Below are positions 1-54,416 of a stretch of DNA of 54,416 bases, piece after piece. The notes under the pieces were generated by a model. That model did no database searches, was not told the origin of the DNA, and was given only the letters and a program-made list of their open reading frames with translations. The translations under genes and the position numbers were made by a program. Numbering within the stretch: the first letter of the stretch is position 1; each line of letters starts with the position of its first letter. The stretch spans positions 1-54,416 of the forward strand of contig CAZEHW010000001.1 in the NCBI GenBank assembly GCA_964511865.1. The letters are read 5' to 3'. This stretch comes from an uncultured Hyphomicrobiales bacterium. GTDB taxonomy: Bacteria; Bacteroidota; Ignavibacteria; Kapaibacteriales; UBA2268.

Positions 1-1448
1 TTAATATCAAACAAAGCTTCTCCATTACCTCCAACGGTATTTGCGTCGGTCGAAAGAAATTCCATATAATTGTTACCTTGTTTAATATTAGCAAGCCGGT
101 AAGATTGCCTTACTAACTGACCATCAATACTCATCGTTAATTTGTCCGTTAAATTATAACGTTCACCAATAAATATCGAAAAAATATCCCGTTCACCCTC
201 GTTATAATAAAATTTATAATCAGGGTCATAAGCAGGTGGGAAGTATTCCGAATATTTAATTTGTCCGTAATGTTCCGACCTGTGTATTCTCATCTCAGCA
301 CCAATTGAGAATTCACCATTACCATGATTCCAATGCAATCTTGGAATCCATCCACCATGCTTGTTGCTGACAGTACCTCTAAGCAATGAATTTTTAGTAG
401 TCATTGTCGAATCGGGAAACTGATAATCATTTGCAAACCAATCCTTCAAAAAACCATCTGCCCATGAACCGTCATAATCAAAATATCCGTCACCGGTATA
501 ATAAAATAAGGAAGAACGGAATGTGAGATTTTCATTGATAAACCAGTCGTTCAAAATCTCATAATGAGGTTGTGAAAATTCCTCAATTTCCTGCTTTCTT
601 CTTGGAACATAGGGCAGAGATAATTCCCTTGGACCGGAATATTCCCAATAAGACGGATTAATCCTTCTCAAATTCAAATCTTTGATATACTCCTTTGGCA
701 GACCGGTATATCCCAAACCATCGGATATAGGACCTCCGTAAATATTAATCTGAGTTGTAAAATTATCATCAAATCTAACGGCACTTAGGAAATAACTGTT
801 AAGGTATGCCCACATATTATCCCGATAACCCTGTGAGTTAATTCTCGACAGTCTGCCATACACTGCATAATTCCCAACCATTCCTGATGATATCTCCAAA
901 GAATATTTACTCATAGTCGGTTGAATTGTACCTTCACTGGCACCGTATTCCTGCCATCCAATTCCGGAATAAACTTTCACTCCGGGTTGATTGACAAAAT
1001 TCGATGTAGTAAGATTTATACTTCCACCAATGGAAGCCGCACCATAATTTACAATCCCTGCTCCACGTTGAATCTGGATGTTATCTGCATTTGAAGCAAT
1101 ATCCGACATGTCAATCCAAAAGACATTATGCTCTTCAGGGTCATTTTGCGGTATTCCATTAACGAAAACAGAAATCCTGTGCTGACTGAATCCACGCATT
1201 GTTAAATAAGAATAGCCAATACTGTTTCCGCTTTCGGAATACGAAATAATTGACGGCAATTCCGAAAGCAATTCAGGTACATCCCGAATAATATAAGTTT
1301 TTTGAATTTCTGCCTGCGAAAAATTTGTAAAAGGTACAGCAGTTTTTCCTTCTTCTGCTTTATCGGCTGTAACTGTTACGCTCGGTGTTTTATAAACAGT
1401 CAGCGAATCAGCCTCAGGTTCTGTAGCAGAAAATGATGAGCTTGTCAT
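1..1448 (-). CDS. TonB-dependent outer-membrane receptor, N-terminal part (ORF runs off the left edge)
   Basis: Absent from the ORF track because no stop lies inside the window. My minus-strand translation gives ..FIFFVLILMTSSSFSATEPEADSLTVYKTPSVTVTADK..VPELLSELPSIISYSESGNSIGYSYLTMRGFSQHRISVFVNGIPQNDPEEHNVFWIDM..IQIQRGAGIVNYGAASIGGSINL, a signal-like segment followed by a TonB-receptor plug domain. The first in-frame ATG is at 1448, and the hydrophobic leader continues upstream to about 1487, so the true start is uncertain. Confidence 0.8.
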   Translation of the reverse strand, partial: MTSSSFSATEPEADSLTVYKTPSVTVTADKAEEGKTAVPFTNFSQAEIQKTYIIRDVPELLSELPSIISYSESGNSIGYSYLTMRGFSQHRISVFVNGIPQNDPEEHNVFWIDMSDIASNADNIQIQRGAGIVNYGAASIGGSINLTTSNFVNQPGVKVYSGIGWQEYGASEGTIQPTMSKYSLEISSGMVGNYAVYGRLSRINSQGYRDNMWAYLNSYFLSAVRFDDNFTTQINIYGGPISDGLGYTGLPKEYIKDLNLRRINPSYWEYSGPRELSLPYVPRRKQEIEEFSQPHYEILNDWFINENLTFRSSLFYYTGDGYFDYDGSWADGFLKDWFANDYQFPDSTMTTKNSLLRGTVSNKHGGWIPRLHWNHGNGEFSIGAEMRIHRSEHYGQIKYSEYFPPAYDPDYKFYYNEGERDIFSIFIGERYNLTDKLTMSIDGQLVRQSYRLANIKQGNNYMEFLSTDANTVGGNGEALFDI

Positions 1449-1488
1449 CAATATTAAAACGAAAAAAATGAACGCAAAGCTAAAAATG

Positions 1489-1716
1489 TCATTCAGAGCG
1501 AAACGCAGTGGAGCGAAGAATCCAGAAAAAGAAGAACTGGATTCCTCACTGCGTTCGGAATGACAAAAAATAAACCTGTCATCCTGAGCATGTCGAAGTA
1601 CGACTTCTCCCTTTTCCCTTTTCCCTTCTCCCTTTTCCCTTTTCCAGTCATCCTGAGCTTGTCGAAGGATGAACACACCCCGTCCCTGCGGGACACCCCT
1701 CTCGAGAGGGGATTTT
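1489..1716 (-). repeat. Composite modular repeat in the riboswitch-to-receptor leader
   Basis: Read in minus-strand sense, the order is: CCCCTCTCGAGAGGGG hairpin with GGGTGTGTTC (1674-1716); CCTTCGACAAGCTCAGGATGAC box (1647-1675); six GA heptads GGAAAAG/GGAGAAG (1605-1645); a second box CTTCGACATGCTCAGGATGAC (1578-1604); and a long imperfect hairpin GTCATTCCGAACGCAGTGAGGAATCC..GGATTCTTCGCTCCACTGCGTTTCGCTCTGAATGAC (1489-1565). Every module recurs elsewhere in the window. Confidence 0.85.
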
Positions 1717-1842
1717 ATTTTATTGGTTATAAAAACATTTTTCATAACGCATCTCCTACGGAATAATTAAACATAATTATTACCGTTGAATTAGCTTGTT
1801 TTTGGAGAAAATACGTTTTTTTATGTGAGAAATTATGTACCA

Positions 1843-1950
1843 TTTTCCCTACGCCGGCATTACCCGGATCAGGTTCAAAGAGTGTTATCTCAGCCTCGCA
1901 ATATTTTCTCCTCGGATTCATCATCCGGGCGAAGCACCTCCAACGTCTAA
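1843..1950 (-). promoter_or_regulatory. TPP (thiamine pyrophosphate) riboswitch aptamer
   Basis: The minus strand reads GGAGGUGC..CUUCGC..GCGAGGCUGAGAUAACACUCUUUGAACCUGAUCCGGGUAAUGCCGGCGUAGGGAA. This matches the conserved THI-element cores: GGxGUGC at 1934-1941, CUGAGA at 1888-1893, CCUGAUC at 1867-1873, and UAAUGCCxGCGUAGGGAA ending at 1845. CUUCGC/GCGAGG can form P3. It lies upstream of the TonB receptor on the same strand. Confidence 0.85.
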
Positions 1951-2266
1951 TACGAAATTAAAACATTTTTTTGGTTTTTCAAAATGTTTAAATAAGTAAA
2001 AGACTGGCAATTATTACAATAGATTAAGTTAGAATATTTTTATAAACCTTTTCGTATAATGTTTACTATTATGCCTAATAACAGTATAAGTGAAATTATG
2101 ATTCAAATTTTCTGCATATGTATTTTAATGATTTTGAAAAATTTATTCTTGTTTTTTATAAAAATTCTTGAATAAATGATTAATTGACTTAACTAACTAA
2201 AATATTTTGTAATTTTGAAGAAATATAGACTGAAATCAAAACATCTTTTAAATAAAAAATAATGTT

Positions 2267-4243
2267 ATGAAAAGATATTATTATTCAAATACTATTGTAA
2301 ATTTTATTAAAGATTCTAAAAATGAAATTCTGGGTTCACTTTCTCAACATAATGAGTTTAGTTTAGAACAGACACAAAGATTTGCTTGGACACAGGAAAT
2401 TGATATATTAAAAGTAATATTACAAAATTATTCAGGCTCAATTTATTTTGAGTATTCTATCCCAAGAATGGGGCGAAGAATTGATGTTATTCTGATTATT
2501 CAAAATGTAATATTCGTATTAGAATTCAAAATAGGTGAAAAAGAATTTTTATTGAGCTCTCTTGATCAAGTTTGGGATTATGCTCTTGATTTAAAATACT
2601 TCCATGAAACAAGTCATGACAATGTAATTGCACCAATATTGATTTCGACAGAAGCAAAAAACGTTGAATATAGTATTATCTCAACATCTCATAATGACAA
2701 TCTTCTATTTCCAATAAAGACCAACTGTGATTTACTTAAAGAAGTAATCGATAATGTTCTCCTGTTTTCTGATGATGAAACCATTGATCCTGAATATTGG
2801 GTCAGAGGAAAATATTCTCCAACACCAACAATTATTGAAGCTGCGATGGCTTTATATAACAACCATTCAGTTGCAGAGATATCAAGAAGCGATGCTTCTG
2901 CTATTAATTTAAATGAGACAAGTAATGCTATTTCTGAAGTAATTGAAAAAGCAAAAGTTAATAATCAAAAAGTCATCTGCTTTGTTACTGGAGTACCAGG
3001 GGCAGGAAAAACTTTAGTAGGTCTAAATATTGCAACAAAGCATCTAGACAAAGAGAAAAATACAACAAGTGTTTTTCTTTCTGGAAATGGACCTTTAGTT
3101 GCTATATTAAGAGAAGCACTTACCAGAGATAAAGTAAAAAGAATTAAAGAAAATGGTAATAAAATCAAAAAAGGTGAAGTATTAAGGGAAGTTAAAATGT
3201 TTATCCAGAATGTTCATCATTTCAGAGATGAGTGTTTAATTGATTTTACTAATCCACCCTTTGATCATGTTGCCATTTTTGATGAAGCTCAGCGTGCTTG
3301 GAATAAAACTCAAACAGCAAACTTTATGAAACGCAAAAAAAGTGTCCCTAATTTCACTTATTCAGAACCTGAGTTTTTGATTTCTTGCATGGATAGGCAT
3401 ATTGATTGGGCGGTTATTATTTGTCTTGTTGGAGGTGGTCAGGAAATAAATACAGGTGAAGCAGGAATTAGCGAATGGATAGATTCTTTAAATCGTTCTT
3501 TCCCTCAATGGCATGTTTATGTGTCTTCAAGGTTGACTGATAGTGAATATGATGCTGGTACTGTTCTTAAAAAACTCGAAACAAGGAAAAATATTTTTAA
3601 AAAAGAAGAATTCCATTTAGCAGTTTCAATACGTTCTTTTAGAGCTGAGCATCTATCTTCCTTGATAAAAAACATTCTTGATTTAAATATTCAAAATGCA
3701 AAAGAAGATTTAGCTCGAATAAAAGAAAAATATCCAATTGTAATAACTCGAAATTTGAATAATGCTAAAATATGGCTTAAAGAAAAAGCGAGAGGAAGCG
3801 AAAGATATGGAATAATTGTTTCTTCTGAAGCTCAAAGGCTGAAACCTCATGCAATAGACGTTAAATCACCTGTGAACCCTATCCATTGGTTCTTAAATGG
3901 CAAGGAAGATGTTCGGTCTTCTTATTATCTTGAAGATGTTGCTACTGAATTTCATGTTCAAGGTTTAGAATTAGATTGGGCTTGCGTTACCTGGGATGCG
4001 GATTTTAGATATTCCACAAATGGCTGGAGATATTTCTCTTTTGTTGGGGATAGGTGGAATAATATTAAAAAAGAAGAAAGAAAACAATATTTAAAAAATT
4101 CATATAGGGTTTTACTCACAAGAGCGAGGCAAGGAATGATAATAGTTGTTCCTGAAGGTGTTGATGAAGATACAACAAGAAATCCTACTTTTTATGATTT
4201 AACCTTCAATTATTTAAAAGATATTGGTTTTGATATTATCTAA
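2267..4243 (+). CDS. PD-(D/E)xK nuclease-like N-domain fused to a P-loop SF1-type helicase/ATPase (DUF2075-like)
   Basis: 658 aa. The N-terminal segment [19 protein letters not shown] carries the D..ExK pattern (D73, E86, K88). Walker A is GVPGAGKT (2990-3013) and Walker B is IFDEAQ (DEAQ at 3281-3292). The C-terminal [16 protein letters not shown] resembles UvrD/SF1 motif VI. Confidence 0.7.
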
Positions 4244-4397
4244 TCAAAAAGTTAGACATTTATAAAAAAGTGGATTGAATCAATGGAATGTTGTGGGTAG
4301 AAAAAGAGTAATCGGTGAGATATATACAAATTCCATCTGCTATACTTCACATATTCCCCGAATATTTCCAAAAAAGAGATAAAGAATTTCTTGGCAA

Positions 4398-4997
4398 TTA
4401 CTCAACCATTTTCGACTTTAACTGCGACAAATCAAAATCATTGGGAAGTCCTTGCGGAAACCTCGAAAATTTCTTTGCTCTTTGCCACCAGTCATAATTC
4501 GGTGAATAATTTATAAATCTATTGCGGTCCGATTCTCCGACTGTAGCCGCTGTTCCAAATAAGAGCCATGCGGGTGCGGAAAAAATCAATGGAATTCCGT
4601 GGCTCAGAGTTGAAAGAGTACCTAAAACTGTCCAAAGTGCCAGTCCTCCTTTTTTGTCAGTAGCTATCTCCAATTCTGCTTTGTATATTCTCAGGTAATT
4701 AATTTTTAGAACTTTATTATTATGCAAAACATAAACCAAACTGTCCTGAAAACAAATAAATTCTCCTCCGCCAACATTCAAATCTTTGTATGAGAAATTA
4801 TCGTCAAAATCCTCAATAGATTTTACCTTATCCGGCAATACCTTAAGCTGTATCCACCCACCCCATGCATTGAAATTTACATTGCTTGGTGATTCCAGCC
4901 AACCCCTTGGTGCCTTGGTAGTAGAGCATCCTGAAACAATCAAAGCTATAATGAAAACCATCACTCCAATTCTTAACTGAAGTTTGAACAATGACAT
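4398..4997 (-). CDS. Hypothetical lipoprotein
   Basis: The ORF track starts at 5120, but residues 22-41 are a translated GA-heptad repeat and overlap the upstream gene. The internal start MSLFKLQLRIGVMVFIIALIVSGC at 4997 gives a signal peptide with a lipobox. Confidence 0.6.
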   Translation of the reverse strand: MSLFKLQLRIGVMVFIIALIVSGCSTTKAPRGWLESPSNVNFNAWGGWIQLKVLPDKVKSIEDFDDNFSYKDLNVGGGEFICFQDSLVYVLHNNKVLKINYLRIYKAELEIATDKKGGLALWTVLGTLSTLSHGIPLIFSAPAWLLFGTAATVGESDRNRFINYSPNYDWWQRAKKFSRFPQGLPNDFDLSQLKSKMVE

Positions 4998-5010
4998 TTT
5001 AGCAATGGCT

Positions 5011-5047
5011 CTCTTTTCCCTTCTCCCTTTTCCCTTTTCCTTCCTTC
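5011..5047 (-). repeat. GA-heptad block (purine strand = sense strand)
   Basis: The minus strand reads GGAAGGAAAAGGGAAAAGGGAGAAGGGAAAAGAG. It fills the spacer between the stop of 5047..6642 and the ATG at 4997. Confidence 0.8.
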
Positions 5048-6642
5048 TATCTAACATACTTACTCCTCCAAAAAGATTCTTCCATATTGGGTTCCAGTTT
5101 CTTAAATTCAGGTGCAACATCTTTGAAAAATTGCTTCGGATTTAATATTAGTTTTGAAAGCATCAAAGGATTTTCATTTTCCGTCCATTCCTTTCTCATC
5201 CATTCAATGTAATATCCCTTGCTTTCGAGGAAAAATTCATAGTCCTGAGTTTCGTCCGGTAGTGTGTAATTGATTAAGTATTCATCCCCCGGGAGTGTTG
5301 CAAGAGTTTGGAAATTATTCGTTAACTCTTTAAATGCCTTTTTATCATGTAAATTTTCCTTAATGACATAAGACGGTTGAATCCTGATTGGTTGAACTTC
5401 TTCAATATCATTTGCAAGTGCCAAGTAATCGAGTCTCCAAAGTCCTTTGGCCAGTTCAAGTCGTAGTTTACAGTCGCCCTGAATGTTTTTGTTTAATTTT
5501 AATAATTGAATATCAGTAGAAATCGGACCTAACTCAAAATATTCTCCGATATACTCCCAATTTCCCTTTTCATCCTGAATACAAACCTTAATACCACCGA
5601 GAACTTCTTTAGAGCCATATACACTTTTCATAAAGCTCCCATCATCTCTTTCCAGCATTGCAAAATATTCTCCTGCAGAATTGCCCATATATCCTAATGT
5701 GCTGTAGAAGATGAATGTTGTCATCAGGGTTTGTCTGAATGCAAGAATTATTCCCTTATCTCCCGCAGGTAAATCTTTGAAATCAACTTCGATAATTTCT
5801 TTTTTCGCCAAATCATTTGAATCAGCCGGACTGAACCTCTGATTATTATCAAATTTAATAAGTTTATCAGTTATTAAACCTTCTTCTGCTTCAACAGAAT
5901 TTGGAGAAATAATGGCATCTGTTTTGTAATATTTTTCTTCATTCCCGGCAAATACTCTGCTTTTTTCTGATTTCGGAACTGCAAGTATATCAGCATATCT
6001 TACGACATGAGTTTCCAGAGCTTCGTTTTTCATCTTTAGCAATAAATTGCCATTATCCGCTTTTGCAAAATAAAGAGCATCAATATCCTTATCCTCTAAA
6101 CTCGGAGCTATTGAACCTGAAAAACCTTCTGCCTGCAATTGCATCTCTTCTCCATTCGAAGCATAAAATGTAGGACATGACCCAAAACAGGATTTTGGAT
6201 TAAATATACAATAGACAGTTAACCCTAATGAAGCACCGGTTACTAAAGCCATAGTAATTATTGAAGGATTAGGATTCATCTCATTTGTTTCGACCAAAGC
6301 AATCTCTTTAATGGCTATTGTAAAATCATCTTTTTTGATAAGATTTCTGTTTGCATCAAAAAGTGCTCCGTAACCGGTAATAACAGAATCCCCGTCAAGT
6401 ATTTTCCAATCTTTCATTATGTAAACAGTTGCATCCTTCATGTGAAGTTTAAAAATATTTTCTTCAATATTTTCAAAATCATTTTTTACCTCTTTGAAAG
6501 CAGTAGGTTTGTCTTCAGGTTTAAATGTATATCTGGTATAGCTTGGAGGTCTGCTGCAAGAAAACAAAAGAACGGCAAACAAAATAATGATTCCCATTTT
6601 ATGTATGCTATGCATGAATAAATGCAAATTATATATTCTCAT
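5047..6642 (-). CDS. Hypothetical exported protein/lipoprotein, family not recognised
   Basis: 531 aa. The N-terminus contains LFAVLLFSCS, a lipobox, so Met16 at 6597 is a possible start. There is an internal hydrophobic helix followed by the Cys cluster YCIFNPKSCFGSCPTFY. Confidence 0.55.
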   Translation of the reverse strand: MRIYNLHLFMHSIHKMGIIILFAVLLFSCSRPPSYTRYTFKPEDKPTAFKEVKNDFENIEENIFKLHMKDATVYIMKDWKILDGDSVITGYGALFDANRNLIKKDDFTIAIKEIALVETNEMNPNPSIITMALVTGASLGLTVYCIFNPKSCFGSCPTFYASNGEEMQLQAEGFSGSIAPSLEDKDIDALYFAKADNGNLLLKMKNEALETHVVRYADILAVPKSEKSRVFAGNEEKYYKTDAIISPNSVEAEEGLITDKLIKFDNNQRFSPADSNDLAKKEIIEVDFKDLPAGDKGIILAFRQTLMTTFIFYSTLGYMGNSAGEYFAMLERDDGSFMKSVYGSKEVLGGIKVCIQDEKGNWEYIGEYFELGPISTDIQLLKLNKNIQGDCKLRLELAKGLWRLDYLALANDIEEVQPIRIQPSYVIKENLHDKKAFKELTNNFQTLATLPGDEYLINYTLPDETQDYEFFLESKGYYIEWMRKEWTENENPLMLSKLILNPKQFFKDVAPEFKKLEPNMEESFWRSKYVR

Positions 6643-6878
6643 ATTTGTTTTTTCGGTAAATTTAAACTAATATTTAGCATAAATTAAACAAAAAACAATT
6701 CTCTTTCAAATTATTTTTATATTTCAGATTTTTAAGAAAGTAATTATTTAAGTTTACATAGTTGATTTTCAAGTTTCTTGTTATATTTGAAATTTTAAGT
6801 AATTGACTTTGTCAAAATTTTAATAAAATTATTGCAAGTTATTCAGTACTTAATTTTTTTTATATTTTAGGTTGAAAT

Positions 6879-7217
6879 ATGGTAATACAAATATTCGGAA
6901 CAGTGAAATGCAAGGACACACAAAAAGCCATCCGTTTTTTTAAGGAACGGAAAATCCAGCCGCATTTTGTTGACCTTAAAGAAAAATCTGTTTCAAAAGG
7001 TGAACTTAAAAACATTTCCAGAGAAGTTCCTTTAGATGATCTGATTGACAGAGATTCAAAAGTATTCAAGCAAAAAGGACTTGAATTCATGGTTTTTGAT
7101 TTAGAAGAGACATTGCTGGAAAATCCTTTGCTTTTCAAAACTCCAATTGTCAGGCATGAGAAAAAAGCAACAATAGGTTACGAACCTGAAATTTGGAAAA
7201 AATGGTTAAAAGATTAA
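6879..7217 (+). CDS. ArsC/Spx-family thioredoxin-fold protein
   Basis: 112 aa. MVIQIFGTVKCKDTQKAIRFFKERKI..KTPIV fits the ArsC/Spx/YffB-type N-terminal Cys context and size. Confidence 0.65.
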   Translation: MVIQIFGTVKCKDTQKAIRFFKERKIQPHFVDLKEKSVSKGELKNISREVPLDDLIDRDSKVFKQKGLEFMVFDLEETLLENPLLFKTPIVRHEKKATIGYEPEIWKKWLKD

Positions 7218-7262
7218 ATTTAAAAATGCTATTTTTGAAATAAAAACTTTAGCAATTTAATT

Positions 7263-7904
7263 ATGAAACTAAATCAAAATACTTATTTGCTTGTTACAGT
7301 CGCATCTTTGATGTTAATATCAATTTTTGGATGCAGCACAGAGGATAAAAATTTGAATTTACCCAAATCGCCTCAGGATATTTCTCCGCTGATTATTGGA
7401 AAAAATATTCCTGATATGATGTTATCTGATATTTACGGAAATGCGGTTAATTTAAAAAAGATTATTTCTGAAAAACCGACCATACTATTTTTCTATCGGG
7501 GTATTTGGTGTATGTATTGCAATCAACAAATTTCACAGCTCCGGGAAATAAATCAGTTATTATCAGAAATGGGCTATCAGGTTATAGCTGTCAGTTCCGA
7601 CAAACTCTCAAAAAATATTGAGATGATACAAAAATACGAAGTCGAATTTCCGATTCTTTCAGACTCAACATTGTCAGGAGCCAAATCTCTTGGGATTGCC
7701 TATGATGCTTCTGAAATTTACAAGGACATGCTCTTGGTTCTCGAAGAAAATTCAGGAACTAATCATCATATTTTACCTGTTCCTGCTGTGTTTATTCTGA
7801 ATCAGGAAGGTACAATCATTTTTGAATATATTAATCCTGATTTTAAAATTAGAATTTCCCCTGAACTGTTAATTAGTGCGGCAAAGTTTGCTTATGAACA
7901 ATAA
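7263..7904 (+). CDS. Peroxiredoxin-like (AhpC/TSA redoxin family) lipoprotein
   Basis: Lipobox LISIFGCS. The redoxin motif is FFYRGIWCMYCNQQISQL. Confidence 0.7.
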   Translation: MKLNQNTYLLVTVASLMLISIFGCSTEDKNLNLPKSPQDISPLIIGKNIPDMMLSDIYGNAVNLKKIISEKPTILFFYRGIWCMYCNQQISQLREINQLLSEMGYQVIAVSSDKLSKNIEMIQKYEVEFPILSDSTLSGAKSLGIAYDASEIYKDMLLVLEENSGTNHHILPVPAVFILNQEGTIIFEYINPDFKIRISPELLISAAKFAYEQ

Positions 7905-7995
7905 ATATTTTTATAATTAATTAGTAAATTTACTAAGTACTCGATAAGCTATAGAACTTTAAAAACTTTAAAACTTTATACTTTAAAACTAAGAC

Positions 7996-8766
7996 ATGAT
8001 TGAAATAAAAAATTTATATAAATCTTTTGGCGAAAAGGCAGTTCTTAAGGGTGTCAGTCTTACCATTCCCGATGGCTCTGCAAAATGTATCATCGGCAAA
8101 TCGGGATGTGGAAAAAGTGTATTATTAAAGCATATTGTCGGTTTGCTCGAACCCGATGAAGGTGAAGTATTAGTTGACGGTAAAAGAGTACAGGACCTCG
8201 ATAACGACGATATTTTTGAAATGAGAAAACAGATTGGTTTTGTATTTCAGGGCTCGGCACTATTCGATTCATTAAATGTTTTTGAGAATGTAGTCCTTGG
8301 CTTATATGAGCATGGCAATAGAAACGAAATTGAATTAGAAAAAGAAGCCATACGCGTACTTTCAGCAGTGGGCTTGCTCCCCGAAAAAGATTCCAATTCA
8401 GACTTTGAAAAAGAATGGCAAATACTAAAGTATAAAAAACCTGCCGACCTTTCAGGCGGTATGAGAAAAAGAGTTGGTGTCGCCCGTGCATTAGTTGGAA
8501 GTCCCAACTACATTTTTTACGATGAACCAACTACTGGATTAGACCCTGTGAACTCCGAACAAATTGACCGGCTTATCGCTGACCTTTCAAAAAAACTCAA
8601 TGTAACATCAATTGTTATCACACACGACATGTTTTCAGTCTTTAGAATAGCAGACGATGTTGCTATGCTTGACGACGGGATTGTCAGTTTCGAAGGAAAG
8701 CCCGATGAATTTATCAAATCCGACAATCCTGCTGTCAGGGAATTTTTAGAAAGATACAAAGTTTGA
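7996..8766 (+). CDS. ABC transporter ATP-binding protein, MlaF-like
   Basis: Walker A GKSGCGKS, signature LSGGMRKRVGVARAL, Walker B IFYDEPTTGLD. No cognate permease gene is adjacent. Confidence 0.8.
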   Translation: MIEIKNLYKSFGEKAVLKGVSLTIPDGSAKCIIGKSGCGKSVLLKHIVGLLEPDEGEVLVDGKRVQDLDNDDIFEMRKQIGFVFQGSALFDSLNVFENVVLGLYEHGNRNEIELEKEAIRVLSAVGLLPEKDSNSDFEKEWQILKYKKPADLSGGMRKRVGVARALVGSPNYIFYDEPTTGLDPVNSEQIDRLIADLSKKLNVTSIVITHDMFSVFRIADDVAMLDDGIVSFEGKPDEFIKSDNPAVREFLERYKV

Positions 8767-8821
8767 TTGAACTTTGTATTATTCATTGATTTCTTAAATT
8801 TATTATACGATAAAAATAGCG

Positions 8822-8856
8822 AAAAAAAGGTAGGGGACGAATAAGCCCCCCACTAC
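8822..8856 (-). terminator. Candidate rho-independent terminator for the C25-like gene
   Basis: The minus strand reads GTAGTGGGGGGCTTATTCGTCCCCTAC followed by CTTTTTTT: an imperfect GC stem plus a T-run. Confidence 0.45.
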
Positions 8857-8861
8857 ATTTA

Positions 8862-10274
8862 CTAACGATATACATTTATATTTTTTACAAAGATTTTGTT
8901 GCCTGCTGTCAAACGGCAAATATAAGAACCGTTAGGTAACATTGATGTATCCCACTGAATTTCGTTAGAACTTGCCTCAGATAATTCAAATAGCAAAGCA
9001 TCTTTTCTGTTACCTAATAAATCAAATATTTCAAGTTTTACATTGTCAGAGTTTGATAAATTAAAGATAATCTTTGTGTTTTCGGAGCAAGGATTTGGAG
9101 CTATAACAATCTCATCTTTACTGATTTTATAATCCTTTGTTCCTGCATAGACTCTGTTTGGAATTCTCAGCATTGGGTCACCAAGTAATGTAAACCGGTT
9201 GATGTAAGAGAAATTATTTTTTTGTTTAATATTCAAAACAGCATCACCGATAATCCTTACGTTATTATCGAAAATTTCCTGATAAAATTTGATGATTGTT
9301 TGATTTGAAGCGTCTAAAAATGTAAGACCACTCGTTGCAAACGATGCAACAGCACCTGCATCTTGCATATTAATCAACTTCTCAACAATACCTTGATGGT
9401 CTTTTGAGTGAAAGTTTTTAAATATCATCACTCCCAATATGATAAATGGCTTAGCACTCAAGCTCAAATTATCAATATCGTTTAATAATAAAAAACTGTC
9501 TTTTGTCCAAATATCCTGATTTGAATGTATATAGTTGGCGTGCATTATAGTACCTTGGTTCCAATACCCGAACAAATCTTCTTTTGAGCCATAGTATTCC
9601 GAATCCTTCCTGTTGTACAGCTTACTAATAACCTTCAAATGAGAAGGTAATGTATTTTCAATCAGATTATCAACGATATTCTCAAAGATTTTATGATCAT
9701 CATTATCTGCAACTGCTAATAAGTCATAATTATAATCAATGTTAAACGAGTTGTCTTCGAAGTTAATTGTTTTTTGGATTATATTTCTTAATTCCTGATT
9801 ATTCTCTGCCGGAAACCTTCCAACTGCAATATCAGGAATAATATCAGTCTGATAATTGTTAATGGCATAATATTCATCTAATAGCACAGAATCTTCGTTT
9901 ACTGCCGGTGATGATGCAAATTCCGATTCAATAATTTTAGAAGGTATAAGGTTATACCCGCCCGCTATAAGCAAATAGCGAGGTTTGGGATTTACCCAAT
10001 ATTCCAGAGCATAACTTACAAAATCACGAATTGATTCTTCCAATGAATCGGAAGACCCGAACTCAGATAAAATTTCATTAATACTAATGGCTTGAACCTT
10101 AACGCCCTTTGTTGCCCTCCAGTTTACAAATTCCTCAATATCAGATTCAAACTGATTGGGATAAATCACGAGGTAGTCTGCCTGGTTTTGTGGTGCTTTT
10201 AGCTGGGCTTCAACATGCTGATTTTCAAACAAAAATAATGCATTCAGCAATACTACAAAAAAAATGCTTCGCAT
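8862..10274 (-). CDS. Peptidase C25 (gingipain)-like protein with T9SS C-terminal sorting domain; apparently lacks a catalytic Cys
   Basis: The YLVIYPNQFESDIEEFVNWRATKGVKV start and the LLGDPMLRIP end are typical of C25-family domains. The CTD is APNPCSENTKIIFNL..GSYICRLTAGNKIFVKNINVYR. There is no cysteine before the CTD. Confidence 0.6.
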   Translation of the reverse strand: MRSIFFVVLLNALFLFENQHVEAQLKAPQNQADYLVIYPNQFESDIEEFVNWRATKGVKVQAISINEILSEFGSSDSLEESIRDFVSYALEYWVNPKPRYLLIAGGYNLIPSKIIESEFASSPAVNEDSVLLDEYYAINNYQTDIIPDIAVGRFPAENNQELRNIIQKTINFEDNSFNIDYNYDLLAVADNDDHKIFENIVDNLIENTLPSHLKVISKLYNRKDSEYYGSKEDLFGYWNQGTIMHANYIHSNQDIWTKDSFLLLNDIDNLSLSAKPFIILGVMIFKNFHSKDHQGIVEKLINMQDAGAVASFATSGLTFLDASNQTIIKFYQEIFDNNVRIIGDAVLNIKQKNNFSYINRFTLLGDPMLRIPNRVYAGTKDYKISKDEIVIAPNPCSENTKIIFNLSNSDNVKLEIFDLLGNRKDALLFELSEASSNEIQWDTSMLPNGSYICRLTAGNKIFVKNINVYR

Positions 10275-10523
10275 AGTTTTTCTCCTATAACGTTAAACAA
10301 TATTATTTAGACTTGTAGAAACTTGCTATAAAATAATTATTTATATTTTTGTTCATAAAACACTACTTAATCTAATCGAATTATTGAATATAAACAAGAA
10401 TTAATTAGTTCAATTTGCCAAAATTGTAAATATTTCATTCAAAATATTTATAAAACTCATGAAAAATGTCAGATTATTTTCACAACATTGTTTTTATAAT
10501 ACTCTAATATGCTCGAAATACAA

Positions 10524-10736
10524 CTATTCCGATTTGAAATCCTCATCATCAAGCCAAAAAATATCATCAACTTTTTTCCCGAACACTCTTGCCATTTTCA
10601 ATGCCAATAAAGTAGAAGGAACATATTTCCCCTTTTCTACGGCATTGATTGTTTGTCGGCTTACCCCAATTAGTTTGGCAAGGTCATCTTGTGTGATATT
10701 TTTAATAGCTCTCTCAACCTTAATATTATTCTGCAT
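10524..10736 (-). CDS. XRE-family helix-turn-helix transcriptional regulator (short, YozG-like)
   Basis: 70 aa. ITQDDLAKLIGVSRQTINAVEKGKYVPS is a classic HTH_XRE segment. Confidence 0.8.
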   Translation of the reverse strand: MQNNIKVERAIKNITQDDLAKLIGVSRQTINAVEKGKYVPSTLLALKMARVFGKKVDDIFWLDDEDFKSE

Positions 10737-11208
10737 ATTTATTCGCCTTCCTCAATGCAATTTGAAATTTGATTACAAATAATATCAGAACTGTTACAAC
10801 ATTAAATATCATGGCAAGCATAAAACTCAAACCATAAAAAGCAAATACGCAGAAAAGCAGTAATAAACTATTGACAATAACTGCCCACACAAGGGACTCA
10901 ACACGAATTTTCATAATATATTCATCTTCTTCCTTTTCTTTTGAGAATGCTACAAGTAATGCCCCTAATATGATTAAGGTCCCTGTAATCTCATCAATAA
11001 TGGCAGTATGAACCATTGTCAAAAAACCTGAATTCTTATCCATAGGAAAATCATAATGCAACGCCGGCATCCAAACCTTGATATGAAATACTTCATCTGG
11101 AAATATAAAAAACAGAACTCCAAAAGCTATTCCAATAATAAAAATTATCCAGCCAGCGAGCTTAAATGAATTAGGCAATAAATATTTCGTTTCCATATAA
11201 TTCCTCAT
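10726..11208 (-). CDS. Small multi-pass membrane protein co-transcribed with the XRE regulator
   Basis: 160 aa with 4 hydrophobic helices. It overlaps the downstream HTH gene by 11 nt. Confidence 0.6.
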   Translation of the reverse strand: MRNYMETKYLLPNSFKLAGWIIFIIGIAFGVLFFIFPDEVFHIKVWMPALHYDFPMDKNSGFLTMVHTAIIDEITGTLIILGALLVAFSKEKEEDEYIMKIRVESLVWAVIVNSLLLLFCVFAFYGLSFMLAMIFNVVTVLILFVIKFQIALRKANKYAE

Positions 11209-11282
11209 TAAAACGATAAAAATTATTCATTACAAATATAATGTTTATTTTACAATATATCAAGTTTATTTTACATTTTGTC

Positions 11283-11295
11283 GTATTGTCAATAC
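11283..11295. promoter_or_regulatory. Perfect palindrome GTATTG-T-CAATAC in a divergent promoter region (candidate operator)
   Basis: Seen between the membrane/XRE operon and the TetR gene. The direct repeats GTTTATTTTACA x2 lie just upstream. Confidence 0.3.
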
Positions 11296-11364
11296 ATTAA
11301 ATAAAAATATTTGCATTATTCAGATTTTCTTATTATTTTTGAATAAGTTTATTGAATAGAGTTA

Positions 11365-12006
11365 TTGAATATATTTATTGATATGCAGGAAAACAAGGTA
11401 ATAAATGCCGAACAGGCAATACTGGAAGCCGCTGAAAAGCTGTTTCTGGAGAAAGGTTTTGCTATGACATCCACTACTGAAATAGCAAAAGAAGCCGGAT
11501 GTAATCAATCAATGGTTCATTATTACTTTAGAACTAAAGATAAGCTGTTTGATGCAATTTTTGAAAAAAAAGCAAATTTGATTTTATCGTCAGTCATGAA
11601 AAACCGTGATAAAGAAATATCATTCAATGAAAAAATTAAAAGTATAGTCGAAGCACATTTTGATTTGCTTAGAGACAATCCAAAATTACCATTTCTGTTA
11701 TTTAACGAATTAACTACTAATCCGGAAAGATTAAAATTAATAGTTGAGAAAATACAAAATATAAAAGGAATGGTTTTGCCTCAATTCCAAAAAGAGCTTG
11801 ACGAAGAATTCAAAAAAGGCAATATTAGAAAAATAACTTTGATGGATTTTATTTTATTACTCATTTCATTGAATGTAATCCCTTTTATTGCAAAACCGAT
11901 TATTAAAGCAATAGCAGAAATGAGTGATGATGAATTTGAAGAATTAATTGAAATACGAAAAAAAGAAAATGTGAGAATTATTTTGAAAAGTTTGGAACCT
12001 TTTTGA
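11365..12006 (+). CDS. TetR/AcrR-family transcriptional regulator
   Basis: The segment GFAMTSTTEIAKEAGCNQSMVHYYFRTKDKLF is a TetR HTH. An ATG at 11383 is an alternative start. Confidence 0.85.
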   Translation: MNIFIDMQENKVINAEQAILEAAEKLFLEKGFAMTSTTEIAKEAGCNQSMVHYYFRTKDKLFDAIFEKKANLILSSVMKNRDKEISFNEKIKSIVEAHFDLLRDNPKLPFLLFNELTTNPERLKLIVEKIQNIKGMVLPQFQKELDEEFKKGNIRKITLMDFILLLISLNVIPFIAKPIIKAIAEMSDDEFEELIEIRKKENVRIILKSLEPF

Positions 12007-12052
12007 ATAGTTTAATAAGTTTGATAAGTTTAATAAGTTTATTGGATTAAAA

Positions 12053-13315
12053 ATGAAATGTATTTTAAAAATAATTATTTTTCTATTTGGGAGTAGCTTG
12101 GTCTTATATGCTCAGCTAACACTTGAAACCTGTCAGGAAAAAGCATTGGCGAATTATCCCTTAATTAAACAATTTGATTTAATAAAATTATCTGAAAGTT
12201 ACAATCTTTCAAATGCCGACAAAGCATATTTCCCGCAATTAGCTATTAGTGCAAAGGCAACTTATCAATCTGATGTTGTTGAAATTCCTGTTGACCTTCC
12301 GCTGTTTAAGTTCGATGTTCCTGCAAAAGACCAGTATCAGGTAGCCGCCGAAATCAGTCAGGTATTGTGGGATGGAGGTGGAATCAGTGCTCAAAAAAGT
12401 TTAATTCAATCATCATCAGATATTGAAAAACAAAAACTTGAAGTTGACTTATATTCTTTAAAAGACAGAATTAATCAGTTGTTTTTTGGTATCCTTCTAA
12501 TTAACGAGCATTCAAAAAGAATTGATGATTTACAAAAAGAATTGCAGACAAATCTTGAAAGGATTTCATCATTAAAAAACAATGGAGTAGCAACACAATC
12601 TGACATTGATGTCATTCAGGTCGAAATAATTAATACAAAACAAAAGCAAACTGAATTGATTGCAAATAAAAACGCTTTTTTAAAGATGCTTTCTATAATG
12701 ATAGGAGAAGAGATTTCAGAGAATACTGAATTAGAAAAACCTGAACTAAATTCTGATATGACATTTTCTGATAATAACATGAGACCGGAATTAATACTAT
12801 TTGAAACCCAGGGAAATTTGTTCTTGAATCAGTTGGATATTATTGATGCAGGAACTATGCCGAAAATTGGATTATTTTTCCAAGGCGGATATGGCAGACC
12901 CGGATTTAATATTTTAAAAAATGAATTCCAACTATTTTATATTGGAGGTATCCGGTTTTCATGGAATTTGAGTGCTTTTTATTCCAAAAGCAACAGCTAT
13001 GAACTAATAAAGACCAATCAGAATTCCGTGAATTTACAAAAAGAAACTTTTCTTTTCAATAATAATCTCAGGACAGAACAGCAAAAAATTGAAATTGAGA
13101 AACTGAAGAATTTAATTCAAAATGATGATGATATAATAAAACTAAGAACAAATATCAAAAAGACATCTGAAGCTAAAGTTGAAAACGGGACATTATCGGT
13201 TAGTGATTTGGTTAGGGATATAAACAATGAGAATTTTGTCAGATTGGACAAAGCAGTACACGAAATTCAATTGTTAATTGCAATTTATAATTATAAGTAT
13301 TTAGTTAATGAATAG
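12053..13315 (+). CDS. TolC-like outer-membrane efflux protein
   Basis: 420 aa with a signal peptide. Position, size and coiled repeat structure fit an OEP next to HlyD/ABC genes. Confidence 0.75.
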   Translation: MKCILKIIIFLFGSSLVLYAQLTLETCQEKALANYPLIKQFDLIKLSESYNLSNADKAYFPQLAISAKATYQSDVVEIPVDLPLFKFDVPAKDQYQVAAEISQVLWDGGGISAQKSLIQSSSDIEKQKLEVDLYSLKDRINQLFFGILLINEHSKRIDDLQKELQTNLERISSLKNNGVATQSDIDVIQVEIINTKQKQTELIANKNAFLKMLSIMIGEEISENTELEKPELNSDMTFSDNNMRPELILFETQGNLFLNQLDIIDAGTMPKIGLFFQGGYGRPGFNILKNEFQLFYIGGIRFSWNLSAFYSKSNSYELIKTNQNSVNLQKETFLFNNNLRTEQQKIEIEKLKNLIQNDDDIIKLRTNIKKTSEAKVENGTLSVSDLVRDINNENFVRLDKAVHEIQLLIAIYNYKYLVNE

Positions 13316-13578
13316 TAGTCGTTAGTCGACAGTCGACAGATGGAAGAGAGCAGACAGGAATTCTTAATTTTTAAGTTTTTATGTTAACTTTGAGATCTTT
13401 GTGTTAAAAATATTTTTTGAAACCCATTACACAGAGTTGCACAGAGAAATCACAGAGATACACAGAGAGAGAAATAGGAGAATGGAGAAAGGAAAAAGGA
13501 GAAGGGAAAAACGGATGACAGATAACCGAAAACGGATAACGAATTGAAAATTTATGTATAAATAATTTATAGAATAAA
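13313..13578 (+). repeat. Short-period repeat spacer (TAGTCGT/CAGTCGA, CACAGAG, GGAGAAG, CGGATAA words)
   Basis: The spacer starts on the TAG stop. The TAGTCGT TAGTCGA CAGTCGA.. block and the GGAGAAT GGAGAAA GGAAAAA GGAGAAG GGAAAAA CGGATGA CAGATAA CCGAAAA CGGATAA block (from 13477) sit in the same 7-nt register, 161 nt apart. Confidence 0.85.
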
Positions 13579-14478
13579 ATGAAGACTTTAAAAAACATCA
13601 CGGTTTTGATTAGTGCGATAATATTGTTTGCTTGCAGTAGCGACGATAAGGAATACGATGCTTCCGGTACATTCGAAGCTACAGAAATAATCGTATCCTC
13701 CGAAGCAAACGGTAAAATTTTAAGTCTGAATATTCAGGAAGGAAACAAAATCAAAGCAAATGAGATAGCAGGAGTTGTTGATTCCACACAACTATATCTT
13801 AAAAAACTTCAAATTCTTGCAAGTGTGAATGCTGTACAGAGCAGAAAACCTGATATTGACAAACAAATTGCAGTAATAGAGCAACAAATTGCAAGTGCTG
13901 AATATGAAAAGAAAAGAGTTGAAAGTCTGATTAAATCTAATGCCGTTCCGGCTAAACAACTTGATGATATAAATGCACAAATTTCGGTCATGGAAAAACA
14001 GCTTTCTGCATTGAAATCGAATTTGGATGTCAGTACAAGAGGAATCAATCAGGAAAGCAATGCAATCGAAGTACAGGTTGCACAACTTGATGACCAACTG
14101 AAAAAATGTGTTATAACCAGCCCAATTGACGGTACTGTTTTGGTTAAATATGCAGAGGCAGGTGAACTTGCAGTTATGGGAAAACCATTGTTCAAAATTG
14201 CCGATACTGACAATATGCTCCTTAGAGCATATATTGTTTCGAGTCAGTTATCGGATATTCAATTAGGACAGAAAGTAAAAGTTTTTGCTGATTATGGTGA
14301 GAATAAAATTAAAGAATATAAAGGCGATGTAATTTGGATTTCCAACAAGGCAGAGTTTACTCCAAAGACAATATTAACAAAAGACGAAAGAGCAAATTTG
14401 GTTTATGCAACAAAAATTGCAGTTAAAAATGACGGATACCTGAAGATAGGAATGTACGGAAAAATAAAAATTAAATGA
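13579..14478 (+). CDS. HlyD-family membrane fusion (periplasmic adaptor) protein
   Basis: 299 aa with lipobox LFACSS, a coiled-coil middle region and a beta-barrel C-terminus (YbhG-like). Confidence 0.8.
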   Translation: MKTLKNITVLISAIILFACSSDDKEYDASGTFEATEIIVSSEANGKILSLNIQEGNKIKANEIAGVVDSTQLYLKKLQILASVNAVQSRKPDIDKQIAVIEQQIASAEYEKKRVESLIKSNAVPAKQLDDINAQISVMEKQLSALKSNLDVSTRGINQESNAIEVQVAQLDDQLKKCVITSPIDGTVLVKYAEAGELAVMGKPLFKIADTDNMLLRAYIVSSQLSDIQLGQKVKVFADYGENKIKEYKGDVIWISNKAEFTPKTILTKDERANLVYATKIAVKNDGYLKIGMYGKIKIK

Positions 14479-14667
14479 AACAGTGAAACGGAGGAAGGGA
14501 AAAGGGAGAAGGGAAAAAGGAGAAGGGATTGAAAATAGTTTTAAACTTTGAGTTCTTTGTGAAAATTCTTTGTGTTAAGAATATTTGTAGAGAAGAATTA
14601 TTACACAGAGGATTTCCAATCCCATAGGGGTTGAATGTTTTTAGAAAAAAGAATTTTAAATTAAAAA
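14476..14667 (+). repeat. Short-period repeat spacer with a GA-heptad block and a CTTTGAGTTCTTTGTG motif
   Basis: AAATGAA ACAGTGA AACGGAG GAAGGGA AAAGGGA GAAGGGA AAAAGGA GAAGGGA begins on the TGA stop. Confidence 0.85.
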
Positions 14668-15573
14668 ATGATTTCTGTAAAAAATATCAGCAAAAAATAC
14701 GGCAAAGTTCAGGCACTGGACGATGTCAGTTTTGAAGTTGAAAAAGGAGAGATTTTCGGATTAATAGGTCCTGACGGTTCCGGCAAAACTACTCTGTTCA
14801 GAATTCTTACTACTTTGCTCCTGGCTGACACCGGAACGGCAATTGTTGATGGTCTGGATGTTGTTAAGGATTACAAGGCAATAAGGAAATGTATTGGTTA
14901 TATGCCCGGCAGATTCTCGCTTTATCAAGACCTGACAGTCAAAGAAAACCTCGAAGTTTTTGCTACATTATTTAATACAACAATAGAAGAAAACTATTAT
15001 TTAATTAAAGACATATATTCGCAGATAGAACCATTCAAAAACAGAAGGGCAGGAGCTTTGTCAGGCGGAATGAAGCAAAAGCTTGCATTGAGTTGTGCTT
15101 TGATTCATAAGCCGGTCGTTTTATTCTTGGATGAACCGACTACAGGTGTTGACCCTGTTTCGAGAAAAGAGCTTTGGGCTATGCTTAAAAAACTCAAGCT
15201 CGAAGGAATCAGTATTGTTGTTTCTACTGCTTATATGGATGAAGCAAGTTTGTGCGATAGAGTTGCACTTATGTCTCAGGGCAAATTTATGAAAGTTGAC
15301 TCTCCTAAAAATATAGTAAACCAATACAGCAAAATTATATGGGGAGCAAAAAGTAATAAAATGTCAAAACTTCTGACAGATTTAAGAAACAATCCTGACA
15401 TTGAAACAAGCTTTACATTTGGTGACTCACATCATATCACAATTGCAAATAATCAACTTAAAATTGATGTTCTGCAAGAATATCTGGAAAATTTGGGACA
15501 TAAAGATGTTTTTGTAAATCCTATTGCGGCAGGCATTGAGGATTGCTTTATGGAATTAGCGGAAGTTAGTTGA
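14668..15573 (+). CDS. ABC transporter ATP-binding protein (first half of a YbhF-like pair)
   Basis: Walker A GPDGSGKTT, signature LSGGMKQKLAL, Walker B LFLDEPTTGVD. Confidence 0.9.
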   Translation: MISVKNISKKYGKVQALDDVSFEVEKGEIFGLIGPDGSGKTTLFRILTTLLLADTGTAIVDGLDVVKDYKAIRKCIGYMPGRFSLYQDLTVKENLEVFATLFNTTIEENYYLIKDIYSQIEPFKNRRAGALSGGMKQKLALSCALIHKPVVLFLDEPTTGVDPVSRKELWAMLKKLKLEGISIVVSTAYMDEASLCDRVALMSQGKFMKVDSPKNIVNQYSKIIWGAKSNKMSKLLTDLRNNPDIETSFTFGDSHHITIANNQLKIDVLQEYLENLGHKDVFVNPIAAGIEDCFMELAEVS

Positions 15574-15704
15574 GAGTTTTGAGTTTTAAGTTTTAAGTTG
15601 AGAGTTGAGAGTTGGAGAAGGGAGAAGGGAAAATTTAAAATGTAAAATGTAGAATGTAAAATGTAAAATGTAGAATGTAGAATGTAAAATGTAGAATGTA
15701 ACAG
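15565..15704 (+). repeat. Phase-locked heptanucleotide array (19 units, four graded words)
   Basis: From 15572: GAGAGTT TTGAGTT TTAAGTT x2 GAGAGTT x2 GGAGAAG x2 GGAAAAT TTAAAAT, then GTAAAAT/GTAGAAT x8, then GTAACAG. There is no phase slip. Confidence 0.95.
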
Positions 15705-15811
15705 ATTGAAGTCAGGAAATAAACTTAGCTGAACTTAGCGAAAAACTTTGAGTACTTTGCGTTTAAATAATTAGTTATACAAAGGACATTAGAAAAATAG
15801 AATATAGAACA

Positions 15812-16549
15812 ATGAATGTAATTAAAGCAGATAAATTGACAAAAAGGTTCGGGAAATTCACGGCTGTGGATGGGATTTCTTTCGATGTCGAAGAAGGAGA
15901 GATATTCGGCTTTCTCGGTGCCAACGGAGCAGGAAAGACCACAGCTATGAGAATGCTCTGCGGTCTTAGCAAACCCACTTCAGGTAAAGGGACAGTTGCA
16001 GGATTCGATATTTATAAACAGTCCGAAAAAGTTAAAGCAAGTATTGGATACATGAGTCAGAAATTTTCTATGTACGAAGATTTGAAAGTCTGGGAAAACA
16101 TCAAATTATATGCCGGGATATATGGAATTCCCGGAAAGGAGATTAACACTAAAATTGATGAGCAATTGAAAAGATTAGGATTTGAAAGTCAGAGAGATAC
16201 TTTGGTAAAATCTTTGCCTTTAGGTTGGAAGCAAAAACTTGCATTTTCTGTTGCAATTGTTCATGACCCGAAAATTGTTTTTCTCGATGAACCAACCGGT
16301 GGAGTTGACCCTGCAAGCAGACGGCAGTTTTGGGAATTAATCTACCAGGCATCCGACAGAGGTATTACTGTTTTTGTAACTACTCACTATATGGATGAAG
16401 CTGAGTATTGCAATCGGGTTTCTATTATGGTGGACGGAAGAATTGAAGCGATGGACACACCGGGGAATCTGAAGAATAAGTATAATGCAAATAGTATGGA
16501 CGAGGTATTTCATAAATTAGCAAGAAAAGCAGTAAGGATAGGAGATTAA
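15812..16549 (+). CDS. ABC transporter ATP-binding protein (second half of a YbhF-like pair)
   Basis: Walker A GANGAGKTT, Walker B VFLDEPTGGVD, H-loop TTHYMDEAE. Confidence 0.9.
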   Translation: MNVIKADKLTKRFGKFTAVDGISFDVEEGEIFGFLGANGAGKTTAMRMLCGLSKPTSGKGTVAGFDIYKQSEKVKASIGYMSQKFSMYEDLKVWENIKLYAGIYGIPGKEINTKIDEQLKRLGFESQRDTLVKSLPLGWKQKLAFSVAIVHDPKIVFLDEPTGGVDPASRRQFWELIYQASDRGITVFVTTHYMDEAEYCNRVSIMVDGRIEAMDTPGNLKNKYNANSMDEVFHKLARKAVRIGD

Positions 16550-16550
16550 T

Positions 16551-17657
16551 TTGAAGCAGTTCATAATATTTGTAAAAAAAGAATTCTATCACATTTTCCG
16601 TGACCGCTGGACAATGATGATATTGCTTTTACTCCCCATTATAATGCTGACTCTTTTTGGATTTGCAATAACAACCGAAGTTAAGAATACAAAACTTGCA
16701 GTTTACGACCCATCCAAAGATGTTGCGACACGCAGTATTATTCAAAGACTTCAGGCAAATGAATATTTTATTCTCAAAAAATTTATATCGAATCCTGCAG
16801 TTATCGAAGATGAATTTCAAAAAGATGAAGTCGGTTTGGTCATGGTGTTTCCGGAAAGGTTTTACGAAAATTTAGTTCATACCGGAGAAGGACAGATACA
16901 GCTAATTACCGATGGCTCTGACCCTAACAACGCTATAACTTTGACCAACTATGCCTCGAATATTATTGCCGGATATCAACAGGAACTTAATAAAATTTCA
17001 ACAATACCATATCAAATTGTTCCCGAGATTAAATTGCTTTACAATCCAAGATTGAAAGGAGCATACAATTTTGTTCCGGGAATTATGGGAATGGTATTGA
17101 TGCTGATTTGTGCTATGATGACATCAATCGCTATTGCAAGAGAAAAGGAAAAAGGTACAATGGAGCTTTTGCTTGTTTCTCCTGTAAAACCGATTATAAT
17201 TATTATCAGCAAGGCAGTCCCTTACTTCTTCGTATCAATTGTTAATCTTGCAACGATTTTACTTTTATCTATCTATGTTTTGGAAGTACCCGTTACCGGC
17301 AGTATGCTTTGGCTAATAATAATATCATTGATTTATATTTTTCTTTCATTAGCATTAGGTCTTTTAATATCATCGGTAGTTAATACTCAATTGGTCGCTT
17401 TGCTTATTTCGGGTGCAATATTGATGATGCCTGTCATTCTGCTCTCAGGAATGATATTTCCTGTTGAAAGCATGCCGCTTTTATTGCAATGGTTGGCAAA
17501 TTTAGTTCCTGCAAGATGGTTCATTATGGCTGTTAGAAAGCTAATGATAAAAGGTTTGGATGTTACGGCAATTTATAAAGAATTAATGATCTTGAGCAGT
17601 ATGGCTGTTTTCTTTATTATAGTAAGTTTGAAAAAATTTAAAAACAGGTTAGAGTAA
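16551..17657 (+). CDS. ABC-2 type transporter permease (YbhS/YbhR-like)
   Basis: 368 aa with an N-terminal TM helix, a large loop and 5 C-terminal TM helices. It follows the ATPase genes directly. Confidence 0.85.
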   Translation: MKQFIIFVKKEFYHIFRDRWTMMILLLLPIIMLTLFGFAITTEVKNTKLAVYDPSKDVATRSIIQRLQANEYFILKKFISNPAVIEDEFQKDEVGLVMVFPERFYENLVHTGEGQIQLITDGSDPNNAITLTNYASNIIAGYQQELNKISTIPYQIVPEIKLLYNPRLKGAYNFVPGIMGMVLMLICAMMTSIAIAREKEKGTMELLLVSPVKPIIIIISKAVPYFFVSIVNLATILLLSIYVLEVPVTGSMLWLIIISLIYIFLSLALGLLISSVVNTQLVALLISGAILMMPVILLSGMIFPVESMPLLLQWLANLVPARWFIMAVRKLMIKGLDVTAIYKELMILSSMAVFFIIVSLKKFKNRLE

Positions 17658-17678
17658 TGAGTTTAATAATTTTAAAAA

Positions 17679-17755
17679 GTTATCCGTTTTCGGTTGTCGG
17701 TTATCCGTTTTCGCTGTTCATTATACATTATACATTTTACATTATACATTATTAA
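17679..17755 (+). repeat. Phase-locked heptanucleotide array (11 units)
   Basis: GTTATCC GTTTTCG GTTGTCG GTTATCC GTTTTCG CTGTTCA TTATACA TTATACA TTTTACA TTATACA TTATTAA. It ends 2 nt before the ATG at 17758. Confidence 0.95.
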
Positions 17756-17757
17756 TC

Positions 17758-18867
17758 ATGTTACGATATTTAATAGAAAAAGAATTTAAACAAATTTTAA
17801 GGAACAAATTTCTTCCCAGAATGATTATCATGTTCCCATTGGTTGTATTGATAGTATTGCCTTATGCCGCCAATTTCGAAATCAAGAATATTAATCTCAG
17901 CATTTTAGATAACAGCCACAGTTCTTATTCCCAAAGATTAGTTCAAAAGGTGAGTTCCTCAGGATATTTCCGCATAACGAATGTATCATCAGATTATACA
18001 GATGCTCTGCGAAGTGTTGAACTTGATGATGCAGATATCGTACTTGAAATTCCGGCAAATTTTGAAAAAGATTTGGTAAGGGAAAAGACTACTAAAGTAA
18101 TGATTTCCGCAAATACTGTTAATGGTACAAAAGGCGGCTTAGGCAGTGCATATCTTGCAAGTATTATGAATGACTTTTCCGGCGAAATCAGAAACGAATG
18201 GATTGCTCCATCGAAAAAGAAAGAATTGAATTTCGAAATTGTTCCACAATACAGATTCAATCCTAATCTCCAATATCCGGTTTTTATGGTACCGGCATTA
18301 ATGGTTATGATGATGGGTATTATATGCGGCTTCCTTCCGGCATTGAATATCGTAAGCGAAAAAGAAAATGGGACAATCGAGCAAATGAACGTAACTCCGG
18401 TAAAGAAACTGTCTTTTATACTTTCAAAACTTATTCCATACTGGCTAATAGGTTTTGTCGTTTTGAATAACTGTTTTCTTGTTGCCTGGCTAATTTACGG
18501 ATTGACTCCTGCAGGAAGTATACTTACTATTTATGTTTTAGCTTCCATATTTGTTCTTGCTTATTCGGGATTTGGTCTTGTCCTCTCGAACTATGCAAAA
18601 ACCATACAACAGGCAATGTTTATGATGTTCTTCTTTCAGGTAACATTTATTCTAATAAGCGGTCTATATACTCCCGTCAACAGTATGCCTGACTGGGCAC
18701 AATTCATCAGCCAATTCAGCCCAATGAAATATTTTATAATTGTCATGCGTTCAGTTTACCTCAAAGGAAGCAACCTAATGGAACTAAGCACACCACTATT
18801 TGCACTTTTAGGTTTCGCCGTATTCTTCAATACATGGGCTGTAATCAGTTATAGGAAGAAAAGCTGA
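17758..18867 (+). CDS. ABC-2 type transporter permease (second paralogue)
   Basis: 369 aa with the same topology as the preceding gene. Confidence 0.85.
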   Translation: MLRYLIEKEFKQILRNKFLPRMIIMFPLVVLIVLPYAANFEIKNINLSILDNSHSSYSQRLVQKVSSSGYFRITNVSSDYTDALRSVELDDADIVLEIPANFEKDLVREKTTKVMISANTVNGTKGGLGSAYLASIMNDFSGEIRNEWIAPSKKKELNFEIVPQYRFNPNLQYPVFMVPALMVMMMGIICGFLPALNIVSEKENGTIEQMNVTPVKKLSFILSKLIPYWLIGFVVLNNCFLVAWLIYGLTPAGSILTIYVLASIFVLAYSGFGLVLSNYAKTIQQAMFMMFFFQVTFILISGLYTPVNSMPDWAQFISQFSPMKYFIIVMRSVYLKGSNLMELSTPLFALLGFAVFFNTWAVISYRKKS

Positions 18868-19563
18868 TTTAGTTTGTAAAGAAAATTAATGTAACTTGTT
18901 CAAATGGGGTTGACAAACGAATCAACCAAAATGGAAAGGCATGGAAAACAGGCAAAGTTCATTAATTACAAAATACTGTCCAAGGCAAGGAAAGGGAAGG
19001 AAGAATTTTACTTTCCGAAAGTTTGAATAATCCGAAAATAACTTAAAATAATAAATTCATGATATATATAAGTATAATAATATCTAATAGCTTATAAGAT
19101 AATTTGTGATTTTGTGCACTGGACTGCACGGAATTGGAGAAAAACTCATAATTGAATTATTGTACTATAAGTTATGACTTATTAAAATGGACGTCAGTTG
19201 TTAGAAAATGTAGAAATATATTTCGTAGTTTCGGGCTTAAGTTTATAAATTATTTCAATTGGTTGTTTTAAACTTTTTTCATTTATAACATTACCGGAAT
19301 TATAATACTCATCCTTCGATAAGCTCCAGACATATCCATATATTCAGTCAGTTGCAACAACTGATTAGAAAGAAATGTGTGTTAAATATTTTTCACATAT
19401 TCATATTTATTGTAAATAAAAATTTACACTTTTTTAAAGAGTGATTTAACCACATAATGTTTAAATCTTTCTAAATCAATACCTAATAGAATTGTATTTC
19501 TTTTGGCATGTTTTCTGCAAATACGTCATATATACTGTTATTAAATTTAAATGCGGAGAAATC

Positions 19564-21693
19564 ATGATATCAAAGCTACAGTTTTTTATTTGGATTGTTT
19601 GTATCTTTACCCTTGGCAACCGCCTTGCATCACAAGAATATTGGGAACAGATACCTATTGATTTTGGAGAAAAGATTTATAGCATGATGACAGATAACCA
19701 GGGTAACATCTATACAGGAAATAACCTTAATGGTATTTACAGGATATCTGATCAAACAGGGATTTGCAGTAAAAGCTTATTACCGAATAGGTGGGTATAT
19801 TCATTGGTTATTACAAAATTAGGGAATTACTTGGCAGGAACTAATGAAGGAGTTTACAGGTCAACGAATTCAGGTAAGGACTGGATTAATATGACATTTC
19901 AGGAAAATTTCAGTGAGGCCAACTCAATTGCTATTGATAAAGATGGCACTATTTACACAGCTAACGGATATCATCATTCAGCTAAAAATGCCGGTTATAT
20001 ACTCAAATCAACAGATGATGGAATATTATGGAATAAAATATTCGAAACCGATTTACCTGTTTTTTGTATAACCATCGCTGAAAATGGATATATTTTTGCA
20101 GGTACATCCGGTTTGGGAGTTTACAGGTCTACCGACAGTGGTAAGAGCTGGCATGAAATTAATAATGGACTTAGTGATTTTCATGTCAAATCTCTTTTTG
20201 TATCAAATGAGGGCTATCTTTTTACAGGTGCACTTGCCATTGATAGCTTAACATCACACGAGTCTCATATTTATGTATCAACTGATTATGGTGAAAATTG
20301 GAAACAATGTTATAATACTAACAAACAATTTGTATATTCCTTTATTCAGAACGAATATGGAGATATCTTGGCTTCCTGTAGTCAAAGTTCAATGTTTAAA
20401 TCAACCAACTCAGGAACTAACTGGGTTGAGATTCCGGGTGAAATAGGAAATTATTCCATAAGTGCTATGAGCAAGTATAACAATATTATTTATGCTGGAT
20501 CCGATCGGGGAAATGTTTTAAAATCAGTTGATGGTGGAGAAAGTTGGATTAAAATTGGGATGACCGGCTTTGATGTTTATGATATGGTGATTGCCAATAA
20601 TGACGATTTTTGGGTAAGTGCAGGATGGCAAATAGTTGTTGACATTGCCAAGACCCCTGAAATATATTATAAACAAAAAATAACAGGTTGTGAAATAATT
20701 TTTCCAGTTTTGGAAAAAGACAATCAAGATAATATCTATATTTCCTCAGATTGTCTAATAAGTTCATTTAGCTGTGTGAGGTCGTATCAATATAACAGCC
20801 CGGATTCCCCTTGTAAAAACATGGAAGTTAAAGCACTTTGCTATAAATATTATCTGGGCAATTCGATTTTAGCCGGTACATTTGATGGAGTTTTTCTTTC
20901 AACTGATAACGGAGATACATGGACATCGATTAGTGAATCAAATAAATTATTAAGAAATGTAAAATCAATCACTGTAACTAATAGCAATTCAATTATAATT
21001 TCATCAAACCAAGGTGTCTTTGTTTCCGATGATCTTGGTAGCACATGGGTTGAAGCAAATAATGGATTAGGTTTTGCAACAATAATTAAATTGATTACAT
21101 TTGATAATAATATCTTTGCAGCTACTTTACATCAGGGGGTATTCAAAACAACAGACAAAGGTAAAAACTGGTTTCAGATCAATGAAGGTATTGAAAATAA
21201 AATAATTCTGGATTTGGTTGTAAACAGCATAGGACAAATCTTTGCAGCAACAGATGGCGAAGGAGTTTTTATATCACGGGACATGGGACTGAATTGGCAA
21301 AAAATAAATTCCGGTTTAAAAAATCTAAATATAAAAACTCTTGCTTTTGATAATGATGAAAACCTACTTGCCGGTTCATTTGGTAGCGGTATTTTTAAAA
21401 GTACTACTACCACTTTAGCTGTGAATGAAACAGTTAATTCCGAATCGTATTTTTCTTTTCCAAATCCTTTCGTTTTAACAGATGTGATAAATTATTATTC
21501 AGTAAAAAAGGGAGAACAAATCATTGAATTGTATAATTCAACCGGGAATAAAACTGAAATCTTATTCAATGGTAATTTGGATAAAGGAATACATCACTTT
21601 CAATTAAAAAACCGGATTCCTTCTGGTATTTATTTTATAAGACTGGTGAATGAAAATATAATTCACACAAAACCTTTTATTGTGATAAATTGA
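19564..21693 (+). CDS. BNR/Asp-box repeat beta-propeller protein with T9SS C-terminal sorting domain
   Basis: There are about 10 S/TxDxGxxW boxes (STNSGKDW, STDDGILW, STDSGKSW, STDYGENW, STNSGTNW, SVDGGESW, STDNGDTW, SDDLGSTW, TTDKGKNW, SRDMGLNW). The CTD is FPNPF..SGIYFIRLVNE. The signal peptide begins at the ATG at 19564, whereas the ORF track starts at 19492. Confidence 0.8.
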   Translation: MISKLQFFIWIVCIFTLGNRLASQEYWEQIPIDFGEKIYSMMTDNQGNIYTGNNLNGIYRISDQTGICSKSLLPNRWVYSLVITKLGNYLAGTNEGVYRSTNSGKDWINMTFQENFSEANSIAIDKDGTIYTANGYHHSAKNAGYILKSTDDGILWNKIFETDLPVFCITIAENGYIFAGTSGLGVYRSTDSGKSWHEINNGLSDFHVKSLFVSNEGYLFTGALAIDSLTSHESHIYVSTDYGENWKQCYNTNKQFVYSFIQNEYGDILASCSQSSMFKSTNSGTNWVEIPGEIGNYSISAMSKYNNIIYAGSDRGNVLKSVDGGESWIKIGMTGFDVYDMVIANNDDFWVSAGWQIVVDIAKTPEIYYKQKITGCEIIFPVLEKDNQDNIYISSDCLISSFSCVRSYQYNSPDSPCKNMEVKALCYKYYLGNSILAGTFDGVFLSTDNGDTWTSISESNKLLRNVKSITVTNSNSIIISSNQGVFVSDDLGSTWVEANNGLGFATIIKLITFDNNIFAATLHQGVFKTTDKGKNWFQINEGIENKIILDLVVNSIGQIFAATDGEGVFISRDMGLNWQKINSGLKNLNIKTLAFDNDENLLAGSFGSGIFKSTTTTLAVNETVNSESYFSFPNPFVLTDVINYYSVKKGEQIIELYNSTGNKTEILFNGNLDKGIHHFQLKNRIPSGIYFIRLVNENIIHTKPFIVIN

Positions 21694-21968
21694 TCGAGTG
21701 ATCAAATATATATGATATATCTTCCACCAGCTCGATGAGGGTGTTGTTGAGAATCGTGGTAGTCGGAACCGCTCCGGGCATTTGTTTTCCCGGACTGAAC
21801 ACAGTATCAAGAATATCATTAAGCAATCACAAACTATTCTGAACAAAGTGAACATCGTTGTACCAAAAACTCTTTCGGTCAACATCTGTTAATTCTCAGG
21901 TAAAATGATTTTCGTATTTAATGATTGCTCAACAACCTGCAAATCATTTCTACTAAAATAATTTAAGT

Positions 21969-24128
21969 TTAATTTATCACTGTGAATCTTTTTGAAATAT
22001 AATTCCCGGCACTTTTTATTATTATTGAATATATCCCTGAAGCTAAATTGACTGTTGGAATATTGAACAAATGATGTCCCTTGTTCAAGTATCCTAAATG
22101 TATTGTGCTGATATTTCTGCCGAAGTTGTCGAATAATTCAATTTCTGTATATGAATCGTTTAGGATTTCTAAATTTAAATATCCTTTATTTCCTTCGATG
22201 ATGGGATTTGGATAAATGTTCGATATAATATTATTGCTTTCAGATTCATTTACTGATGTGATATATGATTCTATCTGGCACAATGTTTTAATAGTATCAA
22301 TTGAAATAGAATCAGGCATGAAGGATAATCTGAATTTGAAAGTCTCATTTCTATCGTTATTTACAAGACTGTCAATATGAATTGAACCATCGGGATTAAA
22401 AAATTTCACCCATAACAGGGTATGGAAAACATCGGGTATATCTTTGCCTTCCTGCAATTGAGCTAAATTAACCGTTACTTCATAATCTTCATCAGGGACA
22501 AAAGTTCTTGTTGAGTTGGTAACAAGATAAATCGGATGTCCAGCTTTGTAAATCCATTGATTGAAAAATGTATCCAAATCAACGGGTGGATTTACTACTT
22601 TGCTCTTCAGGAAATTCTTAAATTCTTCGGTATCTAAGGATTTATATCCATAATTATAATTAGAAAACATTTCTCTTAAGATTGCCTGAAAATATTCCAT
22701 ACCGAACTGTACACTTAGCATGTGGTAGACAACTCCTGCTTTCATATATGTCGTTGCATAATTAAAGACATTGTCAATTGGGGGTGCATAAATTGGTGGT
22801 TGTAAATTTTGGTTATTCAAGATTAAATAATTATACATTTTCCCGTAAACAGCGTAATCATAATAAACGGAATTGTTTCTTCCCAGCCATAGTGTTTCAC
22901 TCCAGACAGCACCGCCTTCGTTAATCCAGATGTCATTCCATGAGGCACATGTGATTAAATCTCCTAACCATTGATGAGCCATTTCATGAGCTATAACAAG
23001 CTGGTTTCCGTTATCTGCATTCCCCCCCCATTTGTTTATCTTACGAAGAACATTTCTGTGCAATGTTGTAATTGTCTGATGTTCCATGCCTCCGAACCAG
23101 CAATCCTGAACAGCTACCATGCCGTATCTTTCATAAGGATATTCACCAAATATTGTCGAATAAAATTCCATCATCTTGACACTGTTCCTAAATGCGTAAG
23201 TTGCATTGTGAGTCATTCCGTCGCTTGAAGTATCCTGAAAATCTTTTTCCCAAACATAGTATTCGATTTTGATTGAATCTTCGGGGTTAGTTACCCGTTT
23301 GTACCAATCATAATAATAATGATATTTGCTTGCGGCGGCATGCATAAGGTAAGTTGCTAAAGGAAACTTATGCTCCCAGTAAAAAGTTGTGGAATCCTCG
23401 ACTTCAACAGTATTTTTTAAGATTCCATTTGAAGTTACAGTATAGCCCTTTGGAACTTTAACTGTGAATGTGCTAAATGCTTTGTCATAAGGTCTGTCGT
23501 TGCATGGCATCCATGTACGTGCATCTATTGGCTCAGCCATTGTATATACGATTTTTTCTTCGATATAGACTGTATCATAATCAGGTGGCGGACCAAAATC
23601 TATGGGTGTACCCTTTTCATATACATTGATACCACCTTCGTTGTTAGTAGAGGAAAAATTATATTTAATATCCAGAACCACAGTATCTCCTGTATTGAAT
23701 GGTTCGTTGAAATTTACCTTCAATATACCTAATGCTTTTTTATTTGAGTTGGCAGAAGGTTGACCATTAATTAATATATTTTCGATATTAAGTAAGAGAG
23801 CATCAAGTTCGATATATTCAAGATTATCTTCGAGAATGACTAACTGAATTTTATTTGTACCATTGAAGCGTATAAGACTGCCGTTTTCGTATGGTGTATT
23901 TATTACATCATACCAATCCATATATAAGTCATATCGAAGCACATCGTAGTTTCTTTTTTCAAGTTCAATATACTCTTTCAGAAATTTATTATTTTTAGAT
24001 TTATGATAGTTGCTATAATTTGCTTTATCAAAAATATTATTGTCAGGTTGAAGGTAATCCGGAATATCCTGAGCACTTGTATTGTATAAAAATACAAAAA
24101 TTAAAATCAGCGTATTAATCAGTTTCAT
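21969..24128 (-). CDS. M1-family zinc aminopeptidase with T9SS C-terminal sorting domain
   Basis: The zinc-binding motif is HEMAHQW-X-E, i.e. HEXXH-X18-E ending in WINEGG. GGMEH corresponds to the GxMEN exopeptidase motif. The CTD is YPNPI..SGIYSIIIKS. Confidence 0.85.
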   Translation of the reverse strand: MKLINTLILIFVFLYNTSAQDIPDYLQPDNNIFDKANYSNYHKSKNNKFLKEYIELEKRNYDVLRYDLYMDWYDVINTPYENGSLIRFNGTNKIQLVILEDNLEYIELDALLLNIENILINGQPSANSNKKALGILKVNFNEPFNTGDTVVLDIKYNFSSTNNEGGINVYEKGTPIDFGPPPDYDTVYIEEKIVYTMAEPIDARTWMPCNDRPYDKAFSTFTVKVPKGYTVTSNGILKNTVEVEDSTTFYWEHKFPLATYLMHAAASKYHYYYDWYKRVTNPEDSIKIEYYVWEKDFQDTSSDGMTHNATYAFRNSVKMMEFYSTIFGEYPYERYGMVAVQDCWFGGMEHQTITTLHRNVLRKINKWGGNADNGNQLVIAHEMAHQWLGDLITCASWNDIWINEGGAVWSETLWLGRNNSVYYDYAVYGKMYNYLILNNQNLQPPIYAPPIDNVFNYATTYMKAGVVYHMLSVQFGMEYFQAILREMFSNYNYGYKSLDTEEFKNFLKSKVVNPPVDLDTFFNQWIYKAGHPIYLVTNSTRTFVPDEDYEVTVNLAQLQEGKDIPDVFHTLLWVKFFNPDGSIHIDSLVNNDRNETFKFRLSFMPDSISIDTIKTLCQIESYITSVNESESNNIISNIYPNPIIEGNKGYLNLEILNDSYTEIELFDNFGRNISTIHLGYLNKGHHLFNIPTVNLASGIYSIIIKSAGNYISKRFTVIN

Positions 24129-24227
24129 AAAATTTATTATACCTTTTAAAAAAAATTTACTAAATTAGAGTTCAAAAATATCAATAAATTATTAAAGTTC
24201 CTTAATTAAAAATATTATTAACAATGT

Positions 24228-25064
24228 TTGTCGGGGAAATCTATGGATATAACAACAAAATTAAGGTTAAATAACGGCAAAGAAATACCTGCTCTTGGTT
24301 TAGGTGTTTACTTAAGCAAACCCGGGAAAGAGACATACGAAGCTGTCCGCTATGCTTTGGATATTGGCTACAGGCATATAGATACTGCGGCTCTTTATGC
24401 TAACGAGGAAGATGTTGGCAAAGCAATAAGGGACAGTGGAATACCCAGAGTAGAAGTATTTGTTACGACAAAAGTCTGGAATTCCGACCAGGGTTATGAT
24501 AGTACAATGAAAGCATTTTATAAAAGTTTAAGGAAACTTAATTTTGATTATATTGATTTGTATTTGATACATTGGCCCCAACCAAAAACAAGATGCGATA
24601 CATGGAGAGCTTTGATTAAGATTTATGATGAAAAAAGAGCAAGTTCTATTGGTGTAAGTAATTATACTATTAGGCATATGGAGGAAATTCTTCATGGTTC
24701 ACCCTTCAAACCGCTTATTAATCAGGTTGAGTTCAGTCCATATCTTTTCCAAAGAGACATTCTGGCATATTGCACAAGAAGAAATATTTTGGTTGAAGCA
24801 TATACTCCATTAGTAAGGGGTAAAAAATTTGGAGACCCGAAATTAAAATCTCTTGCTGAAAAGTATTCGAAATCACCTGCACAAATTTTGATAAGATGGG
24901 CATTGCAGGTTGGTGTGATTGTCCTGCCAAAATCGGTACATCCGGAAAGAATAAAAGAAAATGCTGATGTATTTGATTTTGAAATTTCTGATGATGATAT
25001 GGAACTTCTCGAAAACTTTAACGAAAATTACAGGGTTGCATGGGACCCAACGAAGATTGAGTGA
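24228..25064 (+). CDS. Aldo/keto reductase (DkgA-like)
   Basis: GYRHIDTAALYANEE, LYLIHWP, IGVSNY and the C-terminal IPKS-like LPKSVHPERIKEN. The likely ATG start is at 24243. Confidence 0.85.
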   Translation: MSGKSMDITTKLRLNNGKEIPALGLGVYLSKPGKETYEAVRYALDIGYRHIDTAALYANEEDVGKAIRDSGIPRVEVFVTTKVWNSDQGYDSTMKAFYKSLRKLNFDYIDLYLIHWPQPKTRCDTWRALIKIYDEKRASSIGVSNYTIRHMEEILHGSPFKPLINQVEFSPYLFQRDILAYCTRRNILVEAYTPLVRGKKFGDPKLKSLAEKYSKSPAQILIRWALQVGVIVLPKSVHPERIKENADVFDFEISDDDMELLENFNENYRVAWDPTKIE

Positions 25065-25130
25065 TTAATTGTTAATGGTTAATTGTCAATTGTTAATGAA
25101 GATAGGAATAAGGGATTGAATTCTTAATTG
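25062..25130. repeat. Heptad array TAATTGT/TAATGGT/CAATTGT.. between convergent genes
   Basis: GAGTGAT TAATTGT TAATGGT TAATTGT CAATTGT TAATGAA GATAGGA ATAAGGG ATTGAAT TCTTAAT. The array spans both stop codons (25062-25064 on + and 25124-25126 on -). Confidence 0.9.
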
Positions 25131-25543
25131 TTATATATTATCTTGTTTCTTTCGATTGCGTAGCGAATTAGCTTTTCGAGAGTTTTTATATCGATGTCAT
25201 CAATCTTTTTGAAATAAAGACAGGCTTTTCCGACTTTATATTTACCAAATTTCTGCATTAGTTCTTCGTTTTTTTCAAATCCATAAGAAAGATATAAAGT
25301 AAGATTTTGCTTGCGTGGAGAAAAACCGACTAAGAACCAATCACCTTCACGTCCACTTTTAGATTTATAATGTATGTTCCCAAAACCAATGATGCTGTCA
25401 CCCCACATTTTTGGTTCAGCCCCGGTGATTTTTTTCATAAGAGCAAGAATAGTAAAAGAATCTTTTCTTTTCTCCTCGTCATCAACTTTGTTAATGAAAG
25501 CTTCGACACTTGCATCAGTTTGTTTAGTTTTATTTTCAGCCAT
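25124..25543 (-). CDS. DUF1801 (YdhG-like) domain protein
   Basis: 139 aa. VEAFINKVDDEEKRKDSFTILALMKKITGAEPKMWGDSIIGFG is the typical family N-terminus. Confidence 0.65.
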   Translation of the reverse strand: MAENKTKQTDASVEAFINKVDDEEKRKDSFTILALMKKITGAEPKMWGDSIIGFGNIHYKSKSGREGDWFLVGFSPRKQNLTLYLSYGFEKNEELMQKFGKYKVGKACLYFKKIDDIDIKTLEKLIRYAIERNKIIYNN

Positions 25544-25689
25544 TTTCTACCTTGATTTTATTCAAAAAATTAAAAAACGTAAGTACTAATTTTCTATTAC
25601 ATCTGTGATTGTAGCTCGAAATAAATACAATAATTATCATTAGAAAACTTCTAACCTCCAAAAAATATCATTAATTAACGGAGAGTATA

Positions 25690-26247
25690 ATGAAAGCATT
25701 ATTGAAAATATTTTTAGGTTTATTTATTGTTTTACTGACTGTGAATAATACCTACAGTCAGGACAAAAGAGTTTATAACCATCTTGTTTATGTTTATAAA
25801 GTCAGAAATATAGAAGGAAAAGAAACTTCACTTGAGGATTATAAAGGCAAGGTTTTACTGATAGTCAACGTTGCAAGCAAATGTGGATATACTCCACAGT
25901 ACAAAGGATTGCAGGACTTGTATGAAAAGTATAAGGACAAAGGATTAGAAATTTTGGGATTTCCATGCAATCAGTTTCGTGGTCAGGAACCCGGCAGTAA
26001 CAAGGAAATTTATGATTTCTGTACAAAGGAGTATGGCGTAACTTTCCCGATGTTTTCAAAAATTGAAGTAAACGGAGAAGATGCAGACCCGCTATTTCAG
26101 TATTTAACCGGAGATGGTTCCGAACCAATCAGATGGAATTTTGAGAAGTTTCTTATTGACAGAAAAGGTATGATGACAAAAAGATTTGGGACTAAAATAG
26201 AACCGAAAGATATAGAAGCGGATATTGAGAATTTGTTGAGTAGATAG
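25690..26247 (+). CDS. Glutathione peroxidase (BtuE-like) with signal peptide
   Basis: LIVNVASKCGYTPQY and LGFPCNQFRGQEPG, followed by WNFEKFLI. Confidence 0.9.
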   Translation: MKALLKIFLGLFIVLLTVNNTYSQDKRVYNHLVYVYKVRNIEGKETSLEDYKGKVLLIVNVASKCGYTPQYKGLQDLYEKYKDKGLEILGFPCNQFRGQEPGSNKEIYDFCTKEYGVTFPMFSKIEVNGEDADPLFQYLTGDGSEPIRWNFEKFLIDRKGMMTKRFGTKIEPKDIEADIENLLSR

Positions 26248-26256
26248 ATTAATATT

Positions 26257-26814
26257 TTATTCTTTCCAAGGATAGTATCCTCTGTAATTGCAGAATGTGG
26301 AATCAATGTCATTTGGAATATTCAAGACACAGGAGAATTGCGGTTTGTTTGTTCCATCTGTAAATGGACCATAAATTTCAAGATGATAAATACCCGGTCT
26401 GATATTTCTGATTTCGTAGTTTATATCGTACAAGCACTCACAACGACAACCTGCCTTCGCTTGCTTTTCCATTATTTTTATGGTATCGCCCGGGAAGTAG
26501 TAAGAAGCTGATATTTTATCAGGACAACAGTTGAAACCTGCGTTGATATGAGTTAGCAGTACGACCTGATAGCTCATAAAATAATTGTAAGTAACACATT
26601 CGTAAGAAGCTGAGCTAAGCTCCTGAATTTCACCAATGGTATTTTTGCATTCAGTATGATTAATAATTCTTCCCGCTCTTTCGTTAAGAAAAGGGAATTC
26701 ACAGGTTGGCTCCCCCTGTTCAATTTCATTGCAGGATGTAAATATTAAGACAAGTGCTGACATTGATGCAATCGAAAGTATCGAAATCGAAAAAGATTTT
26801 CCCAAAATTTTCAT
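26257..26814 (-). CDS. Hypothetical Cys-rich lipoprotein
   Basis: Start chosen at MKILGKSF..LIFTSCNE (lipobox). The ORF track extends to 26856. Confidence 0.5.
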   Translation of the reverse strand: MKILGKSFSISILSIASMSALVLIFTSCNEIEQGEPTCEFPFLNERAGRIINHTECKNTIGEIQELSSASYECVTYNYFMSYQVVLLTHINAGFNCCPDKISASYYFPGDTIKIMEKQAKAGCRCECLYDINYEIRNIRPGIYHLEIYGPFTDGTNKPQFSCVLNIPNDIDSTFCNYRGYYPWKE

Positions 26815-26985
26815 AGTTTTTCTCCAATTGTTTCCTATATATATGTATAAACACATAAAACGCGAAAAAGTTTCATTTTGGGTGAAAATAAATTGAAATT
26901 CCTAAAAAGACAGAAAAGAATATTTGTTAATTTTGATCAATCATTGTAATTTAATCTAATTAAAAAGTTTAATAAGGATTTAATT

Positions 26986-27873
26986 ATGAAAAAGCACATA
27001 CAAATAGTCATCTCAGCAATTCTTTTCTTTTGCTTTTCATTTTTAACTTATGGACAAACTCCATTCTGGAAATTGGAAAAAGATTCTATGAATTTAGCAA
27101 TTCTTGAACTTGACTATCAAACTCACGAATTCATACAAGGGCATTTTTCAGTTCATAAACCTTGTGATGATTGTGACAAAGATAGCTTGCCATTCTTAAT
27201 AGACGACGTGATGAATGGTGATATAGGATACATAAAATTTCTATATTTTGAAAATAACGAACAAGTATTCCATGGAAGTGTTATTTTTTTGGGAACTGGA
27301 AAAATAAAATTTCCACCTTCATTTTTTCCAAAAGACTCTTTTAGATTTTCCACAGGAATTTGTTCGCCACCTCAATCTATCAAGTACTATAAAATTTTAT
27401 TTTACTCAATTGGTGATTATAGCGATTTTAATGGTAACATAGCATGGCAAGGAATTCAAAATTTGGAAATAATAAAAGATTTTGCAAAAAATCCATATAG
27501 AATTGGTATATATTTATATCCTCCTGCTGTTGGGCCTTTTGAACCTGAAAATGCTAGATGGATTATATTTGTATACCAAGGCAAATTAACTCCTAATAGT
27601 GTCGATGATGTTAATATGGGAATTACAAATATTTCTCCCAACCCCTTCTCAGAATCCACAACAATACAATATTATCTTAATGACCCTGCTTTTGTCAGTA
27701 TTAATATTTACAATTCTTTTGGGAATAAACAAATAAATTCAGTTAAAGAATTTCGTGACAGAGGAGAACAGGAATTTGTTTTTGACGGCATGAATTATCC
27801 GTCAGGATTGTATTTTTATACAATTCAAATTGGGGATAAGTTCGTTAGCGGAAAAATGGCTTTAATTAAATGA
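26986..27873 (+). CDS. Hypothetical secreted protein with T9SS C-terminal sorting domain
   Basis: Signal peptide present. The CTD is ISPNPFSESTTIQYYL..SGLYFYTIQIGDKFVSGKMALIK. Confidence 0.65.
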   Translation: MKKHIQIVISAILFFCFSFLTYGQTPFWKLEKDSMNLAILELDYQTHEFIQGHFSVHKPCDDCDKDSLPFLIDDVMNGDIGYIKFLYFENNEQVFHGSVIFLGTGKIKFPPSFFPKDSFRFSTGICSPPQSIKYYKILFYSIGDYSDFNGNIAWQGIQNLEIIKDFAKNPYRIGIYLYPPAVGPFEPENARWIIFVYQGKLTPNSVDDVNMGITNISPNPFSESTTIQYYLNDPAFVSINIYNSFGNKQINSVKEFRDRGEQEFVFDGMNYPSGLYFYTIQIGDKFVSGKMALIK

Positions 27874-27908
27874 AAAATGAATAGTGAATAGTGAATAGTG
27901 AATAATAG
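27868..27908 (+). repeat. Heptad array AAATGAA x2, TAGTGAA x3, TAATAGT
   Basis: The first unit contains the TGA stop of the preceding gene. Confidence 0.9.
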
Positions 27909-27941
27909 TTTTTAACTTTTCGAAAGTTAATTGGAAAAATA

Positions 27942-28271
27942 TCAGCTTAGTATTAAATATATCGAAACGGCTCCTAAAAATATTCCTGCTCCTTGCTTGA
28001 TTGATATTGATTCACCAAAAAGAAACATACCTAAAACAACAATAAACAGCATCGAGGCAATCGTTAATACAGGTGTCAGTTTGCTAACGTCAAAATATCG
28101 TAATAGATATACCTGAAGGAAAAATGTACAGATATATAACACTGCTCCCAACGAAATAAATACATAGAATTCCTTTTGCTGAAGCGTGAAGAAGGTGCCT
28201 TTTTTCAATGACACCTGAGCTACAGCTGTCAGCATTATAGTCAAAAATATTAATAGAAATTTTAAATCCAT
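27942..28271 (-). CDS. Small EamA/SMR-like membrane protein (ArnE/ArnF-like flippase-subunit candidate)
   Basis: 109 aa with 4 TM helices. It is the last gene of the GT2-DUF2142 operon. Confidence 0.55.
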   Translation of the reverse strand: MDLKFLLIFLTIMLTAVAQVSLKKGTFFTLQQKEFYVFISLGAVLYICTFFLQVYLLRYFDVSKLTPVLTIASMLFIVVLGMFLFGESISIKQGAGIFLGAVSIYLILS

Positions 28272-28382
28272 AGCTTTCCGTTTTCCGTTATCCGTTTTTT
28301 AGTTCTTTAGTTTTTTTGTTTTTTAGTTCTTCTGTCTTTCCGTCTTTTACCTAATAGTCTAATAGTCTAACAGCCTAAATCA
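28272..28382 (-). repeat. Short-period (8 then 7 nt) array filling the whole intra-operon spacer
   Basis: The minus strand reads TGA TTTAGGCTG TTAGACTA TTAGACTA TTAGGTAA AAGACGGA AAGACAGA AGAACTAA .. AAACGGA TAACGGA AAACGGA. It runs from the stop at 28380 to the ATG at 28271. Confidence 0.85.
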
Positions 28383-29834
28383 AGGAACTTTGTAAAACAC
28401 ATCATTCAAATACATCAGCGTATATGTCAAAGAGAAAATGATGTATGCCGCTAAAATAATCCCACTCCACTTCTTCCATTCAGGAAATTCAAATTTGCTG
28501 TTGTAAATAAGAAACAGGATAATTGGAATTGCATGAACAAAGTATCTGCCCTGCAGACCGAAAATCATATTTGCACCAACGGGTGAAATAAAATAACTCA
28601 TTAAGATAATCCCGAATATAGACCCAAAGCCGACAAAAAAGAAAATTGATTTTTGCCAGAACTTAACAACAATTTCTTTTTTAGCGTCAAGAAATGCGAC
28701 TGTTATCAGTATCAAACCGTGAAAGAAGAAGAACCAGTTGGGCAGTAATGTATATGAGTAACCAAACCTGCCAATGGTACCCCCTGTCCATTCCTGACGG
28801 AAGTTATTAATATTCCCTAATATATTTGAAATGATATTTCCAGGATTATTAAGCTGATAATCAATATTCATAGATTGATTCTTATATAAATCCTTTAGCA
28901 AGGCTGTGCTTGAATCCAAATGATAGCCCTGTGCGGCTAGGATTTTACTCCATGTCCATCCGGGCAAGTAATACAGTATAATACAGAATGCAAACATTAT
29001 TAGATAGATGTATATACTGCCCAATTTAATTTTGAATTTATTCACAGGAATAACAAAGATCAGAAATGGGATTAATGGATATCCATCTTTTGAATATCTG
29101 TGAATGAGTAATACCAGAACAATAAATAGTAATTCACGCCATGTAACAAATGATTTTTCATCGAATGCGAATTTTAAAATAAGGGCAAAAAACAAAAATG
29201 TCAGGGAAATACTCAACACATCATATGTAACGGAAGCACCCTGATACAATAGCATGGGTGTTAAAGCATAAAGCATAAGGACATTTTTGAATACCGGTGT
29301 AAATCTAATTGCATAAAAGATTATTATAAGGTAAAAAGTCAGACCGCCGATACGCCCCCACCAATTGAGCCATACCGGGTTGTCATTGATTATTTGTCCG
29401 ATGAAGATACCTGTAACATTCGGAATATAACCGACAGCATTATAATTGTAAAGATGGTCATGAATGAATTGCCGGTTGTTTGGATTCAAAGGAATATCTT
29501 CGAGTTCTTTCAATTTGTTTTTGCTGATTTTCATTGTTTCGGAAAAACGTATTCCCTGAAATTTTTTCGGAACTTCAGCAATATTTGTCGGGATAACTCC
29601 GCCTATTTTATTATCGCCCTGTTCCGGCAGAAGAAATCCTTTAGCAAGAAAATATGAATGGACAAAATGCCTGTCCTCGTCGTTTGATTGCCATGGAGGA
29701 TTGATAAAGACAAAATATAATCCAAAAATAATGCCGAGTAACAGGAATATCCATTCGGGCTTTAGTTTGTCTGTTATTATTTCTGACAAAGTATTTGACT
29801 TCTTTTTTTTCTGTGTAGTTATGCTTTTTGCCAT
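28380..29834 (-). CDS. Polytopic membrane protein, DUF2142/GT-C-like glycosyltransferase candidate
   Basis: 484 aa with about 12 TM helices and an early periplasmic-loop acidic motif NDEDRHF. It lies next to a GT2 gene. Confidence 0.55.
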   Translation of the reverse strand: MAKSITTQKKKKSNTLSEIITDKLKPEWIFLLLGIIFGLYFVFINPPWQSNDEDRHFVHSYFLAKGFLLPEQGDNKIGGVIPTNIAEVPKKFQGIRFSETMKISKNKLKELEDIPLNPNNRQFIHDHLYNYNAVGYIPNVTGIFIGQIINDNPVWLNWWGRIGGLTFYLIIIFYAIRFTPVFKNVLMLYALTPMLLYQGASVTYDVLSISLTFLFFALILKFAFDEKSFVTWRELLFIVLVLLIHRYSKDGYPLIPFLIFVIPVNKFKIKLGSIYIYLIMFAFCIILYYLPGWTWSKILAAQGYHLDSSTALLKDLYKNQSMNIDYQLNNPGNIISNILGNINNFRQEWTGGTIGRFGYSYTLLPNWFFFFHGLILITVAFLDAKKEIVVKFWQKSIFFFVGFGSIFGIILMSYFISPVGANMIFGLQGRYFVHAIPIILFLIYNSKFEFPEWKKWSGIILAAYIIFSLTYTLMYLNDVFYKVP

Positions 29835-29843
29835 GACACAATA

Positions 29844-31013
29844 TTATTTATTAACTGTTTTATGAAATTTTAATTTGAGAATACTATAAAAGAAACTTGA
29901 GAAAAATATTTGAAAACTGACAATCATTAAAGTTGCCGATATAATGACAATTCTCATAGTACTACTGATGGAAAGATCTTTAAACCAACCTCTTTCGAGC
30001 AGGACAAGTGAGAAAAGAACGCCTGCAAATCCACAGAGAAATATCACCAATCCGATAAAAAGCCCTTTTTCAAGAGTGGCATATTTTAACAATCTGTTCA
30101 AACGGGGATGTTCCGGTAACAACTCTTCCTGAACAGCAAAAACTTTTGTCAATACAGCAAATGACACACCCTGAACACCGATAATAATCAGTGCCGCCGC
30201 ATATAGCATTGTATGCACATCTAAATTAAGTTTTGACCCCGGGAGAAGCCAAATGTTTATAGCCATGCCGGCTATTATCATAAAAATACTGGGATACAAA
30301 AAAAGCCAGCGGGGAGAAAACAGCAATAAGAATCTCAAGTGACGCCAACCATCACGCACCGGTTTTAAATGAGCCGGACCGGGTCTTCCTGATGGGAGCA
30401 TTACTACCGGAACTTCAACAATTTTTTGATTTTTCAGAGTAGCTTTTACAATCATTTCGCTTGCGAATTCCATTCCTGATGTACGCAGATTCATTTCAAT
30501 ATATGCTTTCTTTGTAAATCCTCTCAGTCCACAATGGAAATCTTTGATATTGCTTCTAAAGAAAATTCGTCCCAAACCGGAAAGGATCGGATTGCCAATA
30601 TAACGATTGGCAAATGACATGGCATTCTTTTCGATACCGCCTTTGAACCTGTTGCCTACAACCAGATCATATCCCTGACGAAGATATTCGAGAAAGGGTA
30701 AAAGATTTTCCAAATCATGACTTCCGTCAGAATCACCCATGATAATGTATTTGCCTTTTGCGGCATTGATGCCACCCATTAATGCAGATCCGTAACCTTT
30801 TTCATTAACGTGTACCAGTTCGACTTGCTTTTGTTTGATAATTTCGATGGAACCGTCAGTACTTCCGTTGTCGGCAATTACTATTTCGGCATTCAGATTA
30901 TTAGTATTGATAAATTTCCTGGCATTTTCAATACAACCCTCTATTGTCTCTACTTCGTTTAAGCAGGGCATAACGATTGAAAGTTCATATTCGAAAATTT
31001 CAGATTCTGTCAT
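29844..31013 (-). CDS. GT2-family polyprenyl-phosphate glycosyltransferase with C-terminal TM helices
   Basis: LSIVMPCLNE, IVIADNGSTDGS and MGDSDGSHD (DxD-type), followed by 4 TM helices. The arrangement is ArnC/DPM1-like. Confidence 0.8.
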   Translation of the reverse strand: MTESEIFEYELSIVMPCLNEVETIEGCIENARKFINTNNLNAEIVIADNGSTDGSIEIIKQKQVELVHVNEKGYGSALMGGINAAKGKYIIMGDSDGSHDLENLLPFLEYLRQGYDLVVGNRFKGGIEKNAMSFANRYIGNPILSGLGRIFFRSNIKDFHCGLRGFTKKAYIEMNLRTSGMEFASEMIVKATLKNQKIVEVPVVMLPSGRPGPAHLKPVRDGWRHLRFLLLFSPRWLFLYPSIFMIIAGMAINIWLLPGSKLNLDVHTMLYAAALIIIGVQGVSFAVLTKVFAVQEELLPEHPRLNRLLKYATLEKGLFIGLVIFLCGFAGVLFSLVLLERGWFKDLSISSTMRIVIISATLMIVSFQIFFSSFFYSILKLKFHKTVNK

Positions 31014-31107
31014 TATTAGCTGAAAAATTACAAAAAAATTGTTGTATCAGTTTATTCTACTGACCAAGTATAAAAATACTAAAATACAAAAATATATTCT
31101 TTTAGTC

Positions 31108-31300
31108 AATAATTGTTGATTGTTAATTGTTAATGGTAATGAAGAAGGGAGTTCAGCAGACGGCAGACGGCAGACAGTAAGAAGTGAGAAGGTATCCTTC
31201 CAAAAGCTCAGGATGACAAGGGAAAGCAGGAGGAAAGATGGGATGTTAGGTAGGTTTTTACCGAATTTATCCTTCGGCAAGCTCAGGATAGCGAGAAGTA
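31108..31300 (+). repeat. Composite repeat (TGTTAAT heptads, GCAGACG heptads, two CxAAGCTCAGGAT boxes flanking a GA-rich core)
   Basis: GCAGACG GCAGACG GCAGACA GTAAGAA GTGAGAA GGTATCC TTCCAAA AGCTCAG GATGACA AGGGAAA are in one register. The second box, CCTTCGGCAAGCTCAGGATAGC, is at 31270-31296. Confidence 0.85.
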
Positions 31301-31397
31301 AATTGTGGAAATTTGACAATTAATATTATTTTTATTCGCAGAATTAAGAAAATTTGCTTATTTTTCATTTTGCAGTCAGCTGATTATTGATAGTCAA

Positions 31398-34001
31398 TTG
31401 ACAAATGAGGTAATTAAGATGAAAAATGTTTTATCGGAAAATCTGAAAAATAACAAGGCAATGCAAGATGTTGTTGTGATTGGGGTAATAGCAACATTGT
31501 TTATAATTATTGCCTCATCATCAGGATATTTCCTTGCCGGTATTACTAAAGATATTGTCAAAGACTACCAGGGCGTTGCAGTGAAGTTGACAATACTTGT
31601 AATAATATCAATATCATTACTGGTGTTTTCAATCAGACGGATGCTTGAGTTAAGAGATGAGATTTTAAGACGTAAGGACATGGAACGTCGGATGTATAAA
31701 AGCCGCTCTGAACTTCAAGCAGTACTTGATGGTGTACCCGATATGATTATGCAGGTTGATATTAACCTGAAGATTCTTTGGGCAAATAAGGCAGTCTTGA
31801 ATAGGGATGCTCAAGCTATCGGCAAAACATGCAAAGAAACTTTCTCTATTATCGGTGAATCTGTCATTGAAACGTATAGTAAATGGGCAATGGTAACAGG
31901 TATTATTGAGAAAGGGATTAAGTATCAACCTACAATGATTGGTGAAGATACAGGAAGTTATTGGGAGGGTATCGGCATTCCATTGAAAGCAAAGGATGGA
32001 GTTATATATGGAGCAATTGCAATAGGCAGAGATGTAACCGAAAGAATGAGAATTGAACATACTTCGAATTTGCTCGCATCAATCATGGAATCTACTGACG
32101 ATGCAATTTACGGTATGACATTCGATACAACAGTCTTAAGCTGGAATCTTGGTGCTGAAAATATTTATGGATTTCATTCCGCAGAAATAATCGGAACAAA
32201 AGGAGACAGAACGATCTTACCGCAGGAGAGAATTTTGTTTTTAGAAAAAATTGAAAAAGTAATACGGTCTCAGGAAATTGAAAGATTTGAATTTATGCGT
32301 ATCAGAAAAGACAGGAATGAGATTTATGTTTCTGTTACTCTTTGTCCTTTCGTTGATACTACAGGAAGAAAAATTGGAGTTTCTGCGATTGACAGGGATA
32401 TTACACAAAGAAAATTAGCAGAAAAGGCATTAATTGAAAGCGAATCAAGATACAGAGAACTTTTTGCAAACATGACAAGCGGTGTTGCGGTATATGAACC
32501 AATAAATCATGGGCAGGATTTTATTTTCAAGGATATGAATGATGGTGCTGAAAAAATAGAAAACATGGAAAAAGAAAAGCTAATAGGGAAGAAATGCAGT
32601 TCTATTTTTGAAAAGGCACATATACCGGAAGCATTGGATATTATCAGGAATGTATACAAAACGGGTAAATCTGCACAGCATTTATTAACGATGATAACTT
32701 ACGATAAAACAACCGGTCAGCAATCGGTAAAGAGTTGGCGGGATAATCGTTTGTACAAACTTCCGAGCGGTGAAATAGTAGCGATTTATGACGATATTAC
32801 AGAAAGAGTTCTTGCTGAGGATGCATTGAAAGACAGTGAGGAGAAATTTCGTACTTTGGTAAGTACTGCACCTGACGGAATTGTATTGATTGATATTGAC
32901 GGAACTGTAATTGAAGCAAATTGGGCTTTCGCAGATATTTTTGAATTTGAAAGGGAAGAAATATTAGGAAGAAACTTTTCTGACTTTTTCCCTGAGGGCA
33001 AAAGCAAAGATAGAGGCATGGAAGCACTTGGATTTGAAGTCATTAATAAGAATAGCCAACTTAAAGCTGTTAATAATAACCAGGATGAAAACAGCAATGT
33101 TCAACAAAGAGAAATTATTGCTAAGTCAAAAAGCGGAAAGGAGATTTATATTGAATTATCAATTGCGCATTTGCAGGATGATTTGGGAATATTGACAGGT
33201 ATGATTGCTATTATACGCGATATCAGTATAAGAAAACAATTTGAATATGAGCTTCAGGATTCAAGAGAGCAAATGCGGAATCTGGCAATTCACCTTCAGT
33301 CAGCCAGAGAAGAAGAAAGAAAGAACATTGCCTTCGAAATACACGACGAGCTTGGTTATGCACTAACTGCTTTGAAGCTGGATTTGGCATGGCTTATGAA
33401 AAAAACTAACACAGGAGACAATACGATTATTCAGAAATCCAGAACGATGGCTGAACTAATTGACACAACTATTAATAAAGTCAGAACAATTTCCACTCAG
33501 CTAAGACCGTCTATATTAGACCATTTTGGATTAATCGCGGCTATTGAGTGGCAGGCAAATGAATTTCAAAAGAGAACTGCTATAAGATGTAAAGTGAATC
33601 TTGAGACGACAGATATGCAGTTCAAGGACCCATTCAGCACTGCAATTTTCAGGATATTTCAGGAGACATTGACAAACATAGCGCGTCATGCAAAAGCTTC
33701 GAGAGTAGATGTGAGTTTGCTAAGAATAAGTGGCGATAAAAAGGATACGGGAGTACTGAATGAAAATGATTTTTTGGAATTAAGAATTAGTGACAACGGA
33801 GTTGGTTTGCCAAAGGAGGAATTGATTAATCCCAAGTCTTTGGGTTTGATAGGGATAATTGAAAGAGCTAAATCTATAGGCGGCAATGTCGAATTCATAA
33901 GTGAAAAACAGAATTCAGAAGAAAAACCTAATAAATCAGACAGTGGTTTTGGAACAACAGTTTTATTAACGATACCAATAAAAGAAATTATAAAGGAATA
34001 A
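31398..34001 (+). CDS. Multi-PAS sensor histidine kinase (HisKA_3/NarX-type)
   Basis: N-terminal TM helices are followed by several PAS-like blocks (..DITERK/DITQRK linkers). The H-box is FEIHDELGYALTALKLDL, and HATPase motifs are present (ISDNGVGL, GLIGIIERA). Confidence 0.85.
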   Translation: MTNEVIKMKNVLSENLKNNKAMQDVVVIGVIATLFIIIASSSGYFLAGITKDIVKDYQGVAVKLTILVIISISLLVFSIRRMLELRDEILRRKDMERRMYKSRSELQAVLDGVPDMIMQVDINLKILWANKAVLNRDAQAIGKTCKETFSIIGESVIETYSKWAMVTGIIEKGIKYQPTMIGEDTGSYWEGIGIPLKAKDGVIYGAIAIGRDVTERMRIEHTSNLLASIMESTDDAIYGMTFDTTVLSWNLGAENIYGFHSAEIIGTKGDRTILPQERILFLEKIEKVIRSQEIERFEFMRIRKDRNEIYVSVTLCPFVDTTGRKIGVSAIDRDITQRKLAEKALIESESRYRELFANMTSGVAVYEPINHGQDFIFKDMNDGAEKIENMEKEKLIGKKCSSIFEKAHIPEALDIIRNVYKTGKSAQHLLTMITYDKTTGQQSVKSWRDNRLYKLPSGEIVAIYDDITERVLAEDALKDSEEKFRTLVSTAPDGIVLIDIDGTVIEANWAFADIFEFEREEILGRNFSDFFPEGKSKDRGMEALGFEVINKNSQLKAVNNNQDENSNVQQREIIAKSKSGKEIYIELSIAHLQDDLGILTGMIAIIRDISIRKQFEYELQDSREQMRNLAIHLQSAREEERKNIAFEIHDELGYALTALKLDLAWLMKKTNTGDNTIIQKSRTMAELIDTTINKVRTISTQLRPSILDHFGLIAAIEWQANEFQKRTAIRCKVNLETTDMQFKDPFSTAIFRIFQETLTNIARHAKASRVDVSLLRISGDKKDTGVLNENDFLELRISDNGVGLPKEELINPKSLGLIGIIERAKSIGGNVEFISEKQNSEEKPNKSDSGFGTTVLLTIPIKEIIKE

Positions 34002-34003
34002 GT

Positions 34004-34633
34004 ATGATTAGAATTATTATTGCGGACGACCATGCAGTTGTCCGAAAAGGTTTAAAGCAAATCTTTGACGAAACATTGGATTTAGTTGTTACAGATGAAG
34101 CGAATTCAGGAAATGAATTACTTGATAAAATTAAAATCAATGATTATGATGTGGTTATTTTGGATATATCAATGCCGGGAAAAGACGGGCTTGATACACT
34201 CAAGGAGCTTAAGGGAATAAAACCGGATTTGCCTGTTTTGATTTTCACAATTTACCCTGAAGAACAATATGCAGTCAGAGTTTTAAAAGCAGGAGCTTCC
34301 GGATATATCAACAAGGAAAGCGAACCTGAATTGTTAATTGAAGCAATAAGAAAAGTATCACATGGAAGAAAGTATATTTCTCCATACCTTGCAGAACTGC
34401 TTGCATCAAACCTTGACACAGGTGAAGCACCTTTACACGAACAGCTTTCGGACAGGGAATATCAGGTGATGTGTATGATTGCATCAGGAAAGACTGCTAC
34501 AGATATAGCTAAAGAACTTTCGCTCAGCATTAATACTATTTCTACTTACCGAATAAGAATTTTGGAGAAAATGAATATGAAGAATAATGCTGAAATAACC
34601 CATTATGCTTTGAAAAATCGGCTTGTTGAGTAG
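34004..34633 (+). CDS. NarL/FixJ-family response regulator (REC + LuxR HTH)
   Basis: IIIADDH and DVVILDISMPG (phospho-Asp), with the C-terminal LSDREYQVMCMIASGKTATDIAKELSLSINTISTYR. Its start lies 3 nt after the kinase stop. Confidence 0.9.
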   Translation: MIRIIIADDHAVVRKGLKQIFDETLDLVVTDEANSGNELLDKIKINDYDVVILDISMPGKDGLDTLKELKGIKPDLPVLIFTIYPEEQYAVRVLKAGASGYINKESEPELLIEAIRKVSHGRKYISPYLAELLASNLDTGEAPLHEQLSDREYQVMCMIASGKTATDIAKELSLSINTISTYRIRILEKMNMKNNAEITHYALKNRLVE

Positions 34634-34697
34634 GAAAGAGTTAGGAGTTACGAGTCTAAAGTTAAGAGTTATGAATTTGAGAGTAAGGTAGAAGAAA
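34626..34697 (+). repeat. Heptad array GTTAGGA GTTACGA GTCTAAA GTTAAGA GTTATGA ..
   Basis: It begins on the TAG stop of the response regulator. Confidence 0.85.
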
Positions 34698-34810
34698 AAA
34701 AAGTTTGGAATTCAAAGTTAAAAACAATGGATTATTTTAGAAAATAAATGAAAAAATTAATAAAAAAATTAATAAATTGCACATTATTTATTTGATGAAA
34801 AGAGGTATTT

Positions 34811-35461
34811 ATGTTATTTGTTGACATACTTGGCAATGTTGCTTACGGAACGTACCTTCTTGCTTCCGGATTTAAAAAAATCATATACCTGAGAATAGCA
34901 CTTGTTGTTGCGGGTTTACTTGAGCTTTGGTATTTTGTAATTACTAAACCTGATGATTTATTAATCAGTATCATTTGGGGTATTCTTTTCGTAATGATTA
35001 ATGTCTTTATGATTGGTCTTTATATTTATGAACATAAAGCATTGGCATTAAAAGATGAAGAGGCAAAACTATATTATATGGTTTTTCATAAAATGGAAAA
35101 AGTCCTTTTTAAGAAGCTCATGAAAGCAGGACATTGGATTGCCTGCCCACAGAATTGTACCCTTATTAGAGAAAATGATAAAACCAATACATTAATGGTC
35201 CTTTTTGAAGGGAGGATCCGAATTGAAGTTGAAGGTAAAGTAATAACCAACCTAAATCCCGGAAGTTTTATTGGAGAGATTAGTTTTCTTGCAGGTGGTA
35301 ATGCAACTGCAACAGCAACAGCTGTAGATGAATCCCGACTCTTTTGCTGGGATAAAAAATCATTATTGAAACTTTTAGACCAGAATCCGAACATGGATGT
35401 AGAAATGATGAAAATATTTAGCTCGGACCTTGTTAATAAACTCATTCAAAGCAACAAATAA
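34811..35461 (+). CDS. Membrane-anchored cyclic-nucleotide-binding-domain protein
   Basis: Three N-terminal TM helices are followed by a cNMP-binding fold (FIGEISFLAGGNATATATA..). Confidence 0.6.
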   Translation: MLFVDILGNVAYGTYLLASGFKKIIYLRIALVVAGLLELWYFVITKPDDLLISIIWGILFVMINVFMIGLYIYEHKALALKDEEAKLYYMVFHKMEKVLFKKLMKAGHWIACPQNCTLIRENDKTNTLMVLFEGRIRIEVEGKVITNLNPGSFIGEISFLAGGNATATATAVDESRLFCWDKKSLLKLLDQNPNMDVEMMKIFSSDLVNKLIQSNK

Positions 35462-35478
35462 GAAAAGCAATAATTTTT

Positions 35479-36336
35479 TTAATCGAAAATATATTTTATG
35501 CCAAATTGGGCATTACCGGCAAACCCATCATCTTTGACTTTATCGTAATCATCATTGTAATGCATGAGGTAAATCTTCTTTTTCCATTTATCGGGTAAAG
35601 TTCTTAGTTCATCATATGATGCATGAACAGGATTTTTTGTAAACGAACAGTCGTGGAAAATAATCTCAGCTTTATCGGCATATATATCTAATAATGATTT
35701 ATCGAATTTTGTGTCGCTTGTATACATAACCCGCTTATCTATCATCAAGCCATAGGAAATGAATGCCTGTTTTTGCGTTTTGGCTGAATCGGGAATGTGA
35801 TTAGTCCCAAATAATTCTATATCAATGCCTTTGTATTTTATTTTATATTTTGTTCTGTCTTTTGAAGAAATTGGCTTTGCTAATAGAATATCGAAATAAT
35901 CAGTTATATTTAATCTTTTATTCTTAATTCTTTCGTTCCATTCCAGACCGCCTTTGAGAGAGTAATTCCAAAGTATATCCTTGTATTCTTTCGTAGTTAT
36001 TAATTTAAGCTTCGGATTGTTAGGAAAATTTGGACCTGAATATCTTTTATTAAGAGCCAAATATTCAACACCGCCGATGTGGTCAGCGTGACTGTGTGTA
36101 GGAAGAAATGCTTCAATATCCAATGGGCTCAGACCTAAATGCTTTTCAAGGGAGATAGGGGCATTATAGCCAAAATCAACGAGGATATGTGCATCTCCTT
36201 TTACTATAATAATGTTGTTATTATATAGTAATTGAGAAAATGCAGTACCAGTACCAAGAAAAATTATTTCAAGGTTCCCATCATTTTGTAGCTTAAGTTT
36301 ATTTTTAATTTTATATATTTTCATAATTATCCTCAA
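35479..36336 (-). CDS. MBL-fold metallo-hydrolase
   Basis: The HxHxDH motif is THSHADHIGG, with a later H and D. Confidence 0.75.
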   Translation of the reverse strand: MRIIMKIYKIKNKLKLQNDGNLEIIFLGTGTAFSQLLYNNNIIIVKGDAHILVDFGYNAPISLEKHLGLSPLDIEAFLPTHSHADHIGGVEYLALNKRYSGPNFPNNPKLKLITTKEYKDILWNYSLKGGLEWNERIKNKRLNITDYFDILLAKPISSKDRTKYKIKYKGIDIELFGTNHIPDSAKTQKQAFISYGLMIDKRVMYTSDTKFDKSLLDIYADKAEIIFHDCSFTKNPVHASYDELRTLPDKWKKKIYLMHYNDDYDKVKDDGFAGNAQFGIKYIFD

Positions 36337-36422
36337 GTCAATTTATAAAATTAAGAAAATATTATGCCAAATTCTAAAGAAATGTTCATTATTAGAAAGT
36401 AATGAATTTAGAGTATTCCATT

Positions 36423-36600
36423 TTATTGCTTAATAAACATTTTTCCTTTTATATCATTAGATCTTATCATATAAACGAAATAAATTCCCGGAGATATATT
36501 TCCAGAATTGATTTGATAAATATTCATATATATTATTTACAAGTAAGTCGTTATAAACACATTCTCTAAATATATTATAATAATTAACCTGAATATTTGA
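36423..36600 (-). pseudogene. Orphan remnant of a T9SS C-terminal sorting domain
   Basis: The minus strand reads ..NIQVNYYNIFRECVYNDLLVNNIY / (frame change) MNIYQINSGNISPGIYFVYMIRSNDIKGKMFIKQ*. This resembles the last ~55 aa of the CTDs in this window. There is no upstream protein body, and a frameshift/stop interrupts it. Confidence 0.35.
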
Positions 36601-36605
36601 ATTAT

Positions 36606-36684
36606 TTCTCGCAAAGCACGCAAAGAATACAGAGTAACAGAGAAATAACTATTAACCATTAACAATTAACAATTGACCATTCAC
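36606..36684 (-). repeat. Heptad array overlapping the hutI 3' end
   Basis: The minus strand reads AATGGTC AATTGTT AATTGTT AATGGTT AATAGTT ATTTCTC TGTTACT CTGTATT CTTTGCG TGCTTTG CGAGAAA. The first four units encode the last hutI codons (..NGQLLIVNG*). Confidence 0.85.
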
Positions 36685-37911
36685 CCATGTTTCCTCGACA
36701 TGATTAATTCCGAAGTGATAGAATAAATCCGTATATGTATGTGTATCAAGAATAATGAAATTGGCAAGTTTACCGACTTCAAGACTGCCCATTTTATCAG
36801 ATTGGCATATAGCAGCGGCACCGTTTAATGTTGAGGCAGTGATTGCTTCTTCGGCACTCATGTTCATATTAATCACTGCAAGCGATAATATCGTTTGCAT
36901 GTTTTCAGTAAAGCAGGAACCGGGATTACAATCAGTTGACAAAGCTACGATACATCCGGTGTCAATTAATTTCCTTGCAGGAGCATAGGGCAATCTGATG
37001 AAATACGCTGTCCCAGGCAACAAAGTTGCAACTGTACCCGATTCCTTCAAAGCATTTATTCCTTCATCGGATACAAATAGCAAATGGTCGGCTGATACTG
37101 CTCCCAATTTGCACGCTAACTGAGTTGAACCGAAATCTGCAAGCTCATCGCAATGCACTTTCAATTTTAGTCCGTTGTCGAGACCGGCTCTCAAAACCTT
37201 TTCACCTTCTTCGAGTGTATAATATCCCTTATCAATAAAAGCATCGCAAAACTCAGCAAGATTTTCTTCCTTGACGGCAGGCAGCATTTCTTTGCAGATT
37301 AAATCAATATAAGCATTGTGATTGTTTCTGTATTCCGGTGGGAAATCGTGAGCACCCAGAAAAGTTGAACTAATATGAACAGGTAATTCGGATTTCAATT
37401 GCTTAATAGCTCGCAAAAGTTTCAATTCACTTTCAGTCGAAAGACCATATCCGCTTTTCATTTCGAATGCCGTTGTGCCATGTTTGATGGCATTTAGAGC
37501 AATTCGTTTGCCGGATACAACCAACTCTTCAATATTAGCTTCTCTTGTCCCTTTAACGGTTGTTAAAATACCACCTCCTTCTTCTGCAATTTGTTGATAG
37601 CTCACACCTCTCAAACGTCTTGCAAATTCATGTGAGCGGTTGCCTCCGAATACAATATGCGTATGCGAATCAACAAATCCCGGTAAAATGGTTTTACCTT
37701 TTGCATCAATGATTTTATTGGGTGTAAAAGTATTATTTGAAATCAGCGGTTTCAATTCATTGACAGTTCCCACCCATTTAATTTCCTTATCGAAAATCAT
37801 AGCTCCGTTTTTTATTTCGCCAATATCTGACATATCACTACCGGCTTTTTGTTTTTTTCCGTTAGCATTGACAGTTACCAATGAACTAATATTTGTGATT
37901 AATGTTGTCAT
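36652..37911 (-). CDS. hutI: Imidazolonepropionase
   Basis: 419 aa. PGFVDSHTHIVFGGNRSHEF..GVSYQQIAEEGGGI and HCDE..ADHL are amidohydrolase/HutI motifs. Confidence 0.9.
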   Translation of the reverse strand: MTTLITNISSLVTVNANGKKQKAGSDMSDIGEIKNGAMIFDKEIKWVGTVNELKPLISNNTFTPNKIIDAKGKTILPGFVDSHTHIVFGGNRSHEFARRLRGVSYQQIAEEGGGILTTVKGTREANIEELVVSGKRIALNAIKHGTTAFEMKSGYGLSTESELKLLRAIKQLKSELPVHISSTFLGAHDFPPEYRNNHNAYIDLICKEMLPAVKEENLAEFCDAFIDKGYYTLEEGEKVLRAGLDNGLKLKVHCDELADFGSTQLACKLGAVSADHLLFVSDEGINALKESGTVATLLPGTAYFIRLPYAPARKLIDTGCIVALSTDCNPGSCFTENMQTILSLAVINMNMSAEEAITASTLNGAAAICQSDKMGSLEVGKLANFIILDTHTYTDLFYHFGINHVEETWVNGQLLIVNG

Positions 37912-38019
37912 ATTTTAAAAGAATATTTTATTAAATTATATTTTAATTAGACGAAAAAGCGTGAAGATATTATCAGAGGATTACCATATACAACCCCTCC
38001 TTGTTAGGAAGGGAAAACA

Positions 38020-38125
38020 GAACACACCCAGTCCCTGCGGGACACCCCTCTCAAGAGGGGATTTATACTCACTTTTCATCCCCTTTTTGTTTTATCCCCT
38101 CTCGAGAGGGGCAGGGGTGTGTTCT
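38020..38125. repeat. Inverted pair of the GAACACACCC..CCCCTCTCGAGAGGGG module
   Basis: 38020-38064 reads GAACACACCCAGTCCCTGCGGGACACCCCTCTCAAGAGGGGAT. 38095-38125 reads TCCCCTCTCGAGAGGGGCAGGGGTGTGTTC in inverted orientation. A near-identical copy is at 1674-1716. Confidence 0.9.
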
Positions 38126-38294
38126 TCTATTTTCTAAAACCGGGGAGGTGTTAAAAAACATTTCCAAAAATTTGCGAACTCCCAATACTACAATGTCACA
38201 TAAACAGCAAAAACGTCTCAGCAATAATCGAATAAATTCGTTTTCTCCTGTTAACCTTTAAATGAACAAAGCTAATTCAAGCAAGGCATAGTTT

Positions 38295-38432
38295 AATCCC
38301 GCCGGGATATTTACCGTTTTTTATTTTCTGTACTACCATAATGTAATCCCTATCGGGATATTTTCTGTTTTTGTTTCACTTTTTCGCTGTTTCACGTTTC
38401 ACTGTTTCACGTTTCGTTGTTTCACATTTCAC
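38295..38432 (-). repeat. Hairpin words (AATCCCGCCGGGATATT, AATCCCTATCGGGATATT) plus a GTGAAAC short-period array
   Basis: The minus strand reads CGTGAAA TGTGAAA CAACGAAA CGTGAAA CAGTGAAA CGTGAAA CAGCGAAAAA GTGAAAC. It starts 13 nt after the cdsA stop. Confidence 0.85.
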
Positions 38433-38445
38433 GAAAAACTGACGA

Positions 38446-39342
38446 CTAAATAAACCTAATTGAAACAAAAAATAAATAAATATATACAAGCGGTATTACA
38501 AATAATATGCTGTCGAACCTGTCCAAAAAGCCGCCATGACCGGGGATTATCGCCGAACTGTCTTTGACTCCGGCATCACGTTTCAGTTGAGATTCCGCAA
38601 GGTCACCGATTTGTCCGAATATTCCGACTATAACTCCGATAACAATTGAATGGATTAACGGGAAATCTTTAATTAGTATTTCGGCTGAAAGCCAAAATGC
38701 AATAATGCCAAAAAAGAAGCCGGCGATAGCACCTTCCCATGTCTTTTTTGGGCTGACTCGTTCGAAAAGTTTATGTTTGCCAAATCCCTTTCCGGCAAAA
38801 TATGCGGCTGAGTCACATATCCATATTGATATCAGAATACAAAGCAAAAGCCATGCACTTTCACTGTCTGTCAAAAGCAATGCAGGACTGTTTAAATGAA
38901 GAAAGTCTAAAGTGCTGTTTTGCAAAATACTCATATCCTTATACATATTTCTTAGCAAAATCACGAAAGAAAATGATAATGAAATATAGAACACTCCTGT
39001 TACCGTTGAAGAAATATTCAAATTAATATTTGGCTTTTTCCGCCAAAGTTCAAAAATCAATACAAAAAGCACAAATATTATCATAAGAATTGTTGTGTTC
39101 AACAAGGCAATTAAAAAAGAATAATAAGATACATTTAAAATTAGAAGGAATCCAAAAAACAACCCCATAACTTTATTCGGATATGAATACTTTTTTTCTG
39201 CCATTTTGTAGTATTCCCATAAGCTTACAGAAGAAATTATCATTACAATAATATCAAATATCCATCCTCCAATATATATAAGAAATATGGCTAATGGGAT
39301 TGCAATAATTGCAACAATTACTCTTTTTAATAGTTCGCTCAA
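38446..39342 (-). CDS. cdsA: Phosphatidate cytidylyltransferase
   Basis: SQLKRDAGVKDSSAIIPGHGGFLDRFDS is the CdsA signature. The protein is polytopic. Confidence 0.9.
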   Translation of the reverse strand: MSELLKRVIVAIIAIPLAIFLIYIGGWIFDIIVMIISSVSLWEYYKMAEKKYSYPNKVMGLFFGFLLILNVSYYSFLIALLNTTILMIIFVLFVLIFELWRKKPNINLNISSTVTGVFYISLSFSFVILLRNMYKDMSILQNSTLDFLHLNSPALLLTDSESAWLLLCILISIWICDSAAYFAGKGFGKHKLFERVSPKKTWEGAIAGFFFGIIAFWLSAEILIKDFPLIHSIVIGVIVGIFGQIGDLAESQLKRDAGVKDSSAIIPGHGGFLDRFDSILFVIPLVYIYLFFVSIRFI

Positions 39343-39426
39343 TTTATTTCCTAAAAATAATTCTAAAATATAATTTCAAAACTAATCTTTTTTTCTTATT
39401 TTCTCATAAAATTAAATGGATAATTT

Positions 39427-40203
39427 TTGAAAACATTTTTAAATGGAGGATTTATGTCATCGCCAAAAATTCAAAATGAGGAGTTGCGACCTTATTTACC
39501 TTACCTGTTAAAAGACATATGGGAGATGGGCAATATTCCTGCATATAAATATGAGCTGCTAAGTAAAAATCTACTGACTGCTTCTAACCCTTCAATTATT
39601 GACCTTGGATGCGGCAAAGGTGCCGAGTTAATCCAATTAGCAGAAAAGTTTAAATTTCAGGGAACCGGTGTTGATATTTATCCGGAATTTATTGAAGAAG
39701 CGAATTTTAGAAAAAAACTTAATAATTGTGAGCATTTGAATTTTATCAATGATAATTTTGTTACTAATCTTTCTGCATATAAAGATTTTGATATTATCCT
39801 CTTTGAATACAACTCAAAACTCTTCGGCAGTGTTGCTGAATCTTTGAATAAAATAAGAACTATTTTAAAAGACAGCAAGGGTTATATTCTTTTTGATGAA
39901 GCTGTGTTAAATGATGGAACAAAAGCTGAAACGATAAAAGATTTTCAGGTTTACAAAAATGTAAAGGAACAAATACTTGCTTCTAATTTTAAAATCATCG
40001 GTTATATTTATTGGAATGTTCAATATATGACGAGACAATATGAGTTTAACAATATTTGTATTTCTCGCAGAGTTTCGGAATTGATTGAGAAAGAACCCGA
40101 AAAAGAAGAACTTTTCCAGTCTTTCCTAGATCATCAAAAACGAAAAGAAAAATTATTTGAGAAAGACTTAAACTGTATAACATGGCTATTAGGGACAAAT
40201 TAG
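39427..40203 (+). CDS. Class I SAM-dependent methyltransferase
   Basis: Motif I is IIDLGCGKGAE. The likely ATG start is at 39454. Confidence 0.7.
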   Translation: MKTFLNGGFMSSPKIQNEELRPYLPYLLKDIWEMGNIPAYKYELLSKNLLTASNPSIIDLGCGKGAELIQLAEKFKFQGTGVDIYPEFIEEANFRKKLNNCEHLNFINDNFVTNLSAYKDFDIILFEYNSKLFGSVAESLNKIRTILKDSKGYILFDEAVLNDGTKAETIKDFQVYKNVKEQILASNFKIIGYIYWNVQYMTRQYEFNNICISRRVSELIEKEPEKEELFQSFLDHQKRKEKLFEKDLNCITWLLGTN

Positions 40204-40206
40204 GTC

Positions 40207-40926
40207 TTGAAAAAAGAATTAGATTTATATATATTTTCGGATTTTGACGGTACCATTACTAAAGGAGATATCGGGGATGAACTTTTTAGAGTTTTTGGCA
40301 AATTCGAACCATATATTTCACAATTATTATCAGGTGAAATTGATATTCGCAGGTATTGGAATCTTGTCAGCTCGGAATTGAGAAGTGATGTAAATGAAAA
40401 TACAATCATAGATTTTGCCCTTTCATTCGAAGTTGACTCCAACTTTAAAAAATTTGCACATTTCTGCAGGGAAAATAATCTTCCGTTGACTATTATCAGT
40501 GATGGATTTGACACTTACATTAACCCGGTTTTAGAAAGTATTGATTTAGATTGGCTTCCTGTTTTCTGTAACAAAATGAATTTCATTAATAATAAAGCAA
40601 TACCATTCTTTCCTTTTGCTTCGGAATCTTGTACATGTCTTTGTGCCTCCTGCAAAAGAAACTCGATTCTTTCTGTTGTCCCCGAAAATGCTGTGATTGT
40701 CTTTATCGGTGATGGCTTTTCGGATTACTGTGCCGCAGAGCACGCAGATATTATTTTTGCAAAAGACCGATTAGCCGCTTACTGCAACGAAAACAAGATA
40801 CCGCACTATCCCTTTTCAAACTTTTTCGAAGTTCAAAGAATTTTATCGGATGTTATTAAAAATAAAAAATATAAAATCAGAAACCAGGCAAAGCTTTTGA
40901 GAAAAAAAGCGTATGAAGTTGAGTGA
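40207..40926 (+). CDS. HAD-IB family phosphatase (MtnX-like)
   Basis: Motif I is FSDFDGTIT and motif IV is GDGFSDYCAA. TTG start. Confidence 0.7.
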   Translation: MKKELDLYIFSDFDGTITKGDIGDELFRVFGKFEPYISQLLSGEIDIRRYWNLVSSELRSDVNENTIIDFALSFEVDSNFKKFAHFCRENNLPLTIISDGFDTYINPVLESIDLDWLPVFCNKMNFINNKAIPFFPFASESCTCLCASCKRNSILSVVPENAVIVFIGDGFSDYCAAEHADIIFAKDRLAAYCNENKIPHYPFSNFFEVQRILSDVIKNKKYKIRNQAKLLRKKAYEVE

Positions 40927-41010
40927 ATAGTTTAGTCGGTAGTCGATAGTCGAAAGTTATTAGTCGTTAGTCGTCAGTCGTCCTTCGACAAGCTCAGGTT
41001 GACAGTCGTT
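40920..41010 (+). repeat. Heptad array running into a CGACAAGCTCAGG box in the same register
   Basis: GTTGAGT GAATAGT TTAGTCG GTAGTCG ATAGTCG AAAGTTA TTAGTCG TTAGTCG TCAGTCG TCCTTCG ACAAGCT CAGGTTG ACAGTCG. It starts on the TGA stop. Confidence 0.9.
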
Positions 41011-41011
41011 T

Positions 41012-41061
41012 AAAAAAAAAGAAGTGAAGAATCCCAATCGTATTTCTTCACTTCTTTTTTT
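41012..41061. terminator. Bidirectional rho-independent terminator
   Basis: A9-AGAAGTGAAGAA-(12 nt loop)-TTCTTCACTTCT-T6: a perfect 12-bp stem with an A-run on one side and a T-run on the other. It lies between convergent genes. Confidence 0.8.
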
Positions 41062-41122
41062 AGTTCTTTAGTTCTATGGTTCTATAGTCTTTCTGTATGC
41101 TGTCTGCAAAAATTCCTAATTA

Positions 41123-41791
41123 TTAAATCGTTCCTCCCGTACCTGAAGCATCAGCGATTCCTTCAACAACTCCTTTGATTAAACGTGAAGTCTCCTCACG
41201 TATAGCATCACCCATATGAGTCCTCTCAACAAGTTCGGTTATTCTTATTTTTGCTTCACGGATCTCTTCCTTTTCAAATAAATCTTCTAAAAGGCGCGAT
41301 ACCTGAACCAAGCTCAGCAATGCTGTATTCCTTTCGTCAGGATTTTCGTGCTTCAAAATAAATTTCTTAATCCTGCTCCTTAATTCTTCCTCAGGTTCTG
41401 GATTTATAGTTGGATATTTTGTTCTGGTTATTAACGATAAAACCTTGTAAGTTTCTTCTTTTAACACATTACTTCTTACAAGATGCTGTAATGTCTTTTC
41501 TTTTATTTTTTTTACTTTATCATTCAACTTTAACATCCAATATTTGGTATCTTTCTTCTTTCCGGAATCAACAATGATTTTTAATACTTCATCGAAAAAT
41601 TCATTACCCGTAGGTGTCGGGTCTTTGACTAATATCTTGCTGTCTTGATAATCAATCTTGTCGGCAAAATATAATTCAATTAAAATACCGCCGATAATTG
41701 AAAATGGCAATATACCCATAGCAGTAAAAAGTACTGTGCCTTTCTCATCCTTTAAGGCAATCAACATCAATTGTTCAGGTAATGTCAGCAT
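41123..41791 (-). CDS. GPP34/GOLPH3-family protein
   Basis: MLTLPEQLMLIALKDEKGTV is the characteristic family N-terminus. Length 222 aa. Confidence 0.65.
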   Translation of the reverse strand: MLTLPEQLMLIALKDEKGTVLFTAMGILPFSIIGGILIELYFADKIDYQDSKILVKDPTPTGNEFFDEVLKIIVDSGKKKDTKYWMLKLNDKVKKIKEKTLQHLVRSNVLKEETYKVLSLITRTKYPTINPEPEEELRSRIKKFILKHENPDERNTALLSLVQVSRLLEDLFEKEEIREAKIRITELVERTHMGDAIREETSRLIKGVVEGIADASGTGGTI

Positions 41792-42044
41792 ATATTTTCC
41801 TTTAGTTATTATTATTCAAGTTCTAATATCATCAAAATTTCTTTAAATTCCAAAATAAATATTATATTTAATAATTATTTTAAAAAATAAGTTAATAATT
41901 GGTTTATTATATTAGTTGCTCAAGTCCATAAATTATGTTATTTTTTCAACCATTAATATCACAATTTAAATAATTGTGGATTAAATAATTATTGATTTAT
42001 TATCAATATTTATAAATTGTGAACTGTTAACTAATGATTAATCA

Positions 42045-43085
42045 ATGAGTAACGACGATAGTAAAAGAACTTCTGCAATAACTTCTCCCGAACATTCTTC
42101 GGAAGATGAAATTGAATATACTCTAAGACCTAAGGTTTTTGAAGAATTCACAGGTCAAAGAAAAATTGTTGAGAATCTGAAAGTTTTTATTAGTGCCGCT
42201 AATAAAAGAAAAGAAGCTTTAGACCATGTCCTTTTGACAGGACCTCCCGGATTAGGAAAAACTACTCTTAGTTATATCATCGCAAAAGAGCTTGGCACTA
42301 ATATTAAAATTACATCGGGTCCTGTTCTTGAAAAGCCGGGAGATTTAGCCGGTATTCTCACAAATCTCGAAGAAAAAGATGTACTCTTTATTGATGAGAT
42401 ACATCGTCTTTCTGCAGTAGTCGAAGAGTATCTCTATTCAGCGATGGAAGAATTCCGACTTGATATTATGATTGATTCAGGTCCTTCTGCTCGGACAATT
42501 CAGCTTAATCTTCCAAAATTCACACTGATTGGTGCAACTACAAGAGCAGGTTTACTGACTGCCCCTCTCCGATCTCGATTCGGTGTAGTAAACAGGTTGG
42601 ATTACTATGATACACATGATTTGCAAACAGTAATCAAACGTTCTGCCTCAATTCTGCAAGTTCCAATTGACGAGCAGGGTTCTCACGAACTTGCTTCACG
42701 CTCAAGGGGAACACCAAGAATTGCAAACCGACTGCTTCGGAGAACAAGAGATTTTGCTGAAGTAAAAGGTGACGGAACCATTAATAAAATAATAGCCGCA
42801 ATGACTCTGACTGCTTTAGAAGTTGACGAATTCGGACTTGACGAAATGGATAAAAGAATCCTGCTGACAATAATGCAAAAATTCTCCGGTGGTCCTGTCG
42901 GTATTAATACAATCTCTGCTTCTATCAGTGAAGAGGCAGGTACAATCGAGGAAGTTTACGAGCCTTTTCTGATTCAGCAAGGATTTCTCCAGCGTACTCC
43001 CAGAGGCAGAATTGCTACGGAACTTGCATACAAGCATTTCAAAATAGAAAGAACATCTGTTGACAATGGCTTGTTCTCGTTATAG
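42045..43085 (+). CDS. ruvB: Holliday junction branch-migration helicase RuvB
   Basis: [49 protein letters not shown] and [13 protein letters not shown]. Confidence 0.97.
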
Positions 43086-43100
43086 ATTATAAAATTCTGA

Positions 43101-43364
43101 TTACTTCCACTTCTTTCTCAAACTCTTCAGGTACGGTTCAGATACTCCCAAATCGAATGCTGTTTGCTTAATCGTTTTTTCCGGATATTTCTTCATATAT
43201 TTCAGGACTAATGTGTCCAGATGCGATATCCCCGGTACATAAAAATTCAAACCGCTCAAATTTTTTAACATTATTTTTACCGTCTCCAAACCGCATACAT
43301 TGTACAAAATCTTCAGGTCTGCCGTCAGGTCATTTTCGCTCAACAAATCAAATACGTTTTCCAT
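43101..43364 (-). CDS. Mor-like small DNA-binding transcriptional activator
   Basis: 87 aa. ..LSGLNFYVPG.. and the C-terminal HTH-like TIKQTAFDLGVSEPYLKSLRKK resemble the Mu Mor family layout. Confidence 0.45.
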   Translation of the reverse strand: MENVFDLLSENDLTADLKILYNVCGLETVKIMLKNLSGLNFYVPGISHLDTLVLKYMKKYPEKTIKQTAFDLGVSEPYLKSLRKKWK

Positions 43365-43383
43365 ACATCACCATTTTCTTTCT

Positions 43384-43632
43384 TTAATATTCTCTGTTAA
43401 TATTACCGAATGTTGAAAAATAATCTTCAATTACAAATTTCAAATCCTCTATAAACCCACTATCCATGAGCTTCTTCATTGATATTAACTCGATTGTAGC
43501 TATCAATATATTCTTCAATCTTTCATATTTAATACTTTCTTTTACATTAATATCAATGATGACATTATTAATATCATTGATAATTTCTTCAACAACTTCA
43601 GTCTCCTTTTTCTCAATTTTCTTTGCTTTCAT
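43384..43632 (-). CDS. Hypothetical small acidic protein
   Basis: 82 aa. It is co-oriented with and directly upstream of the Mor-like gene. No recognisable motif. Confidence 0.4.
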   Translation of the reverse strand: MKAKKIEKKETEVVEEIINDINNVIIDINVKESIKYERLKNILIATIELISMKKLMDSGFIEDLKFVIEDYFSTFGNINREY

Positions 43633-43737
43633 TTTTTTACCTTTTATTAACTATTTTTTATTATTTTATAAATATCTGAAATATATGTTGTTTATTTCAT
43701 AATAATTTCTTAAATTTGAAATAATTACTAATATATA

Positions 43738-43775
43738 TTGTAATATTTACAACAAAAATATGTAATATTTACAAT
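43738..43775. promoter_or_regulatory. Two copies of the palindromic operator TTGTAA-N3-TTACAA
   Basis: TTGTAATATTTACAA is at 43738-43752 and TGTAATATTTACA at 43761-43773, with centres 22 bp apart. They lie in the divergent region, 25-60 nt upstream of the HTH gene. Confidence 0.6.
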
Positions 43776-43799
43776 ATATGCAAATATTTATTTAGTTTT

Positions 43800-44231
43800 A
43801 TGGGCGAACTTCAAAAAAAAATTGGTCAGCGGCTTCGGGAAATCCGTCTTTTATTCCTTGAAGGTGATAAAGTTTCGGCAAGGCAATTTGCAAATGCCTT
43901 AGGTGAGAAAAAGGATAGCATTACCAATTACGAAATGGGTAAGGCAGGAATTCCAAACCGGCTCTTGCTTAAACTTTACGAACGTGGCTTCAATCCTGTC
44001 TATATACTGACAGGAGAGGGTTCTGTGTTTGCTGATAACGAAAATGGACAGGTGGTGAAAGAAAAAATCCATTCTAAAAACAACAAAAAATCTAATATTC
44101 AAAACATCAGGGAAATTGACCTAACAAAACTCAGTCTGAACGAACTCGAAAGAAAAGTCATTCAATATCAGGTTGCCGCCGGTGATATCCAGAAAATCAT
44201 CGAAAAGAAAAAGAATCAGGAAATTGAATAA
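43800..44231 (+). CDS. XRE/cI-type HTH repressor-like protein carrying a VAAG motif
   Basis: IGQRLREIR..SARQFANALGEKKDSITNYEMGKAGIPN..YILTGEG is an HTH_XRE segment with a phage-repressor-like ending. The C-terminal tail contains IQYQVAAGDIQ (44172-44186). Confidence 0.8.
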   Translation: MGELQKKIGQRLREIRLLFLEGDKVSARQFANALGEKKDSITNYEMGKAGIPNRLLLKLYERGFNPVYILTGEGSVFADNENGQVVKEKIHSKNNKKSNIQNIREIDLTKLSLNELERKVIQYQVAAGDIQKIIEKKKNQEIE

Positions 44232-44239
44232 TATCTTTT

Positions 44240-44893
44240 ATGATTAAATCTGCTGTAAATAGCAATTATTCCAAATCAACGATAAATGAGCTTTATCATT
44301 TTGTCAAATCCGCATTAATAGAAGAACAGCTTGGATTAATGGACAACTCCGCAAAACTTTCCCTGTTATATGAAGAATTAAGCAATAGAGACCGGCTTGA
44401 TGTTTACAACGAAGCCGTCAGCTCGGCTATTCATCGGGCTGTAAGTCTTCAGGAACTGAAATCCGCTTCTTCGACAGTAAAATTAAGAGGTATATCCGGC
44501 GATTCACAATTTGAGTTAACAGAACTCTTAAGAAAAGCATTCATAAGAGATGAAGACGAAAAGAAAACTTCAAGTTCTTTGCAGTTGCTGGAATTGCTCA
44601 AAGTATTCGGTATGGATGAAAACTCATTTATTTGCGATGTAACGGGACAGTCCATGATTGATGCAAACATCTTTGAAGGTGATACTTTAATAGTTAACCC
44701 AAATAAAAAAGTACTCGAAGGTGATTATGTCGTTGTCAAATTTGATACAGATATATTCGTAAAAAGATTCGTAAGCAATAACGGGATTGAATATTTTGCA
44801 TCTGAAAACCCCGAATATCAGCCATTCCCGATTGACAACAAAACAGAATTCGAAATTTTAGGTGTAGTAAAATCAGTCATTCATAAATATTAG
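44240..44893 (+). CDS. S24 (LexA/UmuD/cI-type) serine peptidase domain protein without an HTH
   Basis: GQSM is present (Ser138, 44651-44653), as is FVKRF (Lys175, 44762-44764). The Ser-Lys spacing is 37 residues, as in LexA. The ~110-aa N-terminal region is unrecognised. Confidence 0.75.
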   Translation: MIKSAVNSNYSKSTINELYHFVKSALIEEQLGLMDNSAKLSLLYEELSNRDRLDVYNEAVSSAIHRAVSLQELKSASSTVKLRGISGDSQFELTELLRKAFIRDEDEKKTSSSLQLLELLKVFGMDENSFICDVTGQSMIDANIFEGDTLIVNPNKKVLEGDYVVVKFDTDIFVKRFVSNNGIEYFASENPEYQPFPIDNKTEFEILGVVKSVIHKY

Positions 44894-44973
44894 CTTCAGA
44901 ATTTATTATCGCTTTATTTCCTAAACATCCCCTGCCTAAAAAAGAGGATATAGGGGGTGCATAAATATACATT

Positions 44974-45126
44974 GCCACTATCTTCAGATAGTGGATAATG
45001 AATTACACTAGCCACGACTTTTAAGTCGTAAAAAAAGGAATACGCAACCCACTGGACTTTAGTCCAAAACATTTATGGCTAAAGCCAAAACCAAATTTTT
45101 AATCTATCCAATATCTAAAGATAGTG
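44974..45126. repeat. Array of five short perfect or near-perfect hairpins
   Basis: CCACTATCT-tc-AGATAGTGG (44974-44993); ACGACTT-tt-AAGTCGT (45013-45028); TGGACT-tt-AGTCCA (45052-45065); TGGCT-aa-AGCCA (45075-45086); CCAATATCT-aa-AGATAGTGG (45107-45126). Confidence 0.85.
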
Positions 45127-45438
45127 GCACAAAATATAAATTAGCAAAATCATTTAAATCAGCTTAATCAGTGGTTCAGACAGTGGAGTCTTTGCGTGAA
45201 ATAGTTTATTCCCTGCGGGAAAACACGGCTTTTAGATTCATTTTGTTACCATAATTCAATCCCTACAGTACAAATTATCAGCTAAATCATTTTATCAATG
45301 CTTCAGACATTTACTCTGCCTTCTCTACATCCTTTGCGAGAAATTCTTTCGCTTGACTATTTGCTGTTTAAAATAAATTACCGGCTTAAGTTACAAATCA
45401 TTATTTTTGTATAATAATTCAAAATAATATGATTATAT

Positions 45439-46731
45439 ATGAAAACAAAACTTTATATTACAATTTTTATTCTGCTCACCTTCTCGGGTGTTGGGCAGGT
45501 AAAATCACAGGAATCGTTACCCGACACCGTCTGGACAAAAAGGCTTAACGATATAAGTGAGATAGGCTGTGTTAAATTTTCACCTGATGGCAAAATAATA
45601 GCAGTTGGTACATATGGTTTTAATTGGGATAATGGTATTATATTTTTAATCGAAACTGAAACGGGTAATATAATTAGGGAGTTAAAAGGACATAGCAAAG
45701 AAATTATATCACTTGATTTTTCGTTGACAGGTGATACTTTATTATCAGCAGGAAAAGAAGTAATTCTTTGGGATGTTAATACAGGTGAAATAATTAAAAC
45801 GTACAGTGAATATTATTTCAAAGCAATATTTATGGAGGATGATAATAGAATTCTCAGCTTAAAATCACCTGAAGAAGCAAAAAAGTTAGTTATATTTGAT
45901 AAGAATACAGGGATGATAGAAAGAAGTCAAAATTTTTCAGAAATCCCTAATTTTATATATTCAACCGTTAGTAATAAACTAATTATTGAACAGACAATAT
46001 TTTTCCCAGGGGAAGGTAAGAATCAAAGTTTTCTTAAACTCTGGGACGCAAACACATTTGAAAAAATTGCAGATTTAGGCAATCATGATGACCAAATAAC
46101 CGATATGGCTTTTTCGCCGGATGGTAGTTTGTTGGCAACTTCAAGTTTTGACCAAACTGTTAAAATATGGGATATTGCAAATAAAAAGTTGCTTAAGAAT
46201 ATTGAACCTAATTATAGTTTTTTACGTTCCAATATTTTCTCAAATGATACAAATTATCTAATAATTGGTTTTTCTTATGTTGAGAATTGCGGAATATTTA
46301 TTTGGGATATCAAAAGTCAATCATTTGTAAAAGAAATAAAAAATGATTCATTTTGTTCGACAGGAATGGATATGTCCCCAAATGATAATAATAAGCTATT
46401 AATATATTCTGGAAGAAACCTACGGCTTATAAATCTTCAACTACAAACCATTGGCGTTGTTCAAACTTTTGAAAATATCAAGAGTATACTGTACCCCAAC
46501 CCCACAAACAATATAGCAAATATTCAATTTTATCTGGAAAATTCTGATAATATTGAAATTAAGTTGTATGATATTTCGAGTAATTTAATTGAAAAAATAT
46601 ACAACGGATTTTTGAATTCCGGTAATCAAACAATTCCTTATAATTGTTCAAATTTAAGTTCAGGAATCTATTACATTAAAATCTCGTCGCCAAACCTTAC
46701 TCTGACAATAAAGCTGGTAAAGGAGGGCTGA
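45439..46731 (+). CDS. WD40-repeat protein with T9SS C-terminal sorting domain
   Basis: WD-like blocks are present (GHSKEIISLDFS..LWDVNTGE; GNHDDQITDMAFSPDGSLLATSSFDQTVKIWD). The CTD is YPNPTNNIANIQFYL..SGIYYIKISS. Confidence 0.8.
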   Translation: MKTKLYITIFILLTFSGVGQVKSQESLPDTVWTKRLNDISEIGCVKFSPDGKIIAVGTYGFNWDNGIIFLIETETGNIIRELKGHSKEIISLDFSLTGDTLLSAGKEVILWDVNTGEIIKTYSEYYFKAIFMEDDNRILSLKSPEEAKKLVIFDKNTGMIERSQNFSEIPNFIYSTVSNKLIIEQTIFFPGEGKNQSFLKLWDANTFEKIADLGNHDDQITDMAFSPDGSLLATSSFDQTVKIWDIANKKLLKNIEPNYSFLRSNIFSNDTNYLIIGFSYVENCGIFIWDIKSQSFVKEIKNDSFCSTGMDMSPNDNNKLLIYSGRNLRLINLQLQTIGVVQTFENIKSILYPNPTNNIANIQFYLENSDNIEIKLYDISSNLIEKIYNGFLNSGNQTIPYNCSNLSSGIYYIKISSPNLTLTIKLVKEG

Positions 46732-46741
46732 CACATGAAGA

Positions 46742-46840
46742 AATTAGGAATTAGGAATTAGGAATTAGGAAATATAGAAACAACATGAAAACAACAAATA
46801 ATACATTGACCATTAACCATTAATAATTAACAATTATCAT
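46742..46840 (+). repeat. AGGAATT x4 heptads and TTGACCATTAACCATTAATAATTAACAATT words
   Basis: Starts 10 nt after the TGA stop of the WD40 gene. Confidence 0.85.
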
Positions 46841-46875
46841 TTTAAAAACCTTTTCAAAATAATTTAAATTACATT

Positions 46876-47463
46876 TTGTTCCTTATCCATAATTTTCCAA
46901 TAAAAACAATGGAGGAAATTATGATTATATACGAAAAACAAAACAGAGAAACAGAACAATCCTATGATACTTTTAAAAAATATTTGGAGATGGGTGAAAC
47001 AAGAAATCTGCTTGCCTTCAGCATAGAACAGAATATCCCCATAAATACCTTACGCAGAAAAGCAAATAAATGGAATTGGGAACAAAGGGCAGAACAATAC
47101 GATTTATACCGTCTTAATGATACAGAAAATTCAAACAGCATAAATGATTATACAAGCGATGAACCGTTTAGAGAAATAATTATTTCAACAATAAACACCG
47201 TTCATTCAATTTTCGTATTCCTTAACCGGAAGCTGATAATTGGGGATGAAACAATTAACGGCTTAAACTTTGTTCAGATTCTTAAAAGCATGGAAAACCT
47301 GCTAAAGCTGAATAATGAGTTGCTAAAAATAATTAAAACCGAAAGAAACAGTTCCGGGCAATTAGATGTGCAAAATCAAGTTAATGTCTTTGATAAATTG
47401 CAGAATAATCAAAATTTATTTGCAAAAGCTCAGGATTTATTATCGGAGATTGCCGGAGATTAA
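46876..47463 (+). CDS. Hypothetical protein, N-terminus faintly like a phage small-terminase/HTH segment
   Basis: ..FSIEQNIPINTLRRKANKWNWEQRAEQYD.. An ATG at 46909 is the more likely start. Weak call. Confidence 0.35.
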   Translation: MFLIHNFPIKTMEEIMIIYEKQNRETEQSYDTFKKYLEMGETRNLLAFSIEQNIPINTLRRKANKWNWEQRAEQYDLYRLNDTENSNSINDYTSDEPFREIIISTINTVHSIFVFLNRKLIIGDETINGLNFVQILKSMENLLKLNNELLKIIKTERNSSGQLDVQNQVNVFDKLQNNQNLFAKAQDLLSEIAGD

Positions 47464-47564
47464 CTAATTTTCTTTTTACTTTCACAATAAATATATTAAA
47501 TTAATATTTATTGGTTTGTTATTTTTTGAAATCCTGATTTTAAATTAATGTTACGGTAAAAATT

Positions 47565-49562
47565 ATGAAAGTGAAAAAGACCTTTTTATATTCGGCAATT
47601 GTTTTTGTTTTTTCATTTATAATATACGTGCTGACAGCGGCACCCGATTTGACCTTCACAGACAGTGGAGAACTTGCCGGAGTTTGCACAACATTAGGCA
47701 TTGCCCATCCGACAGGATATCCGCTTTTCACCTTGCTCGGACATCTTTGGACCTACCTGCCTTTTTTCAGCTCTCAGATATATGCTCTGAACATATTTGC
47801 AGGATTTTTGACGGCTGTTTCTGCGACAGTATTGTTCAATCTTGTGTTTTTACTTTTAAATTACATGAATAATATTCCCGTATCGAAAAAGTCAAAAGCA
47901 AACCAGCGTCAGAAAAGCAAAAAGAATAAAGAACTGATAAACCAAAATACGAAAATATCCGATTCAAATAATCCATCCGAAAATGCTTTGTTTATTATCT
48001 CTCTTTCGATTGCATTTCTATACGCCTTTGCACGAACAATCTGGGCTCAGGCAGTTGCTATCGAGGTTTATTCACTGCACCTGTTAATGTTAAATCTTGT
48101 CTTATACTTCTTTTTAAAAAGCATATTTATCAGGGAAAATTATAAAACGTATTTAATACTATCAGCATTATTTCTCGGTTTGAGTTTTGCAAATCACATG
48201 ACAACAGTGTTGTTAATGCCAATGATTCTTATCCTGTATTTTTGGCAATCAAACACTCTTCGACAAGCTCAGGATGACAGCAAAAAACAGACAGCCGAAG
48301 GCAGAAGAGATTTTGGGAGTAAATTAAAATTTTTGTTATGGTTGATAATTCCCTTTTTAATTGGTTTGAGTTTATATTTGTATCTGCCTTTACGTGCCTC
48401 CGGTTTTCCTGATTTCAACTGGGGTTGGGTTTCACGTGGATTCGATAAATTCTGGTACCATTTTTCCGGCAAGCAGTATCAGGTTTGGATGTTCTCAGAC
48501 TCTACTGTATGGAAAGAAAATCTGGTGAAATTCTTTAACTTGATTCCAAATGAAACCGCATGGCTTGGTATTATTCTTGTATTCATCGGGTTATATTCTT
48601 CATTTCGCAAATCAAAAATGGTTTTCTGGGGATTGATTATCCTAATTTTATCATGTATTGGTTACGCCATCAATTATTCAATTCATGACATAGATTCATA
48701 TTTTGTAACGGCATTTGTCGGTTTAATTCTTTTTATCGCAATAGGACTTTGGCAGATTTCAAAACTGTATCCGAATGTCTATTACTCTTTCCTTGTTTTG
48801 CCATTGATTGCTTTGTTTATTAATTATTCTTATAACGACCATTCGGATGATGTTCTTGTCCCTGAATATACTAAAATGATCTTCAGTAAACTGGAACCGA
48901 ACGCTATAATTATATCAACTCAATGGGACTACTGGCTCTCAGCATCATGGTATATGCAAAAAATAGAGGGTTTCCGAAAAGATGTAATTATTATTGACAA
49001 AGAGCTTCTAAGAAGAACATGGTACATTGCCCAGCTAAAAAAATGGTATCCCAAACAAATTAATATATGCCAAAAGGAAATTGAAAATTATATGATTGAC
49101 CTTGAATTATTCGAATCCGGGGAGTATTACAATCCTGAGAGTATTCAGGCAAAATTTATAAATTTATTGAATTGTTTTGTGGATAATAATTTCGACGAGC
49201 ATCCTGTATATATAACCCTTGATGTACTTGAAACCGAACCCGATGCTTTCAAAGGGTACGAAAAAGCAGCAAATGGTTTTGCCTTCAAACTTGTTCGGGA
49301 TAAATCACCTCAAAAAGTCATAGCAAGTGATATTAAAATTGATAAATTCCTTGAATCAGTAAAGTCAAATGAAGGTCCACTTGTTGATGGTATCAAAACA
49401 AATGCCGCAATCAGTTTGGTAAATCTTGGCAGATACGCATTAATGCAGGGTGACAAACAGCAAGCTCAAATTGCATTTGAAAAAGCTTATAAAATTGACC
49501 CAACGAACCGTTTTGTTGTTGAATCAATAAAGAATTTCAATAATATCAGGTTTGAGGATTGA
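47565..49562 (+). CDS. DUF2723/TMEM260-like polytopic glycosyltransferase candidate with a C-terminal TPR-like tail
   Basis: The N-terminus is YVLTAAPDLTFTDSGELAGVCTTLGIAHPTGYPLF, with many TM helices. It contains a repeat-derived insert at about 48255-48315. Confidence 0.7.
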   Translation: MKVKKTFLYSAIVFVFSFIIYVLTAAPDLTFTDSGELAGVCTTLGIAHPTGYPLFTLLGHLWTYLPFFSSQIYALNIFAGFLTAVSATVLFNLVFLLLNYMNNIPVSKKSKANQRQKSKKNKELINQNTKISDSNNPSENALFIISLSIAFLYAFARTIWAQAVAIEVYSLHLLMLNLVLYFFLKSIFIRENYKTYLILSALFLGLSFANHMTTVLLMPMILILYFWQSNTLRQAQDDSKKQTAEGRRDFGSKLKFLLWLIIPFLIGLSLYLYLPLRASGFPDFNWGWVSRGFDKFWYHFSGKQYQVWMFSDSTVWKENLVKFFNLIPNETAWLGIILVFIGLYSSFRKSKMVFWGLIILILSCIGYAINYSIHDIDSYFVTAFVGLILFIAIGLWQISKLYPNVYYSFLVLPLIALFINYSYNDHSDDVLVPEYTKMIFSKLEPNAIIISTQWDYWLSASWYMQKIEGFRKDVIIIDKELLRRTWYIAQLKKWYPKQINICQKEIENYMIDLELFESGEYYNPESIQAKFINLLNCFVDNNFDEHPVYITLDVLETEPDAFKGYEKAANGFAFKLVRDKSPQKVIASDIKIDKFLESVKSNEGPLVDGIKTNAAISLVNLGRYALMQGDKQQAQIAFEKAYKIDPTNRFVVESIKNFNNIRFED

Positions 49563-49651
49563 ATAGAATAAGATTTGACTTTCAAATTATTCTATGAAAA
49601 TTAACAATAATTTCTTAGTTTAATGTTTTAAATTTATCTAATAATTTTGGA

Positions 49652-51967
49652 TTGAATATGAAACATATTTTAATGACTTTGTTACTTGCAATTGTTCCCA
49701 ATCTTTTATTATCTCAGATTGAAGAAACAATTAAGCATTACTCGGGAACGCAACAGGTTTATTATAACAGTCCTGAAATTGATATGCAGTTCGCAAGGTT
49801 CGAGCCGGCAGCTCCATGCTACATAAAAAAAATAAACGTTATGTTAACAGGTGCAACCGGAAATGTAAGAATAAGATTGATCGGTTATGAAGCCGGTAGT
49901 CAGGTTCCAGAGTTGCAAAACGACATTATTTCTCCTTTTACAGTTCAAAAAACCGTTCAGGGTAATCAAACCTTGAGCATAACTTTACAAGAGCCGGTCT
50001 GGTTTGATAACAGTTGGTTCTGGATTGGTGTTGATAATCTATCTTCAGGAATTTTTCTTTTATCCGACAATGTCGCTAAAACAATTCCTTATGATACATA
50101 TTTTTATCAGGCACTTCACATCAAAAATCCCGATCAACCTTGGTCGGTTGGTAACTTTGCATATTTTGTTGATGTGCTTGTCTCGTATCCAACTAAAACA
50201 TCGGAAAATATCTTGCAGGATTATACTTGGGTTCTCGGTAATCAAGGCGAATTGAAAAGCTCCTGCATTGCCGCTGCAGATTATAATTCTGATGATTATA
50301 CCGATTTAATAATCAATAATAAATTATTCAGAAATAATAAAAATGATTCTTTTTCTGATGTAACTGAAGAATTAGGAGTAGTGAATAATTTTAACTCTGC
50401 CTTTCCAAACTCACAATGTCAGTCATTCGTGGATACTGATAATGACGGTGATTTGGATATAGTATCCTTTGGTCGGGATACAAGCGTTTTGTTTATTAAT
50501 GAGAACAATACTTTCACAGGTGTTCTGTTGTCATTTCCTGCATTCCCGACTTACGGTTATTCACCTTTACTGTTTAATTGGGCGGATATAAATTATGACG
50601 GATACCCTGACTTGGTTGCCCTCCAGCAAGCGTCAAAATATATAGATTCCCTTCCAAGTTTTGTGTTTATTAATGACAAGAATAATGATTTCATAGACGA
50701 ATCGAACCGGATGTTCCCTGCAAATTATATTTACCGTCGGGCAAGAGCATCACAGTTTGGTGATTTCGATAACGACGGCGACCAGGATTTATACATAGCT
50801 AACTATTATCTTGAGAGAGACCAGCTTTATGAAAATAACGGCGATGGCTTTTTTGTTGACATCTCACCACAGAAAAATCTTGATATTCACGCAACCGGTT
50901 CCCAGCATGGATGCGGTGTCAACCTTTTTGACTATGACAATGACCTTGACCTCGATATAATCGTTGCAAGAATAGCTCATGCACGTTTCGTTATGTATGA
51001 CCATCGGGGTACAGTTCTTTACCGCAATGAAGGACCACCGAATTTTAATTTCACCGATTTAACCGGACAGTACCATAATTACCCCGGGCAGATTTCTCCT
51101 ATTGGTCTCGAATACGAAGATTATCACTCCAGTGCCGCATTTGCAGATGTCAATAATGACGGATTACCGGATTTGCTTTTAAAGACTTATAACCCTTATC
51201 GCTTTATCAGCTTTTACGAACAACAGCCCGACCATACATTCAAGATGGCAAGATTTAAATACGGAATAGATAGGATAGATGCTTATGGGGCAGGGCAGGT
51301 CTGGCTGGATTACAACAATGACGGAAGAATTGATTTGGCTATGTACAACCAAAACAAAATTTCACTTTTCAAAAATAAGTTGAAGAATGCAGTTAATTCC
51401 ATTGAATTGAACTTAAGATGCACTACCGGAAATAAATTTGCCATCGGTGCCAGGGCGGTTGTATATGCAGGGACTCAGACATTTATGCGTGAAGTGGTTT
51501 GCGGACAGGATGAATGGGTGCAGTTCCCCTACCGTTTGCATTTCGGATTGGGTGAAATAAATGAAATTGATTCGGTTGTTGTAACGTGGCCTGTAAAGCC
51601 GCAGAAAAAAGACGTTTTCAAAGACCTCATTGCTAATAATATTTATACACTGACCGAGGGTGGAGGAATAAGTTCAATACCTGTCGGAGTTCAATATGTA
51701 AAAAAATATAATCTGATAACCAACGCATTCCCTAATCCTTTTGAAAATCGTTCGATAATCAGCTACTCATTAGAAAAAAGCGACAGGGTAATATTAAAAA
51801 TCTATGACGGTTTAGGAAATGAAATCCGTACTCTCGTTGATGATTTTCAATCAGAAGGCGAACATTCCGCAGAATTCAATGCTGAAGGTTTGCCTCAAGG
51901 CAGTTATTATTACAAATTGATTATCGGTGATAAGGTAGTTGGGGATAGGTTGATACTGGTGAAGTGA
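49652..51967 (+). CDS. CRTAC1-like FG-GAP/VCBS repeat protein with UnbV/ASPIC domain and T9SS CTD
   Basis: Repeated DxDxDGDxD loops are present (DTDNDGDLD, DFDNDGDQD, DVNNDGLPD, DYNNDGRID). The ASPIC-like block is GARAVVYAG..HFGLGEINEIDSVVVTWP. The CTD is FPNPFENRSIISYSL. Confidence 0.8.
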   Translation: MNMKHILMTLLLAIVPNLLLSQIEETIKHYSGTQQVYYNSPEIDMQFARFEPAAPCYIKKINVMLTGATGNVRIRLIGYEAGSQVPELQNDIISPFTVQKTVQGNQTLSITLQEPVWFDNSWFWIGVDNLSSGIFLLSDNVAKTIPYDTYFYQALHIKNPDQPWSVGNFAYFVDVLVSYPTKTSENILQDYTWVLGNQGELKSSCIAAADYNSDDYTDLIINNKLFRNNKNDSFSDVTEELGVVNNFNSAFPNSQCQSFVDTDNDGDLDIVSFGRDTSVLFINENNTFTGVLLSFPAFPTYGYSPLLFNWADINYDGYPDLVALQQASKYIDSLPSFVFINDKNNDFIDESNRMFPANYIYRRARASQFGDFDNDGDQDLYIANYYLERDQLYENNGDGFFVDISPQKNLDIHATGSQHGCGVNLFDYDNDLDLDIIVARIAHARFVMYDHRGTVLYRNEGPPNFNFTDLTGQYHNYPGQISPIGLEYEDYHSSAAFADVNNDGLPDLLLKTYNPYRFISFYEQQPDHTFKMARFKYGIDRIDAYGAGQVWLDYNNDGRIDLAMYNQNKISLFKNKLKNAVNSIELNLRCTTGNKFAIGARAVVYAGTQTFMREVVCGQDEWVQFPYRLHFGLGEINEIDSVVVTWPVKPQKKDVFKDLIANNIYTLTEGGGISSIPVGVQYVKKYNLITNAFPNPFENRSIISYSLEKSDRVILKIYDGLGNEIRTLVDDFQSEGEHSAEFNAEGLPQGSYYYKLIIGDKVVGDRLILVK

Positions 51968-52007
51968 GTCACTAATTGTAATTATACTTACATAATTTAT
52001 TTCATAT

Positions 52008-52045
52008 CGGGTATAATATTTAACGATTTTGCAATAATATACCCG
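52008..52045. terminator. Candidate terminator hairpin between convergent genes
   Basis: CGGGTATAATATT-(12)-AATAATATACCCG, matching at 12 of 13 positions, with a T-run 15 nt downstream. Confidence 0.35.
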
Positions 52046-52100
52046 TTATGATATAATTTTTTAGCATTGCAATCTTTCCTATTAATAGTATTATAATATT

Positions 52101-54281
52101 TTAATCTTTGTTGAATCTGTAAAATACCATCCCCACCAAAACCAATCCTGCTCCCGAAAAACAACTCCACTCGAATCCTATTAAGGGGAGTAGAAAAACG
52201 GATACAAGTATTGCTCCCAATGCCGAACCGAATAAATCCGCACTGTATATATTTCCTGCTGTTTTTGTAGAATTGCCCTCGTATTTTAAAGACAACACAG
52301 CAAATAATCCACCTGTCAAAAAAGAGACAAATAGCGATAACACAGCAAAAACAAAATGAATAATAATCTCATGAATATTAATTGAATTCATTCCCTTCAA
52401 AATAAAAGGAAGAGAAATTAAAAATGCACTTATTATTATCAGGTAAACAGGAATACTGTTTTTGCCTTTTAACTTTTCATACTTATTAACCACAAAAGCA
52501 CCGATTGACATTCCAATCATAAACAACGCGATAATTATTCCAATATATTGATAAACATATCCCAAAATAATCTGGAAAGCGAATATTATTATTATTTCAG
52601 ACAAACTCAGTGCATATCCTGCTGAGAACATCACAAAATCAAGAACTTTCATTCTAAATAGAATTATTCCAAAAATAATTACAAGTGAAAGTATAATCCA
52701 TAATTTATTTGTCTCGTAATAACTTAAAAAATAATTTATATGAGAATAAAAAGCAACAGGTTTGAAGTTTGTGTTTATTTCAGCATTGCTGTCCAACGAT
52801 TCTAATAAAAAATCTGCTCTTTGCATCAAAGAAAATTCATTCAGATAAAATTTATTAACATATTTATTTTGGATATTACTTGCATCAATTTCACCGGGAA
52901 TATCGTATGTCAGTTCACCGTTTCCAGCGATAAAATAATTTGAATTTGAAGGGATGATTATAACGTTTTTAAAAACCGATTTCAATGTGTTTAAAATAAT
53001 TGATTGTTCTTCAGCGGCTTCTTTACTCACATAATTGACTGTCCCCGGCATCCTTAATGAAAATACACCTTTATTATCAAGATGTTTGCCAATTAATTCA
53101 AAAAGCTCTATTGTGTAGTATCTGTTCAATTGTGCTGTTGCCGGTACACCTATGTTCAAAATAATAACATCATATTTATGGTCAGTTTTCTTCAAATAAA
53201 TCAGAGCATCGTCAATTATTATTTCAGGAACAGCATCTGTCTTCCTGAGTTTGTCTATAGATTCCCTTTTCCCTTCTCCTTTTTCCTTTCTCCTTTCTCC
53301 CGTCTTCCGTCTTCCATACTTTTTATCCAAATTAACAAGATACTCATTGGACTCGATATAATCAACACGGCTTGGATAATATTTTATAATTTCATCGGTA
53401 ACTCCAAATATCCCCCCCCCAACAAGAAGAACTTTTTGGGGATTCGAATGTTGAACCATTGCAAAATGAACAGTCTCTTCATTATAAATTGCATTGTCAC
53501 TTGTTGCAGATAATATTCCGGATTCAAATACATTGATTTGATTGCCGGTCTTTGTTACAGCAACATTCCCAAACGGAGTTTCTTTCTGCTCAATCAGTTT
53601 TTGATTCGGAAACAGAAATCCTTTTGACTTATCATCAATATCTGTAGTAAATAATAAAATATTTCCTAAAGCAAATACTGTAATTATTATTGAGAATACA
53701 TATAGCCTGTTTTTATGTGCAAAGAAAAACAACACAATTAAATTGATAATTGAAATTAATAAAGCAGTTTGGATTGTATCAAAAATAAATATCAGAACCA
53801 GACTAATCAACAGACCTCCTGCCGCACTTCCTGCTGTTTCCAAAAAATAATTAATACTGATATTATTTAAATCCGATACTGAACAATAAAGAGTAAATAA
53901 AAAACCGGAGAGAAAAGTAAAAGGAATCAATATTATGGATGAGGAAATAATTATATCAGAAATACTCAACAATTCACCGATTAAAAAAACATCATACCAA
54001 AATACTCTTAAAGCAAGAATTAATATAAGAGGAAGGATTGAAATAAGTAAATGTATAATTGTAATGATTGATAATTTATTCTTAATTTTATGTGATATTT
54101 TACCAACATAAGCCCCAAAACCAGTGAATAGCATCCATGAAGCAAGGATTATCCCGATGGTTAATTCATTCCCCTGAACAACTGACAAAAACTCACGAAG
54201 AATAATTACCTGGTAAACTATGGAACTTATTCCAAGGGAGAATACCAATAAACTTATACCATTTGAATTAGGTCTTGTCAT
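52101..54281 (-). CDS. Membrane-fused spermidine-synthase-like (polyamine aminopropyltransferase family) protein
   Basis: About 7 N-terminal and about 5 C-terminal TM helices flank a methyltransferase-fold core (VLLVGGGIFGVTDEI..VDYIESN..YDVIILNI). It contains a repeat-derived insert at 53239-53316. Confidence 0.7.
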   Translation of the reverse strand: MTRPNSNGISLLVFSLGISSIVYQVIILREFLSVVQGNELTIGIILASWMLFTGFGAYVGKISHKIKNKLSIITIIHLLISILPLILILALRVFWYDVFLIGELLSISDIIISSSIILIPFTFLSGFLFTLYCSVSDLNNISINYFLETAGSAAGGLLISLVLIFIFDTIQTALLISIINLIVLFFFAHKNRLYVFSIIITVFALGNILLFTTDIDDKSKGFLFPNQKLIEQKETPFGNVAVTKTGNQINVFESGILSATSDNAIYNEETVHFAMVQHSNPQKVLLVGGGIFGVTDEIIKYYPSRVDYIESNEYLVNLDKKYGRRKTGERRKEKGEGKRESIDKLRKTDAVPEIIIDDALIYLKKTDHKYDVIILNIGVPATAQLNRYYTIELFELIGKHLDNKGVFSLRMPGTVNYVSKEAAEEQSIILNTLKSVFKNVIIIPSNSNYFIAGNGELTYDIPGEIDASNIQNKYVNKFYLNEFSLMQRADFLLESLDSNAEINTNFKPVAFYSHINYFLSYYETNKLWIILSLVIIFGIILFRMKVLDFVMFSAGYALSLSEIIIIFAFQIILGYVYQYIGIIIALFMIGMSIGAFVVNKYEKLKGKNSIPVYLIIISAFLISLPFILKGMNSINIHEIIIHFVFAVLSLFVSFLTGGLFAVLSLKYEGNSTKTAGNIYSADLFGSALGAILVSVFLLPLIGFEWSCFSGAGLVLVGMVFYRFNKD

Positions 54282-54416
54282 AATTGGATTTTTATATATT
54301 CCATATTAAAAATTTAGGGATATCCCGGTTGAAAAACTCTTTCTAAAACCCATTTATTTTCTTTTATTTTAAATAAAAAAGTAATGTTTTTATTAATGTT
54401 ATAAGATTGAATTTCA

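Follow-up and report, generated by a model that had tools for sequence, protein, structure and literature searches.

What are the short tandem arrays that crowd the gene ends of this uncultured bacterium, and why do they lie beside stop codons? The window analysed here (54,416 nucleotides of a metagenome-assembled (MAG) contig whose nearest named homologues belong to Ignavibacteria, Kapabacteria and Bacteroidota) had been proposed, from its letters alone, to carry period-7 arrays anchored on stop codons, acting as all-frame translational stop pads or 3'-UTR elements, or else growing by slippage seeded in stop-proximal sequence. The arrays exist as claimed: an array detector found 23 of period 7, against 0.4 in Markov shuffles of the window, making this the dominant class beside two arrays of period 5, one of 6, three of 8 and one each of 9 and 12. 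They are built from a small common vocabulary of words that recur at unlinked loci (GGAGAAG at about six; TTAATTG, TAGTCG and CGGATAA/CCGTTTT at three each). Folding indicates that their RNA is unstructured (mean z = -0.1), and the orientation of a word is not fixed, CGGATAA being sense at 13510 and antisense at 17686, and ATGTAAA occurring both ways round in the related locus L001. Of 25 arrays, 19 have a sense strand rich in G and poor in C, a skew that selection acting on the RNA, as opposed to neutral change, could explain.

All 13 stop codons listed in the original prediction are correctly located, each with an array of period 7-9 beginning on it or within about 28 nt. On the plus strand, a period-9 AGTTTAATA array of 3.7 units (12009..12041) begins 2 nt past the TetR TGA (12004) and ends 11 nt before the next start, and a TAGTCGT/CAGTCGA array (13316..13339) lies immediately 3' of the TAG (13313) of a TolC-like gene. 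Further on, a modular block (13390..13545, about 95% conserved in L001) combines, in this order, CTTTGAG..CTTTGTG, four CACAGAGnnn units (13428-13468), GGAGAAx (13471-13511) and CGGATAA-type words. Past the HlyD TGA (14476) come one GTGAAAC unit and a stop-free GGGAAAA/GGGAGAA array (14484..14528, the array at 14494-14528). The last codon and TGA (15571) of the ABC ATPase gene fall inside the first AGTTGAG unit of a series of AGTTGAG, GAGTTTT, AGTTGAG and GGAGAAG arrays (15568..15630), which abuts ten units of ATGTAAA/ATGTAGA (15630..15701; six units in L001). After the permease TAA (17655), GTTTTCG/CGGTTAT words (17686-17713) and a CATTATA array (17719-17752) form a block (17686..17752) that starts 28 nt past the stop, with 5 nt left to the next start.

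The same pattern continues along the plus strand. A TTAATTG array of 4.7 units (25065..25097) starts at the first base after the aldo-keto reductase TGA (25062); the TGA (27871) of a T9SS-tailed protein is itself an in-phase triplet of an AAATGAA/TAGTGAA array (27868..27906), 3' of which lies a small hairpin (TTAACTTTTCGAAAGTTAA); and a degenerate GAGTTAG-type array (34638..34690) begins 4 nt past the response-regulator TAG (34631). About seven TAGTCGK/CAGTCGT units (40932..40982) start 5 nt past the HAD phosphatase TGA (40924), and AATTAGG (4.3 units, 46742-46771, perfect copies), beginning 10 nt past the stop of the WD40 protein, is accompanied by CATTAAC (4.7 units, 46804-46836; 46742..46836 in all). 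On the minus strand, four GGAAAAG units (5009..5040), stop-free on both strands, lie 6 nt past the TAG of the gene at 5047..6642, and three abutting arrays, in minus sense ACTATTAG, TAAAAAAC and ACGGAAA (28275..28378), occupy the entire 108-nt spacer from the DUF2142 stop (28380) to the next start (28271). A TTAATKG array (36646..36685) overlaps the final codons and TAA of the amidohydrolase (hutI-like) gene, and a GTGAAAC(A) array of mixed period 7/8 (38372..38433) lies 12 nt past the cdsA stop, on which TAGTCGTCAGT is directly positioned. A period-8 GAACTAAA array (41059..41092) lies 30 nt past the stop of a GPP34-like gene that converges on the HAD gene. Between the arrays of these two convergent genes, folding of 40927-41122 gives a bidirectional terminator-like hairpin (41012..41058: A-run, GAAGTGAAGAA, loop, TTCTTCACTTC, T-run), and a minus-strand hairpin module TCAACCTGAGCTTGTCGAAGGACGA (40978..41002) adjoins the TAGTCG array.

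Stop codons are not the only sites, however. Six minus-strand GGAAAAG/GGAGAAG units (1604..1645), not stop-associated and holding the only canonical G4 motif of the window, sit in a leader within a divergent spacer, between a TPP riboswitch (1828-1951, minus) and a minus-strand gene starting near 1490; they are bracketed by two plus-strand copies (1579-1603 and 1648-1672, spanning 1579..1672) of the hairpin module TCATCCTGAGCnnGTCGAAGGATGA, which matches four times in the window against 0 expected. A second divergent (start/start) spacer, with no stop codon near, holds AAAATACT, TTAATTG and GCAGACG arrays (31072..31175, plus). A period-8 AACTTTAA array (7955..7990, plus), one unit longer than in L001, lies 50 nt past a stop but is start-proximal, the start at 7996 being 5 nt away, and is one of three arrays ending 3-5 nt upstream of start codons (7990, 17752, 28275). 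Two insertions lie within genes on the minus strand. The TMEM260-like coding sequence contains the hairpin module (48253..48277, translated as TLRQAQDD) followed by GCAGACA-type words, where the sister MAG has an in-frame GCAGACA array (L127 16777-16803). A fused MFS/spermidine-synthase gene carries an in-frame composite (53235..53315) encoding GRRKTGERRKEKGEGKRESIDKLRKT, made of a stop-free GGAAGAC/GGAGAAA/GGGAAAA array (53262-53315; 54 nt, or 18 codons) and a degenerate CCTTCGACAAGCTCAGGATGAC module; the sister MAG shares it, and seven more distant homologues lack it.

The preference for gene ends nevertheless exceeds chance. When only gene ends that face a spacer of 40 nt or more are counted, an array lies no more than 30 nt away from 16 of 32 stops and from 5 of 38 starts in the window (odds ratio 6.6, Fisher p=0.0014), and the sister MAG points the same way (6/33 stops, 1/33 starts). 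In co-directional spacers of 119 cross-phylum loci, with genes taken from crude ORF calls, 83 arrays are nearer a stop and 46 nearer a start; array density is 1.0 per kb in divergent spacers and 1.8-2.0 per kb elsewhere. Stops are favoured, but divergent spacers, pre-start sites and a gene interior are occupied too. Of 20 cases, 5 have the stop codon of the gene itself as one of the array's in-phase triplets. C-termini of the proteins are the same as in array-less orthologues, showing no erosion of gene ends, and so the arrays begin at the ancestral stop.

Comparison with relatives shows how quickly the arrays change. Spacers are compact in the array-poor relatives L002, L003, L005 and L129 (71-78% protein identity), whose loci carry 0-3 arrays per 20 kb. 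Successive efflux-operon spacers measure 46/263/189/238/1/100 nt in the window, 29/18/104/overlap/0/96 nt in L002 and 43/32/66/overlap/64/81 nt in L005, so that the lengthening of these spacers, as had been suggested, holds (for example, 263 nt compared with 18 and 32 nt). Array dynamics were compared between the window and MAG sequence at 80-94% protein identity. Two indels are exactly 28 nt, or four units, L001 being shorter at 15568..15630 and at 15630..15701. At the HAD stop there are about seven TAGTCGK units in the window, about 14 in the sister MAG (L128) and none in the 78% relative (L129); at the HlyD stop GTGAAA(A)C has one copy in the window, three in L001 and four in L126. The word is kept at both orthologous stops despite the change in copy number. 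After the second permease's stop (18867), AGTTTGTAA is single-copy in the window but repeated about four times in tandem in L001, and at the TolC-like stop the TAGTCGT/CAGTCGA words of the window face a TTAATTG array in L001, between flanks about 90-95% identical. Arrays thus grow and shrink by whole units, via replication slippage or unequal recombination. The indels, the AGTTTGTAA expansion and the in-phase stops lend partial support to slippage seeded at stop-proximal sequence, yet such local seeding does not by itself account for identical words, and identical word-plus-tail composites, at genes that are unlinked.

Are the arrays kept to end translation by read-through or frameshifted ribosomes at gene ends? 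Most words do contain a stop triplet, as the original prediction held (18 of 25 on the sense strand, 12 of 25 on the antisense), but this is barely above expectation, a random circular heptamer of intergenic base composition having one with P=0.54. Permuting the letters of the words gives an expectation of 13.8 (P=0.013), leaving a marginal excess of stop words once composition is corrected for; counted by distinct word families the figures are 15 of 19 with a stop and 12.0 expected (P=0.049), and in the cross-phylum loci 23 observed and 19.3 expected (P=0.07). This residual excess counts against the reading favoured below and, with the in-phase gene stops, for stop pads. The G>C skew accounts for the difference between strands, since no stop codon has a C in it. 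The rotation of stops through the frames (7 mod 3 = 1) is true arithmetic, but applies to any triplet wherever the period is no multiple of 3. The commonest word family, GGAGAAG/GGGAAAA (about six loci), is stop-free on both strands, as are six other words on the sense strand; CACAGAG, GCAGACG, GTTTTCG, ACGGAAA and CATTATA (this last with a stop on its antisense strand) had, like that family, been missing from the original word list. In the window this stop-free family is no less stop-proximal than other words, and across the 119 loci the GGGARAA family is at least as stop-proximal as the rest (40 nearer a stop, 19 nearer a start, 23/59 within 25 nt of a stop; for the others 43, 27 and 24/70). 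Nor did arrays shorten the distance past the stop at which both other frames are closed: medians were 51 nt for genes with an array, 71 nt for those lacking one and 46 nt for the array-poor relatives (Mann-Whitney p=0.13). With 10-14 units reached where three would suffice, arrays also placed in divergent spacers, 5' leaders and gene interiors, and relatives managing with few or none, a role as stop pads is highly improbable.

The arrays do lie, by position, in 3' untranslated regions, as at 40927-41122, where unstructured arrays flank the central terminator hairpin, and they might be functional RNA elements: C-poor repeats transcribed past the stop as a platform for RNA-binding proteins, in mRNA stability or processing, as operon spacers against Rho loading or, for the GGGARAA family, as G-quadruplexes. 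The G>C sense bias, the retention of words at the HAD and HlyD stops and the Xanthomonas transcript data discussed below fit such a role. We consider it unlikely, since genomes sharing 80-94% protein identity differ in copy number and even in the word, those at 71-78% have few arrays or none, the same word occurs in both orientations (CGGATAA in the window, ATGTAAA in L001), the window has a single canonical G4 motif, terminator-like sites are not enriched and the flanking genes have no common function. Quite improbable, too, are mobile cassettes homing on stop codons, in which array, GAAGAAGGGATTGAA tail and hairpin or terminator would integrate at stops and supply their own, the arrays being expandable arms of non-autonomous elements. 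TTAATTG lies in phase on TAA/TGA at three to four unrelated genes (25062, L001 9751, L127 7222, 36652), all six TGAATAGT copies in the window are on four stop codons, unlinked loci share composite tails, array-plus-hairpin composites have entered two coding sequences, and inverted array pairs surround conserved cores in other phyla (L007, L099, L117). Against this, no terminal inverted repeats, target-site duplications, transposase or other enzyme for word movement could be defined in the approximately 106 kb sampled from this lineage, the TGAATAG 7-mer is not over-represented (12 and 10.3 expected), the whole-unit indels between relatives are what slippage predicts, and the tiny ancestral spacers would push any tolerated insertion beside a stop. 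Repeats are prone to mis-assembly in a MAG contig, but the chance of an assembly or sequencing artefact is negligible, the arrays being shorter than one sequencing read, recurring at orthologous positions in an independent MAG and in independent assemblies (L001, L126, L127, L128) and having counterparts in complete genomes.

We therefore favour, with a probability of about 0.6, the reading that these are STRR-like heptameric long simple-sequence repeats (SSRs), dispersed as modular cassettes and retained where they are least harmful. Arrays and a few small hairpin modules would have spread recently into the non-coding spacers of this FCB-group bacterium, word-plus-tail cassettes being copied from locus to locus and persisting only at sites of little harm. 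Such copying is suggested by the words found at several unlinked loci, by the common GAAGAAGG..GATTGAA tail of TTAATTG arrays (TTAATGAAGAtAGG..GGGATTGAAT behind those at 25065..25097, 31110 and L001 9754, and partly at L127 7225), by the arrays adjoining the TCATCCTGAGCnnGTCGAAGGATGA module and by the two in-frame composites, which lack counterparts in more distant homologues. In a compact genome with ancestral spacers of 18-100 nt, the harmless slot would run from the stop to the next initiation region or terminator, and arrays would abut, and sometimes absorb, stops because that slot is the harmless place. Survival would be less frequent in 5' leaders and, within genes, possible only for stop-free words inserted in frame. 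Stop triplets would be a by-product: C-poor, A/T-rich words should hold TAA, TAG or TGA in about half of all cases through chance alone, and a period not divisible by 3 would carry any triplet through three frames. An array overlapping a gene end would be tolerated only if translation ends at once, which would filter and seed stop-containing words there.

This reading has precedents. Heptamers are described as the commonest class of long SSR in prokaryotes (Mrazek 2007, as cited in PMC4679880), and stop-proximity, sense-strand G-richness and all-frame stops have already been reported (Rehm 2015; MacGregor 2015). In Xanthomonas and Nostoc, heptamer repeats lie within 50 bp of stop codons or overlap them, with the G-rich strand coding; in Xanthomonas most of these repeats are transcribed, and those of G4 type coincide with transcript starts or ends more frequently than controls do (PMC4692102). 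The G-rich coding strand is reproduced in our cross-phylum sample (37:10 near stops, 6:19 near starts), and the same array class occurs in the complete genomes of Tepidiforma flava, Chryseobacterium sp. HR92 (chromosomes) and Nostoc linckia NIES-25. The arrays of this lineage probably behave, then, like the fast-evolving heptamer satellites of other bacteria and not as purpose-built stop pads.

The contig, a complete MAG contig of 54,416 bp with a G+C content of about 33%, encodes proteins with T9SS sorting tails, and the nearest named homologues of its proteins come from Ignavibacteria, Kapabacteria and Bacteroidota. Tandem Repeats Finder reports dozens of short-period arrays in it, with matches of 75-100%. 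Our own detector counts 27 arrays with periods of 7-9, of which 23 have period 7, where Markov shuffles give 0.4; three of the others have period 8 and the last has period 9. All but three of these 27 arrays lie outside genes (24/27), and the single clear in-gene array is stop-free and spans 54 nt, or 18 codons (53262-53315). The gene names used in the original prediction were confirmed by Pfam, and the 13 stop codons that it had marked as array-bearing are all in place; in every case an array covers the stop or lies no more than about 28 nt away.

The placement of arrays near stops exceeds chance. When only gene ends facing a spacer of at least 40 nt are counted, an array of period 7-9 lies within 30 nt of 16 of the 32 stops and 5 of the 38 starts in the window (odds ratio 6.6, p = 0.0014), and over 52 kb of the sister MAG arrays lie near 6 of 33 stops and 1 of 33 starts. 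A pattern scan of genome contigs with the word GGGARAAGGGARAAGGGARAA provided an independent test set of at least 119 loci from many phyla. Among these listed loci, 83 arrays in co-directional spacers are nearer the stop and 46 nearer the start, and array density in divergent spacers is half that of other spacer types; the gene calls used there are crude ORF calls, whose bias opposes the stop-proximity result. In the same listed cross-phylum set, the sense strand is mostly the G-rich one for arrays lying up to 25 nt from a stop (37:10), and the skew is inverted for those at most 25 nt from a start (6:19). The idea that arrays are anchored on stop codons holds as a bias but not as a rule: they are also found in the divergent spacers at 1604-1645 and 31072-31175, at distances of 3-5 nt upstream of start codons (7990, 17752 and 28275), in the leader downstream of the TPP riboswitch, and in the coding sequence at 53262-53315.

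The stop triplets within the words, which had led to the suggestion that the arrays serve as all-frame translational stop pads, do not account for this bias. Given the intergenic base composition of the window (A 0.365, T 0.366, G 0.135, C 0.134), the probability of finding TAA, TAG or TGA on any one strand of a random circular heptamer is 0.54. Among 25 stop-flanking arrays, a stop triplet is present on the sense strand in 18 and on the antisense strand in 12; permuting the letters of each word gives 13.8 expected with a sense stop, so that the excess is marginal (P = 0.013), and 15 of the 19 distinct word families contain a stop, against 12.0 expected (P = 0.049). In other phyla, non-GGGARAA arrays near stops contain a stop in 23 cases among the matches listed, against 19.3 expected (P = 0.07). 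The difference between strands arises because the sense strand has more G than C (G>C in 19 of the 25 arrays, C>G in 4, ties in 2) and stop codons lack C. The commonest family, GGAGAAG/GGGAAAA, with about six loci, lacks stops on both strands; GTTTTCG, ACGGAAA, CACAGAG and GCAGACG are likewise stop-free on both, and CATTATA is stop-free on the sense strand. That most words contain a stop is thus correct as a count, but their stop content is hardly above chance.

The stop-pad proposal also fails on distance and position. The distance past the annotated stop at which the second of the two other frames is also closed by a stop has a median of 51 nt in the 14 array-bearing genes, 71 nt in the 29 other genes of the window and 46 nt in a set of 29 from array-poor relatives (p = 0.13, Mann-Whitney). 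Among the at least 119 listed loci, the stop-free GGGARAA family is nearer the stop in 40 cases and nearer the start in 19, with 23 of 59 within 25 nt of a stop, and the other words are nearer the stop in 43 cases and nearer the start in 27, with 24 of 70 within 25 nt. As GGGARAA, though stop-free, is at least as stop-proximal as the other words, position is independent of stop content, and an appealing functional account thereby falls away; the stops in all frames are a side effect that also acts as a filter, and not a function. A rule placing the stop codon in phase with the array was also discarded, the stop being an exact in-phase triplet of the array in only 5 of 20 cases.

At the RNA level, the arrays are unstructured, with minimum free energies (MFE) near 0, a mean z of -0.1 and an MFE of 0 in 9 of 20. 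Terminator-like sites are not enriched at them (12 against 10.0 expected and 14 against 12.1 expected), and with arrays that do not fold we reject a terminator role. At 40927-41122, both convergent genes are followed by arrays of their own, with a bidirectional terminator hairpin standing apart between them (about 41012-41058), so the arrays there are 3'-UTR sequence and not terminators. Of the earlier proposal of 3'-UTR or processing elements, the 3'-UTR location is right; an RNA-level role of the arrays in 3' UTRs is a minority reading. Canonical G-quadruplex motifs (at least four G3 tracts, loops of 1-7 nt) occur only at 1609-1632 (minus strand); in the remaining GGGARAA arrays the G3 tracts are too few or the loops too long, and most words lack such tracts altogether, so that quadruplex formation does not serve as a general explanation. 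A CsrA-type GGA sponge was set aside because GGA is found in only about one-third of the words, as judged by eye; to our knowledge, CsrA is not expected in this bacterial group.

A scan with Rfam 15 at the gathering score gave no match on the arrays, and the sole match in the window is a TPP riboswitch (RF00059, 1828-1951, minus strand, 67 bits). This aptamer lies upstream of the left-end minus-strand gene, with about 340 nt from aptamer to gene start (1490-1828), a stretch that contains a GGAAAAG array, two TCATCCTGAGC..GTCGAAGGATGA hairpin modules and a CCCCTCTCGAGAGGGG hairpin; the TPP expression platform is unusually long and laden with repeats. A dispersed element, GTCATTCAGAGCGAAACGCAGTGGAGCGAAGAATCC, is found with an inverted partner at 1480-1560 and in the sister MAG (L128 7780-7850), and is presumably of the type of repeat that gives rise to spurious 'hypothetical protein' ORFs in many FCB-group MAGs.

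In relatives at 77% and 71% HlyD identity, the spacers of the orthologous efflux operons measure 0-104 nt, where the long ones in the window reach 189-263 nt, and the loci hold 0-3 period-7 arrays per 20 kb. The spacer between the HAD phosphatase and GPP34 genes is 196 nt in the window and only 71 nt in a relative at 78%. Over the four proteins compared, the sister MAG (GCA_043804925.1) is 80-94% identical to the window, and it has arrays in common with it; its closeness allows clean before/after comparisons of whole-unit indels, word swaps at a fixed stop and in-frame gene insertions. The GAGTTTT and ATGTARA arrays differ between the two by exact indels of 28 nt (4 units). At the HAD stop, TAGTCGK has 7 units in the window and about 14 in the sister MAG, despite a different downstream gene; at the HlyD stop, GTGAAA(A)C has one unit in the window, three in the sister MAG and four in an 86% relative; and AGTTTGTAA, past the stop of the second permease, is single-copy in the window with about four units in the sister MAG. 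At the stop of the TolC-like gene the word itself differs, TAGTCGT in the window and TTAATTG in the sister MAG, with the remaining spacer about 95% identical. Protein C-termini coincide with those of orthologues without arrays, and therefore the arrays start at the ancestral stop and the genes are not truncated; the ABC ATPase departs from this in part, the first AGTTGAG unit being made up of its final codons and stop (AGT TGA G). The sister MAG also carries an extra WD40/T9SS-tail gene in the efflux operon, placed after HlyD and before the first ABC ATPase and bordered on each side by short arrays (L001 10954-12255); the counterpart site in the window is 14479-14667, and a similar gene lies elsewhere, at 45439-46731.

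Individual words turn up again, in one orientation or the other, at loci that are not linked, and arrays are joined to other elements. TTAATTG arrays have a common GAAGAAGG..GATTGAA tail, the dispersed hairpin module TCATCCTGAGCnnGTCGAAGGATGA adjoins arrays (4 copies in the window, 0 expected), and module order is identical across three long operon spacers. One composite of array and module lies in frame within a fused MFS/spermidine-synthase gene (53235-53315, minus strand; L127 8269-8330 in the sister MAG), where it is translated as GRRKTGERRKEKGEGKRESIDKLRKT; both sister MAGs carry it, and seven more distant homologues do not. Another module, accompanied by GCAGACA words, is in frame in a TMEM260-like gene (48253-48300; L127 16777-16803). 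Both composites are built of stop-free words, as expected if insertion is widespread and selection spares only harmless cases, and their translated inserts are of low complexity (GRRKTGERRKEKGEGKRE..DKLRKT and TLRQAQDDSKKQTAEGRR).

Several further elements accompany the arrays. The 8-mer TGAATAGT has six copies in the window (both strands; 2.65 expected), all on the sense strand at the stops of the genes for TetR (12004), the TolC-like protein (13309), the T9SS protein (27878-27899) and the HAD phosphatase (40924); the 7-mer TGAATAG is not over-represented and is found elsewhere too, and the 8-mer at stops may be a small-number effect or a common cassette junction. Another dispersed unit, CAATCCCATAGGGATTGAATGTTTGTAGAAAA, is a terminator-like hairpin with a T-rich tail that is single in the window (14617-14650, 38260-38360 and 45200-45290), is repeated four times in tandem, at a spacing of about 58 nt, within the TetR-TolC spacer of the sister MAG (L001 8270-8470) and has several copies in an 86% relative (L125 40-270). 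In three consecutive efflux-operon spacers (13390-13470, 14540-14615 and 15745-15765; also L001 18990-19130), CTTTGAG/CTTTGTG units lie upstream of CACAGAG/CACAAAG units as imperfect inverted arrays that can pair, with G-U allowed, as long stems; by eye, the CTTTGAG..CTTTGTG modules gave no convincing match to Bacteroidetes-type promoter motifs. In the rRNA operon spacer of the sister MAG (L127 2600-2800), the arrays on either side of the tRNA-Ala (2640-2713), which lies between 16S and 23S, are mutually reverse-complementary (TTCTATA... and TAGAAGA...), and more TTTCTAT-type units precede the tRNA-Ile; if paired, the flanking arrays would form a long stem round the tRNA, similar to an RNase III processing stem. 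Heptamer arrays also form inverted pairs round a central conserved core or hairpin in other phyla (a 'Clostridiales' MAG of 64% G+C and a Planctomycetota MAG), examples being (GGGAAAA)n..hairpin..(CCCTTTT)n, an AATTAGG pair and AATTAAC/TTAATTG pairs (L007 755-890 and 1774-1930; L099 20-135; L117 5430-5560); some carry the A/T-rich words of the window despite high genomic G+C.

The closest published precedent is the class of long simple sequence repeats (LSSR). As summarized in PMC4679880, no class of long SSR is more abundant in prokaryotes than the heptamers, for which slippage is the proposed origin (Mrazek, Guo and Shah 2007), and LSSRs are head-to-tail units of 5-11 nt that are overwhelmingly intergenic and sporadic across phyla (Mrazek 2007). 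The window arrays are likewise heptamer-dominated, head-to-tail, mostly intergenic and sporadic over phyla, with tandem copies far above chance and whole-unit copy-number differences between related genomes that fit slippage; unlike LSSRs, many words coexist in one genome, recur across loci and are joined with hairpin modules into composite spacers. The GGGAATC repeats of Xanthomonas and GGGGAYT repeats of Nostoc prefer co-oriented spacers and avoid divergent ones, lie within 50 bp of a stop or overlap it, have the G-rich strand as coding strand and are mostly transcribed (Rehm et al. 2015, PMC4692102). The same geometry, within 50 bp of the stop, G-rich on the coding strand and depleted in divergent spacers, is recovered in the window and in the at least 119 listed cross-phylum loci, and the window's GGGARAA is of the same G3N4 type; those exact words, however, are not tandem in the window, and most of its words (TTAATTG, ATGTAAA, TAGTCGT, AATTAGG) cannot form a G-quadruplex.

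Intergenic TAACTGA direct repeats have been described in Beggiatoaceae, Cyanobacteria and some Bacteroidetes, with all three frames stopped, so that overlap is possible only with ORF ends; other heptamer repeats occur in spacers of Gramella, Aequorivita and Elizabethkingia, whose close relatives have shorter, repeat-free spacers (MacGregor 2015, PMC4679880). Stop-proximity (Rehm et al. 2015) and all-frame stops (MacGregor 2015) being published, both halves of the original observation have precedent. In the Guaymas Beggiatoa genome (BOGUAY), TAACTGA repeats lie mostly just upstream of start codons (PMC4679880), whereas the window arrays lie mostly directly downstream of stops. TAACTGA itself occurs in the window as 11 single copies, with no tandem pair.

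Heterocystous cyanobacteria carry the STRR words CCCCAGT, TTGGTCA and CAACAGT, several heptamer families being tandem in the non-coding DNA of one genome, as in the window; none of the three forms a tandem pair in the window, and the phylum also differs. Membership in the TAACTGA, STRR or GGGAATC families was accordingly rejected, none of those words being tandem in the window. REP/BIME elements are small dispersed palindromic spacer elements, often found after stops, and Rickettsia palindromic elements (RPE) are in-frame insertions within protein-coding genes. By description, both resemble the hairpin modules and not the arrays, the composites at 48253 and 53235 being RPE-like; unlike REP/BIME, the arrays are non-palindromic, and a RAYT-like gene is absent from the window. 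The contingency-locus SSRs of host-adapted pathogens have units of 1-5 nt, occasionally 7, lie in promoters or 5' coding regions and act as on/off switches. They share with the window arrays a copy number altered by slippage, but the window units are of 7-9 nt, lie mostly after stops and adjoin housekeeping and transport genes.

Taken together, we favour, with a probability of roughly 0.6, the reading that the arrays are a rich multi-word case of heptameric LSSR, made and resized by slippage, spread as modular cassettes and kept mainly after stops. Slippage would generate the arrays and change their length, the words would spread as modular cassettes, and arrays would be retained chiefly in the few unconstrained bases past the stop codons of a compact genome. 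A role as 3'-UTR RNA and a stop-homing cassette are the more interesting minority readings. We consider it unlikely that the arrays are the expandable arms of non-autonomous mobile 3'-end cassettes that target stop codons and in many cases bring the stop with them; in such a cassette, a heptamer array would be joined to a GAAGAAGGGATTGAA-type tail and to a module that is a hairpin or terminator, and the whole would occasionally land in frame within genes. Filled and empty sites are represented by the two in-gene composites absent from distant homologues, and the hairpin module is dispersed; no terminal inverted repeats or target-site duplication could be defined, and no transposase or RAYT gene was seen. 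The words GGGARAA, TTAATTG and AATTAGG are common to distant phyla, including genomes of 58-64% G+C among the matches listed, and the mobile-cassette reading, if true, would imply horizontal spread or a common heptamer-writing enzyme.

The case supplies further examples and no new principle. In practical terms, the arrays lengthen spacers inside operons and bring spurious ORF extensions and odd low-complexity peptide inserts into annotation, and they could be used as strain-typing markers. Why heptamers are favoured and why they gather at the 3' ends of genes has been a standing question since STRR (1990) and LSSR (2007), and for this question the lineage is an unusually rich multi-word example.

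Follow-up and report, generated by a model that had tools for sequence, protein, structure and literature searches.

A compound heptanucleotide repeat in the spacer between two ATPase genes of an efflux operon

The array at positions 15565-15704 (+) of the DNA analysed here (a stretch of 54,416 nt of one contig, in the following called the window) is a compound, interrupted heptanucleotide simple-sequence repeat. It sits in the 238-nt spacer that separates the two half-ATPase genes in an efflux operon of the TetR-TolC-HlyD-ABC-2 type. We consider it probable that this repeat is resized by slippage and that it has a role as an RNA spacer. The slippage origin is well supported; the role in cis, as an unstructured and C-poor RNA spacer, is one that we only infer. 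The lineage is unusually rich in such heptamer arrays, and their sequence is kept between species.

Structure of the array

Read from 15565 onward, the array consists of 20 heptamer units, of which the first ten are GTTAGTT GAGAGTT TTGAGTT TTAAGTT TTAAGTT GAGAGTT GAGAGTT GGAGAAG GGAGAAG GGAAAAT and the last ten (15635-15704) are TTAAAAT GTAAAAT GTAGAAT GTAAAAT GTAAAAT GTAGAAT GTAGAAT GTAAAAT GTAGAAT GTAACAG. The self-match at period 7 is 0.80, compared to only 0.21-0.39 at the other periods that are not multiples of it, and TRF calls the same blocks. The composition of the 140 nt is A57 T43 G39 C1, with two GGG runs. The array begins at the stop codon of the upstream gene and ends 107 nt 5′ of the next ATG and, apart from an overlap with the last two codons and the stop, it lies outside any reading frame.

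Three blocks can be distinguished. Block I (15565-15613, +) contains seven units of the AGTT word family (GTTAGTT, GAGAGTT, TTGAGTT and TTAAGTT), extends over the two final sense codons of the ATPase gene upstream and provides its TGA stop (15571-15573). The purine-rich block II (15614-15634, +; GGAGAAG GGAGAAG GGAAAAT) is made of members of a dispersed GGAGAAG/GGGAAAA family with the 14-nt super-unit GGAGAAGGGAAAA. Block III (15635-15704, +) holds ten units (TTAAAAT, GTAAAAT/GTAGAAT and GTAACAG) and matches the reverse complement of 17708-17750 at 81-91%. The passage from block II to block III is gradual, with 1-2 substitutions per step. At the junction between GAGAGTT and GGAGAAG, on the other hand, six of the seven positions differ, and even the best rotation leaves four differences. 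Since the phase cannot be defined across this junction, the feature is better described as two abutting arrays (15565-15613 and 15614-15704), and with six of seven bases changed it is meaningless to speak of one register there. True grading of one word into the next is confined to the array at 15614-15704.

These results refine the original prediction. All heptamers that it listed are present exactly in the sequence, but the 19 units do not share the one unbroken register assigned to them, and the claim that adjacent units differ by 1-3 substitutions holds everywhere except at GAGAGTT to GGAGAAG. The upstream stop was also placed in register: the TGA does fall inside the first AGTTGAG-type units, whereas the proposed reading GAAGTTA GTTGAGA is 3 nt off, the in-register unit before 15572 being GTTAGTT (15565-15571), which spans the final codons plus one base of the stop, its first. 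Although several words are indeed used, so that this is not a single-unit microsatellite, the feature is still a compound or interrupted microsatellite, an option that had been set aside. A CRISPR array was correctly dismissed, the 7-nt units being contiguous, without spacers, and not repeats of 24-48 nt. A MITE or REP element was rejected as well: loci resemble each other in the repeat blocks only, the array shows no significant fold, and terminal inverted repeats are absent from it, as predicted.

Folding of the array as RNA gave a minimum free energy of −11 kcal/mol, compared to −23.8±5.4 for coding windows and −20.4±7.8 for other intergenic windows, and most of the shorter arrays fold at 0 to −2 kcal/mol. 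The centroid structure of the array is fully unpaired, and no significant fold was found on either strand. Because the array differs from its own shuffles by a z of only −1.16, the low folding energy is an effect of composition.

Operon context and comparison with related lineages

The upstream gene (14668-15573, +) encodes the N-terminal half and the downstream gene (15812-16549, +) the C-terminal half of a ybhF-like tandem ATPase; both match Pfam ABC_tran, and in other taxa (P0002 and others) the two halves are fused into one gene. Between the array and the second ATPase gene lies a non-repeat leader (15705-15811, +) that is identical to that of the sister species L001 at 97 of 107 positions. 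It holds the dispersed motif AAACTTTGAG..CTTTG.G..TAAA (family D10), which by eye can also be found in the two preceding operon spacers; the three successive operon spacers have in common a purine block and the motif AACTTTGAG..CTTTGTG. The six-gene operon itself is conserved, with junctions that are bare in some species and filled by arrays in others. Matches to the sigma-70 consensus inside the array were discarded as a by-product of the A/T-rich words, in a promoter and terminator scan that does not model Bacteroidota promoters. Pfam scans of the 37 proteins of the window and two from related loci revealed no nearby enzyme that would make or bind the repeats. An Rfam scan of the contig gave no match in the spacers, and its only hit was a TPP riboswitch at 1828-1951 (−).

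In L001, an independent MAG with 89% nucleotide identity, the orthologous array keeps the order of the words but counts 12 units in place of 20 in short-read assemblies. Its three gaps (28, 21 and 7 nt) each correspond to whole units: block I has three AGTT units (the 28-nt gap) and block III six units (the gaps of 21 and 7 nt). A third lineage (L081-L083) has five or six AGTT units and about eight purine units and lacks the GTAAAAT block, so that the number of units in this block ranges from 0 to 10 among relatives; the spacer of this lineage is identical in three independent assemblies (ENA, Logan and JGI). The differences in unit number for which the original prediction had suggested comparing orthologous spacers were confirmed. 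In L084, an 86%-identical relative, the two ATPase genes overlap by 4 nt without any spacer, and in most of the 26 loci listed the gap at this junction is 5-25 nt. The nearest relatives are an unclassified MAG (95% at the amino acid level), followed by MAGs of Fibrobacter and Bacteroidetes with at most 68%. Since records of an identical downstream ATPase protein are limited to this contig and metagenome_contigs does not contain the junction pattern ATTAGCGGAAGTTAGTTGAGAG, all comparisons are at species level only.

Resizing by whole 7-nt units or multiples thereof is a hallmark of slipped-strand mispairing at replication. The spacer and its array probably arose in the ancestor of the three related lineages; in other relatives the genes are close together or overlap at this junction. 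New words would most likely appear when a mutated unit is itself amplified, which would yield the graded series GGAGAAG > GGAAAAT > GTAAAAT, and unrelated blocks, such as the AGTT words beside GGAGAAG, may simply abut.

Two other explanations for the array were considered. The sequence comes from a MAG contig, and a 140-nt repeat is near read or k-mer length, which would fit an artefact of the short-read metagenome assembler. However, the same words recur in the orthologous array of L001 and in the three independent assemblies of L081-L083, and dozens of heptamer arrays are present in isolate genomes of Bacteroides and Prevotella. An artefact is therefore hardly credible on these comparisons, although exact copy numbers rest on short-read assemblies. 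Alternatively, the array might be a contingency locus whose copy number turns expression of the downstream ATPase on or off in the manner of classical phase variation, as upstream tandem repeats do in some pathogens (reviewed in PMC4679880), and unit number does differ between species. Yet the array lies upstream of the conserved 107-nt leader, so that a change in copy number leaves the distance of this leader, and of any promoter in it, to the start unchanged. Moreover, it is not within a reading frame, identical arrays occur in three independent samples of the L081 lineage, and arrays also occupy convergent spacers, which hold nothing that could be switched. We regard such a switch as very unlikely.

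Heptamer arrays across the contig

The array is part of a population that extends over the whole contig. In total, we found 19 period-7 arrays (928 nt), compared to 0.6 per copy in block-wise dinucleotide shuffles. Periods 4-6 and 9-12 were near chance, and period 8 gave five arrays. The period-7 autocorrelation of the contig's intergenic DNA exceeded that of dinucleotide shuffles with z=+8.2, in agreement with the excess that the original prediction had anticipated for this measure, and the coding DNA of the contig showed no period-7 signal. Arrays make up about 10% of the intergenic DNA, or about 17-22 nt per kb of contig.

Several of these arrays use purine-rich words. At 13471-13543 (+), 36 nt upstream of the HlyD-like gene, a purine-rich block is followed by TAACNGA-like units (AAACGGA TGACAGA TAACCGA AAACGGA TAACGAA). 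Further purine-rich arrays are located 11 nt past the stop of the HlyD-like gene (14490-14529, +), directly after the stop of the gene at 5047-6642 (−) (5008-5048, −) and in the leader between the TPP riboswitch and the gene of a TonB-dependent receptor (1599-1650, −; GGAAAAG/GGAGAAG). The last of these has a perfect 21-nt super-period and contains the sole three-tetrad G-quadruplex motif on the contig (1609-1639, −); perfect 21-nt duplications of three units are present among the contig arrays. The array at 53260-53318 (−) grades from GGAAGAC over GGGAGAA to GGGAAAA, and its part at 53267-53300 is 97% identical over 34 nt to 13477-13510, with the same order of variant units. The purine 13-mer core of block II recurs at 1604-1645 (−), 5008-5048 (−), 13471-13511, 14490-14529 and 53260-53318 (−), and by our own reading it appears always to lie on the sense strand of the neighbouring gene.

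The spacer between permease genes A and B carries an array at 17678-17757 (+) that ends 2 nt before the ATG at 17758; the original prediction had noted it at 17679-17755, and its 11 units and the position of the next ATG were confirmed. This array has more C than G on the sense strand. It contains reversed TAACSGA-like units (CCGTTTT CGGTTGT CGGTTAT) at 17683-17710 and ATTATAC/ATTTTAC units, the reverse complement of GTAAAAT-type words, at 17719-17753. The array at 13471-13543 constitutes an inverted copy of 17670-17711 (duplex −50.9 kcal/mol, compared to −13.6±3.1 for shuffles), and 13508-13549 is 83% identical to 17670-17711 with the variant units in the same order. Long-range RNA pairing between arrays of the same operon is nevertheless not supported, because none of the four differences to L001 is compensatory.

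Other words are used elsewhere. Arrays begin at stop codons at 13315-13343 (+; TAGTCG words, outer-membrane factor gene) and at 25062-25099 (+; TTAATTG words, convergent spacer), overlap one at 27865-27911 (+; GAATAGT words) and begin 3 nt past one at 40930-40990 (+; TTAGTCG words). Units of AAACGGA TAACGGA AAACGGA at 28271-28300 (−) end 5 nt before the ATG of the gene at 27942-28271 (−) and are followed by a period-8 array (28294-28328). A divergent spacer carries two arrays, TTAATTG and then GCAGACG words (31106-31185, +), and two arrays of GAATTAG and ACCATTA words come after the stop of a WD40/T9SS-tail gene (46734-46842, +). The ACCATTA/ACAATTA words at 36641-36688 (+) are the reverse complement of the TTAATTG family.

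Exact sharing of words between loci was observed for six pairs, compared to 0.7 expected (P=0.0015), while sharing within one mismatch was not significant and the count of TAACNGA across loci was, by a rough estimate, only about 1.5 times the naive expectation; on these grounds no closed vocabulary is claimed. Identical words are used in either direction with respect to transcription, for instance GTAAAAT and ATTTTAC, or TAACGGA and its complement.

The motif CTTCGACAAGCTCAGGATGAC adjoins five arrays of the window and was considered as a component of a composite element. In a metagenome scan it proved very widespread, in contigs of 34-71% GC, generally not beside heptamers and usually as an inverted pair that forms a hairpin, and we treat it as a separate dispersed element.

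Heptamer bias beyond the contig

The preference for 7 nt appears to be shared across Bacteroidota and other bacteria. In 79 other operon loci (1.33 Mb, mostly from Bacteroidota), period 7 covers 3560 nt, and periods 5, 6, 8 and 9 cover 88, 423, 1219 and 661 nt, respectively. A mixed control set contained 28 period-7 arrays compared to 1-7 for each of periods 4, 5, 8, 10 and 11. Among 119 arrays, 94 are outside crude gene calls and most of the others are at gene ends. Arrays abut stop codons in 46 of 97 cases (28.9 expected), and 59 of the 90 arrays with a non-zero G/C skew have more G than C on the sense strand (97 lie in co-directional spacers). Word diversity across loci is high, most words being seen once.

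Relation to described heptamer repeats

Heptamer repeats are an already described class of bacterial repeats, also in some Bacteroidetes (Mrazek et al. 2007; MacGregor 2015; Rehm 2015; the STRR repeats of cyanobacteria). Heptanucleotides are the most abundant long simple-sequence repeats (LSSRs) in most prokaryotic genomes (Mrazek et al. 2007, as cited in PMC4679880), and the published LSSR surveys (Mrazek, Guo & Shah 2007, as summarised in PMC4679880 and PMC4692102; Huang & Mrazek 2014, PMC4060949) name Burkholderia, Xanthomonas, cyanobacteria and actinobacteria, not Bacteroidota, as the richest. The array shares the defining features of this class. Its head-to-tail unit is within 1-11 nt (period 7, 20 units), arrays are longer than chance allows (19 compared to 0.6; z=8.2), units that are not a multiple of 3 are kept to intergenic, non-coding DNA, and close relatives differ by whole units (28, 21 and 7 nt, and the block differences of L081), slippage being the mechanism proposed for the class. 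The arrays described here differ from it in being compound, with several words per run, and in filling about a tenth of the intergenic DNA.

In five Bacteroidetes (Flexibacter litoralis, Paludibacter, Gramella forsetii, Aequorivita and Elizabethkingia), intergenic TAACTGA repeats have been reported together with “other heptamer direct repeats” and “larger assemblages of heptamer repeats” (MacGregor 2015, PMC4679880), which contradicts the original remark that no formal description was known for the FCB group. As in the window, several heptamers can share a spacer, and relatives have short spacers free of repeats. Forward sets were described just before starts and reversed sets after stops, and TAACGGA-, TAACCGA- and TAACTGA-like units are likewise arranged in the window, L001, L081 and L040. 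Forward variant arrays near starts are located at 28277-28297 (−) in the window, at 8071-8098 and 14803-14823 (−) in L001, at 257-284 in L081 and at 8142-8225 in L040. In Perlabentimonas gracilis M08_MB, 12 TAACYGA units precede the ATPase gene. However, the array at 15565-15704 starts at a stop codon, 107 nt short of the next ATG at its other end, and uses other words (AGTTGAG, GGAGAAG and GTAAAAT), and the window contains no exact TAACTGA tandem; only one-mismatch variants (TAACGGA, TAACCGA and AAACGGA) are found, at 13509-13543, 28277-28297 (−) and 17683-17710 (−).

G-rich heptamer repeats, GGGAATC in Xanthomonas and GGGGA(T/C)T in Nostoc, have been studied as quadruplexes (Rehm 2015, PMC4692102). 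The GGGAGAA/GGGAAAA family resembles these in its G3N4 layout, its intergenic position and its variation in length and sequence between close relatives with constant flanking genes. Of the at least four G3 runs by which such repeats are defined, 15565-15704 has two, and on the contig only 1609-1639 (−) qualifies.

The STRR heptamers have been known in cyanobacteria since about 1990, with the consensus words CCCCA[A/G]T, TT[G/T]GTCA and CAACAGT for STRR1-3. They are tandem heptamers at many intergenic sites with several word families per genome, and the analogy drawn in the original prediction is fair in kind. It fails at the level of words, as no tandem copy of these consensus words is present on either strand of the window. 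The host encodes Por_Secre_tail (type IX secretion) proteins, a TonB receptor and other Bacteroidota-like (FCB) features; with type IX sorting tails and such content it is not a cyanobacterium.

Conservation and possible roles

Of the fourfold-degenerate sites (n=675), only 66% agree between the window and L001, compared to an identity of 88-96% for spacers and arrays. The spacer with the 83-nt array before permease B is identical at 96 of 100 positions, without an indel, and position-specific unit variants are kept between the two species. This conservation weighs against the arrays being neutral filler, that is, slippage by-products without function that accumulate in unconstrained intergenic DNA because loops of more than about 3 nt escape mismatch repair (as argued by Huang & Mrazek 2014, PMC4060949). 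The consistent sense-strand position of the purine-rich family and the exact sharing of words point in the same direction. On the other hand, neutrality is consistent with the high diversity of words, the variable copy number between sister species, the different words at one orthologous site (AGTCG at 13315-13343 in the window, TTAATTG in L001), the pile-up against stop codons, where nothing constrains arrays, and the generality of the 7-nt bias, for which a published conjecture points to DNA polymerase. Part of the identity between species could stem from homogenisation within arrays instead of selection. We consider neutral filler a possible, though clearly less likely, explanation than a resized repeat that serves as an RNA spacer.

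As such a spacer, the array would be co-transcribed with the operon, and since it is built of words without C or self-complementarity, it would form a long unstructured stretch of RNA. This stretch would separate the cistrons and could be a loading or standby platform for ribosomes or for single-strand-binding proteins; Shine-Dalgarno pairing is generally held to be unused for most genes of this phylum. The stop-proximal part would be free to vary in copy number, and the identity of the words would be held by selection, homogenisation within the array or both. Points against such a role are the use of words in either orientation, the excess of C over G on the sense strand of the array at 17678-17757 and the compositional origin of the low folding energy.

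A more specific proposal is that each word family offers tandem sites to a factor that covers about 7 nt, either an RNA binder of the cold-shock-domain, S1 or RRM type or a protein that binds DNA; GGGAGAA/GGGAAAA words could instead form a G-quadruplex. In both cases, the flanking genes would be regulated at the level of transcription or translation. For TAACTGA, S1, Csp or CsrA-type binders have been proposed (PMC4679880). The limited vocabulary with exact words common to several loci and the retention of word identity between species would fit such a platform, as would the forward-oriented TAACNGA-like units of the window, L001, L081 and L040 that end 5-12 nt before starts, similar to TAACTGA (PMC4679880). 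The perfect G3N4 quadruplex motif in the riboswitch leader (1609-1639, −), the quadruplex study of G-rich heptamers (PMC4692102) and reporter work in Nostoc that suggests an effect of heptamer repeats on expression (bioRxiv 10.1101/2022.06.06.494920) could be read in the same way. However, many words are unrelated and the non-exact sharing is not significant, TAACNGA is enriched only about 1.5-fold by a rough estimate, the GTAAAAT block varies from 0 to 10 units among relatives, and 15565-15704 has just two GGG runs. Furthermore, words in both orientations are a poor fit with a strictly RNA-level, sequence-specific role. Taken together, such a platform seems unlikely. Candidate repeat words for this kind of binding are (GUAAAAU)8, (GGGAGAAGGGAAAA)4 and (UAACGGA)6.

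The identical order of variant units at distant loci is not predicted by purely local slippage. It suggests that arrays or array-bearing segments might be copied from one locus to another, in direct or inverted orientation, and not grown in place; transposition, template switching or ectopic recombination could bring this about. The pairs 13508-13549/17670-17711 (inverted) and 13477-13510/53267-53300 and the common purine block and AACTTTGAG..CTTTGTG motif of the three successive operon spacers would agree with this, as would the whole genes inserted in array-bearing spacers of L001 and L081 and an array block of about 130 nt in B. timonensis that is missing in close relatives, gained or lost at only 8% synonymous divergence. 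In contrast, the arrays lack terminal inverted repeats and target-site duplications, similarity appears to stop at the edges of the repeat blocks (in part our own reading), no transposase was found nearby in the Pfam scans, and the differences between the window and L001 are whole-unit indels in place. We judge a mobile cassette to be improbable.

A combined view, in which heptamer arrays are selected cis-elements and not debris of slippage, replace tight translational coupling within operons, are maintained between species at the level of nucleotides, are copied between loci by an unspecified mechanism and act as tandem sites on which a single-strand-binding protein that covers 7 nt would land, has little probability in our estimation, slightly more than a mobile cassette alone. 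If true, a cold-shock-domain, S1 or RRM protein would set the expression of each cistron, and its footprint would also explain the unit length; this would concern the lineage and, more weakly, all Bacteroidota.

The contig and its relatives overturn nothing, but provide useful material: a lineage with about a tenth of its intergenic DNA in heptamer arrays, whose sequence is kept at a divergence of about one third at synonymous sites. Moreover, with cultured species pairs that differ by a whole array block, function could be tested through the deletion or exchange of spacers, in a group for which genetic tools are established. For instance, the ABC2-permease junction measures 31 nt in B. cellulosilyticus and B. 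intestinalis compared to about 160 nt in B. timonensis.

Structure of the array

The array at 15565-15704 lies between the two ABC ATPase genes of a six-gene efflux operon (ybhGFSR type: outer-membrane factor, HlyD-type adaptor, two ABC ATPases and two ABC-2 permeases), which has a TetR gene in front of it. The array itself is real and comprises 20 consecutive heptanucleotides (A57 T43 G39 C1) that match the words listed in the original prediction exactly. The gene upstream ends inside the array, with its final two sense codons and its TGA stop contributed by the first units. When the array was compared with itself, the match was 0.80 for an offset of 7 nt and 0.66-0.69 for offsets of 14, 21 and 28 nt, falling to 0.21-0.39 for the remaining ones; Tandem Repeats Finder recovered the same blocks. 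It had been proposed that neighbouring units differ by 1-3 substitutions in one unbroken register. Nearly throughout, neighbours indeed differ by 0-3 substitutions, but GAGAGTT and GGAGAAG differ at 6/7 positions and the best rotation of the word still leaves 4 mismatches. As the phase of a tandem array is arbitrary, a shared register means something only where adjacent words resemble each other; the claim is informative there and empty at this junction. We therefore regard 15565-15704 as two abutting arrays, a block of AGTT words (15565-15613) and a genuinely graded block leading from GGAGAAG over GGAAAAT and TTAAAAT to GTAAAAT/GTAGAAT (15614-15704). The second example, at 17679-17755 between the permease genes, was as described and ends 2 nt ahead of the ATG at 17758.

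Excess of period-7 arrays

In the intergenic DNA of the window (8.8 kb; the window is an entire contig with 33% G+C), the predicted period-7 autocorrelation was found at 8.2 standard deviations over dinucleotide shuffles, with elevated values at periods 14 and 21 too; no period-7 signal over such shuffles was observed in the coding DNA of the window. A uniform scan detected 19 period-7 arrays (928 nt, ~10% of the intergenic DNA) compared to 0.6 per shuffled copy. These are intergenic almost without exception, the few scored as coding being located at over-extended ends of crude gene calls. Periods 4-6 and 9-12 were near chance, and only period 8 was also in excess (5 arrays versus 0.6 expected). 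Period-8 or mixed 7/8 (15-nt) arrays are located at 28294-28328 (GTTTTTTA), 38367-38433 (TGTTTCAC/GTTTCAC), 41059-41092 (TTTAGTTC) and 7955-7990 (AACTTTAA).

Among 79 operon relatives, mostly Bacteroidota (1.33 Mb), period-7 arrays amounted to 3560 nt, and those of periods 5, 6, 8 and 9 to 88, 423, 1219 and 661 nt. In 120 unrelated metagenome contigs we found 28 period-7 arrays and 1-7 at periods 4, 5, 8, 10 and 11. The 7-nt bias is therefore general. With 17 nt per kb in the window and 22 in the sister-species MAG L001, compared to 1.8-2.7 in the operon-relative and metagenome sets, this lineage is 6-12 times richer in such arrays.

Heptanucleotides were described as the commonest long simple-sequence repeats in most prokaryotic genomes, with the conjecture that 7 nt corresponds to polymerase contact (Mrazek 2007, as cited in PMC4679880 and PMC4692102). 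No suppression is seen for repeats with units of at least 4 nt, which may reflect that mismatch repair works best at 1-3-nt loops (PMC4060949). TAACTGA and other heptamer repeats are present in five members of the Bacteroidetes and missing from the corresponding junctions of relatives (MacGregor 2015, PMC4679880), G-rich heptamer repeats differ in length and sequence among close Xanthomonas species (Rehm 2015, PMC4692102), and in Nostoc heptamer repeats reportedly affected reporter expression (preprint, bioRxiv 10.1101/2022.06.06.494920). Papers dealing specifically with heptamer repeats of Bacteroides or Flavobacterium were not found. The array is probably a compound heptanucleotide simple-sequence repeat of this known class that owes its origin and its changes in length to slippage.

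Turnover and conservation in related operons

Most of the 26 loci listed have 5-25 nt between operon genes; the two ATPase genes overlap by 4 nt in L084, a relative 86% identical, and are replaced by a single fused protein in other taxa. The gaps in the window are 263, 189, 238, ~0 and 100 nt, with heptamer arrays in every long one. The long spacers are thus a derived feature of a small clade comprising the window, L001 and the related lineage of L081. Type IX secretion sorting tails and the nearest relatives place the organism in or near Bacteroidota.

L001 (95% protein and 89% nucleotide identity) has 12 units in the orthologous spacer compared to 20 in the window, in the same word order and with alignment gaps of 28, 21 and 7 nt, which confirms the anticipated unit-number variation. 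L081-L083, three independent assemblies identical at the array, have 5-6 AGTT units and ~8 purine-rich units, while the GTAAAAT block is absent. Blocks therefore grow and shrink independently, in whole units. Where the first operon gene ends, just 3′ of its stop codon, the words are TAGTCG in the window and TTAATTG in L001. In B. timonensis, ~130 nt of heptamer arrays form an inverted pair at a junction of 31 nt in B. cellulosilyticus and B. intestinalis; fourfold sites are 89-92% identical among B. timonensis and species without its array block. Such inverted pairs in cultured Bacteroides (L043 9770-9935, compared to L042/L045/L048 9905-9937; L052 11040-11165) would form long hairpins; their words are AGCTACA x4 and TTGTAGC x6 and x4 in B. 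timonensis, and TGCCAAT and ATTGGCA in B. salyersiae. Whole genes were also inserted into array-bearing spacers. In L001 (6727-8073), a gene for a WD40 beta-propeller that carries a type IX secretion tail (27% identical to window 45439-46731) separates the HlyD gene from the ATPase gene; in L081 (2268-2819), a gene of 183 aa separates the second ATPase gene from that of the permease.

At fourfold-degenerate sites, the window and L001 agree in 66% of cases (n=675). The spacer with the 83-nt second array is identical at 96/100 positions with zero indels, the non-repeat leader 3′ of the 15565-15704 array at 97/107, and the entire spacer of that array at 166/182, gaps excluded. Unit variants are kept position by position, and start-codon-proximal arrays are held, while stop-codon-proximal arrays vary in copy number. 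All this counts against pure neutrality, which appears somewhat unlikely; homogenisation within arrays could add to conservation where units resemble one another.

Sharing of words and segments between loci

Words are mostly unique across loci, and a sequence-specific binding or quadruplex element is an unlikely explanation of the array. Exact words were shared by 6 pairs of unlinked loci within the window (0.7 expected, P=0.0015); sharing within one mismatch between window loci showed no significant excess. Some distant composite arrays have the order of variant units in common, also in inverted orientation: 13477-13510 with 53267-53300 (97% identical) and 13508-13549 with 17670-17711 (83%, inverted, predicted duplex of -50.9 kcal/mol). 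The GTAAAAT segment 15646-15688 likewise pairs with 17708-17750 (predicted duplex of -33.2 kcal/mol), so that each half of the second array is the reverse complement of one of two arrays located further upstream in the operon; shuffles gave about -13.6 kcal/mol. Shared unit order suggests occasional copying of array segments from one locus to another. It also speaks for the array being a copied cassette, an improbable reading that, like neutrality and the binding or quadruplex element, overlaps with slippage on origin. RNA pairing of the 13508 and 17670 arrays is not claimed, since 0/4 window-L001 differences are compensatory.

TAACGGA, TAACCGA and AAACGGA are one-mismatch variants of TAACTGA. 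Forward units of this family end 5-12 nt ahead of start codons in the window, L001, L081 and Perlabentimonas (12 units in the last), in agreement with the published TAACTGA positions, and one set in reverse orientation comes after a stop codon. By our rough estimate, the family count is only ~1.5 times naive expectation.

RNA and strand properties

The 140-nt array has a predicted folding energy of -11 kcal/mol, compared to -23.8±5.4 for coding and -20.4±7.8 for other intergenic windows of this length; shorter arrays mostly gave 0 to -2 kcal/mol. This low structure is a composition effect (z=-1.16 versus its own shuffles). Among 97 arrays in co-directional spacers, 59 of the 90 with non-zero G/C skew have G>C on the sense strand, and 46 abut a stop codon (28.9 by random placement, z=5.1). 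The purine-rich GGAGAAG/GGGAAAA family is on the sense strand at 6/6 window loci and 2 further L001 loci. Conservation, strand bias and folding energy point to a possible role for the array: between cistrons, it may act as a spacer of unstructured, C-poor RNA or as a binding platform.

Other dispersed elements and genes

CACAGAG occurs four times at 13428-13468, spaced by 10-11 nt (one helical turn, not 7 nt), is kept in L001 (5680-5720) and has a further copy in the next window spacer (about 14620); a near-complementary CTTTGTG motif lies upstream. These repeats could be the operator of the adjacent TetR regulator. The motif AACTTTGAG..CTTTG(T/C)G..TAAA, present in three successive operon spacers (about 13388-13420, 14543-14590 and 15737-15770) and tandemly multiplied in L081 (about 1320-1370), may represent a promoter or operator inside the operon that was copied from one junction to another.

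A TPP riboswitch (RF00059, 1828-1951, minus strand, 67 bits) precedes a TonB-dependent receptor gene (Plug domain), and the ~330 nt of leader that separate the two are crowded with dispersed repeats (1480-1745), including a hairpin element, two direct copies of CTTCGACA(A/T)GCTCAGGATGAC on either side of a heptamer array, and the only three-tetrad G-quadruplex motif of the contig (1609-1639, minus strand). The 21-nt motif CTTCGACAAGCTCAGGATGAC has seven copies, at 1578-1598(-), 1647-1667(-), 31197-31217, 31272-31292, 40983-41003, 48258-48278 and 53239-53259(-), five of which adjoin heptamer arrays. This dispersed element is very widespread, with matches in at least 120 metagenome contigs of 34-71% GC; among the matches listed it usually forms an inverted pair, GTCATCCTGAGCTTGTCGAAGGATC ... 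GATCCTTCGACAAGCTCAGGATGAC, with a predicted long hairpin. Another dispersed intergenic element, GAACACACCC.GTCCCTGCGGGACACCCCTCTC.AGAGGGGATTT (45 nt), has two copies that are 96% identical (1671-1715 and 38020-38064), each containing two short palindromes. Finally, a Schlafen-group-3-like DNA/RNA helicase domain protein (2267-4243, plus strand) and a metallo-beta-lactamase-fold protein matching the anti-Pycsar Apyc1 family (35479-36324, minus strand, 111 bits) are possible phage-defence or counter-defence genes without relation to the repeats.
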